Under the pieces are notes generated by a model. It was not told the DNA's origin and did no database searches. It worked only from the letters and a program-made list of their open reading frames with translations. Below, in pieces: positions 1-64,000 of a stretch of DNA of 64,000 nt (the first letter of the stretch is position 1; each line of letters opens with the position of its first letter). The position numbers and the translations under genes are program-made. The stretch spans positions 1,240,001-1,304,000 of the forward strand of contig OZ237743.1 in NCBI GenBank assembly GCA_965178125.1, in the 5' to 3' direction. Source of the stretch: Bilabrum cf. latius. Its lineage: Eukaryota.

Positions 1-1309
1 GGCGGGAGAGGTGCCGGTGAGAGTGAAGGGCGAGCCGTACGCGATGGGCACTCCCGTCCCGAGCATGGCCAGCTCTGCGGCCACCTCGAAGATGTGGGCC
101 AGGGGCAGGTACCCGTGGTAGACGTCGCTCGAGTCCAGAGCCGGCAGCGCCTCTTTGAAGCCGTGCACGATCCCAGCGATGGTGCGGTGCAGCAGCTGCA
201 CGCCCTTGGGCTTGCCCGTGGTGCCCGAGGTGTACATGATCATAGCGGGCTGGGCGGGGGAGATGGCCGCCGGGGTGATGGGCTTGGGGTAGCCCGCGGG
301 GGAGTCGCCAGGGTCGTACCTGAGCGGCCCCACCTTGACGTCCTTGCCCGCCAGCTCGCCCTCGGCCTCCTTGGAGTCTACCTCCAGCTCCTCGCAGAGG
401 GAGGCGTGGTCGGGGATGGTGAACAGGTGGGTCACGGAGCGGAGGTGCTCCCTGCTGAGCTGGGACACGATGGGGAGGAGTGACCTGTCGCATACAATGG
501 CGGAGCACCGCGCCTCGTGCACCGTGTGAGCAAGGGCGTCTGGGCCCAACGAGGCGTACGAGGTCACCACGGTGAAGCCCGCGTTCCAGCAAGCCATGGC
601 GGTGAGCATCCACTGGTGCGAGGTGGATGCGAAGACGTTGACCCGGTCGCCCGTCTCTAGGCCCGCCTCCCTGAGCTGCTCCCCGATGACGTCGAGAGCG
701 GCGAGGACCTTGCTGCGGGGCCACGCGCTGGCCTCGTTCTCGAAGTGGGAGACCACCTTCTCGATCGAGAGTTTCTTGCCACTGCTGCTGCTAGCTGCAC
801 CGCCGGATCCGGAGGCTGGCTTCCGGGGCCTCGCGAGGCGGGAGGCAATCGGTTTCCGGAAGAGCATGCAGTCGGCGTCGGGGTTCGATTCCGAGGGTTT
901 CATGGCGCTGCGGAGGCGATGGGAGCAGAGGGGACAAACAAAGAGGGGAAAGACTAAGTAACATTACATGTACTATAATATATTCGTAGGGGGCTGCACT
1001 TTCACGGCACAGGTGGACAGCAAGCGGGTCTGTCCAGTTGCGATCCCAAACAGCGAAAAGGTGATCCTGGATCAAACTCACTTGATGACGTCTTTTGCGG
1101 TCTGGGCACCGTCGATTCCAGAAAGAGTATCTTGGAAGAAAACAGAGCGGCGCGGGCGCGCCTCGATCGGTAGATCGTCGTCTTCGGCGCTCCCGGACTT
1201 GCCGGCGCAATCCTCGGCTGGCACGGACAGCAGCGTGTCGGTCACCTGCGTGAACCCAATCCGGAAGGGCACTAACTAACAAAAGAAGCTCACCGTCGAC
1301 TGTGGGCAT
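1..1309 (-). CDS. Long-chain acyl-CoA synthetase (ACSL3/4-like), runs off the window start; spliced
   Basis: Minus-strand translation of 907..1 gives the AMP-binding motif MIMYTSGTTGKPKGV, plus YLPLAHIFE and AYGSPFTLT. GT-AG intron 1081-908 joins the 1271-1082 exon in frame. The 5' micro-exon 1309-1294 is tentative. Confidence 0.9.
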
Positions 1310-2112
1310 GGCTAGATGATGGGAGGCAGTTCCGGGTCCGCAACTCACGGCAGTTTGCGACGGGATCGTTGTGGACTGACCGCAGACAAGATTGTAAAGG
1401 CACAGGCTCCCGATTGAAGCGAGGGAAACTGCCAGTGCAGTCGACTGATGCGAAGGCGACACTACTGCGCAAGGGCATGGGCTTGTAGGTGGAATGAGTC
1501 CATGATCGCTGCAGGCAGTGGTCCAGCTCTGCAGACTTCTTAAATCTCGATCAAGCCGTGCACTTTAAACCATAGCAAATGATGATTTTCGGAGCAGACT
1601 TACATGCATCAATGGAGTAGTACGAAGCAGCGCTGAGGACGCCAAACATGGTCGCTGAAACCGCAAAGTCTCGTGCCAGCAGTCCAGTTGTCGATAGCTC
1701 AGCAAGGCGTGCGGCATCATCACCAAGCTTGCGGAGCTCAACAGATCTCGATAAGTTTAGCTTGTTGAAATAGCCATCTGACATGGCTGCCCTTCACCAC
1801 GTTGCGGAAGGATGAGATATCCGAAAAATCCGACTTTTTGGGAACTAATTGTAACGAGTGGATATAGGAAGGAGGCAAAATGCAACCATTTCAGAAGCAC
1901 AGAATGTGAGCGCTTGCGCAAACCGTGCGTGTTCCGGGATCTATTGATCTTTAACGATCGTTGGTGTGGTACACCTGCCGGGGCGAACTTGCACCCAGTT
2001 GTGGTCCACTTGGTGCGATGCAGAGCAAATCTCAGCGTCACCTTGTTGCGTTATACGTTGTGCGCTGCGTTTACCACGCTTTCTCCCGATTCTCAGGCAA
2101 CTCGCAACTTTT

Positions 2113-3153
2113 ATGGCTTCCGGACTGGTTATCATGCTGCCGTTCCTTGGAGGAGCTGCAGCATCTGCGTGCTACGATCCGGGGCAAGTATGTCCCCCAG
2201 GATACCCTTGCTGCGGCTCGGAAGATGGTATGTGCTATCCGTACACATGCAATGGCTACTGCTAGTCGACGCCTTGCTCCCCCGACGACGACCACCCAGC
2301 ACCTCCCTCGAACGACGACGGCGGGAGCGGGCCGGCACCGACCCCTGCCTGGTGCAACGAAGTAAAGGATTCGCTGCCGTCCTTTTGCAGCACCCAGGAC
2401 GACGACTGCCTCAGCATCAAGTGCTCTGGCCATATTCTCGGGGAGCAGCTGGATGCCACGGCGACGATCAACACGTGCCACAACCCCATCACCCTCGAAT
2501 TGTCCGGTGACCTCGGCAGCATGCACCTCGACCACACCTTTGATGTTGGGCACGCGAAGCTGCCTCTCGAGCTGGGTATATCAGTAGAGCTCGATCTCAC
2601 CGCATCGTCCGCGCAGGACTCGCAACTATCCATAGACCTGAAGCTGGACGCTCCTTTCGGGGTATCAAAGACTCTCTGGTCCGCGACTGGCACCAACCCA
2701 GTGTCCTGCCCAGGCGGCAACATCCCCATGTGGGCGTACTATGCCGGGGGTGGCGCTGCCCTCCTCCTGCTGCTATGCATGCTGTACTGCTGCTGCCGTT
2801 GCTGCTGCAGCTCGCCCGACAAGCCCCAGCAGCCAGCGACCGTCCAGTTTGTCCAGATGCCGGCCAACGGCAGCGTCCAGTATGGCGCACCCCTGATGGG
2901 ACCAGGGCAGCAAGGCGGACCCATGGTGCAGCAGGTGGTGCCCACTGGCACGCAACAGCAGTACATGCCGCCGCAGGCAAACCCCAGCGTGCCGTCCGGA
3001 CAGGTGCAGCAGATGAATCGATAGCAGCAGTGGCAGCAATTTCAGCAGTGGTAGTAGCAACAACAGTAGGCAGGTCGTGTGGCGAACGCCCCGCCTCCAC
3101 CTCCACTGCCAGCTGCCGCTGCTGGAGGCCCTCCATCGTCTTCCATCAACTGA
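2113..3153 (+). CDS. Single-pass membrane protein: signal peptide, Cys-rich ectodomain, TM followed by CCCRCCC, Gln/Pro-rich tail (TAG read as Gln)
   Basis: ATG 2113 MASGLVIMLPFLGGAAASA. One frame to TGA TGA at 3151 with TAG at 2263, 3022, 3052, 3055 and 3067; the last four lie in the tract R*QQWQQFQQW**QQQ*. Confidence 0.75.
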
Positions 3154-3429
3154 TGAATCCAGCAGACGCTATGCGATGCTACCTTAGTTAGCTCCTTGCA
3201 CGAGGGCAGGATGATGAAGGGCAGAAGATGCACCTCTGGCTCTGACTTGATTGAGAGCGCAGGATGACGAAGGGCAGAAGATGCCGCTCTGGCTCTGACT
3301 TGATTGAGAGCGCAGACTACTAAAGATCCCCAGCAAATGACCCTAGCAATCCATTGCCATGCCGGCACATGGCATCCCAAACCGGTGGGTAAGGCCGCCA
3401 CATGCAACGACCCCGAATCAAGTGCCGTG

Positions 3430-6400
3430 TCACGCTCCATGCCATGCATTCACCGCAAAGAGCCCTGCCTCTGCCTGCAGCCTCTCAGAGGCGCCCAGCC
3501 CCCACACCTTCGCCTCCTCCTGAGTGACCTCGTGCTTCGTGCTCGCATGCATCGTGATTTGTCCAAGCAGCTCCCGCAAGCGGTCCTTCGCATGCTCGCA
3601 CCCACCAGGCCCATCCACATCCATGGAACACGCGCCCACTGCAGCTGTGGCCCGATCCGCATTCATCCAGGGGTACTCTTCACACTGTCGTCCACGGCCC
3701 GTTTTCCTATCCCACGCATCTGTTGTCTCTTCCTTAACGCTCACCAACAACCTGCCCAGCAAACAATCAGACCTCGCCCGCACCGAACCCGACCTCGCCC
3801 CCGTCCCCGAGGCGGCTGCACCACGGCCCAGGGCGCGCAGGATCGTCGCCTCCCAGGCCAGCGGAACATCTGCGCGGCGCCACATTGCCCCGGCAGCCGC
3901 GGACAGCCGCGCACCGAGCTCTATTTTGGCGGCTGGTTGCTGCTTCAGCAGCGACACCGCCAGCCGGACCATGTGCGCGGGCGACCTAGCCGCTAGGGCG
4001 TCGGCTCCCACAGACAGGAGCAGCGACCGGGCCATGCGGCCACGGAGATGACGAGTGGGCAGCGTGACGAGCGGAACACCCGCCGCGATGGCGTCCGCGG
4101 CCGTCTTGGATCCCCCGAACGGGAAGGGGTGCACAAGCATGTCACAGGCCCGCAGGAGCTCGATGAACCTGTCCGAGTTGGGCTGCCGGGGCACCCAGAG
4201 GACACGACTGTCAGGCGGTGGCACACCCACCGTGGCATTGTTGTGTTCCATGGCCGTCTGCTGGTGCCGGTGCCGGTGCTGGTGCTGGTGCTGGTGCTGG
4301 TGCTGGTGATGGTGCTGTTGTTGTTCTCGAAGCACTCGCTGCAGCCGGCGGTGAGTTGCCCTGGTCCATGCCCTGTTGCGGCCGTGCACCAGCACCAGCC
4401 GAGCCTAGGGCACTGCTCCCAGTATGGCAGCCAGCACGTCGTCGAGCCAGGGGTTCAGCTTGAACAGGCTCTGCGGGCAGCCGACCAGCAGGCTATCTCG
4501 TGGCAAGCCCAGTCGGTCTCTTGCCTGGGCAGCTGTGGTTGGAGGCACATGGACGGGGTCGTACCATATGCCCTGGCCCTCCAGCCGCACCAGCTGCTCC
4601 GTGTACGCCTTCCAGCCGGCCTGCGGGGGCGAATTTCGTGCCGCGCTTGGAGGGCCTCTCCCATTGGTGGTGACAGCAACCGGGTCGACTTTAGCTGCTG
4701 ATCCATCGCGTGAATCCAGTCGCTAAAGCTGCTGACGGGCCGATAGACCAATCGATCCTACCCACTGCTTTATCTTGTCAAACAGGCTGCCTTCGATCCA
4801 AGGCGCAGCATCGCTGGCGTGTGATGCATAGGCTGCAGACGATTGCGCGACAGAGTCCGCGTGCTCCGCTGCACCCTTCCTATCGTCAACCATCGCCCCT
4901 GTGCTGTCGCTCTCCATGCGGTCCCTATCGTCAACCATTGCCCCTGTGCTGTCGCTCTCCATGCGGTCCCCCGACAGGAAGTAGTCGAGCGATCCGGCGT
5001 GTCCAGAAGTCGTGGGGTTGCCCCAGAACAGAGCCTGCGCGTATGCGAGGCGAAGAAACGACGTACAAAATGCCAGCGAGCCAGTCGTTGAGTCCGCGAA
5101 CACGAGAAAGTCCGGCCGCGCGTCCCGAATGGCCGCTGCGAGACCATGCACCCTGGTGCTAACCGGCGGGGTGGCGACATCGGCGGCAGCCGCAACCTCC
5201 GGGGAGAGCCTCCACTCGTCATCCTTCGCACCCGGCCGTACCACCGTCACGTGCATTGCACTGCGGTTCAGCCGTCGCATGATACCTTGCAGCAGCTGAC
5301 CATGGGCGTGGTTCCTCGTAAAATGCCTGGAGACGAAGGCAACCCGCGCTTTGCGCCAGCCCAGGGCAAGGGAAGCATCTGGTGCCCCTGCCAGTCGAGC
5401 CAGCAGGGCGGCTGCTCTGGTCAGCCTGCGCATGGGCGGCATGGTGTGATGATGTTGCTGGCATGCGGTGCCAGAATTTACGCACGCCACTGTGCTATTG
5501 CTAGTGGACCCTTCCTTGCCTTGATCCTGTATATACTGCTGTGGCAGCCACGGGGACAGCACCGAATGCAACCGGTCGAGCCGCAGCCGTGCGGCCAGCG
5601 GCACCTCGGACACGCCGTCTGAGGCATCCGCCTCGGCATCGCTACTTCCCGCCCCCCGTCCCCATAGACTGCCCGGCGCCATGCCCGCGCTCGCGGCCTG
5701 CATCAGCGACCGGTCCCCGAACCCGTGGTACGTCTGGTAGAAGGGAACAAACTCCAACCCGGAGCCGTAATCGGGCCCCAGTCGCGGCACGGGCAGCCGT
5801 CCGTCTGTCTGCATGTGCGCGAGGGCGGCAAATGCTCCGATCGATGCCTCACGTGCCCGCAGCAAGGACCGGCGGCTACTGGCCACCGGCGGCAGGGCGC
5901 GGGAGGCCGCTCGAGACAGGAGGGTCCAGCGGTCGGGTTCCGCTAGCGCCGCGGCGCCGCCGTGCACGGCCGCACGGGTCCTATCGCCAGGTGCCTGCCG
6001 CTGGGCCGCTCTGTCCCCAAGCACCGTATGCGCACTGGGGGACCTGCCCCCAGCAGATATCGCCACTTCATGCGCGACTGCTGCAGCCCTGGCACCGTGC
6101 CCACTTGCCTGCAGCAGGGCAGCATAGTTGGAGGCGCAACCCAGGCGCCCCGCAGGAGTCAACCCTCCATCCTCTGCTCCGACGGTTTGACCACCACCGG
6201 ATTGGCCACCACCGGATTGGCCACCACCGGATCCAGCGAGACCCAGGGCGTATTGCACGGCTGCCTCAGCTTTCCTGCCCTGCACGTGCAGCGCGGCTGC
6301 CGCCGTGCACGAGGCCCGCCGGCTGATAGCGGGGGACAAACAGCCTGCCATCAAAGCCTGGGCCGCGGCCGCCCGCAGGTCCAATCCACTGGTGGACTGG

Positions 6401-6485
6401 TCCGCCGCCAGCAGGAGCACCCTCGCGGCCCAGGCCCTGGCCCAATCGGGCACCAGCGGGAGCTACCCAGGGCCCGACCCATCGA

Positions 6486-6520
<35 letters not shown>

Positions 6521-8391
6521 ACTTGACCGGACCCAAAGCAACGGCACAGCCCGAACAGCGAGAGTGGGAGGTCCTGCTTCCCGCAGGTCCCCTTATTCCC
6601 TGCACCACCATGCATTGCACCCGTGCTATCGGCCTGCATCTCGATCACGCCGTCCTCGCCTAGCGCCCTGTCCCAAGCAGGTCCCTCCCCCGGGCATGCC
6701 CCTCTGGTCCTGAGGGACGCACCCACGGGGTCTTCTTCCTCTCGATCTTGCTCCTCCTCTTGTTCCCCGCCACTGTATGCCGCAGTGCCAGGCACCCAAG
6801 GAGGGAGGCCGAGGGGAACACCAGCGGCGGCGGATCGCAACGCCCCCGCAGCTGCCAGCACCGGCGACCACGCGTCCCCCGCAGCGTCCTTCCCCTCTTT
6901 GGCCATGCTGGCCCTCATCCTCGCGGCCATCTCGAGCTCCATCCCGCGCACGCACATCGAGGACCGCTCGATGGCTCTGTGGACATGCGGGCCCACCTCC
7001 TCCCCGTGGGACTCAAGGACGCCCAGCACGTCCAAAGCACCGCCGTGCGATGCACCCTGCCCGCCACTGCCCACTTCACCGGCAGCGGGCATCACGGTGT
7101 GCCCCATGGCCCCGTGCCTCGCCAGCAGCGCGGCCACGAGCACACGCCCGGGGCCCCTCGGCAGCAGCCTGTAGGCCGCGCTGAGCAGGCCAGAGGCAGA
7201 CCCGGCGGTGCTTCCTGGTGACAGCGATCCGGATAGAGATACATTGCCCTGGCCTCTGACATGATTTTCAACTTGTTCCCCGGTGGGTGGGTCGTGTGAT
7301 GAGTGCTCTAGGTTCCGCCTACGGATGGCGGCTGCTGTTTCCACGCTTCGACGCGCCTCTTTGGCCACCCTCTGGTGCCAACTCAGGGACCCATAGCCAC
7401 CCTCCTCCTCCTCCTCCTCCTCCTCCTCCGCCTCCTCTCCCACCCAGCTCTAGTCACCACCGTGAGCCGACCTGGATGGACCACCGCCACCCCTGGCACT
7501 ACGCCCGGCACCAGCACCTCCCACCGACGGCGACGGCCCATGCTCCCCGGCTCGCAGCAGCTCCAGCCGGCTTGAACCGAGGACGGCCCTGGCCATGCCC
7601 TGGCAGGCCCGGGTGGTTGCAACCGCGACCTCCAACCAGGCCTTCAGAGGCACTACCATCCTAGCCTAGGGGCGGCTGCCTGCATCCGTCTCCACGCCGA
7701 TGCCCGCATCACGGCTGGTACTACCGGCAGCGCGAACATCGATGTCGACAGCCCCGAGGGCGGCTGCCCCTCGCTGGCACGCCCACACGGGCATCGTCAC
7801 GGTGCGGCGGTGCCACCAGTGGCTTGGGCGCAGTTGGCGGTGCGCTTCGACAGATCGACGCAGCCATCCGTCCGCTGTGCCAAGCGTGCGAGCGTACTCG
7901 ACACCAGAGATACCAATGGATGCTAGTATTCTATCGGCCGCTTGCAGCCGCACCATTGCGGCGCCTGCAGCCATGGGAGCGCACAGCAGGCCGTCCAGCA
8001 CTCGGCCTTGCCGCTACTTCGTCTCGCACATCACGAGCTAGGTGCATGCACTGGCGCCTCCAAGAAGCAATCTTCGAACTTCATGAATCTTTGCCAATGT
8101 GTTTTGGTGGCTAGCGCCGTAAATTAGGGTCTCGACCGAGATCTGCGACGGACCAAGCCGCAAGGTAGCCGGAGGTGCTTGGCAGTGTGCAGCTCTTGTT
8201 GTTGCGATCTCCACGCAGTCTGCTGCATCAGACAGTCGGAGAAGATGCAGTGATGCATGTCCCACTGCGCGAACTGTGCTAAGTGCAGCTTCACTCATGG
8301 TGCCATCGGCCACCATTCTGGCGTTTACGACGAGGAGGACAAAGAGCGCAACGACAGACGCAGTCCGCAGACCAACGGTACACAAAGGCAT
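3430..8391 (-). CDS. GT41 family (OGT/SPINDLY/HMW1C-like) glycosyltransferase with N-terminal hydrophobic segment, about 1,650 aa (7 in-frame TAG)
   Basis: Seven same-frame ORF pieces joined only by TAG (8038, 8014, 7666, 7450, 6463, 4723, 4405). Motifs RVAFVSRHF..HAHG, FWGNPTTSG..LDYFLS, PQSLFKLNP, PFPFGGSKTAADAIAAGVPLVTL, GRMARSLL. Ends TGA. Confidence 0.8.
4880..4970. repeat. Coding tandem duplication, about 45 nt x2 (MESDSTGAMVDDR)
   Basis: cctatcgtcaaccat(c/t)gcccctgtgctgtcgctctccatgcggtc occurs twice. Confidence 0.85.
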
Positions 8392-8517
8392 GTTATGGCC
8401 CCATAAAATACAGAAGAAATGATGAGCTAAGCGGTTCCTGCCGCCCATAAATGCAGCATGCTTGTACTTCCGGTCTGAGCCAACATACCCACCGTGACGG
8501 TGATCCGATCCTGATCA

Positions 8518-9609
8518 TCACAGCTCGTCCCCGCCAGGTCCGGAGCCCTCGGAGAACTTGAAGCTGCCCGCCTGCCGACCCCGCGCGCTTGCGCTTGCCT
8601 TGCCCGCCCCCCCTTCGCCGCCGGCCGCCGCTGGCAGCCGCTTCCACTTGCACCTGTCCTTGTTCTTGCATCGCCCCATGGGCAGCGAAACCGAGTCCAG
8701 CTCCGCGCACGCGGTGCCGCAACCCGCCTGCGGAACCGATGGCACCACCGGGGTGCCCATCCACAGGCCCGCCATCCCGACCTGCCCCCTTCTCTTCCCC
8801 AGCTTTGGGTGCATGGGCGGGGCCCCCACCCTCTGCCCCGCATGCTGCCGGGCCTCGGCGCGGGCGGGCGCGTCGTACGCGTACGAATCGGCTCCGGATG
8901 CGGAGAAGACTCCCGAGGACCCGCCGCTCCACGCGCTTCCTAGCTTAAGCCCGCCGGCGATGGGCATCACGTCCCAGCGCAGCGACAGCGAGACGTTGGC
9001 GCCGCGGAGCTTGCTGCTGTCGGGGCCCAGCAGGAGCGGGTACTCGACCGGCTCCTCGTGCAGGCTCAGCACTGCGTCTTCCGGCTTGTCAATAATGCTA
9101 TCCCATACCGTGTGGCTTCCGTACGACTGCGATTTCACTGAAAAAGATGGAATAGAGCGCGGTGGGCAGTCGCGGGCGTCCAACGTGTCGAGAGCATCGA
9201 TCCAAGCATCGCACAGCTCACGCCGTCTTTGGTCTGGTAGTCGGCCACTACGAACAAAAATACTTGCTTAGTATTCCAATCAAATAGACCGCTCAGGTCT
9301 GCTTCCAAGTCAATGGAAAATTCAGCTCGCCGGACAGTCGTCCTAAAAAAGTAGTGCTACCAGTCATCTATGAGATCGACGCTGCTAACTTTGAGTGTGT
9401 CCACGGTCCACTTGTGCTATACAGTAAACGATCTGCGGACGCTGAAGATTGCGGGTGTGAGGGTAAGCAGTGGGCCCAGGTAGTACGCAGTGGCCCCCCA
9501 AGACTGTGTTGCGAGCTGCTCACGTTAGCCAAGATGCGACTGCAGCGCTGGTCAGCGCGCCCAACCCGTAGAAAAAAATGGCATTCAAGCGATTAAGCAG
9601 CGTGTGCAT
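8518..9609 (-). CDS. SPCS3: Signal peptidase complex subunit 3 (SPC22/23), 3 exons, with C-terminal extension ending GDEL
   Basis: Exons 9609-9524 (MHTLLNRLNAIFFYG), 9432-9222 (DLEADLSGLFDWNTKQVFLFVVADY; TAG at 9417 and 9357) and 9126-8518 (VWDSII, LRGANVSLSLRWDVMPIAG). Introns are GT-AG and in phase. Confidence 0.88.
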
Positions 9610-10325
9610 GTCAGACAATCTGCGCGGTCTTGTGATAGGGCGCAAACGTTAATTCGGATGGCGCCTGTATTTTTATCTTCTTCTTGAGTGTTCATGGTGG
9701 GACCGATAGAGCGGTGTATGGGCAGCGCAGAAGAGCATCGGGCAGGACGTACACTACGAGCGTAGTCTACGAGGGTATTGAGGGGGTCAAGTCCAGCGGG
9801 GACTGTATGGTCGGTTGGGGGACACTTGCAGTGAGCATAGTGGGGGGCGGGCCGGGGGAAGATCAGGTGGGGCGGATCAGGAGTGAGCGCTCTGGATGAT
9901 CGATGGGGTAATCTTGGCAGGTGAGGAGGCATCCCTGCACTGAGAAAAGTTAGCAGCGTTCGCACCGCTGCTGCCGCCGCCCTGCTGCTCGTTTTGGCCC
10001 AACCGTGCCTTCAAGTTGGCATTGGTAACAGGTGCGACTCGGACGCCGTTGATGTTGCCAGCTGCCTCTACGGCAAGGCTGGTCTACCCAAACCGCACTG
10101 GCCTGGCCTGGTGCCAGTGCCCCACAGTGCGGGCGCCGGCGCCTTGGGCGGTTACAACCGGTACATGCGAGCACTCATCATCAGCAGGCAGCCAGTGCCA
10201 CTGGCACTGGCAGTCGCGACCACCAACCCACCACATTGTGTCTATCAGGCGAGTAGCGAAATCGAGAAATTCGCGACAACTTGCAACAACCAGTATCTCT
10301 GCGAAGTATCTGATACGCGAGTAGG

Positions 10326-11609
10326 ATGCTGGGTCGGCTTGTGGTCGGTGCGGTTCTGTGTTTCGGTGTTGTGGTGCCAATTCTGGTCCATGCCCAGTCT
10401 GATGAATCATACGGCGATATTCACCGACAAGGGCATGCTGGCAACGGCATAGCTAGTTGTTGTGAATCATAGTGCGGCGACTCTGATCCATAGAGATAGT
10501 ACCCGATTAGTCGATCAAACAAGTGGGAGGAAATCTGCAAATCTGGCGAAAAACCCGACGACCTTGTAAAGCTTTGGGATACGCCGGGGCATCCATTCGT
10601 CTATGGTGACACGATGAACATAAAAGCGAAGCAATGGTACAGTCGAGACTGCTGCGTTTGTCCGCCGGGAAAAGAGGGACGTGTGATTATATTGATGGCG
10701 GACACCAGAGATCCTACCAAAGGATTCAAAGAGGGTGCGAAGCTAGGCCAAACACACTACCACACGAAAGCTGCGCTTGTCAACCAGATGTATGCCAAGC
10801 GGTACGGGTACGACTTCAGGTACGTGATCCCAGCAGTCTGGAGCTCGATGCGAGAGCACATCCGGAAGGCCGCCAACTTGACGGGCAGCTACATCGATTG
10901 CAAAAAGCACCCTGTGACTTACAAGTGGAAGCAGAACTCTGCAAGGGCCGGGGCATGGACGAAGCTCCCCGCGGTATGGCACTACACCTACAAGTACGAC
11001 TGGGTCGTCCACATCGATTCGGACAGTGTCTTCAGAAACCACAGCTGGTCGCTGCAGCGAAGCCTGTCTGCCATGCGAAATGAGCAGGACTTTTTGCTTA
11101 TTTCAGACATGGCATACGAGTTTCGTTTACCTTGTACGGGAATATTTGTCATGCGGGGAGGCGCCCGTGGGCGCGCAAGGTTGGAGACGTGGTGGAATGT
11201 TACAGACTATGCGCACATCAAGGGAATCTATGAGCAGCGGGGCATGCGCGTCCGCGGAATGGCGGACTTCGACTCGAAGGAGTACGATCCCGATTTCTCA
11301 AAGGCAGGTGTCAGGCTGGATGTCCCCCAATTCTACCAGTCTGGGCGCCGGTGGCCTGTGCCGGGGAATCACAGCTGGGTCACGCACATCGGTACAGGGG
11401 AGAGACACAATCGCGAGAAGGTTCTAAACCAGCTTCTGGGCGAGTTTGGGATCGACACGGACCAGAAGGCCGCTGAGGCAGTGAAGCCCCTCGCAGGCTC
11501 GGTGACCTGGCTCGACACGACAGAGGTCTCGATGCACATGGAGCACGTTCCCGGAGGAAAAGCCCATCATCAGAGCATGTTCGAGGGCAAGTTTGGGCCA
11601 GTATGCTGA
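10326..11609 (+). CDS. GT34-like (MNN10/GMA12-type) glycosyltransferase with N-terminal signal/anchor
   Basis: Motifs YAKRYGYDF, WTKLPAV, YDWVVHIDSD (DxD), CTGIFVMR, YEQ. Reading TAG at 10470, 10491 and 10497 as sense extends the ORF to ATG 10326 MLGRLVVGAVLCFGVVVPILVHA. Confidence 0.75.
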
Positions 11610-11977
11610 GGTTTCTTCCCCTGGAGAGGCTGGCTTGCAGCTGCCAGCTGCCAGGGCGCACGAGGCATGACTCAGACTCGGTGTGCCGCCGCCGCCGATC
11701 CGGATGGCATCGGATTAGATCTAGGCTATATGGGAAGCAAAGGAGGAACGAATCCTTCTCCTCCCCCCTTTTCTTTGTATGGCGGTTGGATTGCACGGGA
11801 GTGCAGTGCAGTGCAGATGCCAAATGCCAATTATCTCACACCACAGATTTAGCGCGATATCGGCACAGACAGCCAGCGAACGAGCCACGGAGGAGTACTC
11901 AGGCGTGATATCACCCTCTCTCTATAAAAATCAGACAGACAAAGAAACAGCTTGGGGCTGCAAGAAAGTGTCGCGAC

Positions 11978-13753
11978 TCACCTTCGCCTGCCCCCACCGC
12001 CCATCTTTCGCTTCATGGCCTTGCGCATCGCCGCCACATTCGGCATGCCCCCTGCCCCGCCCCCGCCCAGCATCCCGGCCAGGGCACTCATGTCCGGCAT
12101 GCCCCCTGCACCCGCACCCGCGCCCCCCGCGCCACCCCCCATCATGGCCTTGGCCATCTCCATGATGCCACCCCCCCCGCCCCCCTGCATCATCTTCTGC
12201 AACCCAGCCATGCCCCCGGGCATGCCGCCGGCGCCCCCAGTTGCCGGCCCCTTGCCGCCCTTGCCCCCAGCGCCCCCCTCCATCGCCTGCATCATCTTCA
12301 TCATGTTCCCCACGCCCCCCATCCGCTGCAGCACCTCGGGGTTGCCCCCGAATGCCTTGGCCAGCTGCTGCTGCACGGCCCTCGGGTCCCTCTTCATCTG
12401 CGACTTGAGCGCCGCTTCATTCTGCAGCAGCTTGCTCTGCTTGAGGCCCTGCATCAGGCTGCCCATCTGCCGGGCCATGTCCACCATCTGCACGATGGTC
12501 TGGATCGGGTGCCCGGACCCGATGGCGATTCGCATGCACCTCGAGTGGTCCAGGGCAGAGCCCAGGTCGGCCTCAAGCTCTTTGTGCGTCAGCGAGTCGA
12601 GGATGATGGTGAACCGCTTCAAGTGCGCCGTGGGGTCGGCACCGGCGGGCGCGTTTGCCATCATCTGCGACATGCCTGGGATCATGCCGACCATCTTTGA
12701 CAAGCTGCCCATGCCTGTGAGCTGGTCCATCAGCTGCTTGAAGTCCTTCAGGCACAGCTTCTTGCCCTTGATCATTGTCTTGCGCATGTCCTCCATCGCC
12801 TTCTCGTCCATCGTCTCACGCACCGTCTCGGCCAGCCCCGCGAGGTCACCCCGCCCCAGCAGCTTGTTGACGAACCGCTTCGGGTCGAACGGGTCCAGGG
12901 CGTCGAAGTGTTCCCCTGAGCCCGTGAACGCCACCGGGCTGCCGGTCGCGATCACGGCAGACAGGGCACCCCCGCCCTTTGCGTGTCCGTCTAGCTTGGT
13001 GATCACCACGCTGCCCACCGCCACGGAGGCCTTGAAGGCGGCTGCCTGCGCCTGGGCCGACTGCCCGATGGTGGAATCCATGACGAAGACCACGTCGTCG
13101 GGGTCCACGGCCTGGTGTATGTCCTCCATCTCCTCGAAGAGGGCTTCTTCTTGCTGGTGCCGCCCCGACGTGTCCACGATGATGAGGTCGAAGCCCTCCT
13201 TGCGGAAGGCCTCCACGCCCTCCTTGGCGATCTTCACCGGGTCCGGCTGGCTGTAGGAGCCGTAGTAGGGGACGTGCAGCTTCTGCGCGTTCTGCTTGAG
13301 CTGGTCAAATGCGCCCGCTCGGAACGTGTCGGCGCACACCATGCCCACCTTCCACTTGCGCTGCTTGTAGTAGTTCGCATACTTGGCCACCGTTGTCGTC
13401 TTGCCGGCTCCCTGCAGGCCTACAAACATGATCACGTTGCCACCTTTCTTCTTTTTCTTTGGTTTGTACGGCTCTGTTCCCGGATCTAGCATCTGAACCA
13501 AGCCATTGAACACTGCTTGCTCCACCAGTCTCGCAGTCTGCACACCAGGAGCACTTCGTGCGGCTACCTCGCTTTTTACGCTTCGCCGCAGCTGGGCCAC
13601 TGTGTGTGCATTAACATCTCCCATCACAAGGGCGCGGCAGATTTCGCCGAGGACGGAATCCACAAGCTTTGCCTCTTCCTCCTCAGTTTCCGTGGGTCTT
13701 TGCAGGGAAGCAAGTGCAGACGTGATCTGCGACCCAAGCCCCGAAAGCACCAT
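11978..13753 (-). CDS. SRP54: Signal recognition particle 54 kDa subunit
   Basis: GLQGAGKTTT, CADTFRAGAFDQL, DTSGRH, TKLDGHAKGGGALS, and a Met-rich M domain with a long Gly/Met tail. No internal TAG; ends TGA. Confidence 0.97.
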   Translation of the reverse strand: MVLSGLGSQITSALASLQRPTETEEEEAKLVDSVLGEICRALVMGDVNAHTVAQLRRSVKSEVAARSAPGVQTARLVEQAVFNGLVQMLDPGTEPYKPKKKKKGGNVIMFVGLQGAGKTTTVAKYANYYKQRKWKVGMVCADTFRAGAFDQLKQNAQKLHVPYYGSYSQPDPVKIAKEGVEAFRKEGFDLIIVDTSGRHQQEEALFEEMEDIHQAVDPDDVVFVMDSTIGQSAQAQAAAFKASVAVGSVVITKLDGHAKGGGALSAVIATGSPVAFTGSGEHFDALDPFDPKRFVNKLLGRGDLAGLAETVRETMDEKAMEDMRKTMIKGKKLCLKDFKQLMDQLTGMGSLSKMVGMIPGMSQMMANAPAGADPTAHLKRFTIILDSLTHKELEADLGSALDHSRCMRIAIGSGHPIQTIVQMVDMARQMGSLMQGLKQSKLLQNEAALKSQMKRDPRAVQQQLAKAFGGNPEVLQRMGGVGNMMKMMQAMEGGAGGKGGKGPATGGAGGMPGGMAGLQKMMQGGGGGGIMEMAKAMMGGGAGGAGAGAGGMPDMSALAGMLGGGGAGGMPNVAAMRKAMKRKMGGGGRRR

Positions 13754-13972
13754 GGTAATCAGTCAACAATGCGGGAAATAGAAAAAGCCTCAAGAAACAA
13801 AACTGCGCTTGCTGTGCGGCTGGCCGGTCAGACAGCTGGTGGTTGCGGAACATGAAGGTTCTCGTGATGTCGCCGCGCATTTCATCCTTGTAACGTTATA
13901 GTATAAACAAAATCTGGATTACAGCCGCGGCAGCGCACCCAAATCCGGATCACCTCCTGAAAAGCAAGCAAC

Positions 13973-14488
13973 ATGGCCATGGCGCGCTCCTCCCGCAGCA
14001 TCATGTCCGCTGTACGATCTGTTGCCGCTTCTGGGTCCCGGCGCTGGTTGTCTGCAGCTGCCGCTGACGCCAAGAACGACGAGCTAGTGTTCACGCTTTC
14101 GGTGCCTAGCCGCTCTTTGGTTAACAATCGCACCGTCAAGCGAGTGACCGTGCCCGCCGCTGAGGGAGAGCTTGGTTTGGAAAAGGATGGCCCAGCCAGC
14201 CTTTTGGAGCTGCGCCCGGGCATCGTGGATGTGCTGAACGAGGATGACAGCAGCGATAAGTGGTTCATCCCCGGTGGCTTTGCCTTCTACAACCCCGACA
14301 ACACGCTGGCCGTGTCTACACCGGAGGGAGTGTCCGTAGATGAGATTGATGAGGACGCGATCAAGACTGAGCTGACCCAGTGGCAGGCGAAGCTTGCCTC
14401 TGCCGAGACGGGCTCCAAGGAGGAGGCCGAGGCGACGATCGTGGTGGACATGTACCGCGAGCTGCAGGCATCCATGGGCCGCCTGTGA
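13973..14488 (+). CDS. ATP16: Mitochondrial F1Fo ATP synthase subunit delta
   Basis: Arg/Ser/Ala-rich presequence (RRWLSAAA), VTVPAAEGELG, LRPGIVDV, WFIPGGFA and a C-terminal helical hairpin. Ends TGA. Confidence 0.9.
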   Translation: MAMARSSRSIMSAVRSVAASGSRRWLSAAAADAKNDELVFTLSVPSRSLVNNRTVKRVTVPAAEGELGLEKDGPASLLELRPGIVDVLNEDDSSDKWFIPGGFAFYNPDNTLAVSTPEGVSVDEIDEDAIKTELTQWQAKLASAETGSKEEAEATIVVDMYRELQASMGRL

Positions 14489-14711
14489 GCATTGGCTGGT
14501 GAAATGCTTGTGCTTGGGACTCCTGTGATGTGCTGCTGGAGCTGGGGGCCTTGGGGAAGCGTGGCAGCAGCTCATTGGGGTGCACCTGAACGAGGTGGAT
14601 TGCTGGATGGATGGATGGAAATTACTATAACAGAAAATATTCCCGACTTACGAGCCATCGTTTCAACCTTTTGATGCATGCGAAACATTCCAGGAAGTGT
14701 CCTTTTCTCTC

Positions 14712-16823
14712 TTATTCCGTCTCAAGCATGCTCGCCCAACCCTCGGCCACCCTCGCCACTGCCTCGCTGCAGACGGCGGGCGTTTCTGCCACAACCTTGT
14801 ACCTGCACCGACCGTCCTCCCGCACAGACACGATGCCTCGCCGGGCCCCGCCGCACCTCAGCTGCACAAGCGCCACCCGCCGCGCCCCCGGGAGCGCCGG
14901 CCGCGGCCCCGCCCCTGTCGCCACCCACGCCCTCCAGTCCTCGTTGGCCCAGGCAAGCTCCCGCCTGGCCTGCTGCCCCATTTCCTCCCTCTCCCCCGCA
15001 CCGGGGGCATAGGGGTCCCTTCCGTCCCCGTCCACCCACACCCCCCCATCCCTCAGGTCCTCCTCACCCGGGGAACAGTTGTCCCCCCCGTCCATCAGCA
15101 GCACGATCCCGTCCAGGCCCGCCCTCCGCATGGACCAGGGGCCCAGGGCAGCGGCCCCGTCCCCCTCGAAATCGGGAGACACGCGCCAGGAGCCCGGACC
15201 AGACACATCTCCAACACCACCACCAACACCATCACTGGCCCCGTTCCCGTTCCCGTCGCTGCTGCTGTTCCGGTTAAGCAGGGGGCTCAACGCGGCTGCG
15301 GGTGCCAGCCCCAGGGACCCGAAGAGGGCCGCTCGGGGCACAGAGGCACGATGCGAGCGCCACGCCAGCGGAACCTAAGGGGGCGCCGCGCCATTCTCTG
15401 CGCCTGCCGATGCCGTGGACTGCGTGCCGCGCTTGGCCGCGCCGTCTGACGCAATGAGACCTCGCGGGCCGTGGTTCCGCACGCGCTCCGCCGCGCGGCG
15501 CCGCCATTGGTCGCGCAGGCGCTGCGCCTGGGCGAGCTGCTTGCCCGACGGAACCGGCAGCGCACTGGGGTCTTCTTTCGGCTCCGAGTCGGCGCCATCA
15601 TCACCGCCATCGCTCCTGCGCCTCTTTCTCTTGTTCCCTCGACCCCTGTTCCCCCCGGGCCCGAACCGCGCCCCCGCCGGGGGCTCCTCACCGCGGGCGA
15701 GCGCCTTGCTGCCGGCACTCCCGTCACCCTCGCCCACCGCCTCTGCCGCGGCACGGGCGGCCTTCGGGCCCAGCATCCACCTGGCCATCGGCGGGGAGCC
15801 CTGCTGCTCGGGTGCTACCGCCAGCGGTCCCTATCCCTGTCCCAGTCCCAGGTTCGGCCCTGCGGCCATCCAGGCGTGCAGCAGGACAGGCGGGGCGGGG
15901 ACGGGGTCCCGCGTGGCCCCCAGGTCGGGGGATGACGAGTGCAGGAACAGGCCCGACCACTCCCCCAGTGTGGCGGGGCGCGTGCCAGGCTCGGGGTCGG
16001 GGCCTGTCGCGGGAGGCTGCTCCTTCTCCTGCCCTTGCTCCTGCTGCTCGTCTGCTCCAAGGCTCGCCCCCACCTCGGTCTGGTTGTTCTCTGGGGCGGT
16101 CCACCCCCTGGGCACCTCCCACTGCGTGAGGTTCCGCAGCCAGCAGAGCTCGAAGACCTGCGGGGGCGTGCCCGATTCCGCGGCGCCCCCCTTGACGGCC
16201 TTGGCGGGGAGGGCGGGAGTGCGGACGCAGGGCTCCTCCCACAGCAGCGGCCACAGGGCGGCATCCGGGCCCCAGCGAGACGCGTACAGCGAGGCAATGC
16301 CCCGGTGGGACTGCGCGGCGAACGCGGCCGATTCCACGGCGCGCTGGTGCGCCAGCCGAGCCGAGTGCATCTTTGCAGGGGTCTTGGCTTTCCGGATCGC
16401 TCGCCTTGCCTTTCCCATGGCATCCATGGCCTCTTTTACGCCGTCGTGCGAGCGCTGTATGGTTGATTGCAAGCTTTTTTGCGTTCTGGCTGCCTGCTGC
16501 AGGCGGTCGGACGGGCTGCTCAAGGATGCCCACGCCTCGGCTCCTTCGCGGTGCGCCCTGGCAAATTCCCTCAGCCACGCAACATGATTCCTCCCAGCTT
16601 CCGCACATTCGGACTACTCCACTGAGCAAATATGATCAGGATCAGTGGGTTTTTCCTAGTAGCAGCCACAGCAGCCCAAAATGCCATACCCATCTGGTGC
16701 GCCATCCGTGCCATCTGAGGCGAACGCTACGCCGCCGCTAGAGGATAACTGGCACACCTGCTCTGCGCGTGGCAAGGATACGTGTATTAGTATGATTAGT
16801 GTGAACAGGAACGACCCTGACAT
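14712..16823 (-). CDS. Glucosidase II beta/PRKCSH-like protein with C-terminal MRH domain (4 in-frame TAG; ends TAA)
   Basis: ATG 16823 gives signal peptide MSGSFLFTLIILIHVSLPRA, then a Cys-rich segment and a helical segment. The C-terminus MDGGDNC...VQLRCG...VSVREDGRCRYKVVAETPAVC resembles an MRH domain. TAG at 16656, 16614, 15831 and 15375. Confidence 0.65.
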
Positions 16824-17014
16824 GTCCGGTACTCCCAGAATAGGACTGTTTTAAGGCTCATCCGTGAGCCCACGTGTATTTCCGGCTCCGAGCCAGGCCC
16901 GGACACGTGCACTCAAAATGTGTGGTTTGCGATCTTATTGCTTCATTCGTTAATCGAGCACACCACAAACACCCACCAACGAAACCTGTGTCATAGTTTC
17001 TGCCCAACCCTCCC

Positions 17015-18458
17015 TCAGAAGGCCCCGGAGTCCTTGCTCGAGTCGAACTGCGTCATGCTCGCGTCGTGGCCCTCGAGTGACTGCGCCCCACCCCCCCCTC
17101 CCGCCACGTCCACCGCCACCGACCGCAGGCTGGACGCATTGTAGCTCCTGATCCTGTCCTTTTCGTGCCTCAGCATGCGTGGCGAGAGCCTGTCAGGGCC
17201 CTTCTCCAGCTCCTTGTGCGTCGCGTCCAGCTGCTCGGGGGTGCACACCAGCACGGTGGGTCTCTGCCTCGTGATGGCAGATGCCACCTAAAAGGCGTCG
17301 AAGGAGCGGCCCGGCAGCAGGAGCTTGGCCCCCGCCTGCAGGGCGCCCAGGCAAACGCCCAGCATGGTGGCTGACGAGTGCATGGGGGCCGTGACCAGCA
17401 CGACATCCTGTGCGGTCAGACCCAGAGCCTTGGCACCCTTCCCCGCGAGGTCCATGGCACCGGCCTGGGAGACCGACTCGCCCCAGCGGATCCCGCCGCT
17501 CCCATCTGAGTGCCCTGCCGTGTACAGCGGCGCGCTGACGTCGACGAACGGTGCTACCCGGGGGAGGGGGCACGGCGCGGCGTGGTACACGGGCATCTGG
17601 AAAAACCCGAGGAATCCGTTCACTTCCCGCGGGTGGGAGGCATCGAACACGTACCGAAGGTTCGGCAGGTCCTGCGACTGCACCACCCCCGTGGAAGAGA
17701 ACCTCTCGTGCATCCTCAGCGTGGGGCAAGCGGCCCCCTCCAGCCCGGGCACCTGGCCCATGGCCTGGACCCCAGGACCCGGAGCCACAAGTTCCTGCGC
17801 CCGGTCCTTCCCCCCGCAGCGCGCCCGGCCCACGAGCAGTCCCCTGGACCCGCGCTCCCCGAGTGCCTGGTTGACGGCAGAGGCCGGCAGGTCCCCGTCG
17901 AGCCCCGTGACATGGGCCCCCGTGTGGGCTGCTCCCAGCACGGCCATGAGGGTCTCCACCTCTGTGGGCCCCGTCCAGGTCAGCATCTCGGCGCCGTTCT
18001 TGAAGCCGTACTCCAGCAGCCCCCTGGCGGTCGCGCTCACGTGTTCCCTGGTCTCATCCCTGCCCCACTTGTGCTGCTCGGTGCCCGCGCTCACGAAGAG
18101 CTGGTCCTTGAAGGGCCGCTGCTCAAGCAAGTCGTCCAGCATCGCGCCGATCGGGACGGAGGATGGACCGCTACCGTACAATGCAGATTCAGGAGTGCGG
18201 TCGTTAGCCGCTGCAAAGAAAAAAGGAGAGGGGGAGGGAGGTGGTAGCGAATCAATAGCAAGTGGAGCAGCAGCACAGCTGCGGGCAAAATTCCGGATTG
18301 GCGCTCTCACCAGCGGCACGTGGACGGTGCCTTGCCTATCTTGCGCTCATCGAGGGGTGAGCGGGCTACCAAGGGACATACGTATCTTTCGCCTTGTAGG
18401 ACGGCACTACCGATGCGGAGCTCGCCGCTGAGCTGGACACAGCTCGTCCTGCGAACAT
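17015..18458 (-). CDS. Truncated/degenerate AMP-binding (acyl-CoA synthetase-like) protein, probably with an N-terminal presequence exon
   Basis: ARGLLEYGF, MAVLGAAHTGA, DVVLVTAPMHS, GAKLLLPGRSFDAF*VASAITRQRPTVLVCTP (TAG at 17288 inside the domain). Putative exon 1 (18458-18313) and an intron ending ttttttctttgcag. Ends TGA. Confidence 0.7.
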
Positions 18459-18954
18459 TCAGAAGTCAAACGGAACAGAGGACAGCGTATTCAATTCAAA
18501 TATAACATACGGACGAGATGGTAATCCTTGCATGCCGCAACATGCGACCGCGAGAGGCCATCCAAAGCAGGATAGAGAAAGGATGCCCCCGCTGGAGCGC
18601 TCCGTGCCTCCAGAGAGGATCTCTCACGTCTGGCCAGCTGCAATGAGGTATGAACAACAGATCGAGAGACCCTGCTGACCTTTTGCATCTCGCTAGAGCT
18701 GCAAACTGGCCTATGAGGCAATATCATGCAGCAGACAAAATGCAGACGCAGCGGGTAGCGTGTACATTTAGATGCTTCTCGAGTCGTACGCTCTACACGT
18801 CTTGCAGCTGCAACTACGCTCAGTTTTCCTAAAAATTGCAAGTGCTAGTATACGTTGTATAGGTGCACGGCTGCCAGCTCTAGCTGATTTTCTTGGAAGG
18901 CCTTGATCGCGCATCAGAACACTAGGTCCGGCTGCTTTGACACTGTCCATTGGG

Positions 18955-21828
18955 ATGGCGTACAAGGCATTCTTGGCAGGGATGGTTTCCCCCGCTGCGT
19001 AGCACAAGGAAGTTCGACACGATCTCGAGCGGATGCAAAAGATGGGCCGAGTTCGGGTCGCTTAGGGAGCTTTTTCCAACCCGGGACTCGTGGTTACCAC
19101 GAGCCCGTTCAGCTCGCCGCAGCAATCACACGGAACACGCAGGCCCAGCAATGCACCCAATTCAGCGGGAAGCATAAATCCAGCGTATTCAAACGGCGCC
19201 TCTGCCCGGCCAGGGAGCCGGGGAGATTCACCCGCATCGCGCGGAAGCAGACGAGCATCCCGCCTGCCGTCGCCAGACGCGGGGACAGTCCCGCAACGGG
19301 GCAGAAACGGAAATGCAGACACCCCGCAGTCGCTCGCTAGCAATGGATCGCCATATGGAAGTGACCGCATGATGCTGCACGCGGCCGATGCGGCGCCCCA
19401 GGAGCGGTACCTGGCACCGGGCGCCCAGCGCGCCCGCTCCGAGGCACTTGCTCGCGGTGGCCCGCATGCGGCGGGGCCCAAGGCCCACGTGTACCCGGGG
19501 CAGAGCCCCCCGCCTCCGCCCCCGCCCCGTGGCCCCGCCACATCGCAGCCCGGCCCTCACGCTGGGTATGACGAGTGGATCCCGGCAACGAGGGACGAGG
19601 CAGAGCTGCTGCGGCGCATCCAGGAAGAAAAAGAGAAGCAGGAGGCGGCGCAGCAGCAGCTCGTGGCACTGGTGGGTGCATCGCACGGCGGTACGCCTCA
19701 CGGGTACACCCATCAGCGGGACGGCGATTGCAGACAAGGGAGTAGCAGGGGCAGCGGCGGAGGCGGAGGCGCGATGTCCGTGGCAGGAAGCACCGCGGGG
19801 AGCGTGGGCACGACAGGAAGGTTCCGCAGTGGTGCGCGGCGCCGTGGCACGGACCGCGGCTTGCGCGTCGGGTCCCCGCACTCGTCACCATCCCCCCCTG
19901 GATCCGGATCTGCGGGCCGGGCCAGCGTGACGGCCCCCCCGCTGGGCGTGGATGGCTCTGGGTATGGTTCTGGGTATGGCTCTGGGGTGGGGGAGCTGCG
20001 GGAGCTGCGGCGGCGGCTCCGTCGCACGAGCCAGCGGGTTGCAGAGCAAAGGCACGACATGACGGCGCAGGCGCGTGAGCTGCAGGCAGCCACGCGCGCG
20101 GCGGGGAGCGCCAGCAGCCAGCTGCTGCAGTCCTCGAGCGAGCTGCGGGAGTACAAGGAGAGGGTGGGGGAGCTGGCGGGACTGCTCCGGCAGGTGGCCG
20201 CCAGGGCCATGAGGGCGGACCCGTTGAGTCCCCGGGAGATGCACGAGCTGTCGGCCGCCGTGCAGCAGGCCATGCCCCCGAGCGGGGTCGGGGGGAATTC
20301 CCCAGGGGGCAGGCAGGGGGGCAGGAGGCAACCGCACTCGTCACACCAGCAGCGGTCGCCTCTGGGCGGTGCGGACGGGGCCGGCCCTAGACAGCCGTGG
20401 GGCGCCGGCCCTGGGCTGCGAGCGGGTGGCGCGGCGCCGAACGGTTCCGCAAGATCCCCCGGCGCGCGCACGCCCAGTCGCAGGCAGTACGGGCTGGGAT
20501 CGACGCAGCCGCAGCCCCCCAGGGCGCGCAGGGGACCGCTGATTGACGGTGGGGGCCCCAGGGGATCTCCCCTGGGACGGGAGGGGGCATCCCCTGACGT
20601 GTACGTGCCCCCGCGCCCCACGGCGTAGGGAAGCGGAACCAATGGGCAAATGCGCGGCGCCGGCTCGAGGGCAGACCTGGAGCGGGCCATGCGGGAGGGG
20701 CAGGAGGGGGACCTGGCGGTGCTGGGGGCCAGGGAGGAGCTGCTGGCGCTGGCGGTGGAGGCAGAGCGAGGGGCAAGGGCGGTGGAGGCAGCAGCCGCTG
20801 GTGTAGGAGGAGATGGGGGAGGAGCAGGGGTGCTGCCTCGCAGCGGGGGCAGCAGGCTGCCAGCAGTGGACGAGGACGAGAACGGGGAGGAGGAGATCGG
20901 GGCTGCAGGGGTCGGGGCAGCCGGACAGGAGCGCAAGGAGGGCGAGCACCAAGTGGGGGAACAATTGGGGGAACAAGGAAAGAACAAGGGGGATGAGAAA
21001 TACGGGGTGCTGGGAATGGAGGCTGGCATGGGCATGGCAGTTGGAGGAGAGGGGGGGCCTCATCAGCGGGGCAGCGGGTGGTCCCCCGCAGCAGAGGGGT
21101 CTCCCACCACGAGAGGCATCGCGAGGATGAGCGGTAGTCCGGGGGTGGGCCTGGGCGACGGGGGTCTTGGCAGGGGCAGGGTGGGCCTGAGCGGGAGTGT
21201 GGGGGTGCATCGCCCTGCAGTGTCGCCGCCAGTGAGGCCCATCCAGCGGCCGGGGCCCTCGCACTCGCCCCCACAGTCGGTCGCCCCCGCATCGAGCCGT
21301 CAGGGCGCATTGCATGGCGATGCAGGCGACGAGGCCGCCTCGGGCCTGTCGCCCATGCCCCGGCCAGAGCACGCGCGACCCGCCGCTCAGGTGGTCAGCC
21401 TGCCAGCCCACTACCAGCAGCAGCAGCAGCAGCCGGAGCCCCAGCACTATGGCGCCGGCAGCAGCCCGGTCTCCCCATCCCCATCCCCATCCCCATCCCC
21501 ATCGCCGTCCTCCTCGTCCCTGACATCCTCCTACGAGCGAGCATCTGCGCAGCGGGCCGCCCTGTCACTGGAGGATGCCAGCAGGATGGCAGCCGCGGAG
21601 GCAGCCGCAGAGGCGGAGGAGGCGCGTGCCAGGGAACAAATCGAGGCGGAGGGCCCGCTGTCCATGGGCGAGCGGGCGCGGGTGGCAGCGGGCAGGGACG
21701 CCAGGCCCAGGCATGAGGACCGAATCGATGGGGAGGGCGGCAGACCGCGGTACGTGGTGCCACCGCCCGTGGTGATCACTGGCCCTCAGGCGATGGAAAG
21801 AAGGAACATGCAGGAACAGCATGAACTG

Positions 21829-21866
<38 letters not shown>

Positions 21867-24800
21867 CCCGGACCAGTCGCAGGGAGCAAGCCAAGGCCAC
21901 GACTAGGGACTGCCGACGGGGCCTGCCTCGCAGAATGCAGGCCATGCCAGAAGCACCAGCAGCACGTCGCACCAGCCGGAATCCCCCAGAGACGCGGTCG
22001 TTATCCCAGGCACTGCGCCTGCACCTGCACCTGCTTCGCCCCCTCGTCCAGCAAGCGTGTATGCATCGGCACAGGCACAGGAACTGACGGGCGCGTTGGT
22101 AGCCGACGCACAGGCACAAGGATCTGTGCCCCGCCCCGCAGGCACACCACCGCCGGGTGCAGCTCGTCGAGCCGGGAGCTCGCATTCTCCCGAGCATGAG
22201 GCTTCCGGGGAACGAAAGCAGCAGAGCAGCGAGGCTAGCCAGCCCACGCCGGAGGCTCCTGCCGGCGCGAGGCCTGCCAGTGGTGGAGACCCTGAACCTG
22301 CAAGTGGGTCTGGTAGAGGCGGTGGCAGCGGCACTGGTACCTCGGCAAGTGCCGTCGCACTATCCGACCAAACGACACCCAGCAAAGAAGCAGCAGCAGC
22401 AGCAGCACCAGCACCAGCACCAGCAGCACCAGCACCAGCACCAGTGCCAACAAAAGCCCCGCCATCCTCCACTTCGCCCGGAGACAAAGCCAGTCCCAGG
22501 GCTCGCAAGCCCATCCCAAGGCCTGGAGATGCAGGGGGCATCCCCACGCCGATCGTAGCTGATGGAGCCGCCGACGTGGGCGATGATACGGCCGTGCCAA
22601 GCGTGGAAGCTCAAGCAGCTGAAGCAGTACCCGCACCCGCACCAGCATCGGCACTGTAGCCAGCGCCCGAACGAAAGCAAAAGCCCAGCGAGCCAAACGA
22701 GGATGTTGGGTAGGGCGAGGCCGGTGATAGTCCGAACGAGCAGTAGCACAAGGCACGGCTAGAGGGCAGCGAGAAGGCCCAGGACCAGGAGCCCATGCCT
22801 GCCATGGCACTGGCGTTTCTGGCTGAAGATGCTGGCGGTGGCGCTGGTGCCGGTGCTGACTCAAGCTCGACTGGCAAGGCAAATGGGGATGGTAACGAGA
22901 GAGTGGTCGGCAGCGGTCAGGCATCGAAGAAGAAGCCCGTGGCAAGCCAAGGCGCCAGTGCATCGCATCGTGACCGACCAAAGGAGAAAGCTTCGGAGGC
23001 AGCAATAGCAAGCGAGGATGCCCCAGAGTCTGCGATAGTTTCTGAAGAGTCAGCCGAGGCAAAGCCCGCAACTGCACCTGCACCTGCACCTGCACCTGCA
23101 CCTGCACCTGCACCTGCACCTGCACCTGCACCTGCACCTGCACCTGCACCTGCACCTGCACCTGCACCTGCACCTGCACCTGCACCTGTGCCCGCAGCAT
23201 CAGAACCAGCCCCAGCCCCAGCCCCAGCCCCAGCCCCAGCCCCAGCCCCAGCCCCAGCCGCAGCACCGGCGTCAGCCCCAGCCCCAGCCCCAGCCCCAGC
23301 ACCAGCACCGGCGTCAGCACCAGCGCCAGCACCCAAGCCGACTCTCAAGGCTCTCAAGTAGCAGCTAGCGGCTGAAGGAAACAAGAAAGGCAGTGGCAAG
23401 TCCAAGGATGCAAAGACTGGACCCACAGGATCCAAGGCAAAGGCAGCTGGGGTCAAGGCCAAGGCAGCGAAGGGGAAGGGTAGGCTTGCGGCACTGCGGT
23501 CCAAGCTTAAGGAGGAGGAGAGTGACAAGCACAAGGGGAAGGAAGCAGACAAAGCCAAGACCAGCGGTAAGGCAAAGGCTGACGCTGCCGAGGCTGGGTC
23601 AACTGGGCCTGCTAGCAGCCGCACTGGCACTGGCACTGGCACTGGCACTAAGCCCAAGCCTCAGCCACTAGCGGCCAAGAGCGCAGGCCCGCCCAAGAAC
23701 CCGAGCAAAGGCAAACCGACGGACAGTGGCAAGGCTGCAAGCAAGGTCACTGCAGGCAAGCTGCCCCCGCCGCCATCGCCAGGCACCGCCTCCGGCAAGC
23801 ACACTGGAAAGGGTAGCGGCAAGGGCAAGACCACGGGCAAGCCGGCTCCCAGCTCTGGCTCCAGTGCTGCGCTGCCTCCGCCACCAGCCCCTGGTTCCAG
23901 GTCGAGCCGAAGTCCCGCTGGTTCGCCGCCCGCCTCGCTGCCCCCGTCCCCGAAAGGGTCTCCGCTGGCCAAGCCAAAGCCAAAGACGACGGGCAATGGT
24001 AGTCTGCCGCCACCACCAAGCAGTCCGTCCGCGCCCCCGAGCAAGAAGGGCTCTGGCACCAAGACCAAGGCAAGCAAGGCCAAAGGGCCGCCGCCTGCCA
24101 GCCCGCCGCCCAGCCCGCGCACGAAATCTGCCCTACCTGGTCCGCCTTCCAGCAAAGGACCGCCTTCCAGCAAAGGACCGCCTTCCAGCAAAGGACCGCC
24201 TTCCAGCAAAGGACCGCCTTCCAGCAAAGGACCGCCTTCCAGCAAAGGACCGCCTTCCAGCAAGGCCAAGAGCAAGAGCAAGACGCTGCCGGGACCACCG
24301 GCAAGCCCGCCATCAGGCAAGCCGTCTGCGTCCAGCAGCAAGCTCCCGGGCCCCCCGGGATCCCCGCCGCCGCCTGCATCTGGGGCTAGCAAGACGAAGG
24401 CATCGCCGAAGTCGCCCCCGCCATCCCCCAAGGGGCCCCCAGGGGCAGCACCCCCCAGCAAGGTGAAGAACAAGGTGAAGGGCAAGGCAGGCATGGGCCC
24501 GCCACCAGCTGGCAAGGCAAGCAAGGGGCTACCGCCAGCTGGAAAGCCGCCGAAAGGAGCCAAGGCCAGTCCACCACCAGCTGGCCGCAGCGGGAAGGGC
24601 AAGGCCCCTTCGGCAAGCAAAGGACCGCCTTCCAGCAAGAGCAAGGGCAAGGGGAAGAGCAAGAGCAAGACGCTGCCGGGACCACCGGCAAGCCCGCCAT
24701 CAGGCAAGCCGTCTGCGTCCAGCAGCAAGCTCCCGGGCCCCCCGGGATCCCCGCCGCCGCCTGCATCTGGGGCTAGCAAGACGAAGGCATCGCCGAAGTC

Positions 24801-25368
24801 GCCCCCGCCATCCCCCAAGGGGCCCCCAGGGGCAGCACCACCCAGCAAGGTGAAGAACAAGGTGAAGGGCAAGGCAGGCATGGGCCCGCCACCAGCTGGC
24901 AAGGCAAGCAAGGGGCTACCGCCAGCTGGAAAGCCGCCGAAAGGAGCCAAGGGCAGTGATAGTGGGAGCAAATCTCTGGCAGGGAAGAAAGACAATGTGC
25001 CTGGTCCGCCGTCTAGCCCGGGCCCGCCCAAGCCAAGCAAGGCACCACCGAGCAAGAAGAGCGCAGGCCCGCCCAAGCCAAGCAAGGCACCACCGAGCAA
25101 GAAGAGCGCAGGCCCGCCCAAGCCAAGCAAGGCACCACCGAGCAAGAAGAGCGCAGGCCCGCCCAAGCCAAGCAAGGCACCACCGAGCAAGAAGAGCGCA
25201 GGGCCCCCAAAATCGAAGCCACCAGGTGCAAGTCCCGGCGCAGGACCCCCCAAAGGCCCGCCCCCGGCTGGCAAGGCCTCCAAGGGCCCTCCAAAGGGGC
25301 CCCCAAAAGCGAAAAGCAAGGGTCCTCCCAAGAAGAAAGGCCCTCCTAAGAAGCCACCGCCGTCATGA
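18955..25368 (+). CDS. Very large (about 2,100 aa) low-complexity protein with coiled-coil segments, poly-AP and a Pro/Lys/Ser-rich repetitive C-terminus
   Basis: One frame from ATG 18955 to TGA 25366, broken only by TAG (19000, 19063, 20626, 21904, 22657, 22711, 22744, 23359). No catalytic domain recognised. Confidence 0.7.
23074..23335. repeat. Coding hexanucleotide microsatellites (GCACCT)n and (GCCCCA)n encoding poly-Ala-Pro
   Basis: Directly visible. Confidence 0.95.
24143..25200. repeat. Nested coding repeats: 18-nt units (PPSSKG), a near-identical about 295-nt duplication (about 24271-24565 and 24658-24952), and 45-nt x4 (GPPKPSKAPPSKKSA)
   Basis: Directly visible in DNA and translation. 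Confidence 0.9.
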
Positions 25369-25568
25369 TTGAACTCAATTGTTGTGTTATAAGTTACTGT
25401 ACTGTGGCAGCGACCACAACTTGAAGTTGTGCAAGTCTGCAGGTTTCATGAATTGCTGGTTCTCTCTCTCGAATCTGCACAGCAGGCTCGCTTGCACTCA
25501 GACTGATTTGTCTCTTCCATTGCAAGCAGCCCCAGACCAGGCCTCGCCACCGGTATTAAAATACACTC

Positions 25569-26321
25569 ATGGGTACGCACGGCCCCAACGCCCCCCCTAG
25601 TAGTAGCGAGGGGATCGCAGTAGCTATTGCAGCAGATGTTGGTGCCAGTCTATGCGACTGCATCACGGACGCGTGCATTTGCCCGGCATCCGCCATTTGC
25701 TGTTTATGGCCGTGTCTAATTGGCCAAATAGGTGCTGTGTCACGGCGATGGCCTCTTGGTGCTCCATCGCTTGGGTGGAGCATAGCTTTCACATCGTTCT
25801 TGCTTCTGCTCTTCTTAGTCCTCAGCTTTTCCGATTTTTACGTGGAAGAGGACGGAGATAAGACACTGGATAGGTTCATTGATATTATATGGCTTGTTCC
25901 AACCCTGGGTATCGTTGCCACAGTTTATCATTCGAGAATGCAAGCTCGAGACTTCCTAGGCCAGCAGCCGTAGCCTTGCGACCTGATCCAGGCATGCTGC
26001 TGCCCGTGCTGCGTGCTTGGCCAGACTGCGATTGAGCTCCACGTCGAAAATCCATACGCTTGCACTGATTTACGATAGACCGGTCGGCAGCAGCGTTCAA
26101 GCACAGCAGATGAGCTCCAGAGGGGCAGGCAGGACCAGCGAACACTGGAGCACCAGCTGCACAAGAATTCAAGCGGGTTAGAGCTGGTAGCGGTGCTGCC
26201 AGGGGACTGCTAGAGCAGTCTAGATGCATTGAAGTCGATGGAAGCAGGCTCGCGGGGTGCTTTCAGTAGCAGCGAGACGGCCTAGGACGGCGATTGCCAT
26301 GCTGATGGGGAGCCGGTGTGA
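25569..26321 (+). CDS. PLAC8-family Cys-rich membrane protein
   Basis: CCLWPCLIGQ, two hydrophobic helices, then QQP*PCDLIQACCCPCCVLGQ. The second PLAC8 motif lies after the TAG at 25971. Four TAG in total; ends TGA. Confidence 0.8.
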
Positions 26322-26991
26322 TGGCCCGACTGGCTCCACCCCTGCCAAGTCCTGGTCGCATGGCACGCAGAATTTCTGCCTTCGTGGACAACGTCCATGC
26401 CAGTAGCTTAGCAGAATCATCTTGTGGATTCTTGGGGGGCATCGTTTCGGTAATTTGATCCGACGAGTCACAAGTAGTCTCTGGCCCGGTGCCAGCCAGC
26501 CCCGCCAAGGTCCGGGGTCTCGGCGATGCCTGCCGGGCCTCACCGCGCCGCGCGCAGGAACAATAAGAATGGCTGCCTAATTTATATAGCTGTGCTTATT
26601 AGGCATCACGCGGCGCATTGGGACCATCTATGCCGCTGGCGCTGGCGATTCCGGCAGCTCACCCATCCGGGATTGTGAAGCGGGAAGGTAGAGTCGGCCT
26701 GCAACAACTTTTTTGCAGGTGGGTGCGTCGGTGCTGGCACGTTCGAGTGAATGCTAACTAGTGATGCGAGTCATCGTGCAAAGTACATTCTTGAAAAGCA
26801 CGGATTCAACATCAACAGCACGCACGCACAATAGATCCAGCCCCATCCGCCCGAAGACGATCACAGCACCTCCTCCCAAATCCTTCATGGATAGCCTCTC
26901 GTCTCTCCCGCAGTCCGCTTGCATCACCGGTCCTCCGGTCAGCAAGGCAACGCAGCTAGACGCGAAGCCCACCGAGTCGATGGGAGCCCTC

Positions 26992-28264
26992 TCACAGCTC
27001 CTGCAGGTGCTCCCCGATGTCCTCCGAGATGACGAACCGAGTGCCATCCTTGTCACCCCCCTTTCCCTTTCCCTGCCCCTGCCCCCCTTCCCTCGCCTCA
27101 TCCCTCTCCCTCCTCTCCCTCTCCTGCTCCCTCTGCCTCTGCCGCTTGGCCCTCTCCCACCGCAGCCCCAGGGGCTCCCTCCCGTCGGGGGTCCACGAGC
27201 TGATCCCGGTGAAGGCGCCTGAGCGCACTGCGAACCAGCTGGCCAGCACGATGATGACGAGTGCGATGAGGGGGAACAGCAGCTGGGTGCTGCGGCGGGA
27301 CGCCTCCGCCGCGTCCCTCTTCTTGTCCCCTTTCTTGGCCCTGCGGATGGCCTTGATCTGGTACTTGTCCAGCTTGGGGGCGGGCGGCTGCGAAGACGAA
27401 GACGAAGACTGCGGGGTCCCTGCCGGCCCTGCGTGCTTCTGCGACCCGGATTCGGATGATTTCGATTCCGAGTCATCCGCGGCCAGCTGCGCGTCGGCCG
27501 CGGCCCTCGCAAGCTTGCACACGGTGGGTCCGAGCCTCGCGCCGTCCTGGGTCGGTAGGGCAAGCAGGAGCCTTGTCCCCTCGGTTGTCTCCGCCCCTGG
27601 CTCCCCATTGAATGCAAATTCAGTGCGTCCGATCGCCTCGAACGCGGTGGAGGCGTACACGGATAGCGCTGCGGCGTTGTCGTCATCGGCTAGCGCTGTC
27701 AGCGCGACATCTCCACTAGCCTTGGCGTGCCTGCTCGCTTCCGCGATCAACCGGCGCAAAACATCCACCCATGACTTAAATGACTCGCCAGATGTTTCAG
27801 CCCCAGCTGCGGCCTTGCGTGTGTTCGTAGCGTCGGGGTCAACTGCGATTGCAACCACGTGGCACGCGGATGCTCGCTTCGACACGTTCTTTACGATGCC
27901 GTCTTTGGCGCCGTAGGCAAGCGCGAGGCCGCCTGCCTCAACTTTTTGCAGCAATATAGTCGCCATGATGGAGGGTGCTTCTCCTTTCGCACCGTCTTGC
28001 ATCGCAGCAAAACCCTGCACTGTTCCAAGCGGGGTTGCTCCAGGCGTAGTAGCAACGCTTGCATCCTTGTTTCGGATGCTCCGGAACACATCCTGCATGT
28101 GCAATCATATTTAAAATTCCAAACAAATTTGCGGTTCTGATGGATGGCGGCATCTGAACGAGGGCAGCCCGACTCACATCATGCTGCACGTCACCACAGC
28201 TCTCGAAGAACCACTTCAGCTCAGCTGCATCGGCAGGCTTGATTGCTCGGATGGTAGCACGCAT
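26992..28264 (-). CDS. GNAT-fold acetyltransferase-like protein with C-terminal transmembrane helix; 2 exons
   Basis: IRAIKPADA, HVVAIAVDP, DNAAALSVYASTAF, TM LLFPLIALVIIVLASWFAV. Phase-0 GT-AG intron 28177-28093. Confidence 0.6.
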
Positions 28265-28471
28265 GTGTAGTACCCGCGATGCGGCAGTATCAAATTTGCA
28301 CTAATGAGAGAAACCGTGGGGAAAAGTATCATCAAGTCGCCGTCATCATCACACTCGGCCAAAGACTCCGCCGGTCGATTGCCGCACTTTATTGGCTACA
28401 TCACCCTAGTTGCGGCAGGTGCGATACCTGAAACCTGTTTTGTTGGCGGTTTCACGCGAGTTTCCTCGAGC

Positions 28472-31400
28472 ATGTCCGCTGCACTTCGGCTTGCACCCCA
28501 GTGGACCGTATAGTAGGCAGATGTCGAGTCCTTGCCGCTCGGTGACTGCGTCCTGGATTGCTGCATCCCAGAAAAGCTCCTTGGCTCTGGATCCAATGGG
28601 GCAGTGGTGCAAGTGAAGCTTGACCTGGATTCGTTACGCATGTAGGAGCTTTCGGACGACCTGTTGGATGCCCTCTTCCCAGGGCAATCGAGACGTTTGA
28701 TTTTTGGATCCGGCAATGCTCGCTCGCACAAGGCCAGCGAGAGCGCTGTCTCGATGCAAGCTCAGGCTGCTGCTAATAGTTCTCAGCAGGAGCGAGTGCT
28801 GGCGCTGAAAGTGTCTAGCCACTACTGGTCCGAGGGCGCCCTGCAGCTGCTGGCCTGCGAGGACCGAGCGCTCCGAGCACTTGCGCCAGGGCCCTGCCAG
28901 CACTCCGTGCGATGCCTGTCCACGTTTCGAGCAAGTGTTCACTCGGTTTCCGCGCCCAAAGTTGCCGCAAGGCCGTCTTCCTCCGCGGCGGCAGCGCAAG
29001 CGGAGCACAGCGAAGATGAGCGCAGAGTAGCCGAGCAAGAGGAGCAAGAGGAGCAAGGCACTGGCACCGACTCTGACTCTGACGGAGAGTGGTCTCCCCC
29101 ATCCCTGGCCCGGGCGCTGGAGCACCTCCCCTCGTCCATGAAAGAGGAGATAGAGAGCAGGGCCAGCCCCCGCGCATTCACAGTCTGCTACCTCCTCGAG
29201 CTCCTCCCCGCCGCGATCGAGGACGTCAGGGCGGCGTATCCCGCCCCTGCGCCGTATCACCTGCTGTGGAGGTGGACCAGGGACCTCCTGAGGATGGACG
29301 CGGAGCACGCTGCGGCGGGTGTACTGCACTGCGACGTCAAGGCGGACAACGTGATGGTCGCGGTCGACGGGGCCCTCAAGGGGGTCGACTTTGGCATCAG
29401 CACAGTGGGGCCTCCGGTGGCGCTGCCTGCCAGGGAACAAGGAGGGGGCGCGCATACTAGAGTGCTCCAGATCGACTGGGCCGGACCGGAGCAAGTGGGT
29501 AGGGATTGTGGAACGGCAGAGCACCGCTCGTCACACGATGTCTCCCGCGTGCTGTCTCTGTCCATGTCGGAATCGGACCCGGGCGAGTTCCCAGTGCTGG
29601 TGAGCGAGCTGATCACGGCCCCGGAGGTCCTGAGGCAGCACGCTGTGGCGCAGGGGCTCTGGAGGCAGGCGGGCGCGGGGCAGGCACAGGGAGAGGGCGA
29701 GGGCGAGGGCGATGGTGTCGCCGCCGGCACCGGGAACGTCCTGGTGGATCCACGGGTGGATTACTCTCTGCAGAGCGAGTGGTCCGTGGGCATGCTCTCC
29801 TACGAGCTGGGTGCGCTGCTGAGCCCCTACCCCAGGTGGCCGAGGCGCATGCTGGGAGATGGGACCGGGCCGGCCTACCACGCGGGTCCAGGGAACAGCG
29901 CGGGCCCAGGGAACAGTGAGGGCGAGCCAGGCACCAGCCCTGGGGAGTACTGGCAGCCGCTGCGGTTGCCTGCACCCGGTGGCCCCGCCGCCGCAGCGCC
30001 CCACTTTGCTGATGTGCTGCGAGGACTCGTGGAGCCAGACCCGGGGCTGAGGCTGCGCGCTGCGGAGGCACTGCAGGTGCTGGAGCGGTGCCCGGAGGGC
30101 GTGCGACCCATGTCTGGTTGCGTTCGGTGGATCGGGAGCGCAAAGAGCGCGGCTGCGTCCTCCTCCTCTTCCACTGGGGAGCGGGAGCAGGCTCGCACGA
30201 TTCGCCGAGTGTCGTGCTTTGAGGCGTGGGCGGATCCCCGTGCGGCTCTGGTCGTGATGGGCGGGGCAGCGTCAGGGGTGCCAGGCGGTGGGAAGATTGA
30301 GGACAAGGGCAAGGTGAAAGGGGGAAAGCGGAGGAGAAAGAAATCCAAGTCAAAGAGGAGCACTGGGGGCGGCACGAGCGCGGCAAGCGAGCCCACCATG
30401 GGTCGATTGTGCGAGGACACCATGCTGCTCGTGCTGGACAACCCCTGGGGGGAGGTGGCTGCGGTGCTGGCCAACCGCCGGGACGCGCCGTGCGACGTGT
30501 GGGCCAGTGCCGCGGTGCCGGATTGGTTCCGCAGGCCGATCGCCACGAATGCTGACGTGGGATCGGATCGCGAGAACGATGCCGATGAAGCGAGTGTGCC
30601 ATGGGCCGAGTGGAGGCTGTTCGCGGGGGGCCTGGAGCTGGGCATGCGGAAGGCTGCGGGTGAGGGCGAGGATGAAGGCGACAGTGCAGAAGAAGGCAAG
30701 TCGCACGGTGGTGGTGACGATAGCGAGGGGGAGGGCGAGGCAGGCACGGGTGCATCCTGGGGGCTGGGGCTCGAGCAGGGGCAGGACGCGGCGCCGCATG
30801 CACGCATGAGCTGCGGTGAGCTGGCGGCCCTGGCGCCTGCCCCTGTGCTGGCCCCCTCGCCCACTGTGACGAGTGGAGGCAGCAACATCGATGCAACGAC
30901 TTTGACCACCCATCCAGAGGGTGGCTCAACCGGCGCGTCGGAGAACGCCACGGTGTTCGGGGCAGTGCGGGTGAGCGCGGCCCCGAGTGCTCCCAGGGCG
31001 GTGGCTGCATCGGCCGAGAGGTTGCTGCACCTGGGGAACCATTCGGCGGGGGCAAGGGGGTTCTTGGAGGGGCTGGCACCGGGGGGGGAAGGGGGGTTCT
31101 TGGAGGGGCTGGCACCGGGGGGGGAAGGGGGGTTCTTGGAGGGGCTGGCACCGGGGGGGGAAGGGGGGTTCTTGGAGGGGCTGGCACCGGGGGGGGAAGG
31201 GGGGTTCTTGGAGGGGCTGGCACCGGGGGGGGAAGGGGGGTTCTTGGAGGGGCTGGCACCGGGGGGAGAAGGGGGAGATGCCCCGGTGTCGGGCCGGAGG
31301 GGTGAGAAGGGCAGCGGGGCGTCTGGCACTGGCTGGAGGGACAGGGTGCTTCCGTTGCTCGAGCGGTCCAGGGCGACTGATGGTGCTGACCAAGGCGGTG

Positions 31401-34400
31401 GGAGTGCTGCTGTAGGTGGCGGCACATCTGGTGCGGCGGCGGGCGCGGGCATGGGTGTGGGCGTGGGTGGCCAGGTTGGGATGCCCCTAGGGCAGGGGCC
31501 TGTGCTGCGCGCTAGGGCAGGCCACCCTCGGCTGCTGTGTGCCTTCAGGTTGCAGGGGGGTGTTGGAACTGCGGGAGTCGACGAGGGTAGGGGCGGTGCA
31601 GACACATAGATGGGAGCGGCAGCCGGCTCATCCCCTCCTCCCGGCATGCTGGTACAGGGTGCTTCCGTTGCTGGTGCCGGTGCAGAGGCTGGTTCTGGGC
31701 TCGGGCGGTGGGGCGCGCGGCTGTACCCCTCTCTGCTGGGCTATGATCTAGACGTTGGGGCGCAGTCCAGGGAACAACGGTAGGATGGTGAGGATGCGGT
31801 GCCATCGTCATCATGTGCCCCGCTGGAGCCCGACGAGGACCCATCGCAGGGCGACTGGCGGGTGCAGGTGAGGGCGGTGCAGGGGCTGCAGGTGCTGGCA
31901 GCAAGGGCGCTGAACGATGAGCCGGATGATGACGACGATGATGATGACGACGATGATGATGACGATGACGACGGCGATGACGATGACGACGATGATGACG
32001 ACGACGACGAGTAGGAGGAGGACGAGGAGGAGGGTGAAGATGAAAGCGATGAGGGCGACGCGGAGGACGCTGCGAGCGGGGAAGGTGAAGACGAGGAGGA
32101 AGACGACGAATAGGAAGAGGGAAGGGGCGACGAATAGGAAGCAACCGAAGCCACAAGCGCTTCTGATGATGACGAGTGGAGCCAAGAGGGTGGAGAACAA
32201 GACGAGAGCAGCCTGGTGGCTGTGCCCCGGCACCGGCACGCCCTCCGCCCCAACGGCCCCGCCGGCGGCATGGCTGCATACCCGCTGCGGTCTGTGGGGT
32301 ACCTGACCTGCTACTGCCTGTCCTCTTTCGGCACCACGGAGCCTCTTGTCCTGGCCTCCTGCGTGCAGCTGCTGCGCGCGATCACGTGCACGGACGACCC
32401 GGCAGAGGCCGAGGCCCTGGCGTCACAGGGGGCCATCGACTGGGGCTGCCACGCGGTGCAGGTGATCCAGGCCGCAGACGGGGTCCGTCGGTGGGAGAGG
32501 GAGAAGCAGCGAGTGAGGGCTGCTGCGGAGAGGCGCGCGCTGGAGGCGGGGGTGGGGAAAGAGGTGGCGAAAGGCATCGCGGAAGGTGTCACTCTGGGAC
32601 TGACACCGGCCTTGGTGCTGGACGCCTCTCTCGTCGGCGATGCGGCTCTGGTTGCGACCAACTTGCTGCGGTTCCCTGGTCTGCAGGCGGCCGGTGCGGC
32701 GGGATGGCGCGCCTCTGCTGCGACTGTCCTGGCCGCATCCGCTCACCTGCTCAACCTGTGCGGGCGGCACGTGCAGCAGGAGCCAGAGTGGGCAGGGGGT
32801 GCGGGCGAGAGCGAGGGCGAGGGCGAGGGCGAATCCATCGATCTGAGGCTAGACCACGAGGGCGCGGAGGAGGTGCTACCCACCGCGATACGGCTGCTGA
32901 AGTACGGTGTGACGATTGCGGAGGCAGAAGCGGAGGCGGGGGTGGGCATAGCGGCGGAGGGTGGCCAGGGGCATGGGGCCAGCGGTGGCGGTGAGGACGC
33001 CGCGGCCCTGGCTGCTGCCCGGCTGGGCTGCATCGACGGTCTGTGCGCTGCCATGCGGGAGGTGCAGCAGGACCAGGGGCTGGTGGTGGATCTGCTGCAT
33101 CAGCTTTGCCTGCTGCTGGCGCAGCCCTCCGTGAGAGGGGTGGCCAAACCTGCCACCGCAGTGGATCTCGACAAGATCGGGCTTAGTGAAGTGGCGCCCT
33201 TCCTGCTTGCACGCGGACAGGGAAGGGGTGGGCAAGCGCAGGGGCAGGGTGATGACGGATGCTGGAGGTATGTGGAGTGCACGCGCCGCGTGGTGGCTGC
33301 CATGTCCGAGGACGGCGCGGCACGGCACGAGAGGCTGCAGACCCTGGGCTGCAACGCGATCCGGAACCTTGCTTGCGTGGAGGTTGAGGACGCAGACAGG
33401 GACGAGGTGGAGGATCCAGGGAACAACGAGGGAGACGGAGAAGTAAGTGGAGAAGCAACAGACAGTAGGTAGGGAGAGGAGGAGCCCCCACGTCTGCTTC
33501 GGGTCACCTCCGCCCAGCTGGTCGCCATGGCCGGCGGGGCTACTGCATGTGAGGCGGCCATGGAGCGGTTTCCAGAGAACACGTCCATTGGGGAGCACGG
33601 CAGGTGCGCGCTGTTCAACCTGGTGCTGCTCAGCACCACGGCGCAGCCCCGGATCCTAGGGTCGCTGCAGGGACTCAGCGCTTGGGCATCAGCTAGAGCG
33701 AGGGCGGGGCGCGATGGTCGGGCAATCACGAGTGGTGGTGGTGGTGGTGGTGCTGCCGGGGCTGGTGGAGCCACCGGTGCCCGCGCCGATGCCAAAGCTA
33801 GCGCCATGACAAGTGGCGGTGAGAAATCGTCGGAAGACAAAGGGGATGGGCTGTCCCTGGACCAGCGGCTGCTGCGGGAGGCCCTGGGGCAGGCCGAGGC
33901 AGCTGCCGCCGAGCATGCCCGCAGGGAACAGCCGAGAGGCAGGTCAAGCTCAATGCCGGTGACGCCCGCGGACCTTGCCCGCCGCAGGAGAAGGGGGCAG
34001 AGCATCCCGGTGCCCAGGCCCCCCGGGGCGATTGACATCCCTCGCAGGAGCTTGTGGCCCGTGGACGAAGGCCGTGCGGGGGATGGCGGGGAACACAAAG
34101 GTGGTGCAGCGTAGGGCGAACCGCTTGCTCCCAAGACACCGTTTGTGAAGCCGACCCCGAGGCTGGCTTCCCCTTCTGCCGCAGCCACCGCGCATGCCGC
34201 AGGGCCTTCCAGCGCGGGTCATCAGCGCGGGTCATCAGGAGGAAATGGTGGCGAGGTCGAGATGCAGTCCATGCCAATCAAGGGAGCTCGGAGGCTAGAC
34301 GAGGAGACGGGTGGCGACGCGGCTGGGTCGATCGCCTCCTCGCCCTCGCTCAAGACAGCCCCCTCCATGGCGGGTGATAGGCTGAGGGCGATGATGAGGG

Positions 34401-34888
34401 ACAGAGGGGCGATGCCGGCCTCCCCCGGGGAACAACAGGAGCAAGCAGGGACCGCCGGAGGGGCGCTGCAGGGCCAGGGTCGGCCCAAGCAGAAGTCGAT
34501 CATCGCACAAGACGAAGCTTAGCCAGAAGGAGCAGCCGGGTCAGAGGACGCGCCAAGGGGGACGAGAGGCTAGGTAGGGGTGGACAAACAGGCGCAGGGA
34601 TTGGACAAAGAGGTGCAGGGGCAGGAGAGGTCAAACCCGCTGCTTGGCGCGCATGGAAGCGACGTGCAGGTGGGGGCGCGCGTTGGGAATGCTGCGGATG
34701 GCACGGGCAGCCACTCTGGCGCGGCAGCTGGCAGGCGTGGGGTGCACGGCACTGCATCGGGGGCACAGTCGGAAGGGCAGGGTCAGGCCGGAGAAGGGTG
34801 CCCCTGGGACAGGGTGGCCTTGGGGACGGCGGTACTGTCCCTTGTCCTGCTGATTCTGTTTGTGCTTGCGATTGCTCGCGTGATTTGA
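28472..34888 (+). CDS. Protein kinase fused to an acidic tract, helical (ARM-like) region and C-terminal TM anchor, about 2,140 aa (12 in-frame TAG)
   Basis: LLGSGSNGAVVQVK (Gly loop, upstream of TAG 28643), LALKV, LHCDVKADNVMV, VDFG, TAPEVL, WSVGMLSYEL. C-terminus VALGTAVLSLVLLILFVLAIARVI, then TGA. Confidence 0.8.
31057..31272. repeat. Coding 36-nt tandem repeat x6 (GFLEGLAPGGEG)
   Basis: gggttcttggaggggctggcaccggggggggaaggg repeated contiguously with no spacers. Confidence 0.95.
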
Positions 34889-35181
34889 GCTGGCTCTGCT
34901 GCTAGTAGCTGGGCAGCAGTGCGCGGATGCCCGGTGGAATCATGCAAATAGGCAGAGTTGCCTTGAGCTGGCTCTGCAAGACAGACTAGACGGGGAGGCA
35001 CTGCAGACAAGAACGAATAAACTACTTTTAATGCAATGGTCCGAAGCTCAGTGATCCGGATAAGTATAACCCTCGTGCCCACTAATTACTACTAACACCC
35101 CGCAAGGGCACAAACCCCGTGCGCATGAACACCTCAGAGGTGCACAAACGCCGTGCTCTTCCCCAGCGATTCCCCTGTGGA

Positions 35182-36504
35182 TCATCTCCCGCCCTGTGGC
35201 GAGTCCCCAGCAATCCCCCTCAAGTTGGGAGACCCTTTGCCCCCTCCCGTCCGCAGCAGCGCGGCCCGCTACCGCCAGGGCCTCGCCCCTCCCGCGCGCA
35301 CACAGGCGGCGTATCTCGCCAGCCCCTGGTCCAGACACGGGGCTCCTCCTTCTGATCCAGTCGGCGCCACACGGCTCGGCGTATCCGCTATTGCTTGGCT
35401 GCCAGCGGATACGAATATGGATCGCATCGGCGACACTCGCATCGCTGCACCGCGGCTAAATGCACTATTGCCAGCTGGGCTTCGGTGGGCCGCAGTGTCC
35501 CCTGCCACAGCACGGGCATTTGCCTCGGGCACTTGCTCGCTTGCTCCTGTTCTTGCCCGGCCAACGCTGATGCTCGCCGACTGGATGGAGCGCCCGTGCT
35601 CGAGCACGGGTCGGTCTGCTAGCGTCAAATCATAATTACTTCTCAGCTGCGGGATGGAGCGCACGCCGGCACGCAGCGTGGACGGGGAGCGCAGGGGAGC
35701 GGGTTCATCCTCGAAGTAGCGCCGGCGGTGCCCCCTTGCCTCGGGTTGTTCCGCGGTCATGGTCCATCCCATGGTTGGCCCGGAAGCAATGCTCGCAAGC
35801 TCTCGAGAAGATGCACGATGCAATCTCTAGAATGTAGAATCTATCGTGTGTGTCCGCTTCAAGTTTCTCGTGCCTTCTCGTTGCGCTCGTCCACCTTTAG
35901 CTCGCATCGGGCTCCGAACCCCCCCGTCCGCCTTGAGGTCTTCGAGATTGAATCCCAACTTGCCCGATACCGAGTGAATAAATGGCTTTGAAGTTTTTTG
36001 GCTTAGCTGTTCGGATCGAGCCGGCGGCATTGCTGTTTGCTTCGGGTTCACGATGGACCGCCCGCTAATTTGGGCTGACGCTGTGCGCGCCGCGGTATAT
36101 TGGGAACCACCCGAATGTGTGGGCCACTTTTCAATATGAGAGTTTAGGCTACTTGTTCGGCTGCTTGTTTGTTCTACTGTCACTTCTTTTCCACCCAGCT
36201 GAGCTCGCTTGTCACTCTGCCTACGACTCGCCACGCCCCGACACCGAGGCACGTACAATTCCAAATCTCCTGTCAAAGCCATATCACGCAGAATTTCGGT
36301 TTCCGCTCTCTGTAAATACCGTGGCAATTCTGATCGCAGCTTGTGCAGTCCTCTGCGGCGCGATAGTTGTTCTATCCGTGAGCATTGTCGATTGGCACTC
36401 GTTGACGCATTCATACTCGCAAACTAAGAATCAGGCTCGATGTCTTCTGGGTGTAGTGGATCTGCTGCTACAAGGAAATTTTGCCGAAGTGCGGATCGGA
36501 GCAT
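35182..36504 (-). CDS. Hypothetical basic/disordered protein (3 in-frame TAG)
   Basis: Same-frame ORFs 35827-36414 and 35269-35823 joined by TAG, extended to ATG 36504 and TGA 35182. No domain recognised. Confidence 0.5.
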
Positions 36505-37218
36505 GATGGGATCTAGCACGTAAAAGTACACGTAACTAACCAATAGAGCGGAGCTTTGGCCTGAAAGGGTCGGGGGTCTTGTAGTCCTTTGTTTTAGGGC
36601 TCCTCTGGATCTCGGTGATCACCCAAACCCCCTCGGGGGCGACGGTGCATCTGGATGCTTACGGAATCTTTACCCAACAATGTATTTCTGTATTTCTGTA
36701 TTTCTGGAGCGCTCACCGGCAGTCAGTCGAAGCAGCGAATGATGCACCAATGGTACCAAGTAAGAACCGTTCCAACAATGCATCCGCCCACCATACCAGC
36801 CGTGTGCTCATACCGCAAACAGCAAACCCCCAGGCCTCCTCCAGCAAAGCCCAAGGCCACCCCGACGGACCCCGATGGGGACCCTACTACCCCCTGGGAT
36901 GTTGAATGGAGGAGGGCAACCACTGTCACTAAGTGGGGTAAACAAGTGCAGCCTTGAATGACGCAGTGCCGCCCCACCAAGCGAGCGCTCCTATACACTC
37001 GCATGCCGTCTCCAGTGCAGCTAATGAAGCGGCCAGCCGACTCACTTTGGAGAATATACGTACACTATATTGTAGCCACGCGCTGCATGGGTAAAGCAAG
37101 CGTTTGCTGCATGCATCCCTGCCGCAGGGACTATCCTCGGCACACGGATCGCTTTGGCGAATCCGAGCAGCCGATCGATCTATACATGAAAAAGATCACC
37201 ACTTTCTAGCCATTCACT

Positions 37219-37947
37219 TCATGTCTCTGTCCTTGCCCTCTTCTCCCCCGCCCCTTTCTCTTCACTCCCACCCTCCTTGGCCGCGGCCCTCGCCCGGGCC
37301 CTGGCCTCCTCGATCTCGGACCTGATCGCCTCCCCCCGCGCCCCGAAATCCGCCCTCACCATCGCGAGTGCCCTCCCCCGGTGGCTGATCGCGTCCTTAG
37401 CCCCCTTCTCCAGCTCTGCGTACGTCTTTCCCCCGCCCTCCTCCGGCTCGAATACAGCGTCCCACCCGAAATCGGGGGGTCCTCGCGGGGCCACGATCTT
37501 GCCACGCGTCTTGCCCTGGTACAGCTTGGGCTCGCACCCGGGGCCGGCGCAGAACGCGAAGTTGCAGAGAGCGGACGCTTTCTTATCTTCGTACGCCGCC
37601 AGCAGCTTGGGCAGGCCTTCTAGGCCCACTCCCTTGAGGAACCACTTGATGTAGGGGCCGGGGAGGCCGCCCAGGCTGTCGAAACAGAGCGACACGTCTT
37701 CCGTGATCACCGGCCCACCGGCCTTCTCGGCAGCCATGCGACACTTTTCGATTGCAACCTCCTCAGGAGTACCCTGCAGCTCAGGCATGTCGATGTCCTG
37801 GTTCAGCACCTCCGCTGGGAACGCCGTGTCGCCGGCGTTCAGGATCCGGGTGACTTCTTTCAGCTTGTTTGCATTCCCTGTGACAAAGGTGATGCTAAAG
37901 GGTGGGGGATCTCCAGATGCCGGGGCGCTGGACGCTACAGAAGCCAT
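37219..37947 (-). CDS. ITPA: Inosine triphosphate pyrophosphatase (HAM1 family)
   Basis: [43 protein letters not shown]. Ends TGA; the start could be 38034. Confidence 0.96.
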
Positions 37948-38429
37948 GGTTCGAAGTCTTTGACAGGTAGCTAGGCCTGCAAGCAGCGAGGCCCGAGAAC
38001 GCAAGACTGCGAAGCGAGCAAAGTAGAATTGCATAAAAACACCGGATGAATCGATAGATAAGGATATAATGAGTAAGATTCATGTGTTACACGGAAGTAT
38101 ACTCACGGATTCGTAGAATGGTGTAAGATGAAAGCCACGGTCGTCGCACCTTGGCAAACCTGCACGCTACAATGGACCGGTGGTCTGCAATTTTGGTTTG
38201 TGCCCAATTCGGCTGTTCAGCAAATAAAACGAACGCACCGCCGCAACTGGCTCGTATTAATATACCGTATATATCTGCTGCCTCCGCGATATCTTCTTCC
38301 ACCTCGCTAGAGGTGGACAGGTCCGGAGCCCACCGTCCGGGCCTCGTGATTGGGGGCTCCAGTCCAGTACTGTAGAGGAACTACGGTCCGTCAGACGACC
38401 AAGTGAATGGATTAAAGTATTTGGAGGGA

Positions 38430-41400
38430 ATGGCAGACGATGATACCCGTCCTCAAGGGTTGAGTCGCCCGCTGCTGGCACCAGACCCGGTTGCGGCAAG
38501 CGACGCAAGCTTTGACAGCTCCCAGACGCCGCATTCGCCGCAGGCAGAGCTTGCCCCCCTTTCTCCGCGAGGCCACTATATTCACACAATACGCCGCGGT
38601 AGCTCGAGGTTAAACGACGACGGTGGTGCAGAGTCTGAGCAGCTTGGCGTTCGCAAGCGAGTCGGTGGCGGGAGCCGCAAAGACGAAGAAGAAGCGGCTG
38701 CGGACGAGTCCAAAGATCCCGCTACGTATGCGGCGGTGCTGCTTAACGACGCCATCCACAGCCGAAACGCGCGGCACAAACTTGACGCCTTCGGCATGCG
38801 CATCCACAAGACGCTGCGGGCCGGCTGGTACCAGCTGGCCGTGCTGGTCGTCCTGCTGGGCGTGCTGATGCTCGCTGCCGTGGAGCAGCCCTCCACCATG
38901 GGCTTCGCCGACTAGCCCGTCAAGGCCATGTGGCCGGCCTACGTGACGGTGCCCCTGGAACTGGCCCTCCTGGCCCTGCTGCTGGTGGACGTGCTGATGC
39001 GATACCTGTGGCTGGGGCACGACCGGTTCATGGAGTCGCGGTGGGTGCTGGTCAAAGGGGGGGTCGCGGTCTTCGCCGCGGTCAACGCGATGGTCAGCTG
39101 GGGAGTTCCAGCTGTGCCCCGGTTCCACCGTCTGCTCCGCCCCTTGCTCTTTATCGCTCACTTCAGGAACGTGGCCAAGATCTTTCTGAGCATGCTCGAG
39201 ACAGTGCCCAAGGTGGCCAACGTGACGCTGCTGCTGGTCATCCACATCCTGCTGTGCGGTGCACTCGCCCACGTCCTGTTCCGCGGCATCGAGATGACGA
39301 GAGAGGACAAGGACAGGGCGGGCGCGGGGGACTTTGACGTATCGTACCAGTGCAACGACACGGCTCATTCGGACATCTACGGGAGTCCCAGCCCCCCCGA
39401 ATTCAGGTACTGCAACCCGTTCGCCAAGCAGTGCTTTGACTACTTTGGGAGCTATCTGTATGGACTGCACAACCTGTTTGTGCTGCTCACAACGGCCAAC
39501 TACCCTGACGTGATGCTGCCCGCCTACCACTGCTCCTCCTGGGCCCCCGTGTTCTTCGTGTTCTTTCTGACGGTGGGCCTGTACTTTGTGATGAACCTCA
39601 TCCTGGCCGTGGTGGTGAGCGTGTACAAGGAGAGAACCACCCAGCGGGCCACGTCAGCCGCCACGAGGAGGGTGGAGGCAGTGGACCTGGCGTTCCGGTT
39701 CATGGTGGATGCTGCGGATGATGATGATTATGGGGGTGGTGGGGGTGGTGTAAAGGGGATGCATGGGGAGGGGGAGCGAGGGGGGGAGTTTGGCAAGGGC
39801 GGGTTGGGGGGGGCTGGTAGTAGCGGCAATCGAGGATACCACGGGAGAGGAGGAGGCGGCAGCGGTAATCCGCTGATGGGTGGCGGCATCTGGGGCCATG
39901 GCGGGTACGGGAGCAGCAGCCTGGGCGTTGGCACAGGCTAGTTAGGGTAGGACAGCGGCGTGCTGGGTGCTGGGGGACGGCAGATGTCGATTCAGCTGGA
40001 GCCGGGCGAGGACGACGCAGAGAGCGTAGTGAGTCATCGCGACGTGATGGGGGAACACAGCGAGGGAGCAATCGGGTCACCGCCAGTGTCGCCCTCGCTC
40101 AGGATGGGCGCTGCTCTGGCCCCGCGCGGTGTGGCGCAGGCCATGCGCCAGGGACTCATCGACAGGGCTGCTTCTGGGGAACTAGTGCTAGGTGGCAGGC
40201 ATCGGGGGACGGGGGTGGGGCGAAGGAGCGGAGGAGGCGGAGGTGCCTCGAGGGTGGGGCCGGGCGGCGGGGACGACGATGACGATGATGATGAGGACGA
40301 GGACGATGAGAATGAGGGTGGCAAGGGCGGTGAGACATCGGACGAGCACGAGAGCGATGACGACGAGGATGCAGGCAGCGACAGCGACACAGGCGGCGAA
40401 GGTGAAGGGGAGGGGGAGGACCGGGACGAGGCAAGGCCCCTGCAGGATTTCCCCAGAGGGAGCAAGAGTGCAGGGGCAGGGGCAGGGGCAGGGGCAGGGG
40501 CAGGTGCAGGGGCAGGTGCAGGTGCAGGCCGGCCCACCCCTCTGCAGGTCAGGATGGAGTCGTTCCCGCGAGTGGGGGCCGGGGCGAGGGAGAGCTCTGG
40601 CTCCGGCTCTTCCCCCGGATTCCTAGGGAACAACGGGCACAGCTCGCTGGCTGAGGCCGCGCGCCAGCCCGTGGAGGTGCTGCTGGACCGTGGCCGGCGG
40701 CAGCCCCGCCGGCTTCATCTAGACACCTGGGAGCGCATGATGAAGAGCCTCAGGCCCGACCTGACCCGGGACCAGCGCGAGGTGTTGTTCACGGCCATGG
40801 ACAGGAGGAGGAGGGGCTACCTCACAAAGCGAGACTTCCGGTCCGTGGTGGACTACCTGGAGGTGAACTTCGAGCGCAAGTGGCAGGGCAACTCGACGGA
40901 CTATTTCTTGGCCAAGTCGCATCCCGATTGGTTCATGAACCTGCGCCTGTGGCTCCGCCGCATCGTGGTAAACTGGAAGTTCGTCCTCCTGGTGGACTTG
41001 CTCATCTACGCCAACTGTCTCCTCGTGATCATCCAGCTGGCGGCGGAGAACTACACCACCAACGACCAGGGGCAGACAGAGAGGCACGAGAACAAGGGGT
41101 TGCTGAGGCTAGACACGACCATCACCGTCATCCTGGTCCTCTTCGTGATCGAGCTGACCGTGAAGCTCCTGGGCATGGGCTTTGGGCGATTCTGCGACGA
41201 CGGGTTCAACGTGTTCGACGGCATCGTGATCCCCATCACGGCCATCGCCGAGGTGGTGGTGCCGTCCATGAACGTGAGCCGGTCAGGGCGGCAGCTCGCG
41301 CAGGCGCTCCCCATCCTGCGGCTGGTGCGGCTGATTCGGTCCTTGCGGGCGCTGAAGGGCTTCGGTACGATCATCCGCACCATAGGCAAGATCGTGGTCC

Positions 41401-43094
41401 CGTTCAGCAGGTACATCGTGGTGGTGGTGCTGGTCTACTACACGTTCAGCATCCTAGGGATGGAGCTCTTCGCGGGCGTGACGGCGGGCGATGCCGTGCC
41501 CGAATGGACGTCCTACCGGCTGTCCTTGTACCAGCTGGACATGACGTTTGATTCCCTGGGTAGGGCCATGGTCGTCCTGTGGGCCCTCATGATCGTGAAC
41601 AACTGGGCGGTGACGGAAGAGGGCATCGTGATCGCGTTCCACAAGGGCACGCAGGGTACCCGCTGGTCCATGCTGTACTTCTACCTGTGGTACTTTGTCA
41701 TTGTCATCGTGGTCAGCAACATCGTGACCGCCTTTCTCCTGGAAGACTTCGAGGTGACCCAGGCCCAGATCATCGAGATAGAGAACAACTACGAGCCTGA
41801 GTGGAGGAGGCACATCCTCGAGGCGGCGAGGGACCTCAGGGTCAAGGAGAGGACCACATGGAACGTGACCCGCAAGGAGCACCCGTACCACGCGTACGAG
41901 CGGATGTTCGCGGACGAGATCAGGGAACATATCCGCACGCACGACTAGGAGAGGGCCAGCGCCAGGGCAGGGGGTGCTGTCAGGGCTCCCGGGCCCGTGC
42001 GCGACCAGAGGTACTTTGTGGACAGCGACGACGACGCCTTCACGGGACCCAGGCTCAGGCGCAGGCCGCGCTGGGCGAGGAAAATCGCCAGGGCGGCCCT
42101 GTCGGCGCTGGGAGAGCCTAGAGACCCGCGGGGGTCCGACAGCGCCGCGGATCCGGCGGTGCCGGCGGGTCCCCAGGGGGCAGCGCTGGCCGTGTGCGGG
42201 GTGGTGTGCCAGGAGGTGGGGTCACGGGCCAAGGGGCTGCGGCGGGCGGGTGCCGGTGCCGACGGGGGGCCCAGCCAAGGGGGCGACGGTTCCGATTCCG
42301 AGTCCTCGGACGGTGGCGGCAACCCGAGCGCTCGCCGCATCGCGCGCCGAGAGGCCAACGAGGCCAGGCACGCGCGGCTGCAAGAGGTGGCGAAGGAGAG
42401 CGCGGCGAGGCACGCGAGGCCGACTATGGCAGCCATGGCGCTTGGGGTGCTCTGCAGGCGGGCGGTGCAGCGGCAGCGGCTGCGTCGCCGGCGGGGCTCC
42501 GTGTTTCGAGGCTCCCTCCCCAAGCTCTCCCAGGAGGCCAAGGCGATCGACTCGGAGGACGGCAGCGCGAGTGCGGGGTATGGGACTGGGGACAGGGGCG
42601 GCGCTGCCACAGCGGGGGGGAGGAGCGCAAGGGACGGCTGGCGGGCGGTGCTGCGGGCCTCTTTGCGCCTGGAGCAGCGGGCGAGGCAGAAGAAGGCGTC
42701 GGCGCGCAGGGGCAGCGGGGTCGGGGGCGGCTCAAGCTCGAGGCGGTGGGGCAGCGGGGCGGCGATGGGCGTCCCGGGGCAGCGCAGTGGGCTGCACTCC
42801 GGGCTGCCGCCGAGGTCAAAGCTGGGGCCGGGGGCGCGCATGGACCGGGAGCAGCAGCAGCCCGGGCAAAACGTGCGGCCGTTCCTAGGGCAGGAGGGTC
42901 GGCAGGACTCTGGGCTGTCGATGGCGAGCGGGAGCGTGCGAGGCCCGGGCTCGCCAGTGCGTGCGGGAGCGGGCTCGGAATCTGCGGGTCCCAGCGGTGG
43001 GGTGGGTACGCTGGGGAACAGGCGGAGGGGCCTGGCGAGGATGCAGCGCACGGTGGCGCAGCTGGGGACCGGTCAAGACGACTTTGACGAGTGA
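38430..43094 (+). CDS. TPC: Two-pore channel (two 6-TM repeats), about 1,550 aa (4 in-frame TAG)
   Basis: Pore 1 LLTTANYPDVMLPAY, pore 2 LMIVNNW, S4 segments RFHRLLRPL and LRLVRLIRSLR, EF-hand-like FTAMDRRRRGYLTKRDF. Pieces joined by TAG at 38913, 39939, 39948 and 41946. Ends TGA. Confidence 0.92.
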
Positions 43095-43178
43095 TGCCCC
43101 CATGGTGGGCGCCGTGCTCTACCGATTATTATGCACGTCCCATCTGGATGTCAATAAGCCGTTCTGGATGTTACATAA

Positions 43179-44794
43179 TCACGATCTCTCTTGTGCGGCA
43201 ACCCTTTGTGCCGCAGCCTCGGCCCCGCCTTGTTCCCTGTCCCTCTGCGCCGCCCTCTCGTGCACGTACCTGCCCACGGCCCCCTGGAGCCAGGCCTCTC
43301 CCCTGGCTTTGGCCTCCTCCATGGGAAGCAGCACGCCCTTGGCTGTGGCAAGCTCTGCGTTGAGCAGAGAGCTGCCCGCCGCGCCCATCACCGTGTTGTG
43401 GCTGCACACGACCATCTTGAACGCCCGCCGGGGAGCGTCCTCGCTGCCCTCCTGCACGGGCACCACCGGTCCCCCCAGCGCGATGGACTCCATGACGGGG
43501 TCCGGCCTAACCCTGCCCACCACGGTGGTGAGCCCCTTGCCTTCCCCTCGGTCCCTCCTCGGCTGCGGCCTGTCCTTCTCGTTCCTCACGCGGATGACCT
43601 GAGGGGGGGCCGAGGGGATCAGTGGCCACTCGGGGTCCTCGGGCCTGTACCCTTCTAAGGCGCGCTCCACCTCGGAGGGTCTAGCGGGCCTGTCCAGCAC
43701 CACGCTGAGGCAGATCGTGTGCCCGTCCAGCACGTGCACCCGGTTGGCCTGCGCAGACAGTGGGAAGCCCGCCAGCCGCACCTCGGGGAGGCCCACCCAT
43801 GCCAGTGCCTCTGTGCTGCTCGCCCACCCCCCCTAGCGGCGTTGTTCCCCAGACTGTTCCCTGGGGAGGTCACCCAGGATCTTCCTGTATTCCTTCTCCA
43901 GTTTCTCCTCCTCCCCGCCGATGTGCGGGACCAGGTTGTCCATCATGTCCATGCCGCTGAGGCCGGGGTACCCAGCCCCGGAGATGGCCTGCATCGTGTG
44001 GCACACCACGGCCTTGAGACCGAACGTTCGCTGGAGCGGCCGGAGCGCGATGACCATCCCCGTTGTGCTGCAGTTGGCGTTCGTCACGATGAACCCGGTC
44101 CCTGGGGCCGACGCCTTGGCCTGGTTCTCCGCCATCCTCAGGTGGTCCGCGTTGACTGGGGGCACCACGAGGGGCACGGCGGGGTGCTGCCTATAGGACC
44201 GCGCGTTGGAGAACACGGGGATGCCGGCCTGCACGAAGGACGCCTCGATGGGGCCGGCCGGGCCCGCGTCCAAAGCGGAGAACACAAAGTCGACCCCCCG
44301 GCTCTTGAAGGCGTCGGGGTCGCAGGCGAGCACCGTCTCCCGCTGGTGCTGCGAGGGAGCGTCCCCACTCAGCTGCCAAGCCGCCGCGTCGCTGTAGGCC
44401 TTGCCAGCGCTGCGGCTTGAGGCGCCAAGTGCTACGGCCTGGAACCACGGGTGCCCGTCCAGCATCTGCAGGAAACGCTGGCCCACGGTGCCGGTTGCAC
44501 CTAGCACGCCCACCCTCAGCTTGCGCGAGGGGCCCGCCCGCGAGTCCTTCTGCAGGCAAAAACAGTGGGCGGCTACAACATTTTCAGATATATTTCAAGC
44601 TGTTTGGATCCCAATTTATCGAGTAGGGTGAGTGTCTACGGCCAATCCACCTTTCTTACCGTCGCGGATGATCCTTCGGCTGCAACTGGGTGGTGCACCC
44701 CCGATAGAGCGTACATAGCTCCAGCACCGAGCCCAGCAGCTAGACGAAGGCCCATACCACTTCCTAAGATCCGACGAGCTGCTCTCCGAAACAT
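43179..44794 (-). CDS. asd: Aspartate-semialdehyde dehydrogenase (fungal/archaeal type) with putative mitochondrial presequence; 2 exons
   Basis: VGVLGATGTVGQRF, VTNANCST, MQAISGAGYPG, EEEKLEKE, RVHVLDGHT, HNTVMGAAG. In-frame TAG at 43833 lies between the catalytic Cys and His halves. Phase-0 intron 44659-44550. Confidence 0.93.
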
Positions 44795-45082
44795 GGTACT
44801 CCGGCACAGTACGCAGATTCGACTTGCTCGACCGGTCTTGCAGTCTGTGACTTGGATGACGAGTGCGTGTTAACGTGCAGTTTAACAAATATATCCAGAA
44901 AATCCTCTTTGAGGTCGAATGGCAAGAACGTCCCGACTGATCGTAGTTTCCGCTCGTGCTTGCAGTTCGTACGGGCTGTAGTTGCCCGATCAGAGCGGTA
45001 GTTACCGATAGCATCGACGGAGTGACGGAACGAGAGACAATTTTCGAATTGCTGCAAAAAGGATCTCGCACCGAGTGCAATC

Positions 45083-48000
45083 ATGTGGGGCTGTACCGCG
45101 TGCACATACTCGAATTAGGATGGTGCCACCGCCTGCGAGATGTGTGGTACTCCTAAATCAGCCGATGCGCCGCTGGTTGGCGGCGGGCCGGAAGCGCCTG
45201 CGCCTGCCGCCGCAACTCAAGGCGGGGAGGCTACGCCGGGGTTCATCGAGACCGCCAAGGCCAAAACGGCCGGCGTGCGCTAGTTCAGCGCGCCTCTGAC
45301 GGGCGACGTTAGAGTGTGGGCCCGCCTGGCGGCGGATCACCCGCTGGCGAAGGGCAAGGCCAAGGTCCTGCAGTGCAGGCGGCGCTGGTCGGACGGCTCG
45401 TGGGTGGTGTCCCTGGAGGGAGACCGCTGGTCCTCATGGCGGGCGGACGAGCTCGAGATGGCCGACGGCAGCGATGCGCCGGCCGCCAGCGACCCGCTCA
45501 TGGGCGCCGCGGCTGCCTCCATGGCCAGCCCGGCCCGCGCCCCCGGCGGCCGCCCCTTCAAGCGGGGAGACCTGGTCAGGCTCGTGGAGGCGCACCCGCT
45601 GCTGGGCCTGCCAGAGGCCGCCGCGGCGGGGATCCCAACCGACGCGGCCATGCCCTCACTCGTCACACCGGAGCAGGGACCCCGTTTCCGGCAGGCGCTC
45701 CGGCTGGGGCTCGGCGTGCACGGCACTGCGGCGCGCGTGCGAAGGTTCGCCAGCAAGGACGCCGAGGCCTACAGGCTGGACCGCACCTCCGCGACCAACG
45801 CGGCGCTATTCGAGGACGCCCGGACGCTGCTGGGCGAGGACATGGGCAGCACGCTGCCGATATCTTGCGAGGTGCAGGGCACTCGTCACATGGGCACCGC
45901 CACGCCCGAGACGGGCAAGCTGGCAGACGGGCTGGGGGAGAGGGGCTCCGCCTGGGTGCCCCGGTCCATGGGCCGCGGCTGGCTGCGGCAGGCGCTCGAT
46001 GCGCGGCAGACCGCACAGGGGAGGAGCGTGCGGCGACAGACGATGGGGTTTGGTGGTACGCTGGTCCAGGAGACGGGAGGAGAGGAAGAAGGGGGCCCCG
46101 CGGTGCACGAGCAGAAGCTGTGCGAGGCACCGGTACAGAAGGACGCGACCTCGGCGCAGCACGCGCGCGCCGGTGCCAAGGCCTTGATGCCTGGAGGGCA
46201 GAAGGGGAGGCCGGTGCTGGTCGAGCTGCGGCCCATCGGCAGGGGCGGGGAGCGGCTGGCGGGGACCGGCTCCGTGGTGGACTCTGGCCGGGCCCTGCTG
46301 CTGCGGTGCTGGAGCGACCGAGGGGATGTTCCGCTGTGCGGCGCCGCGGCAGAGGATGCCCTGAGCACAAGGGAGGAGGCCGAGGAGGAGGCGGCTCGGG
46401 AGTTCGAACGGCTGTGCAAGCAGTACGAGGTGCAGCGCACTGCGGTGCTGTCCAGGGGCTCCAGCAGCGGCAGCCCCCTGCCAGTAGGCGGCGAGTCGCC
46501 AGCGTCACTTCCGTCTGCTTCGTTGTTGTCTGCATCACCGGAAGCGAAGACAGACGCGGCCGCCGGCAATGAAGCCGGAGCCGCCGAAGAGAAGCAAGAG
46601 AAGGGGAAGGAGAATGAGAATGGGAATGAGAATGAGAATGAGACCGCAGCCCCGCCAGCCCCGGCCTCGGCAGTGGCCGACCCGTGGGGCGCTGCGTCCG
46701 GCTCGATTTCCGGTTCCGAATCCAAGAAGGAAGGCGGCTCGGACCCGTGGGGCAGCGGGGTCACCGGCGGAGCTGGTGTCGCGGATCCATTCGCCTCGCC
46801 AAGCAAGGGAGCAGGAGCAGGAGCAGGAGAATCGGCGGCGGGGGAGGCTGATCCCTGGGGCGCATCGGCTGCCAGCGCGGGACTTTCACCAGCGCCGGCA
46901 CCTGCGGCTGCAGCGTTCGGGGCGGACCCATGGGGCTCCCCCGGGGAATCCCCTGGGAAGGAGGGTTCCCCCGCCCCCAGCCTGGGGTCGTTGGGGCGCA
47001 CCCGTTCGGGTCGCGGCAAGGGCAAGGGCAAGGGCAAGGGCAAGGGCAAGGGCAAGGGGAAGAAGAGCGGCAAGGGCAAGGGGGGCAAGCGCACGAGCAC
47101 CGGAACCGGCCGTACCTCCTCTTTCTCGGCCTCTGCTGCTCCCCCTGAGGGCCTGCCCATGGGTGTACTGGCGGGCGACTGGCTGCGGATGCAGGGCTGC
47201 GAGGCGCTGGGTTGGGGCGCGGTGGGGCGGGTGTGCGACTTGGTTGCAGGGCCGTCCGAGTGCGGGGTGGTGCCGTCCGAAGGTAAAACGTCCCTGAAAG
47301 GCACCGGGGTGGATGTGCCGGGGGATGCGGCGGTGGCAACAGTACACTACCGCGGGGGATCGATTCCCGGTGTGCCCAACGACTCCACCGAGGGGGGTCA
47401 CCTGCGGCTGCGCAAGACGTCGTGCTCCCACCTGGGCGTAATCATGCAAGCAGAGGAACTGGCCAAGGAACAAAGGGAGCCCAGGGAACAAAGTGGAGGA
47501 GAAGACGAATGGCAGCTCGCGGACGACGACTCCGACTGCGACTCACTCGTCATCGTAAGGAGCCCGCCCACGCCCGACGACCTGGTTACGCTCTGGCCCG
47601 CCCTGCCCTTTGCCCAGGGGAAGGCATTCAGAGCCGCAGCAGTCGCGGAGTCCGCGGGGCAGGACCCTTAGTCGGAGAACCCATTCGGCCTCAAGTGGTC
47701 GCACTTCACTCACGCCGTTCTCAGGGCAGACACGAGGCGTGGGCCCGCCAGCCCAGCCCCCAGCGAGGACTCGGAGGAGTGGTTCAAGGAGAGGAAGATC
47801 GCCGCGGACGGGCCCGTGTCAGTGCAGTGCATGCTGCCCGCGAGGCACCTGTGCGTGCACAGGAGGGTGGGCAAGGGCGAGTGGGGGGGCAGGCCCGGCT
47901 GGGCGGTGGACCCAGGCGAGCTCAAGGAGAGGGCCAAGGCGCTGCTGGGCTATGCGGCTAGGCTGCTGCCTACGGTTGCGGGGAGCCCTTTCGGTGGTGG

Positions 48001-49297
48001 CACGGGCATAAGCGCGCCGAAGATGCTGGCTGACGCGGCATGGTGGCAGCTGGCCCCCAAGGCGTTCAGCGGGTGCTAGACCCTCCCCCTCAGGATCGGT
48101 GACTGGGTTACGCTGCACCACGGGCACCCCTTGGCGGCGGGCGGGATCGCGGTGCAGGCGTGGGTGGGGCGCGTCCCTACTTCGCCCGGGGAGGCAGACT
48201 CGAGCAAGTGCTCCAGGATGACGCTGCTCAGCGGAGCCAGCATGTCGGGGCAGCTGCTCCCAGGGAACATCGGGATGCCCCGCCGGCTGCTCGCCCGACA
48301 GAGCGAGATGCCGGGCACCGGTGCCTTCCGGGACTTGACAGTGGCCACGGTGGGTGTGCTGCCCCCGCAGCGGTCGGCAGCCGTGGGGGGACGTCTCGTG
48401 TCGGGCGCGATGCCCCCTGCCGGACAGCGGACGCAGGCGGACCACAGGGGCGTGCGGGCGGGCGCGCTCATCACGCTGAACTCGGAACACCCGCTGTCCG
48501 CGGAGCAGGGGGGTATTGCCCGTGTGACGAGCGTGCAGGGGGTGCTGGTGGAGCTCCAATCGCTTGCCGATTGTGTGCTCGCGGGCAGCCCAGTTCCGTC
48601 CTCTAGCGAGCCCCAGACCCGGGCGCACCGCATGCTGACTAGGGCCGTGCGGCGGGTGCTGGCCCCGCCCGACTCCGTGCGGCTCACCCCTGCCATGCGC
48701 GCGAAGGGTGTGACGAGTGATATGCTGGCGGAGTTCCTCGAGGCGCAGGCCGCGGCCAGCGAGGTGTCGCTGACGAGCGGGAACGTCCGGTAGTTCATGA
48801 AGGTTCGCCCCGCCATGAGCAAGGGCGTGTCCATCGGAGACAGCAGCAACAGCAGCGCTGGCGGGCTTGGGCTGGGGTTCGGGGCTGTGACGGCGGGCAG
48901 TGGGTGGGGGTCGGCAGCAGGAATGCCGGCGCCCTCGGCGGGTGGCGGCACGAGCGGGTGGGGCTCGAGCGCAGGAGAGGTCACCGTGGTGATTCCGGCC
49001 AGTATGGCGGCGGATTACGGACCATCATCAGGCCATGACTCGGAAGGGATTACCATGGACGTGGAGATGGACCTCGACTCTCCCGGGATGGTGCAAGTGG
49101 GGGCCCATCTGTCGGCGGTTGGCGGCGCGGCGGAGTACCTCATGGAGTCCGCTATGCATTCCGGTCTGAACGGACTGGAGGTGGAAGAGGAAGACTCGGA
49201 CGTGTCGGAGGCGGAGCTGGAGGGGAACTACAGTGGCGACTCTGATAATGACGAGGAGATCGACGATGAGGACGGGGGCGGTGCCGATTGGATGTGA
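45083..49297 (+). CDS. N-terminal RanBP2/NZF zinc-finger protein with DPW/DPF/NPF motifs, about 1,400 aa (5 in-frame TAG)
   Basis: MWGCTACTYSN*DGATACEMCGTPK matches W-x-C-x2-C-x3-N-x6-C-x2-C. TAG at 45116, 45281, 47669, 48077 and 48791. Ends TGA. Confidence 0.78.
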
Positions 49298-49490
49298 GCT
49301 GGAATGGAATGCATCTCGTTTTGCTCTGGGAGACAGCATGACAAGCGCTCCGCATGACTGGGTGTATCTATAATAATGATTCTCAATATGCTTTCCCGGG
49401 GTGTTTGTCAGGTTCGGTGCTGTGCGCAACTAGATTCGGAGTGGCCAAAAGGCGCTGCTGGCAGTTGCACTTGGGTACACACTCTCTCCG

Positions 49491-50237
49491 ATGCGGATTC
49501 GTAGCCGCCCCGCAGCCGTGTTGGTTTACGATGGGGTTTGCAATATATGTAACTTTGGAGTACGCACAGCTTCGAGTCTTGATGCCGACGGGTCTATCTG
49601 GTACGTGGCGCTGCAGTCGAATCGGCTGAACGCCCTGTCTCGTTGCGTAGCATCGGATCCCGCGCGTTATGGCATCGGACACCAGCTTGCAGAGGCACTG
49701 TAGCCAGCTGCAGTCCACAAGCGGTTTGTGTTGTTGGAGGGTCAAGGCCTACATCACGCGATGCTGGCAGCCGAAGGAACGCAACAACTCCCCCAGCAAA
49801 GCACAGCATCTGGCCGCGGAGTGCCCGTCAAGCTCGGTAGGCTCAGCAGTATACCAAATGTAAAACACACGCATCGGTCGGCTCGCCGCCTCGTTGTTCG
49901 CTCCGGTGGGGATGCCGCCTTGCGCGTGGGCGAGCTGACCGGAGGCGTGGTTGGACTGGCTGCTTCCATTGCGAGGTCTGTGGCCCCAGCATCGCTCGTG
50001 GAGGCCACGTACGACTTTGTGGCCGCTAATCGATACGCTTGGTTTGGACGGACCGAGTCTTGCCAGATTCCACCGTCTTGGCTAGCGGATCGCATGTGGG
50101 ACATGCCGCGCCGAGAGGAGCCCACGCACCCGTGCGCTGCCACTGCCACCTTGAAGGGCACCAGCTCGCCGAGTGCGAGCAGCGGTGCAGGCGACTGGCC
50201 CACACCCTTGCATCGGGACGAGCAAGGCAGGCAGTGA
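49491..50237 (+). CDS. DCC family (DUF393/YuxK-like) thiol-disulfide oxidoreductase
   Basis: YDGVCNICN and VALQS lie before the TAG at 49701; SGGDAALRV and YDFVAANRYAWFGR..C lie after it, in the same frame. Ends TGA. Confidence 0.85.
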
Positions 50238-50430
50238 TAGTGTACCTCTGTGGTGGGCACCCGTGTGTAGGAGGTCTCGTGAAAGCACAGATGCACAACG
50301 TTTGATCATTATTGGGTAGTCTAGCAGCAACTCGCACAAGCGCCGCTGCGTATTGACAAGCACGATCACGAGCACGTCCGGGTAGCCGGCGCGACTCCAT
50401 CTCGCATGCCCACGTGTGCATCACAGTGCA

Positions 50431-53400
50431 TCACCCCCACGGCATGAGTATGGAACCCTTGCCCTTGCACTTGCCCCAGTCCCCCTTCGCGAGAGCGGCA
50501 AGCAGATCCGCCAGACCCTCCCCCTCCTCTTCCTCTGCCTTCTCCTCCTGCTTCCCTCCACCCTTCGCCTACCCAGCACTGCCACGGCCCACCCCATCCC
50601 CATCCCCATCCTCGCTATCTTCGTCCTCACTGCTCTTGCTCTCGCTCGCGCCCGCACGCACAACCCCAGTCCCCCCAGTCCCCCCAGTCGCCCCAGTCGC
50701 CCCCAGCCCCTCCTTGATGTCCCGCAGGGGCCGCAATCGGGCCCTCCTCGCTGCCATGTCTGCGCTTCGCCTGGCCTTCTGTATGGCCCTCTGCTGGGCC
50801 ATGCGCTGGCCCCGGGTCATGTCAGACAGCGTGTTCCCCGAGCCCGGCCGCCGGGAAGCGAACTGCCGCATGTGCCCTGCGCCAGTGCCTCGCCTGACGC
50901 GCCGACTGGCAGGCCCCTCCCCCTCCCCGTGTTCATCCTCGTCTCCATCCTCTTGGCCGGCCGCACGCCGCTGCCTCAGCCTGGCCCTGCGCGCCGCCTG
51001 GCTGCCCCCAGACCGCATGCCGGCCAGCGGGTTAGCGACCATGGACCCGGCCTAGCCCGAGGACTGGCCGTGGTGCGCCCCGCTCCCGCGACCACTACCC
51101 TCGTCGTCTTCTTCCTCTTCCTCTTCCTCTTCCTCTTCCTCCTCCTCCTCCTCCTCCTCTTCCACACTCGGGATTGCATCAAGAGGCCCCGCACGGATGG
51201 CAGCCCACACCGCATCCCCGACAGCAGGTACCGCTGCCCATGCTCCGGCATACGGACCCAGCCTCAGCCTAAATCGCTGCCGTGGCTGCAGAGACATAGC
51301 TTCCTCCGCCTCGGCCCCGGCCTCGGAACCCCCTACGTGTGCAGCCCCATCCCCATCCCCATCCCCATCCCCATCCCCATCCCCATCCCCATCCTCAGGC
51401 TACTCCACCTCGACCCACGCGCCCTGCACCAGGTAGGACAGCCTGTCCGAGTATCCACCCGCACTCACCATGCCCCCACCAGACTCGATGTCCCCCGCGC
51501 CCGCGCTCGCCAAGCCATCGCGGCCCGCGGGCCCGTGCACGCGGATCGCAGCCGAGCTCACATCCACAGTCCCTCGGTGCGCGCTGGTGCTGCTGGTGCT
51601 GGTGCTGCTGGCCCCTGCCCCTGACGCGGCCCCCTGCACGGCCCCTGCGGCAGCCAGGGCCTCCCTCGCCCCCGGGGAGACCGTGGAGAGGACCAGCCGC
51701 TGGGAGGCAGGAGGCAGCAGGTGCTGCGCTGGTGTGCCCAGAAGGAGCGCGCCCGCCTCTGCGCCCGTCAGCTTCAGGGTCAGGTGGGCCGGTGGCGACG
51801 GGCGGGCATGGCCAGAGCCAGGGCTAGCAGCAGCAGCAGCAGCACCTGCCGCTCGACCCTGTTGTTCCCTGGCCTTCAGCTCCGCCCGCACGATCAGCGG
51901 AGGCCTCACCTGAATCTCGATCCCGGGCAACCCTGCGATGGGCATGGGCCGCGCGTCGATCTCCGCCACCTGCTCCAGGCCAGGAGGGGAAGGCGGCCCG
52001 CTGCTCCTCTCCTCCACAGACAGCAGCACTGTTCCCTAGCACCCCCTGGAGTCAACCCCGGGGGGCATCTGGGGGCCACGGCTCCCCCCGCTGGCCTCCC
52101 CGTCGCCCTCATCGTCCCCTTCGTCACCCGAGTCCACCGTGGCGCGGGGCCTTCGGGCGCGCACCTTGTTCCTCTGCTGCATTGCACTGCGCTGCCTCTC
52201 CGCGTCCTCCTCCCGGGTGGTCAGGCGGGCCCTCAGCTCCATGGGTCGGGCCGCGGCGGGTAGCGACTGAGGACCCACCGGGCTCGCGGGCTGGGCCCCT
52301 GTCCCTGCCCCTGCCCCTGCCCCTGCCCCTGGTTTGGCTGCCGTGCTGCCACCGCCACCGCCACCGCCGCCGCAGCCCGGGGCAGCATCTTCGGCAGAAG
52401 CGGCAGCAGCACTGGCAGAAGCCCTGTCGGTGGTGCTAGAGGATGCCAGCTGCCTGGCCTGGTGAGCCGCAGATGCAGCGGACTGCAGTGCGCCGCCTGC
52501 CTCGGGAAGGAGTACAACGCCCTGCCCGATCCAGTCCTTCTTCGTCTTGCTCTTGGGAGCACCCCCTCCGTTCCCGCCGCGGGTGCCCAGCGAGCCATCC
52601 GGCTGCCGCCTGCGCCGCGTGGCTCCAGACCCGGCGGGCGGAGTGATGGGCCGTCTGTCCATCTGGCCCTGCCCATACCCCCCTCCGATCGGGGCATACC
52701 CCCCCGCACCCCCTCCCATCGCGCCCATGAGCTCATCTTCCTCCTCGTCGCCCAGCGCGCGGGTGCCGCCCCCGTGGTCTCCATCGTCCCCGCCCTGCCC
52801 CGCCCTCTGCTGGAAGCGAGCAAACGCAGCCGCCTGCTCCCGCTGCAGCCGATCGAACTCGTCGGGGTTCATGCCCGCGCCCCCTCCAGCGATCGCCGCC
52901 GCCTCCTTGGCAGACTGAGCCTCCTCGAACCGACGCACCGCCTCCACCGGGTCCAGCTCCTCCGGTTGCCCCGGGCCGGCCCCGCCACGGCCGAACCCAC
53001 CCCCACCTCCGCCGCTGCCCCCACCCATGTACACGCCGCTGCCCCCGCCCGTGTGTGCGCCGCTTCGGCCATGCCTCGGCAATGGCGCCGTCCCGCCCAC
53101 CACCTCCTGCGCCAGCTCCAGACACGCGGCCGGCTCCAGGCTCTCCGGGATCGGGACGGGGTGTTGCACCCCCTCCCTATCAGCATCGTGCTTCGCCTCG
53201 ATTCTCAGGACCCTCGCTTCGTCCGCTCCGTCCAGGGACTCTGCCACCGCCGCCAGCTCGTCGGTCCCCTCGAGTCCATCCATCGTCTCGGCCAGGTGCA
53301 CCGCACCCTGCCTCCACTCGTCACACCTGAGCATGGCACGCAGGGCAGCCAGCTGCGAGGCCGCCGTGCCGTGCCCCGGGAACCCCTCCCCGTTGAGCCT

Positions 53401-54525
53401 GGGGGCGTGCTGCAGGCCCTTGGGCGTGTCCCATGCGGCCATGGCCTAGTAGGTATGCCTCGGCTGCAGGGACTGGCTGTTGCTCTGCAGCCGAACCTGG
53501 CAGGCAGCCACCAGGCTGGCAAAGCAGCGCCGCTGCAGGAGGTGTCCCCTGGTCTTGGGCCGCGTGCTCGCCCGCTAGAGCTGCTTCGAGGGGCGGCCCT
53601 GGTACACGCCCTGCGCGGTGTGACGAGTGCCACCGGAGTCCGGTGCGGGGGCAGGAGAAGAGGGGGAAGAGGAGGCGGCGCCGGCTGCATCTCCAAGCCC
53701 GGAGCCAGCCGTCCCTTGCCTGTGGGCCGGGGCTTGCCCTTGAGCTTCGGGGTCTGCAACCTCGCCCGGCCCATCGCCCGCTCCTGCTCCCGCTCCCGCT
53801 TCTGCTCCTGCACCACTATGCCCCCTCTCCGATCCGGAGCCGGAACCCATTGTGCCCTGGGAGCGGACGGGATGTGGCGCCCCGGCGGCCCCCACCGGAT
53901 TTGTGCCGTCGTGCGGTGCATCCACGAGGTCGGTGTGTCCCCCCACGACCCCAAGCATGGGCGAGCTGCCCCCCCCATCCCCCCCAGAGGAGGATACGCC
54001 CCCTACAGTGGAGGCCAGGGCACTGGAGTGCGAACCGCCGGCCAGAACGTCCGCGTGTGCTCCCTGTGAATCCATCTATTCGAGCACATAGGCAGCGGCG
54101 GCGTTGGTGTCTCCTGGGTGGAGACGGAGAGCACGCTGGGCAATTGCGAATGAGGCGCCGAGCGACATCAGCTGGTCGAGCGGATCGTCGGGCTAAGAGC
54201 CATCAGCTCCGAGACCAGTGGCAAGATCAGGTCGCAGGGGTCCCCCGCGCCCGGGGTTCCCAACAGACCCTCCAAGAGACGGCGGGCGGACGCCTTCTGG
54301 GGCTGGGGCGGCTGCAGAGCGCGATCCAGCGCCAGCCCCTAAATCACCGGCCACTCGACCGCCCCCAATCTCTTCTGAATTTATAGCTGCCCCAAGCTTT
54401 GTGGAGCTGGGTGGGTTTGAAGGCGACGATCGACGACCCCGAAGCTGTTCTCGCATCTAGCGAGAGTGCTCATCCTCCTCATCACTTGGCATCCCTCGAT
54501 CATCGCGATCTGAGGGGCTCGCCAT
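50431..54525 (-). CDS. UBA-domain-containing low-complexity protein, about 1,360 aa (9 in-frame TAG)
   Basis: DPLDQLMSLGASFAIAQRALRLHPGDTNAAAAYVLE (UBA-like, 54190-54079) is bracketed by TAG codons. Same-frame ORFs are chained to TGA 50431. Confidence 0.7.
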
Positions 54526-54891
54526 TACTTGTAGTGTAGATCTTATTCACAGCGACCAGCAGTGATTGCGAGAATACGCAGTTTAGGTGGCGGGTGGCGG
54601 ATCTGCGCAACAGCCTTGTACAGACGATCTTGTTTCCAACACGGCCCTGAGACGGCGCTGCCAGAGAGTTTTGTCAACTGAGAGATACTGTGACGAATAC
54701 CGTCTGCTGGAAACAGCCGCAGATATAGTGTGCGAACAAGCGAGCTGCGCAGACCTACGCGGCATTGCTCACACTCATTTGAAGCTCTGCCGAGCCGAGC
54801 GGAGCTTGACTGGTGGAGCCTTTGTCGACGAAAGACAGGCGCCCTGTATCCCAGTGCAACAATCCGTGGTTGGTATCTATATACAATGTAT

Positions 54892-57516
54892 TCATGTGAC
54901 CTGTGATCCAGTCAGATCCACCAGGCCCGGGATCCTCGCCATTGCCACCCGAGGATCGCCACCTGCCGCAGAGAGTAGCCCTGGTCTGCCAGCGTTGTAT
55001 TCGCCCTCTTCCTCATCTTCCTCCTCGGGCAGCTCATCGTGCGATGGCCTCCACCGAGGCTTCTCCCCAGCCCCCTCCCCCACCGCCCCCCTCTCCCACC
55101 CGCCTCCTCTGCAGCCTCCTTGCCCCCCGCCAGAGACAGGCCGCTCCCTTCTCAGCCTTCCCGCGCGCGGCTGGTGCAGCGCCCCAATCAACGGGGACAT
55201 GCCCCCACTGCCACTGCCACTGCCATGCACGCTGCATGCACCCACCCTGCCCCCCGCCACGGCCCCCGAGCCCTGCACCCCCACCCCCACGCTGTCCCAC
55301 CGCCCCGTATCGCCCTGCTCCTCCTTCTCCCCCAACTAAGAGCTGCCCTGCCACTGGGAGCTTCTGCTGAACTGCACGTCGATGCAGGAGGATTGTAGCT
55401 CCGAGTCACGGGATGCGTGACAGCCCAGTTGTCTCACTGCGCGGGTGGCCGGATCGCATCCAGATCCACTCGCCAGCCCCCCGGCCTAGCCCGCCGGTCC
55501 GATGGCAGCCAGCTGCGTTGGGGGGCCAGGATGGGCCTGGGTCTCTTTGTGTGCGTGGCTGCCTGATCCACTGCCCATTCTGTTTACCTTGCCCCGGTCC
55601 CGATCTTTGTCACAGGCACTGGCTGAGGCTGAGGTTGAGGCTGAGGCATCGCGCTGTGGCCCGAATGCGCTGCCGTGCTGCCCCCATCGCGTGTGCTGCG
55701 TTTCTACATGCTACTTGTCGGCCGCAGCGCGATCACCAGCACAAACCCTGCCACTTGTTCCACTCACACCATGCAGTCGCGAGGACTGTATCCGTGCGAC
55801 TTTCACTTCAAACACAGCGGGATATCCTTCGCTTGTCTCGTCGGCCCCGCGCTCCTCACAGCCCTCGTTCTCATCCTGTACTTCTTTCTCTTGCTCTTTC
55901 ACTTGCTCTTCCTCTTCCCGCCCTTCTAGTCCTTGCTTTAGCTCTTGCCCTTCCTGGTCCCCACCCTCTTCCAGCCCGCTGTCCTCATCGTACAGCGTAT
56001 CGCATGACCTCCCGAGGGGGCCGCTGATGCAAGGCATGATCTGGTCAGAGGCGTACTTGGATCGGTTGCTGAATCGCCTGTCGATCATCGCATCGCCTTG
56101 CACTGCACCATGAGTAGGACTGTTGCCTCTGTGGTGCAGACCACGGTGCACATCCCCGTCGGTCCCATGCAGCTCGGCCTCTCCCTGCAGAGTCATGTCC
56201 ACCTCTGCCTCGCTGCCCGGGGGCAGGCTGGGCAGAGTGTGCGGGCTGTGTCGGCTGTCGGACAGGCCGTGCGTGGCCGGGCCCAGGACTGCCCTGAGCC
56301 TCCTGCTGTTGGCCGCATGCACGGCCAATGGGTCCGGCGCGGGCTCGCCTGACCCAACCCCCCCTGCGGGACCGACCCGTTCTAGCCTGCCGTGCTCTGC
56401 ACCCCCATTCTCAAGCAGGATGGGCATGGGGGCGAGCGTCCCCAGCCTCAGGCTGCCCCTCAGGCTGTCTCCGGCCGGCGTGTCGCCCATGTGCGAGCGG
56501 GACCCGTCATAGGACCGAGTTCCCGTGTGATGAGTGCCAGAGTCGCTGAACGAGTGCGCCGAGTCCACCGACCCGATCGGGCGGTCCAGCGGTGCCACGA
56601 ACCGGCCCCAGACACGCCGCTGCACGCCGGCCTCCAGGGCAGAGGGCATCTCCTGGTACAGGCGGTGAGTGCCTGTTGTCGTGCAGGTGCCGGTGGCCGT
56701 GGCCGTGGCTGTCGATCTGCCCCTCGGGGTTCCGGTATTGGTTTGCTCAGTCTCTGGCCGCTCCCTGTGGCCTCGTTGCGTGCGGAACTTTGCAATCGCC
56801 ACGTCTGGCAGTGGCTGTGATGGGGATGGACTGGGACTGCCAGCGGGCGACGCGCGGCTGCCGTTTCCCGTATTGCGCTGCAAGTGCGGCATATGGCGGG
56901 TGCTGTTGCATCCTGCCTCCTTGCAATTGGGATCTTGTTGCTACTGCTACTGCTGTCTACCCACCAGGAGCCCAGGCATCCCAGCATCGATACGATGCTG
57001 GTGCGTGTCTCTGTCCTGGTGCTGCCTGCGTTGCCTTGTCATGCGGCTCATGGGCCGCATGTCCTTCTTCGCCCCGGGCTGGTACCACGCGCTGCTGGTG
57101 GACTGCAGCGAGGTCTGCTTGCGGATGGCAGAGTCCTCGGGCTGAGGCTGCAGCACGGGGAGAACAGCGCAGCCGCCGCTGCTGCCACGCTGGGCGAGGC
57201 TGGCAGACTTCCTTCGCGGGTCTGGAGCAAGCTATCGGAATTGCCCGGCCGTTGTTACGTGGCTTGGGGTGCTTGGTGCACCGCTGGCAGGCTGCACCTC
57301 AGGCTGTCTGCCACCTTCCGATGGTGCGGCGCTTGGCGTGTTGCAGCTCGAGGCTGCAGGCGGGATGCCGGTGTATCTGGCTCCCCTTGACAGCTGTCTG
57401 CCTGTCGATACTGTCCTAATTGTACCAAATTGGGAATGTGTTTTCCTGAGAGACTTCAGGCCGGGCTCCTGGACCATCGACTGTTCCTGGCAACCTGCCG
57501 TGGTATCGTCCCGCAT
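54892..57516 (-). CDS. Hypothetical disordered protein, member 1 of a tandem family sharing the YQEMPS...RVWGRFVAPLDRPIGSVDSAHSFS motif (6 in-frame TAG)
   Basis: Same-frame pieces joined by TAG at 57232, 56947, 56941, 55711, 55486 and 55336. Includes CAG CAG TAG CAG TAG CAA CAA. Ends TGA. Confidence 0.65.
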
Positions 57517-58360
57517 GTCATTCCCAAGTCCACGGGAGCTCTCTGCGCCGAAGTAGATTAATTATTACAATCGAGGCGGACTAAAATTATGGTTATGCCG
57601 GGATACCACACTTTGCACTCCGACCTCCATGGCCAGTCACCGCAGCATCACAGCACAGCGAAGCCGGCCAATGCATGACTCGTTAGTAGATACCATAGTA
57701 TCGGGACCAGCCATCGTTGTAATTTATTTATTGAAAATATAAACTAGCCTGGTCGGAAGAGGTGTGCCCTTGAGTCAACCTGCGCAGCGATATAGCCTAT
57801 GCCTAAACGAAGCAAGCGTTCCGCACTAGGGCCATTCGCCTAAAGCTCACCTAAGGCCCCAGTTAAATCGGAATTCTGCAATACTTTATGAACAAATGAA
57901 ATGTTGCATTGCAGAAGCTGCATAGCGGGGTTGCACAGAGCACTGGCAGCGCGTCAGACGCGTGTGACGGATCGTCTACTGTGCTCTATACCTCACTCCA
58001 AAGCAGCACATGCAGCCGGAGAACATGTTTTCAGGGAATTAACTCTTTGACATCATCGCCCCCCACTGTTAACCCACGAGCGCTACTGAAAGCTTCGGGG
58101 TTGTACCACGGCCTGGCGGGTGCCACCGCCGGATGTGGCCTCAACCCGGAACCGCCGCTTGCAAAGGCTTGCATGGCCGTCAGTTATCCATGCATTGCTC
58201 CCGACCTAAAGTCAAAGCAAAATATTGTTTATGGTAGTATCCTTAGTGTCATTGCGAAGGTACTGGGTGTACAACTCCGCTGGTTCTGCGCCCCCTGCAA
58301 GCCATCCCCCCTTCTGTCACCCTGCGGCACCATAACATGCACCCGATTGTCATCTCTATA

Positions 58361-59542
58361 TTAATCGTCATCTTGGTTCATTGTACCCCCAGGCCGCGAT
58401 GTTGTGCACTGCATGCCATGTGGCGCCGTGCACCCCATGTAAAGCGAGTGCGGCACCGCCGGGTCACGCTCCTCCTCCGAGTGATGCCCACCCTCGCCTA
58501 CAGAGCCACTGGCAGTGGCTGTGCCAGTACAATGCCCCATCGAGTGGGCCGAGCCGGGCCTGGATCTAGCTGCCGCCGAATGAGCGCTTCCCCATACGAC
58601 GCCATCGTGGCACCCAGCTCCAGAACTAGTGTCCGAGTGGGCCCGATGCTGCGAGCACTGCCGCTGGCAGGGCGTGATCAACTCGGGCCTGTGATCCACT
58701 GAGGAGATCAACTCGGGCCTGTGATCCACTGAGGAGATCAACTCGGGCCTGTGATCCACTGAGGAGATCCTGCACGTGCTGGTCACCAGCTGCACGCCGC
58801 CCAGCGCCGGGGTCCTCGGGCATGAACAAGGACAGGGACAGGATGTCCTAACCCCCCTTCCCACAGACTGCCCCTCATCCCCTGTCCCAGCGCCAGCGGC
58901 TGTGCCAGTCCCAGCGGCTCGGGGCCTCATTTCTCCGGCGTGGCACTGATACATGCCCAGCGGCAAGGCGTGCAAGCGAGACTTCGACCGGGATCTGGAT
59001 GTCGACCTTGATCTGTACCTTGATTCAGCAGCAGATGCACGGCCCTCCGAATAGGCCTGACTGAACGAGTGCGCCGAGTCCACCGACCCGATCGGGCGGT
59101 CCAGCGGTGCCACGAACCGGCCCCAGACACGCCGCTGCACTTCTGCCTGCATGCAGGAGGGCATCTCTTGGTACAGGCGGGGAGTGCCTGTTGTCGTGGC
59201 GGTACCGGTGGCCGTGGAACCTGACTTTGTGGACGCTCCGACCGGGGCACTGCCAGGGATGCTCGCTCTGTCACGCTGATTGCCCTCGGCGTCATCAGCC
59301 ACACAATCTCGCTTAGAAATCGTGGGGTCCACACGATGTAAATACCAGGCACTATCTGATGCAAACATGACTCGTGATTGTTGCTCGTCTCGTGCGATTC
59401 GATTTTGCACCCTGCGATGTCGCCGATGTGTCCTCTCCCTTGCGAGTTCTACTTCGAAGAGGGCATTCCTCCGACCGCCGCCGCTCCTCCCACTGGTTGC
59501 CGTCGTTGTTAGCAGCGTGCAGTCATCCCTAGATGGCAACAT
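58361..59542 (-). CDS. Hypothetical protein, member 2 of the tandem family (ends TAA)
   Basis: Open frame carrying the shared motif and SAWY. First in-frame ATG is 59542; the start is uncertain. Confidence 0.6.
   Translation of the reverse strand: MLPSRDDCTLLTTTATSGRSGGGRRNALFEVELARERTHRRHRRVQNRIARDEQQSRVMFASDSAWYLHRVDPTISKRDCVADDAEGNQRDRASIPGSAPVGASTKSGSTATGTATTTGTPRLYQEMPSCMQAEVQRRVWGRFVAPLDRPIGSVDSAHSFSQAYSEGRASAAESRYRSRSTSRSRSKSRLHALPLGMYQCHAGEMRPRAAGTGTAAGAGTGDEGQSVGRGVRTSCPCPCSCPRTPALGGVQLVTSTCRISSVDHRPELISSVDHRPELISSVDHRPELITPCQRQCSQHRAHSDTSSGAGCHDGVVWGSAHSAAARSRPGSAHSMGHCTGTATASGSVGEGGHHSEEERDPAVPHSLYMGCTAPHGMQCTTSRPGGTMNQDDD
58676..58768. repeat. Coding 30-nt tandem repeat x3 (ISSVDHRPEL)
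   Basis: gatcaactcgggcctgtgatccactgagga x3. Confidence 0.95.
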
Positions 59543-60351
59543 CACGTGGCCGATGCTAGCTTTTGCTTGAGCAGCTCTTGCTGCGCACGAATCAAGCAAT
59601 GATCCGCTACCAAATGCAAGCAGTACTAGTAGGACTGCATAGGCTAACTTGGCCGGTCCTGACCATGCGGCCAGTTGAGTTGCATGCTTGAAGGCTAATA
59701 TTCACACCACTCAAACTCGCTTTCATTGGCTTAAAGGCACCAAACCAAAGGTATCACTACAGTTCTCACCGATGCCCAAGCGGCTGGCTGCCAGCTTCTT
59801 GTTTAACGCCGGTGGCTTCCCCGGCTCGCTGACCGTTTTCATGACTGTTGTATCAGGATTTGACTGCAGTATTTCGTAGCAAACTAGCCAATGTATGCTC
59901 TACATCATTCGCTGCGTGGAGCAGTAGTATTGGTGCAGTAGGCAGTCTCTCTAAAGCTTTGCTTCACTTCACTTGAAGCTCTCCTCACGTAGCACCAGCA
60001 CAGCCACGCCATACGATTTCAGATCTCGCTAGTTAAGAACTATGAATTAAACTAACGGCACTGAAGGTTTTATGGCAATGATTTCCTCTATTATGTTGTA
60101 TTTTCGTCGTGGAAACGCTGCTGCACCGTATGCACGTTGTCTAAAACCAGAATACTAGAGTTGTATCTGCTCGCAACACTGCGAAGCCGGGACTCCGGCC
60201 CGGGAGAAGGCCAGGCAGCCACTAAGGTATGTCTGTAGCATACTCATGCTAACTTTTGTGTCTAATCACACACAAATATCCTTCCGGAAGCAGTGCACTT
60301 GAAAGCAAGCATTGCGCCATCCTCGGCTCGACAGTCCGATGCTCCCATTCA

Positions 60352-62316
60352 TCATGCGACCAGTCCAGGCGGCTCGGCCACATCGAAGCAACGCGCCACA
60401 GCCCCACCAGAAGTGCAAGCCTCACCATTAACGACCTCTCCATGCTCCTTTTCTTGTTCCTTGAGGTGAGACCAGCTAGTTGCGCTGTTCCCTGCCTGAT
60501 GGTGCACATCCTCGGTCCCCACCTCTTCTGGCACGATTAACTCGACCGCGCAATTGGCATCCGTCTCCCTACCAAACCTCATTCCCATTTCTGCATCATC
60601 TGACGAGAGCCCTTCCTCCCTAGTTGTCCCCAGCCCCAGCCCCAGCCCAGCATGGTGCGGGTCTTCGCTCGCATGCAGGGCCGCCGAGTGCAGCACCAGG
60701 GACGTGGTCGCGGTCCTGGACCCGTGCTGGCTCTCCCCACGGGCTGACCCGGCATCGGGGGCGCACAGGGCAGCGATGACAGAGAGCTGGATGCCCCTGT
60801 GTGGGCACTCGTCACACTCGCCCCTTGCAGGCACCGCCCCCTCAACGCCTGACTGCTCGAGGGCCCGCCTCTCGACCATACGAAGAGACCTGGACTTTCG
60901 CCTGGGCCTGGATGTTGATCTCAATTTGGTGGAAGAGCCAGAGTGGGCGCTCCCGGCCCTTTCCCCTTGCCTTCCGGCTGGCTCAGCAGGTTGCCCAACG
61001 CCGCCGATGCCACTCCCCGAGCCCGAGTGCACTGCATTGCGGTGAACCCCCCACCGAGTGGACCGTGGTGCATATCCTCCTGCCTGTCCATGCTGATGGC
61101 TGCTTTGATCTAGAGCAGCTCCCTTGGCGAGTGTCGAGTGCCCCACCCCCGCGCATGCGCCTGCGCCTGTGACTGCACCATGCCCCCTGCCCTTCACGGC
61201 CGTGGTGCCCCCTGGCGCATCCGACTCGCAGCTCATCCCGCTGCTGCTCTTTGCACCCGATCCACTCCCGCTTCTGCTCTCACTGCCGCTGCCCCCGCTG
61301 CAATTCGAGTGCTCCCTGGTCTCAAACCTCTCGCGATACCAGTTCTCCGGTAGGCTGGGCAGTCTACGGGCCACCGCCCCTGGTGACGTGGGGCCAGGGG
61401 CGCGGTGCTGGCCCCCAGGGAACAAGGCCTGTGTCAGCGTCCCTCTTGATCCCTTCGCTCCCGCCTGCACCTGCATGGGGGGCGGCATCTCGGGCAGGGG
61501 CAGGGGCAGGGGCCCAAACATGCTGGACGAGTTGGAGCCCTCCTTCTTGCTCCTGCTGCGGCTGCGGCTGCGGCTGCGGTCTGCGAGGATGGGGCTCACA
61601 CATCCAGCCATCAGGCTTTCTTCTCGGCGGGAGCTCTCCCCCGACTCGCTGAACGAGTGCGCCGAGTCCACCGACCCGATCGGGCGGTCCAGCGGTGCCA
61701 CGAACCGGCCCCAGACACGCCGCTGCACGTCGGCCTCCAGGGCGGAGGGCATCTCCTGGTACACCCGCCCACCAGTCTCTTGGATGCGAGCGGCAGGTCC
61801 CTTACAGCGGGAGGTGCTTCTCTGGGAGGACGTTTCACGACCGCGGCGACCTGACCGGCTCGCAGGGCTGATAGGTGTGACGTGTCCGTTTTTCCGGCTC
61901 CGTGCTGGAGAGGTGGTTTGCAGACTGCCACTGCTGTGCCAAGGACTAGCTGCTTTCATGTCTGTTTGGGCAGGTTTTGTGTACCATGCGCTGGAGGTCG
62001 AATAAACGGATCGACGGCGTGCACCGCCTTCAACCGGTTGCTCGCCGGCAGAGCAGCAAGTCTTATGGCCTGGAGACAGGAGACCCCCGCTTTCAGAGCC
62101 ACGAGCTATGGGTCCACTCCTTGAGTGTGACCTCCACTTGGCGCCTACCCTCGTGTGCGATTCGATTTGGTCTCTGTTTGTTTTGCTGCCGCTGGCAGCT
62201 TCAGCTCTTTTCGGCGTTGATGTCTGCAACTTTCCCACCAACGCCTGCTTGGCCTTGGCAATTGAAATAGTTCTAACAGGCCCATCTTGAGTTGAGTCTC
62301 TGTTTGGCGCAGGCAT
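60352..62316 (-). CDS. Hypothetical protein, member 3 of the tandem family
   Basis: 654-aa ORF with SSAWY and the shared motif. Ends TGA TGA. Confidence 0.7.
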   Translation of the reverse strand: MPAPNRDSTQDGPVRTISIAKAKQALVGKLQTSTPKRAEAASGSKTNRDQIESHTRVGAKWRSHSRSGPIARGSESGGLLSPGHKTCCSAGEQPVEGGARRRSVYSTSSAWYTKPAQTDMKAASPWHSSGSLQTTSPARSRKNGHVTPISPASRSGRRGRETSSQRSTSRCKGPAARIQETGGRVYQEMPSALEADVQRRVWGRFVAPLDRPIGSVDSAHSFSESGESSRREESLMAGCVSPILADRSRSRSRSRSKKEGSNSSSMFGPLPLPLPEMPPPMQVQAGAKGSRGTLTQALFPGGQHRAPGPTSPGAVARRLPSLPENWYRERFETREHSNCSGGSGSESRSGSGSGAKSSSGMSCESDAPGGTTAVKGRGHGAVTGAGACAGVGHSTLAKGAALDQSSHQHGQAGGYAPRSTRWGVHRNAVHSGSGSGIGGVGQPAEPAGRQGERAGSAHSGSSTKLRSTSRPRRKSRSLRMVERRALEQSGVEGAVPARGECDECPHRGIQLSVIAALCAPDAGSARGESQHGSRTATTSLVLHSAALHASEDPHHAGLGLGLGTTREEGLSSDDAEMGMRFGRETDANCAVELIVPEEVGTEDVHHQAGNSATSWSHLKEQEKEHGEVVNGEACTSGGAVARCFDVAEPPGLVA

Positions 62317-63140
62317 GGTGCTGCAACCGGGCGTACTTATTATTGGTTCTCGACTGCGTTGCTCTGGTTCTATATCGGCTTCCTTATTGCCTGCACGATG
62401 ATCAATTCAAATCAAATTAGGAAGCATAGCCAAATAAAAATGATAGAAAAATGTTGGGGCATTCTTCGAGAACGGTGCATGCTCCCAGCACTTGTAGTAC
62501 GAAACCGAGCATTGGGACTATTTGCGCGACACGAGAGGCCAAAAACCATGGCAAGGCGACAAAAAGTACAATCTGAGGCCATTCAGCACGCTTACCCTAA
62601 AATGCGAGGTAGTACTAAACCGTCTCGTCGCTTTTCTTGTTATTTGCGGCTATATTTGCTCTGCTAGAGCTCGACCTCGAGACGTGATGGTGCGCTGCAG
62701 ACGGTCGTCTATCGCACCTTATCTGCGAGAAAAATCGCCGAAAAAATCGAAAAACAGCACGATACAGGTATATTTGATCACTTTATATGGTGTGCATGCC
62801 GGAGGATGCATTTGGTAGCAGCAAACTATCACAGTCGGCAGTACCAGTCAGCCGGTCTAAACTCACTTCCTCCTCGCTAATACAGACGCAAAACATCGCT
62901 TGATACACTATGTAATTGCTGAGAGAGGCTTTTGGATGTCTCGCAAGTAAACGACAGCGAGACGCACGCGCTGGTGCGTTGGTTCTGGTTCAAGGAATAC
63001 CAAAAAATGTAGTTCCGTAGTGACAGAATGCGCGGCGCCAGTTGATCGTAATGTGCAGATTCAACTTGAAATGTCTGGTATATTCGTTGAGATGCGGGAA
63101 TTCAACGTATCACACACATCACTGCACACACATATAGGCA

Positions 63141-64000
63141 ATGCGCGCGGCTCTCGTTGCTTTCTCGGCGCTGACTGTATCTGCTTTTGCAGTAGACCCC
63201 ATCCCGAGTTTTGATGCCCCAGCGTACCTTGGCCGGTGAGATGATGGTAATGCGAGACGATGACGATACAAGTGTCCGCATCCCTTACAGGATGCTAGTT
63301 GAGTTCATCTGACTTCACAACCCCTTTTGGTTTCGTAGATGGTATCAAATGGCTACCGATCCTACCCAAAACGCAACGATTGAGGCTGGAACCAAGTGCG
63401 TCGCGGCAGACTATGGCGTGAACGCCAACAAGACTATCTCAGTGAGTAGGTCTAGTTGAAAGACAACGTGCAAACGGAGGACGCCACAATCCTGCACAAT
63501 CTTCATGAACGTGTGTGTATCCGTCGCTTTGGATGTCGCAGGTGTTCAACCAGTCCCGCCGAAAGAAGGACTACTCATTCGACAACATCTTTGGATGGGT
63601 GAGAGTGCCCAGTACGCGCGATGTTTATGCAGTACAGTATATCTGTAGGCTGCAACTGCGGTGTATCGCGCCCCTGCACTCCAATCGAGCAAAGCACCAT
63701 GCCATTCGTTTCGATTTCTCGCAGGCCGAGGCCACTGATGCCTCCAAGCCCGCCGCCCTCACCGTGCACCTCCAGGGCGTGCCCGTGGGCGCCCCCTACT
63801 GGATCCTCAACATCGGGCCCATCCAGGACAACAAATACCAGTGGAGCGTGGTGTCGGACCCCTTCAAGCTCGGCCTCTTCGTTCTGGCCCGGGACGTGCA
63901 GGAGTTCAACAGCAAGTACGCGAGCGAGGTGTTCACTTGGCTATCGAACAACGGCTTCGACCAGTTCTACAACACGCCCACGCTGACGGACCAGAGCAAC
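63141..64000 (+). CDS. Secreted lipocalin (ApoD/Blc-like), 4 exons, runs off the window end
   Basis: Spliced translation: signal MRAALVAFSALTVSAFA, YLGR|WYQM (lipocalin GxW motif), CVAADY, APYWIL, YQWSVVSDP, LFVLARD. Three GTGAG...YAG introns. Confidence 0.88.

Follow-up and report, generated by a model that had tools for sequence, protein, structure and literature searches.

The stretch of Bilabrum cf. latius DNA analysed here (64 kb, hereafter the window) has a GC content of 64 %, is intron-poor and carries 19 annotated ORFs on both strands; no tRNA gene, rRNA, Rfam match or eRF1 gene was found within it. In-frame TAG codons occur in 13 of the 19 ORFs, on both strands (69 in 16,759 codons, i.e. 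4.1 per 1000 codons), and exon 1 of SPCS3 holds two further in-frame TAGs beyond the 69 counted. A sequence-only reading had described about 16 genes built of same-frame ORFs joined by about 75 TAGs. The joining of same-frame ORFs by TAG on both strands is real and, on ORF lengths, exceeds chance, but the tally falls to the figures given here, with some of the chains being antisense shadows. Four candidates (1794-3041(-), 26178-27698(-), 36958-38049(+) and 49383-50420(-)) were rejected as genes and judged to be shadows of real genes on account of their GC1/2/3 pattern and the presence of a better ORF on the opposite strand.

Several of the TAG-containing genes belong to recognizable families. 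On the minus strand, a long GT41-type glycosyltransferase (3430-8514, 1694 codons, Glyco_transf_41 36.2 bits) contains seven TAGs and ends in TGA. It is followed by SPCS3 (8518-9524, minus strand), whose two exons lie in ORFs of different frames (SPC22, 50.5 and 44.6 bits) with the exon 1 TAGs at 9417-9419 and 9357-9359, and whose predicted 95-nt intron (9127-9221) has GTGAGC..GCAG boundaries read from the sequence. A gene with a C-terminal PRKCSH/MRH-like domain (14712-16850, minus strand; PRKCSH_1 27.9 bits, residues 655-698) ends in TAA and carries four TAGs (codons 65, 79, 340 and 492), all upstream of the domain, while an AMP-binding-like protein (17015-18346, minus strand; AMP-binding 61.3 bits plus PDB matches; TGA end) has a TAG, codon 353, inside its match. 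The plus strand encodes a two-pore-channel-like protein (38127-43094; Ion_trans 169.1 bits in two stretches, TPC structures as best PDB matches; five TAGs, TGA end), and the adjacent aspartate-semialdehyde dehydrogenase gene, asd (43179-44794, minus strand; exons 44794-44660 and 44549-43179; 103.5 and 85.5 bits), has one in-frame TAG (43833-43835), a TGA terminator and a 110-nt spliceosomal intron (44550-44659, minus strand; GTAAG..TGCAG on the gene strand, both exons in phase 0). The RanBP2/NZF zinc-finger protein (45026-49297, plus strand; Zn_ribbon_RanBP 26.3 bits, below the cut-off of 27) contains five TAGs and ends in TGA. A DCC1-like thiol-disulfide oxidoreductase (49380-50237, plus strand; DCC1-like 57.2 bits in two stretches) has two TAGs of uncertain status, one before the first Met and one in an 85-codon stretch between the two Pfam matches, where reading the sequence revealed no clear intron ends. 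The kinase-like protein at 28115-34888 (plus strand, 2257 codons, 13 TAGs, TGA end), which has a C-terminal hydrophobic tail, returned a weak signal (Pfam APH 28.2 bits, above cut-off; Pkinase 24.1 bits, below the cut-off of 31.7). The families named by the sequence-only reading were thus recovered for asd, the two-pore channel, GT41, the DCC1-like protein and SPC22 and weakly for the kinase; the proposed PLAC8 protein matched no Pfam family.

The remaining TAG-containing ORFs were recognized mainly by length and composition. A putative membrane protein with a Q/P-rich tail (1948-3153, plus strand; GC1/2/3 0.61/0.53/0.69) ends in TGA and has five TAGs, four of them in the Q-rich tail (3022-3024, 3052-3057 and 3067-3069); Pfam returned no family for 1794-3153 on either strand. 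The 431-codon ORF at 10314-11609 (plus strand, TGA end), likewise matching no Pfam family, has three TAGs near its N-terminus, and a 2153-codon low-complexity protein rich in P, K, S and A (18907-25368, plus strand), identified on length, contains eight TAGs and ends in TGA. Another low-complexity protein at 50431-54546 (minus strand, 1371 codons, nine TAGs, TGA end) matches no Pfam family; read by eye, part of it resembles a UBA domain. Three tandem paralogues on the minus strand are linked by a block of about 38 residues that does not vary among them. The first (54892-57561, TGA end) contains six TAGs, two of which fall in a poly-Q run (56943 and 56949); the second and third (58361-59701, TAA end, and 60352-62406, TGA end) contain none. 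TAG is also missing from SRP54 (11978-13762, minus strand; SRP54 255.7 bits), a mitochondrial ATP synthase delta/epsilon-type subunit (13961-14488, plus strand; ATP-synt_DE_N 33.7 bits) and a Ham1-family ITPase (37219-38079, minus strand; Ham1p_like 169.9 bits), each ending in TGA.

When TAG is read through, the longest ORF grows from 987 to 2257 aa and six ORFs reach at least 1000 aa (2257, 2153, 1694, 1655, 1423 and 1371, vs 987, 795 and 684 for the longest under the standard code). The 19 ORFs are terminated by 17 TGA, two TAA (14712 and 58361) and no TAG, and none requires an internal TAA, TGA or frameshift, all as the sequence-only reading had claimed. Coding-frame TAGs lie in TAA/TGA-free stretches with a median length of 1423 codons; for the other 681 TAG triplets the median is 104. 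If TAG is counted as glutamine, the Gln codons comprise 68 TAG, 525 CAG and 138 CAA, so that TAG makes up ~9 % of them. TAGs mostly occur in variable loops, in inserts and in low-complexity tracts, as would be expected for a codon re-entering genes at unconstrained positions. It counts against the interpretation that most of them occupy positions at which distant homologues vary or fail to align. The most conserved genes avoid TAG: five conserved small genes hold 0 TAG and 59 CAR, the remaining ORFs 67 TAG and 624 CAR (Fisher p=0.007).

Homology extends in frame across the TAGs, in agreement with the earlier view that they are translated. In asd, PDB alignments 27-252 and 276-424 flank TAG codon 254; human TPC2 aligns across TAG codon 263 of the two-pore channel, whose two Ion_trans domains flank TAGs 605 and 608, and PDB alignments of the GT41 protein span TAG codon 1370. 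Pfam stretches likewise include TAG codon 353 of the AMP-binding protein (306-412), TAG codon 31 of the NZF finger (20-45) and both TAGs of SPCS3 (SPC22, 35-101). Further support comes from the X5 and X6 data, which consist of contigs rather than raw reads and are of unrecorded library type (X5 is labelled 'RNA? (probably DNA)'); we call these contigs transcripts on the basis of a spliced junction and uneven depth. The 110-nt GT..AG intron of asd is missing from X5 and X6 contigs and present in X1 and X7, and one X5 contig holds the spliced asd junction together with the asd TAG, unchanged, which bears out the suggested check that TAG be kept in mRNA. Twelve TAGs of four family-supported genes are covered by the listed X5 pieces, none with another letter; these include TAGs of the kinase-like gene (33470, 34112, 34520 and 34571, without differences) and of the two-pore channel (38373, 38913 and 41946). 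Across 28115-48114, four runs from four studies list no difference at any TAG.

The amino acid at TAG was approached through orthologues, sequence context and regional distribution; close-relative orthologues, the Q-tract test and the regional test agree on glutamine, while a test of flanking residues slightly favours Glu. In a small sample, close relatives of the NZF gene have Q at both of the TAG sites that they cover, the two sites lying in one gene: P0273 (87 % identical) opposite codon 86 (45281-45283) and P0263 (81 % identical) opposite codon 1018 (48077-48079). Over the 662 positions of these alignments, the Q residues of the window (21) faced Q 17 times, whereas its E (31) and D (29) residues never did, supporting the assignment to Gln made from the sequence. 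P0264, which clusters with P0273 at 90 %, begins at a Met 11 codons past codon 86, and P0263 terminates exactly before window TAG codon 1256; this start and this end are what stops at those TAG sites in the relatives would give. In the regional-distribution test, Q ranked first at three scales. Q-rich flanks surround 5/68 TAG sites (7.4 %), compared with 3.3 % for Q, 0.3 % for E and 0.1 % for D.

That UAG is a sense codon for some other amino acid, with Glu as the strongest candidate and Asp or Asn as further options, is in our judgement distinctly unlikely. Glu came first in a naive-Bayes test of the three residues either side of TAG (4.7 to 8.4 log units above Gln, with the TAG set beyond the range of 60 held-out true-Gln samples), and three kinase-like TAGs (codons 1300, 1333 and 1341) sit in an acidic tract; yet the regional test rejects E at all three scales (share of true samples reaching the observed value 0.01, 0.00 and 0.00), TAG occurs in Q-rich flanks at a per-site rate 24 times that of E and about 70 times that of D, and the GT41 homologue columns at six TAG sites hold 39 residues with Q six times, D once and E not at all (at codon 159 the homologues have H, Q, Q and R). 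Among distant orthologues, P0265 (59 % identical) carries D at codon 86, where the immediate surroundings are well conserved, P0271 (45 % identical) has E at codon 31 and another (46 % identical) has S at codon 882; against the D and E stand the two Q residues of the much closer relatives. Asp and Asn are not rejected by the regional test, while Leu is rejected at two of the three scales (0.07, 0.01 and 0.04) and Ser is borderline (0.05, 0.05 and 0.01).

Granting a sense meaning, the codon might still serve two roles, encoding Gln inside genes and, depending on context, terminating some of them. Such use is described for some ciliates and trypanosomatids, ambiguous codes are on record (10.1101/2022.04.12.488043 and PMC12153298), and our small sample of 19 ORFs was built with TAG read through, so that a true TAG-terminated gene would appear extended and its terminator be hidden. 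Nevertheless, no ORF needs a TAG terminator, and the six ORFs without any TAG all terminate in TGA or TAA. After each gene's last TAG, the frame stays free of TAA and TGA for 28 to 668 codons, and protein-like features often follow, such as the hydrophobic tail of the kinase-like protein; coding-frame TAGs lie a median of 682 codons upstream of the next TAA or TGA, vs 42 for other TAG triplets. These long open stretches after the last TAGs are the only argument against ORFs extended past a true TAG end; we regard a dual meaning as unlikely. The common UAR=Gln code, under which TAA would also be sense and merely seldom seen in a GC-rich genome, draws on the observation that reassignment usually affects UAA and UAG jointly (available parts of PMC5304391 and PMC11687900) and on the rarity of TAA throughout the window (2.99 per 1000 triplets outside coding frames). 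Against it, there is no internal TAA in 16,301 codons of the window, where the CAA:CAG ratio predicts about 18 (68 TAG x 138/525), two ORFs terminate in TAA, and setting TAA to sense leaves the ten longest ORFs unaltered and merges no gene pieces in the window; the one large extension gained by adding TAA to TAG (2257 to 2697 codons) runs antisense to the gene at 26992-28104(-). We therefore consider the UAR code very unlikely, and the earlier statement that neither UAA nor UGA is sense stands for the window, in which all 17 coding-frame TGAs are terminators (elsewhere, TGA occurs at 11.6 per 1000 triplets). Finally, a standard code with artefactual TAGs (in-frame introns, pseudogenes, RNA editing, programmed read-through or assembly errors) is exceedingly improbable. 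Real introns do exist, in asd and, by prediction, in SPCS3, and one TAG of the DCC ORF may sit in an in-frame insert or intron; however, all 69 TAGs keep the reading frame and none is accompanied by a TAA or TGA, neither intron has a length that is a multiple of three, the asd TAG persists in the contig from which the intron has been removed, the four runs list no other letter at TAG sites, and the frequency of TAG and its spread over 13 of 19 ORFs are far above those of programmed read-through.

Taken together, the window, as nuclear DNA of a single-celled eukaryote, very likely employs UAG as a regular sense codon, with glutamine as its most probable meaning and with termination by UGA and UAA. 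Such a change would probably involve a Gln-charged tRNA with the anticodon CUA, one base removed from tRNA-Gln(CUG), that reads UAG and not UAA, and eRF1 of this organism would presumably recognize UAG less well.

Conversion of UAG alone from stop to sense is a rare type of genetic-code change. The kind of code, UAG-only reassignment, is already known, while the lineage carrying it here is probably new. The fornicate Iotanema spirale has a UAG-only stop-to-Gln nuclear code with UAA kept as a stop and, like the window, an inferred Gln meaning for UAG, with a tRNA-Gln of CUA anticodon predicted (PMC5304391, in the part available). It is, however, an anaerobic metamonad with UAA as the dominant stop according to the same part of that report, whereas TGA ends 17/19 ORFs here, and the window has a gene for a mitochondrial ATP synthase subunit, is 64 % GC and shows stramenopile affinities in single genes. 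Protocruzia tuzeti and two phyllopharyngean ciliate lineages also read UAG as Gln, through independent and recent origins; as here, UAG alone is converted, with suppressor tRNAs bearing CUA anticodons as the proposed agents, but their GC contents are given as 27.4-53.6 %, with a preference for UAA as stop (PMC11687900, in the part available), unlike the 64-kb multigene nuclear contig of 64 % GC examined here, whose SRP54 stands apart from that of the only ciliate in the tree. Other codes in which UAG and UAA differ in meaning are, in the excerpts available, those of the rhizarian exLh (UAG=Leu), the green alga Scotinosphaera (UAG=Ser) and a ciliate with UAA=Lys and UAG=Glu; the amino acid differs in the window, where the regional test rejects Glu, rejects Leu at two of three scales and leaves Ser borderline, and close relatives have Q. 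Finally, UAR=Gln codes of the NCBI table 6 type, listed in the available excerpts for many ciliates, some ulvophytes, hexamitin diplomonads, Streblomastix and the aphelid Amoeboaphelidium protococcarum, resemble the window in turning a stop codon into Gln and differ in that TAA is sense there; Amoeboaphelidium genomes are about 40 % GC (PMC10608142, in the part available) vs 64 % here.

Three single-gene results, among them the asd tree and the GT41 homologues, appear to point to the stramenopiles, a loose placement. In the asd tree, obtained from a quick search of a single gene, the sequence falls in an 18-row clade (SH-aLRT 100) with Cafeteria roenbergensis as its only named member. Among the long GT41 homologues (n=16), three are named, from Phaeothamnion and Scytosiphon, all stramenopiles. 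The SRP54 tree, likewise the product of a quick single-gene search, places the sequence in a 24-row clade without a named member and does not group it with the one ciliate of the tree. The encoded mitochondrial ATP synthase delta subunit rules out a fornicate, and the organism resembles neither a ciliate nor an aphelid; no Amoeboaphelidium protein occurs among the matches listed (120 for SRP54 and 120 for asd). The earlier remark that the organism resembles none of the UAG=Gln cases therefore holds as far as the fornicate and the ciliates are concerned, with the lineage itself loosely placed.

Its further suggestion, that the reassignment is independent and undescribed, is plausible, and our search of the full-text literature found no report of this UAG reassignment. 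We see an even prospect that the window represents an independent UAG-only change to Gln in a lineage without a record of it, probably a heterotrophic stramenopile or else a mitochondriate, non-ciliate eukaryote, with a genome region of 64 % GC. If so, this would be the first UAG-only code with UGA, and not UAA, as the main terminator, and its origin would run counter to the AT-pressure logic of codon capture. The code may also be common to several uncultured relatives, in which the same gene is likewise fragmented into numerous ORFs, with corresponding sites holding TAG in some cases and CAR in others.

The window has a G+C content of 63.7 % (4-kb stretches span 0.57–0.68), and family searches revealed eukaryotic nuclear-type genes on both strands. 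Family matches identified SRP54, a mitochondrial ATP synthase delta-type subunit, ITPase, SPCS3 (8518–9524, minus strand), a two-pore-channel-like protein (TPC; 38127–43094, plus strand), a GT41 glycosyltransferase (3430–8514, minus strand), aspartate-semialdehyde dehydrogenase (asd; 43179–44794, minus strand), a DCC1-like protein, two AMP-binding proteins and a lipocalin; several very long low-complexity proteins are also encoded. A PLAC8 protein named in the sequence-only reading was not found, and the kinase that it listed gave a weak family signal. Scans of the 64-kb window returned no tRNA genes and no Rfam families.

The longest stop-to-stop ORFs measure 987, 795 and 684 codons under the standard code, vs 2257, 2153, 1694, 1655, 1423 and 1371 codons when TAG is read through. 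Reading through TAA leaves the ten longest ORFs unchanged, and reading through TGA, the commonest stop triplet in the GC-rich DNA of the window, gives a best ORF of only 1248 codons. We analysed 19 ORFs, picked by family matches, length and GC3 pattern. Their 16,759 codons include 69 in-frame TAGs (4.1 per 1000 vs 6.1 per 1000 elsewhere), carried by 13 of the 19 ORFs, and a further two TAGs lie in SPCS3 exon 1. TAA (n=2) and TGA (n=17) occur in these ORFs exclusively as terminators, compared with 3.0 and 11.6 per 1000, respectively, elsewhere. The stretch free of TAA and TGA around a coding-frame TAG has a median length of 1423 codons vs 104 for the other 681 TAG triplets. We conclude that the window shows a real reassignment of UAG to sense. 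The claim, made from the sequence alone, that in-frame TAGs join ORFs is thereby borne out, and its tally of about 75 TAGs in about 16 genes comes close to ours; four of its ORF chains, however, are better explained as antisense shadows than as genes.

Homology also runs across these codons. The asd product aligns with solved fungal and archaeal enzymes on either side of its TAG in the same frame, the alignment with human TPC2 crosses TAG codon 263 of the channel, whose two domains flank two more TAGs, and the alignment with GT41 structures crosses TAG codon 1370. TAGs also lie, one or two in each, within the Pfam matches of an AMP-binding protein, the NZF finger and SPC22. The sole recognisable domain of a PRKCSH-like protein is encoded after the last of its four TAGs.

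We compared positions 28115–48114 with the contigs, not the raw reads, of four public sequencing runs (X1, X5, X6 and X7). The X1 and X7 contigs have even depth and run collinear with the window; those of X5 and X6 have uneven depth and ends at gene borders, and both join across a gap at 44550–44659. The skipped 110 nt start with GTAAG and end with TGCAG on the gene strand, with a pyrimidine run before the 3′ end, and the asd exons joined by the skip are both phase 0. This segment is a spliced intron of asd, and the X5 and X6 contigs are therefore best interpreted as derived from transcripts (no library type is recorded, and X5 is tagged 'probably DNA'). The X5 contig with the splice junction also contains the asd TAG, 12 TAGs in four family-supported genes fall in listed X5 pieces without a differing letter, and no differences at TAG sites are listed between 28115–48114 and the contigs of the four runs. 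In SPCS3, two Pfam matches in different frames predict a 95-nt intron with GTGAGC and GCAG ends. Neither intron length is a multiple of three, the opposite of what would be expected if the TAGs were 69 frame-preserving 'introns', an explanation that we consider very unlikely.

The common code in which both UAR codons (UAA and UAG) specify Gln would also join ORFs at TAG, and predicts approximately 18 sense TAAs from 68 TAGs at the CAA : CAG ratio of 138 : 525. None were seen, and TAA read-through merges no gene pieces, its one large extension (2257 to 2697 codons) running antisense through the gene at 26992–28104; the UAR=Gln code is therefore ruled out within the window, in agreement with the earlier proposal that UAA and UGA remain stops. 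Across a sample of 19 ORFs, TAG might still play a dual role as sense codon and terminator, but none of the 19 needs it as a terminator and the six TAG-free ORFs all end in TGA or TAA.

The identity of the amino acid was assessed chiefly from a protein with an NZF finger (45026–49297, plus strand). An exhaustive search returned ten proteins at E≤0.001, all of them fragments of 101–360 aa. Two close relatives each cover one TAG: P0263 (81 % identical) has Q at TAG codon 1018 (window 48077), and P0273 (87 % identical), reached through the 90 % cluster to which P0264 belongs, has Q at TAG codon 86 (window 45281). Over the 662 positions of these two alignments, window Gln is aligned to Q at 17 of 21 sites, and Glu and Asp at 0 of 31 and 0 of 29, respectively; conversely, the 22 Q of the relatives pair with window Q (17), TAG (2), T (1), K (1) and R (1). 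P0264 starts at a Met 11 codons past TAG codon 86 and P0263 ends immediately before TAG codon 1256 of the window, which we infer to be the expected output of a standard-code gene caller if the relatives have stops there, so that, judging from the proteins, TAG and CAR (CAG/CAA) would alternate among close relatives. Other orthologues have D at codon 86, in a well-conserved block (P0265, 59 % identical), S at codon 882 (P0266, 46 % identical) and E at codon 31 (P0271, 45 % identical). Giving most weight to the two close relatives, we consider it very probable that UAG is read as Gln, as the sequence-only reading had proposed.

Composition tests gave a mixed picture, with Glu as the main competitor. 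In a flank test (naive-Bayes, three residues each side), Glu ranked first and Gln second, 4.7 log units lower (8.4 with neighbouring TAGs filled in), and the TAG set fell outside 60 held-out samples of true Gln sites. In a tract test, TAG lay in Gln-rich surroundings in 5/68 cases (7.4 %, vs 3.3 % for canonical Gln, 0.3 % for Glu and 0.1 % for Asp) and in Glu-rich surroundings in 2/68 (2.9 %, vs 6.6 % for Glu and 0.9 % for Gln), the Gln-rich cases being the tail of the 1948–3153 gene and a poly-Q run at 56943–56949. A regional test, calibrated with held-out samples, compared the spread of TAG over genes and bins of 400, 200, 100 and 50 codons with the codon density of each amino acid. The values of LL(Q)−LL(E) were +6.8, +7.2, +22.2, +6.6 and +19.4, every one above the 95th percentile of true-Glu samples; the spread of TAG resembles that of Gln and is unlike that of Glu. 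At each of the three scales tried, Gln came top of the 20 amino acids; Asp and Asn passed, Ser was borderline, Leu failed at two of three scales, and Glu, Lys, Tyr and most others were rejected. Uncalibrated binning of TAG counts against amino-acid density performed no better than a uniform model. Among the 16 long GT41 homologues found, six TAG columns held 39 residues (including S 7, Q 6, G 5, H 4, R 4, D 1 and E 0), the column at codon 159 reading H, Q, Q, R. For asd, TPC, AMP-binding, GT41 (PDB set) and SPCS3, the columns of distant homologues gave no information on the residue because the TAGs fall in inserts, variable loops and unaligned parts; three tandem paralogues gave no alignment at TAG sites, and a search for window-internal repeats with TAG vs another codon between copies returned only acidic low-complexity matches.

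No TAG occurs in the 1542 codons of the five small genes that are most conserved (SRP54, the ATP synthase subunit, ITPase, an acyl-CoA-synthetase fragment and the lipocalin), which contain 59 CAG/CAA, vs 67 TAG and 624 CAG/CAA in the remaining ORFs (Fisher p=0.007); thus, TAG is tolerated mainly at unconstrained sites. The setting is unusual in three respects: GC is very high, UGA is the dominant stop, and TAG, at only approximately 9 % of Gln codons (if TAG is Gln), is still shut out of the most conserved genes. The low share and the absence from the most conserved genes resemble codon capture at an early stage or at low efficiency.

The accessible text of PMC11687900 and PMC5304391 describes UAG-only reassignment to Leu in a rhizarian, to Gln in Iotanema spirale, to Ser in Scotinosphaera and to Gln or Leu in Protocruzia tuzeti and phyllopharyngean ciliates, as well as one ciliate in which UAA means Lys and UAG means Glu. 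In the UAG-only cases described there, UAA is the retained and preferred stop and GC reaches 53.6 %, whereas in the window TGA is the dominant stop and GC is 64 %. The same text argues for a mechanism in which a tRNA with a CUA anticodon is unable to read UAA; such a tRNA would decode UAG here. A full-text literature search found UAG reassignment reported for neither a stramenopile nor a GC-rich non-ciliate (PMC6733595 concerns plastid UGA only); supplements and most subscription journals lie outside its coverage, and an earlier description is possible. Overall, the earlier interpretation holds: the window displays a real reassignment of UAG to sense, most likely Gln, with UGA and UAA as stops, in an unplaced lineage, and is probably a new case. 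Few nuclear codes give UAG and UAA different meanings, each being treated as a natural experiment on how a stop codon escapes its release factor, and this one would contribute a lineage that is neither ciliate nor metamonad; its interest for specialists is high.

As for the source of the DNA, SRP54 matches one sequence at 99 %, from the same organism, with the runner-up at 57 % identity; a tree of 65 rows puts it in a clade of 24 (SH-aLRT 99) that contains no named member. The clade that holds the asd product (18 rows, SH-aLRT 100) has the bicosoecid Cafeteria roenbergensis as its sole named member, and those long GT41 homologues that carry a name come from the stramenopiles Phaeothamnion and Scytosiphon. 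The organism is probably a stramenopile, a lead from single-gene hints and not a placement, and its unplaced lineage is probably new. Iotanema is excluded as the source by the mitochondrial ATP synthase, and Amoeboaphelidium by genomes of approximately 40 % GC (PMC10608142) and its absence among the 120 SRP54 and 120 asd matches listed; nothing in the analysis suggests a ciliate origin. The same sequence occurs in runs filed under several organisms and studies, and none of the runs listed is recorded as RNA. A metagenome scan with the SRP54 alignment returned 80 loci (42–56 % identity), none of them close, and a TAG-specific ORF gain like that of the window was seen in none of the 25 loci of at least 6 kb. 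Several loci have in-frame stops within the aligned region (L012, L014, L015, L027, L061, L062, L063 and L078): TAA and TAG in L014, L015 and L027, TAA only in L061 and mostly TAG in L063 and L078 (7 and 6, respectively). Loci of this kind, 42–47 % identical to the window SRP54, are other organisms with variant codes.

Standard gene callers shatter the genes of this organism, and public orthologues are only fragments; the organism will therefore be misread by catalogues of genes and in screens for contamination. The NZF orthologues in public protein collections (P0263–P0281) are pieces of 92–360 aa only. Five of them, from a more distant relative, each have their longest contig listed at 4,672 bp, which suggests one contig on which the NZF gene is also split into many ORFs. 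Standard-code gene callers appear to shatter the genes of the whole group behind these pieces.

Some individual genes displayed further peculiarities. At 49638–49890, the DCC ORF has approximately 85 in-frame codons with one TAG between two Pfam DCC1-like matches, which may represent either an inserted segment or an in-frame intron; clear splice ends were sought there and not found. In asd, exon 1 encodes a 45-residue N-terminal extension that looks like a targeting peptide, two inserts kept in the spliced X5 contig are absent from all 17 closest homologues aligned, and an in-frame 30-nt insertion at 43542 in an X6 contig is a length variant in another sample. The top solved-structure match of the AMP-binding-like protein at 17015–18346 (minus strand) is 7tgh_T2 (E=6e-4), a 333-residue acyl-CoA-synthetase-like chain from ciliate respiratory-complex entries, which hints at a possible mitochondrial accessory role. 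The three tandem paralogues at 54892–62406 (minus strand) have an invariant block of approximately 38 residues in common, are otherwise barely alignable and lack a Pfam match; when prokaryote genome contigs were scanned with their motif, 36 stretches matched, none confirmed. The region 35182–36618, covered by an X5 contig at 35239–36480, may represent a transcript that is either non-coding or very divergent, its sole long ORF having a GC pattern that is not coding-like (0.60/0.58/0.55) and no Pfam family. Finally, an element of approximately 150 bp at 36554–36703, without an Rfam match even at E≤1 and with 79 nt skipped in one X5 contig, is a high-copy dispersed repeat, since X1 contig depth is near 1500 there vs 6–9 in adjacent bins and many contigs diverge at both flanks.

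Follow-up and report, generated by a model that had tools for sequence, protein, structure and literature searches.

Results

Genes at the locus

The window, by which we mean the whole stretch of 64,000 nucleotides that was analyzed, is eukaryotic nuclear DNA with a GC content of 63.7% (GC3 of 72-87% in four genes). It is intron-poor, and four GT..AG introns of about 90-180 nt were found within the 19.7 kb covered by read mapping. Its products include SRP54, the ATP synthase delta subunit, signal peptidase SPC22, ITPase, aspartate-semialdehyde dehydrogenase (ASADH), a two-pore-channel-type protein (TPC), GT41, a PRKCSH-like protein, two AMP-binding enzymes, DCC1, and PLAC8-like and lipocalin proteins. 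We chose 23 gene frames by hand (17,318 codons), and 14 of these genes contained 73 in-frame TAG codons. Four further TAGs in added exons brought the total to 77 in 15 of the 23 frames. The annotated features are as follows.

2113..3153, plus strand: Cys-rich single-pass membrane protein of 346 aa with a Gln/Pro-rich tail, bearing the first poly-Gln tract; 5 TAG, the first at 2263; ends TGA TGA
3430..8448, minus strand: GT41 (O-GlcNAc transferase-like), 1672 codons; 7 TAG, each located upstream of the best match to the GT41 domain; ends TGA
8518..9609, minus strand: signal peptidase SPC22; GT..AG introns 9433-9523 and 9127-9221; TAG 9419 and 9359 in exon 2
10326..11609, plus strand: gene of 427 aa with a weak GT34 match below the cut-off; 3 TAG; ends TGA
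11978..13753, minus strand: SRP54, used as taxonomic marker; no TAG among 35 Gln codons; ends TGA
13973..14488, plus strand: ATP synthase delta subunit; no TAG; TGA end at the same place as in the L001 orthologue (see below)
14712..16823, minus strand: glucosidase II beta (PRKCSH)-like; TAG 16658, 16616, 15833 and 15377; ends TAA
17015..18447, minus strand: last two exons of an AMP-binding enzyme; intron 18211-18310; TAG 18368, 18338 and 17290, all in spliced contigs
18937..25368, plus strand: low-complexity frame, 2143 codons; 8 TAG; ends TGA
25569..26321, plus strand: PLAC8-like gene (below the Pfam cut-off); 4 TAG; ends TGA
28181..34888, plus strand: kinase-like gene, 2235 codons; 13 TAG, including 32012, 32111 and 32135 in an acidic tract; ends TGA
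38151..43094, plus strand: TPC; 5 TAG; ends TGA
43179..44513, minus strand: ASADH; one TAG, 43835; ends TGA
45083..49297, plus strand: RanBP-type zinc-finger protein; 5 TAG, one of them (45116) inside a zinc finger; ends TGA
49401..50237, plus strand: DCC1-like oxidoreductase; 2 TAG; ends TGA
50431..54525, minus strand: gene with a weak UBA-like match, 1364 codons; 9 TAG; ends TGA
54892..57516, minus strand: gene with the second poly-Gln tract (56955-56935), 874 codons; 6 TAG; ends TGA

The membrane protein at 2113..3153 matched no family above the cut-off in a Pfam search. Between the convergent 3' ends of its gene and the GT41 gene lies a 53-bp repeat in two copies that are 93% alike (3202-3315). 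A single contig of sequencing run X5 (1978-4252) covers both genes, and their 3' UTRs may overlap. In SPC22, about 130 residues (8518-9126, minus strand) follow the end of the Pfam match without a stop, and transcript contigs extend to 8448. The AMP-binding enzyme (17015-18700, minus strand) has two 5' introns; its exon 2, which holds two TAGs, and the frame upstream resemble a mitochondrial targeting sequence. The protein of 18937-25368 (plus strand) is rich in Pro, Ala, Lys and Ser, with tandem repeats of 6, 18, 45 and 387 bp and no Pfam family. ASADH is of a type common to Cafeteria-like protists, red algae, fungi, and some bacteria and archaea, and has two lineage-specific inserts, one with a TAG. 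Further, three neighboring minus-strand genes without known family (54892-57516, 58361-59599 and 60352-62316) share a 40-residue segment of 85-93% identity; their low-complexity proteins are otherwise unlike one another, so that they form a small tandem family with one conserved motif. Three pairs of paralogous segments were found in the window, none of which spanned a TAG.

TAG interrupts otherwise open frames

When TAG was counted together with CAG and CAA, it made up 77 of the 779 Gln-type codons in the gene frames (9.9%), beside 558 CAG and 144 CAA. The number of stop-to-stop frames of at least 600 codons was 8 under the standard code, 15 with TAG read through and 8 with TAA read through. 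Reading through TGA gave 27 such frames, which we take to be shadow frames because genes with a homologue-fixed C-terminus end at TGA. Several single-chain proteins are split by TAG. Two TAGs (39939 and 39948) separate the two Ion_trans halves of TPC, which is a single protein of 1189 aa in Cafeteria; the TAG of ASADH occupies an insert that is lineage-specific and lies within the C-terminal Pfam domain span; and TAG 9359 falls within the Pfam SPC22 match. Note that 28 of the 73 TAGs are found within the first 25% of their own frame, and some of the 5'-most ones may be upstream of the true start.

The initial annotation had drawn attention to a poly-Gln tract in the membrane-protein gene. The 21 codons that it quoted are present, spanning 3007-3069 and not starting at 3001 as it had given (3001-3006 reads CAG GTG). 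TAG occurs in this tract at 3022, 3052, 3055 and 3067, in frame with the ATG at 2113 and the TGA at 3151-3153, and the tract is covered without differences by the unspliced X5 contig (1978-4252) and by run X4. At the mean in-frame TAG rate of the window, four TAGs would very rarely fall within 21 codons (P = 1.8e-6); the number is unremarkable if TAG is taken as one Gln codon of the tract (P = 0.05). The second tract, on the minus strand at 56955-56935, reads CAG CAG TAG CAG TAG CAA CAA exactly as annotated, and the TAG reported within a GQG*G motif was found at 15833-15831, minus strand.

TAG exchanges with CAG between orthologues

A scan of metagenome contigs with SRP54 gave one locus, L001 (4535 bp), among 209 candidate stretches. 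L001 is syntenic with 13.4-17.6 kb of the window, with 70-81% nucleotide identity and 59-88% protein identity, and carries eight in-frame TAGs of its own. The order and orientation of the AMP-binding, PRKCSH-like, ATP synthase delta and SRP54 genes are fully kept, and 46-62% of third positions differ.

The four pairs of genes were aligned after each TAG had been replaced by X, which gave 1164 aligned codons. There were 12 informative TAG columns, from two genes and one relative. Seven of them faced CAG, one faced TAG, and four faced other residues (Ala, Ser, Leu and Lys); none faced Glu. Three of the four columns with a non-Gln partner had at most 3/10 identical neighbors, and the nine columns with at least 4/10 comprised seven Gln, one TAG and one Ala. 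Given a Gln background of 3.2%, seven Gln among 11 non-TAG partners has a binomial probability of 1e-8. The log-likelihoods of other residues were below that of Gln by 11 (His), 14 (Met), 15 (Glu), 16 (Ser), 17 (Tyr), 24 (Leu), 34 (Lys) and 36 (Trp). As controls, 42/45 TGG codons faced Trp, 16/23 Tyr codons faced Tyr, and 88/141 Glu codons faced Glu.

The exchanges ran in both directions. The PRKCSH orthologue of L001 contains six TAGs, four of which face CAG and one TAG in the window. In the AMP-binding gene, TAG 17290 of the window faces CAG in L001, and two TAGs of L001 face CAG in the window. Two L001 TAGs lie in columns with 10/10 and 9/10 identical neighbors. Further, 3' of the first TAG of both species, PRKCSH retains 63% identity over 580 codons, with differences of 0.29, 0.26 and 0.58 at codon positions 1, 2 and 3, and the AMP-binding gene retains 74% identity over 82 codons. 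Divergence past the first TAGs is thus still concentrated at third positions, which indicates translation of the sequence downstream. P0254, a database protein predicted under the standard code, terminates precisely where the AMP-binding gene of L001 has its first TAG.

More distant homologues were less informative. Among 93 homologues of the AMP-binding enzyme, one L001 TAG column held Glu in 37 and Gln in 26, with Gln in most of the nearest homologues shown; the other held Gln in 22 and His in 20; and the window TAG column was unconserved (Ala 30, Gln 4). The TAG columns of TPC (five) and ASADH (one) were gapped or variable against 9 and 17 homologues, respectively. Against solved structures, the GT41 TAG column showed Asp or Arg and was variable or gapped, and the alignment of SPC22 exon 2 stopped short of the TAGs. 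As for further relatives, none were found in viral contigs, and genome contigs gave only prokaryotic ASADH (32-45%).

The comparison of orthologues at TAG columns, which the initial annotation had proposed, bore out its reading: 7 of 11 non-TAG partners were CAG, none was Glu, and none was Trp or Tyr. TAG therefore very probably encodes Gln, and this is well supported because of the orthologues and not because of the poly-Gln context on which the initial annotation had relied; that argument is weak and fails outside the two tracts that it had chosen. Its remark that TAG is one C-to-T step from CAG fits the seven Gln partners, all of which are CAG, and adds little since CAG accounts for 65 of the 74 aligned Gln codons.

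TGA and TAA end the genes

Since the first TGA or TAA was taken as the end of each gene, the count of zero TAG stops is partly circular. Among the 21 complete frames, 19 end in TGA and two in TAA, and three L001 genes end in TGA. The ends that are fixed by homologues, namely those of SRP54, ATP synthase delta, the AMP-binding enzyme and PRKCSH in the window and of three genes in L001, are all TGA or TAA. With TAA as a Gln codon in proportion to the CAA/CAG ratio, some 20 should be present; the frames have no more than two, each at a frame end (P = 5e-7 given this model). For one window gene that ends in TAA, the orthologue in L001 has its end, a TGA, four codons later.

UAG might encode Gln internally and still stop some genes, depending on context as in Condylostoma and Blastocrithidia, or it might be ambiguous, with tRNA and eRF1 competing for it. 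Such dual use would agree with the minor share of TAG (9.9% of Gln-type codons, mostly in poorly conserved regions) and with the distance of 12 codons between a stop and the TAG closest to it; note also that ends without homologues are not independently fixed. However, all seven homologue-fixed ends (four in the window, three in L001) are TGA or TAA, and TAG was not depleted within 50 codons of stops in this small sample (7/73 TAG versus 49/684 CAG/CAA). Strong competition from termination would leave little full-length protein from genes with 7 to 13 TAGs. A seeming shortage of TAG in housekeeping genes (P = 0.002) was dropped, since it gave P = 0.12 once four TAGs in missed exons were counted. 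We therefore consider a remaining role of UAG as a stop unlikely, and a code in which TAG encodes Gln and both TAA and TGA are stops (NCBI table 15) is highly probable.

Two further observations concern gene ends. When three genes were compared with homologues by eye, there was no support for former TAG stops, now read through, as the origin of long C-terminal tails: SRP54 and the AMP-binding enzyme end where their homologues do, and ASADH extends some 30 residues further, with a junction that contains no TAG. A tandem TGA TGA follows 3 of the 21 complete genes (3151-3156; 8515-8520 and 60349-60354, both minus strand), against a per-position background of 2.3% (P = 0.011, as one of several tests). 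In ciliates with reassigned codons, tandem stops are reportedly under selection.

Local codon context does not decide the residue

The initial annotation had also suggested tabulating the codons that flank TAG. In the window genes, Gln occurred within two codons of TAG in 22 of 284 positions (7.7% versus a background of 4.0%, P = 0.003; 73 TAGs). Without the two poly-Gln tracts the count was 8/264 (3.0%, P = 0.84), and the excess of Gln was gone. A context classifier assigned TAG to Glu, or to Asp without the poly-Gln tracts. It called 19 of 59 control codons correctly and 40 wrongly, and CAA was also called Glu. Thus the context cannot decide the residue, and we rejected it as a test.

These calls bear on whether TAG encodes another residue, in particular Glu as in Blastocrithidia and one oligohymenophorean ciliate. 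The Glu reading draws on the classifier, which ranks Glu first (Asp without the poly-Gln tracts), on the Glu-rich column of the AMP-binding family, and on the three TAGs in an acidic tract, which were located at 32012, 32111 and 32135, within the interval given by the initial annotation. In contrast, none of 11 TAGs faces Glu in L001, whereas 88 of 141 Glu codons do, and Glu lies 15 log units below Gln; the classifier misses 40 of its 59 controls and calls CAA Glu as well. The answer already offered to the acidic-tract objection, that Gln too occurs in such runs, held in eight genes: between acidic residues, CAA (6/96) and TAG (4/57) are found equally often. A residue other than Gln is very unlikely.

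TAG is retained in spliced transcripts

Most of the SRP54 gene was contained in 7 of the 24 runs listed, from three studies, and four of them (X4-X7) were mapped on 1700-21400. Contigs of X5, X6 and X7 skip GT..AG introns, whereas those of X4 do not; from the spliced joints we infer that X5-X7 are transcript assemblies, although none of the listed runs is annotated as RNA. They come from two studies other than that of the runs covering the window fully, and X4 may belong to the source study and would then not be independent. Over 1700-21400, no alternative letter was present at a 10% share in X4-X7, so that four runs from three studies agree, and no TAG/CAG polymorphism among strains was seen. 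Five TAGs, two in SPC22 (9419 and 9359, both in X5, X6 and X7 contigs) and three in the AMP-binding gene (18368, 18338 and 17290), lie inside spliced contigs with no differences and no gaps. At least 19 of the 27 TAGs of 1700-21400 lie in listed pieces of X5-X7. In the PRKCSH-like gene, one X6 contig has a base inserted at 16030 and a base missing at 16036; the change is frame-neutral and represents an allele or an assembly quirk.

The five unchanged TAGs argue against introns, editing and assembly error. Under the standard code, TAG would have to be removed from mRNA by U-to-C or A-to-I editing or within small introns. Both CAG and TGG are one edit from TAG, and contigs drop rare variants, such that low-level editing could escape; however, the spliced X5, X6 and X7 contigs keep TAG at the SPC22 and AMP-binding sites with no other letters and no gaps, and we regard removal from mRNA as most improbable. 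That the frames are pseudogenes or assembly errors has nothing in its favor except the stop triplets themselves and can practically be dismissed, because every one of the 77 interruptions is a TAG, in frames that are otherwise open for up to 2235 codons; because the TAGs of a second species lie at other sites and are followed by divergence biased to third positions; and because four runs from three studies give the same letters. The TAG-bearing genes are intact, transcribed, spliced and under purifying selection. UAG is present in frame in spliced transcripts, exchanges with CAG, occurs in genes that end in UAA or UGA, and is found in two species. That TAG is a sense codon is virtually certain.

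Probable placement of the window near bicosoecid stramenopiles

The best named match of ASADH was Cafeteria roenbergensis (55%; fourth among the 120 matches listed), as was that of TPC (44%; first of 13). TPC and ASADH adjoin in the window, and since the locus tags of their Cafeteria matches are 27 apart and the contig size listed for both is 597,713, we infer that the two genes are also linked in Cafeteria. In an SRP54 tree (48 of 121 possible rows), the window fell into a clade with ochrophytes and other stramenopiles (SH-aLRT 99), and its subclade adjoined Bicosoecida sp. CB-2014 (81); no Cafeteria-named SRP54 was among the 120 matches listed. A quick ASADH tree (56 rows) gave an 18-row clade with Cafeteria and environmental proteins (97), and the TPC tree, which came with a long-branch warning, joined the window to the Cafeteria group as its sister (80/82). 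The three single-gene trees agree, with long window branches and few named taxa. The window contains no 18S rRNA. We conclude from these proteins that the window appears to derive from a bicosoecid-like stramenopile that is distant from Cafeteria itself.

Discussion

Our analysis points to a nuclear code in which UAG would be an ordinary minor glutamine codon and UGA (the main stop) and UAA (a rare one) would end translation, as in NCBI table 15. UAG would be read by a tRNA-Gln that has CUA as its anticodon, lies one change from tRNA-Gln(CUG) and should be unable to pair with UAA, and recognition of UAG by eRF1 would be lost or weakened. Such a tRNA/eRF1 route is likely in view of established tRNA pairing, as argued in the available text of PMC5304391 and PMC11687900. 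Neither the window nor L001 contains tRNA genes, suppressors included, and eRF1 is not among the window genes scanned. The code change would be older than the split between the species of the window and that of L001.

The same assignment has been described in unrelated lineages. In the nuclear code of Iotanema spirale (Fornicata), UAG encodes Gln, and termination is left to UAA and UGA (Panek et al., 2017, PMC5304391). As here, the assignment was inferred from sequence, and the tRNA-Gln(CUA) of Iotanema was predicted and not seen, according to the available text; a T32G change in its eRF1 was reported (PMC5304391). Iotanema belongs to an unrelated supergroup, however, and UAA is its predominant stop, whereas 19 of 21 complete genes end in TGA and 2 of 21 in TAA here. 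In the ciliates Hartmannula sinica, Trochilia petrani and Protocruzia tuzeti, UAG encodes Gln and UAA is a stop (McGowan et al., 2024, PMC11687900). UAG is spread over 78-91% of the genes in these ciliates (PMC11687900), compared with 15 of 23 frames here. They are alveolates with 27-54% GC, and UAA ends 87-98% of their genes, in contrast to 64% GC and rare UAA here; the authors explain the retention of UAA as a stop by its heavy use (PMC11687900).

In table 6, used by many ciliates, hexamitid diplomonads, Streblomastix, ulvophytes and Amoeboaphelidium, both UAA and UAG encode Gln (PMC11687900). UAG is thus read alike in table 6 and here, whereas UAA is also Gln there and no internal TAA was found here, where about 20 would be expected. 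The crAss-like and other gut phages are said to use table 15, as shown by proteomics. Their codon table is the same, but bacterial translation uses RF1 and RF2, whereas a single eukaryotic eRF1 must tell UAG from UAA here. Nuclear codes that split UAG from UAA are rare; those listed in PMC11687900 belong to one rhizarian, Iotanema, Scotinosphaera and a few ciliates.

Cafeteria burkhardae (roenbergensis) and Halocafeteria seosinensis are the nearest sequenced bicosoecids; they provide the best named protein matches and have intron-poor genes, as here. Both presumably use the standard nuclear code. Cafeteria and the window share only 44-55% protein identity, however. The GC content is about 70% in C. 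burkhardae and 46.8% in H. seosinensis (bioRxiv 10.64898/2026.06.25.734631). The accessible portion of that preprint on the Halocafeteria genome makes no mention of genetic code, stop codon or TAG, and the discussion of a non-standard code in Cafileria, in the portion available, concerns the mitochondrial code only (PMC6723347).

In searches that covered the main texts of the open literature, we found no nuclear stop reassignment in a stramenopile. Nor is such a case present in the available text of the Halocafeteria virus preprint, a review on stramenopiles (PMC11412368), PMC12152300, PMC12153298 or PMC12220804, and the list of UAG-only codes in the Discussion of PMC11687900 names no stramenopile. 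The reassignment may already be on record in the supplementary tables of code surveys or with the authors of the 2025 runs. The code itself is already known as table 15, and what we describe is probably an independent origin in a lineage without an earlier report. On balance, we favor the view that the reassignment is the first of a nuclear stop codon in Stramenopiles, an old and clade-wide change of UAG to Gln in bicosoecid flagellates, which arose in a GC-rich genome with UGA as the main stop and UAA at about one-tenth of gene ends. The two species on which this view is based differ at 46-62% of third codon positions.

If this is true, the separation of UAG from UAA is accounted for neither by codon capture under AT pressure nor by frequent UAA stops, and must be due to an eRF1 that recognizes UAA and UGA and not UAG. 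The present GC content need not equal that at the time when the code changed. AT pressure has been invoked for Blastocrithidia (PMC12153298). A new origin with reversed stop usage (UGA dominant, UAA rare) and high GC would make it testable why UAA and UAG usually change together. DNA and spliced-RNA runs, apparently from the same organism, exist in three studies, so that tests of the tRNA, of eRF1 and of codons genome-wide are feasible. Because standard gene callers truncate the proteins of this lineage, as with P0254, it is under-annotated in databases. Finally, if the reassignment is confirmed, we speculate that in this clade the code may form a barrier for the types of giant virus and virophage that are known from Cafeteria.
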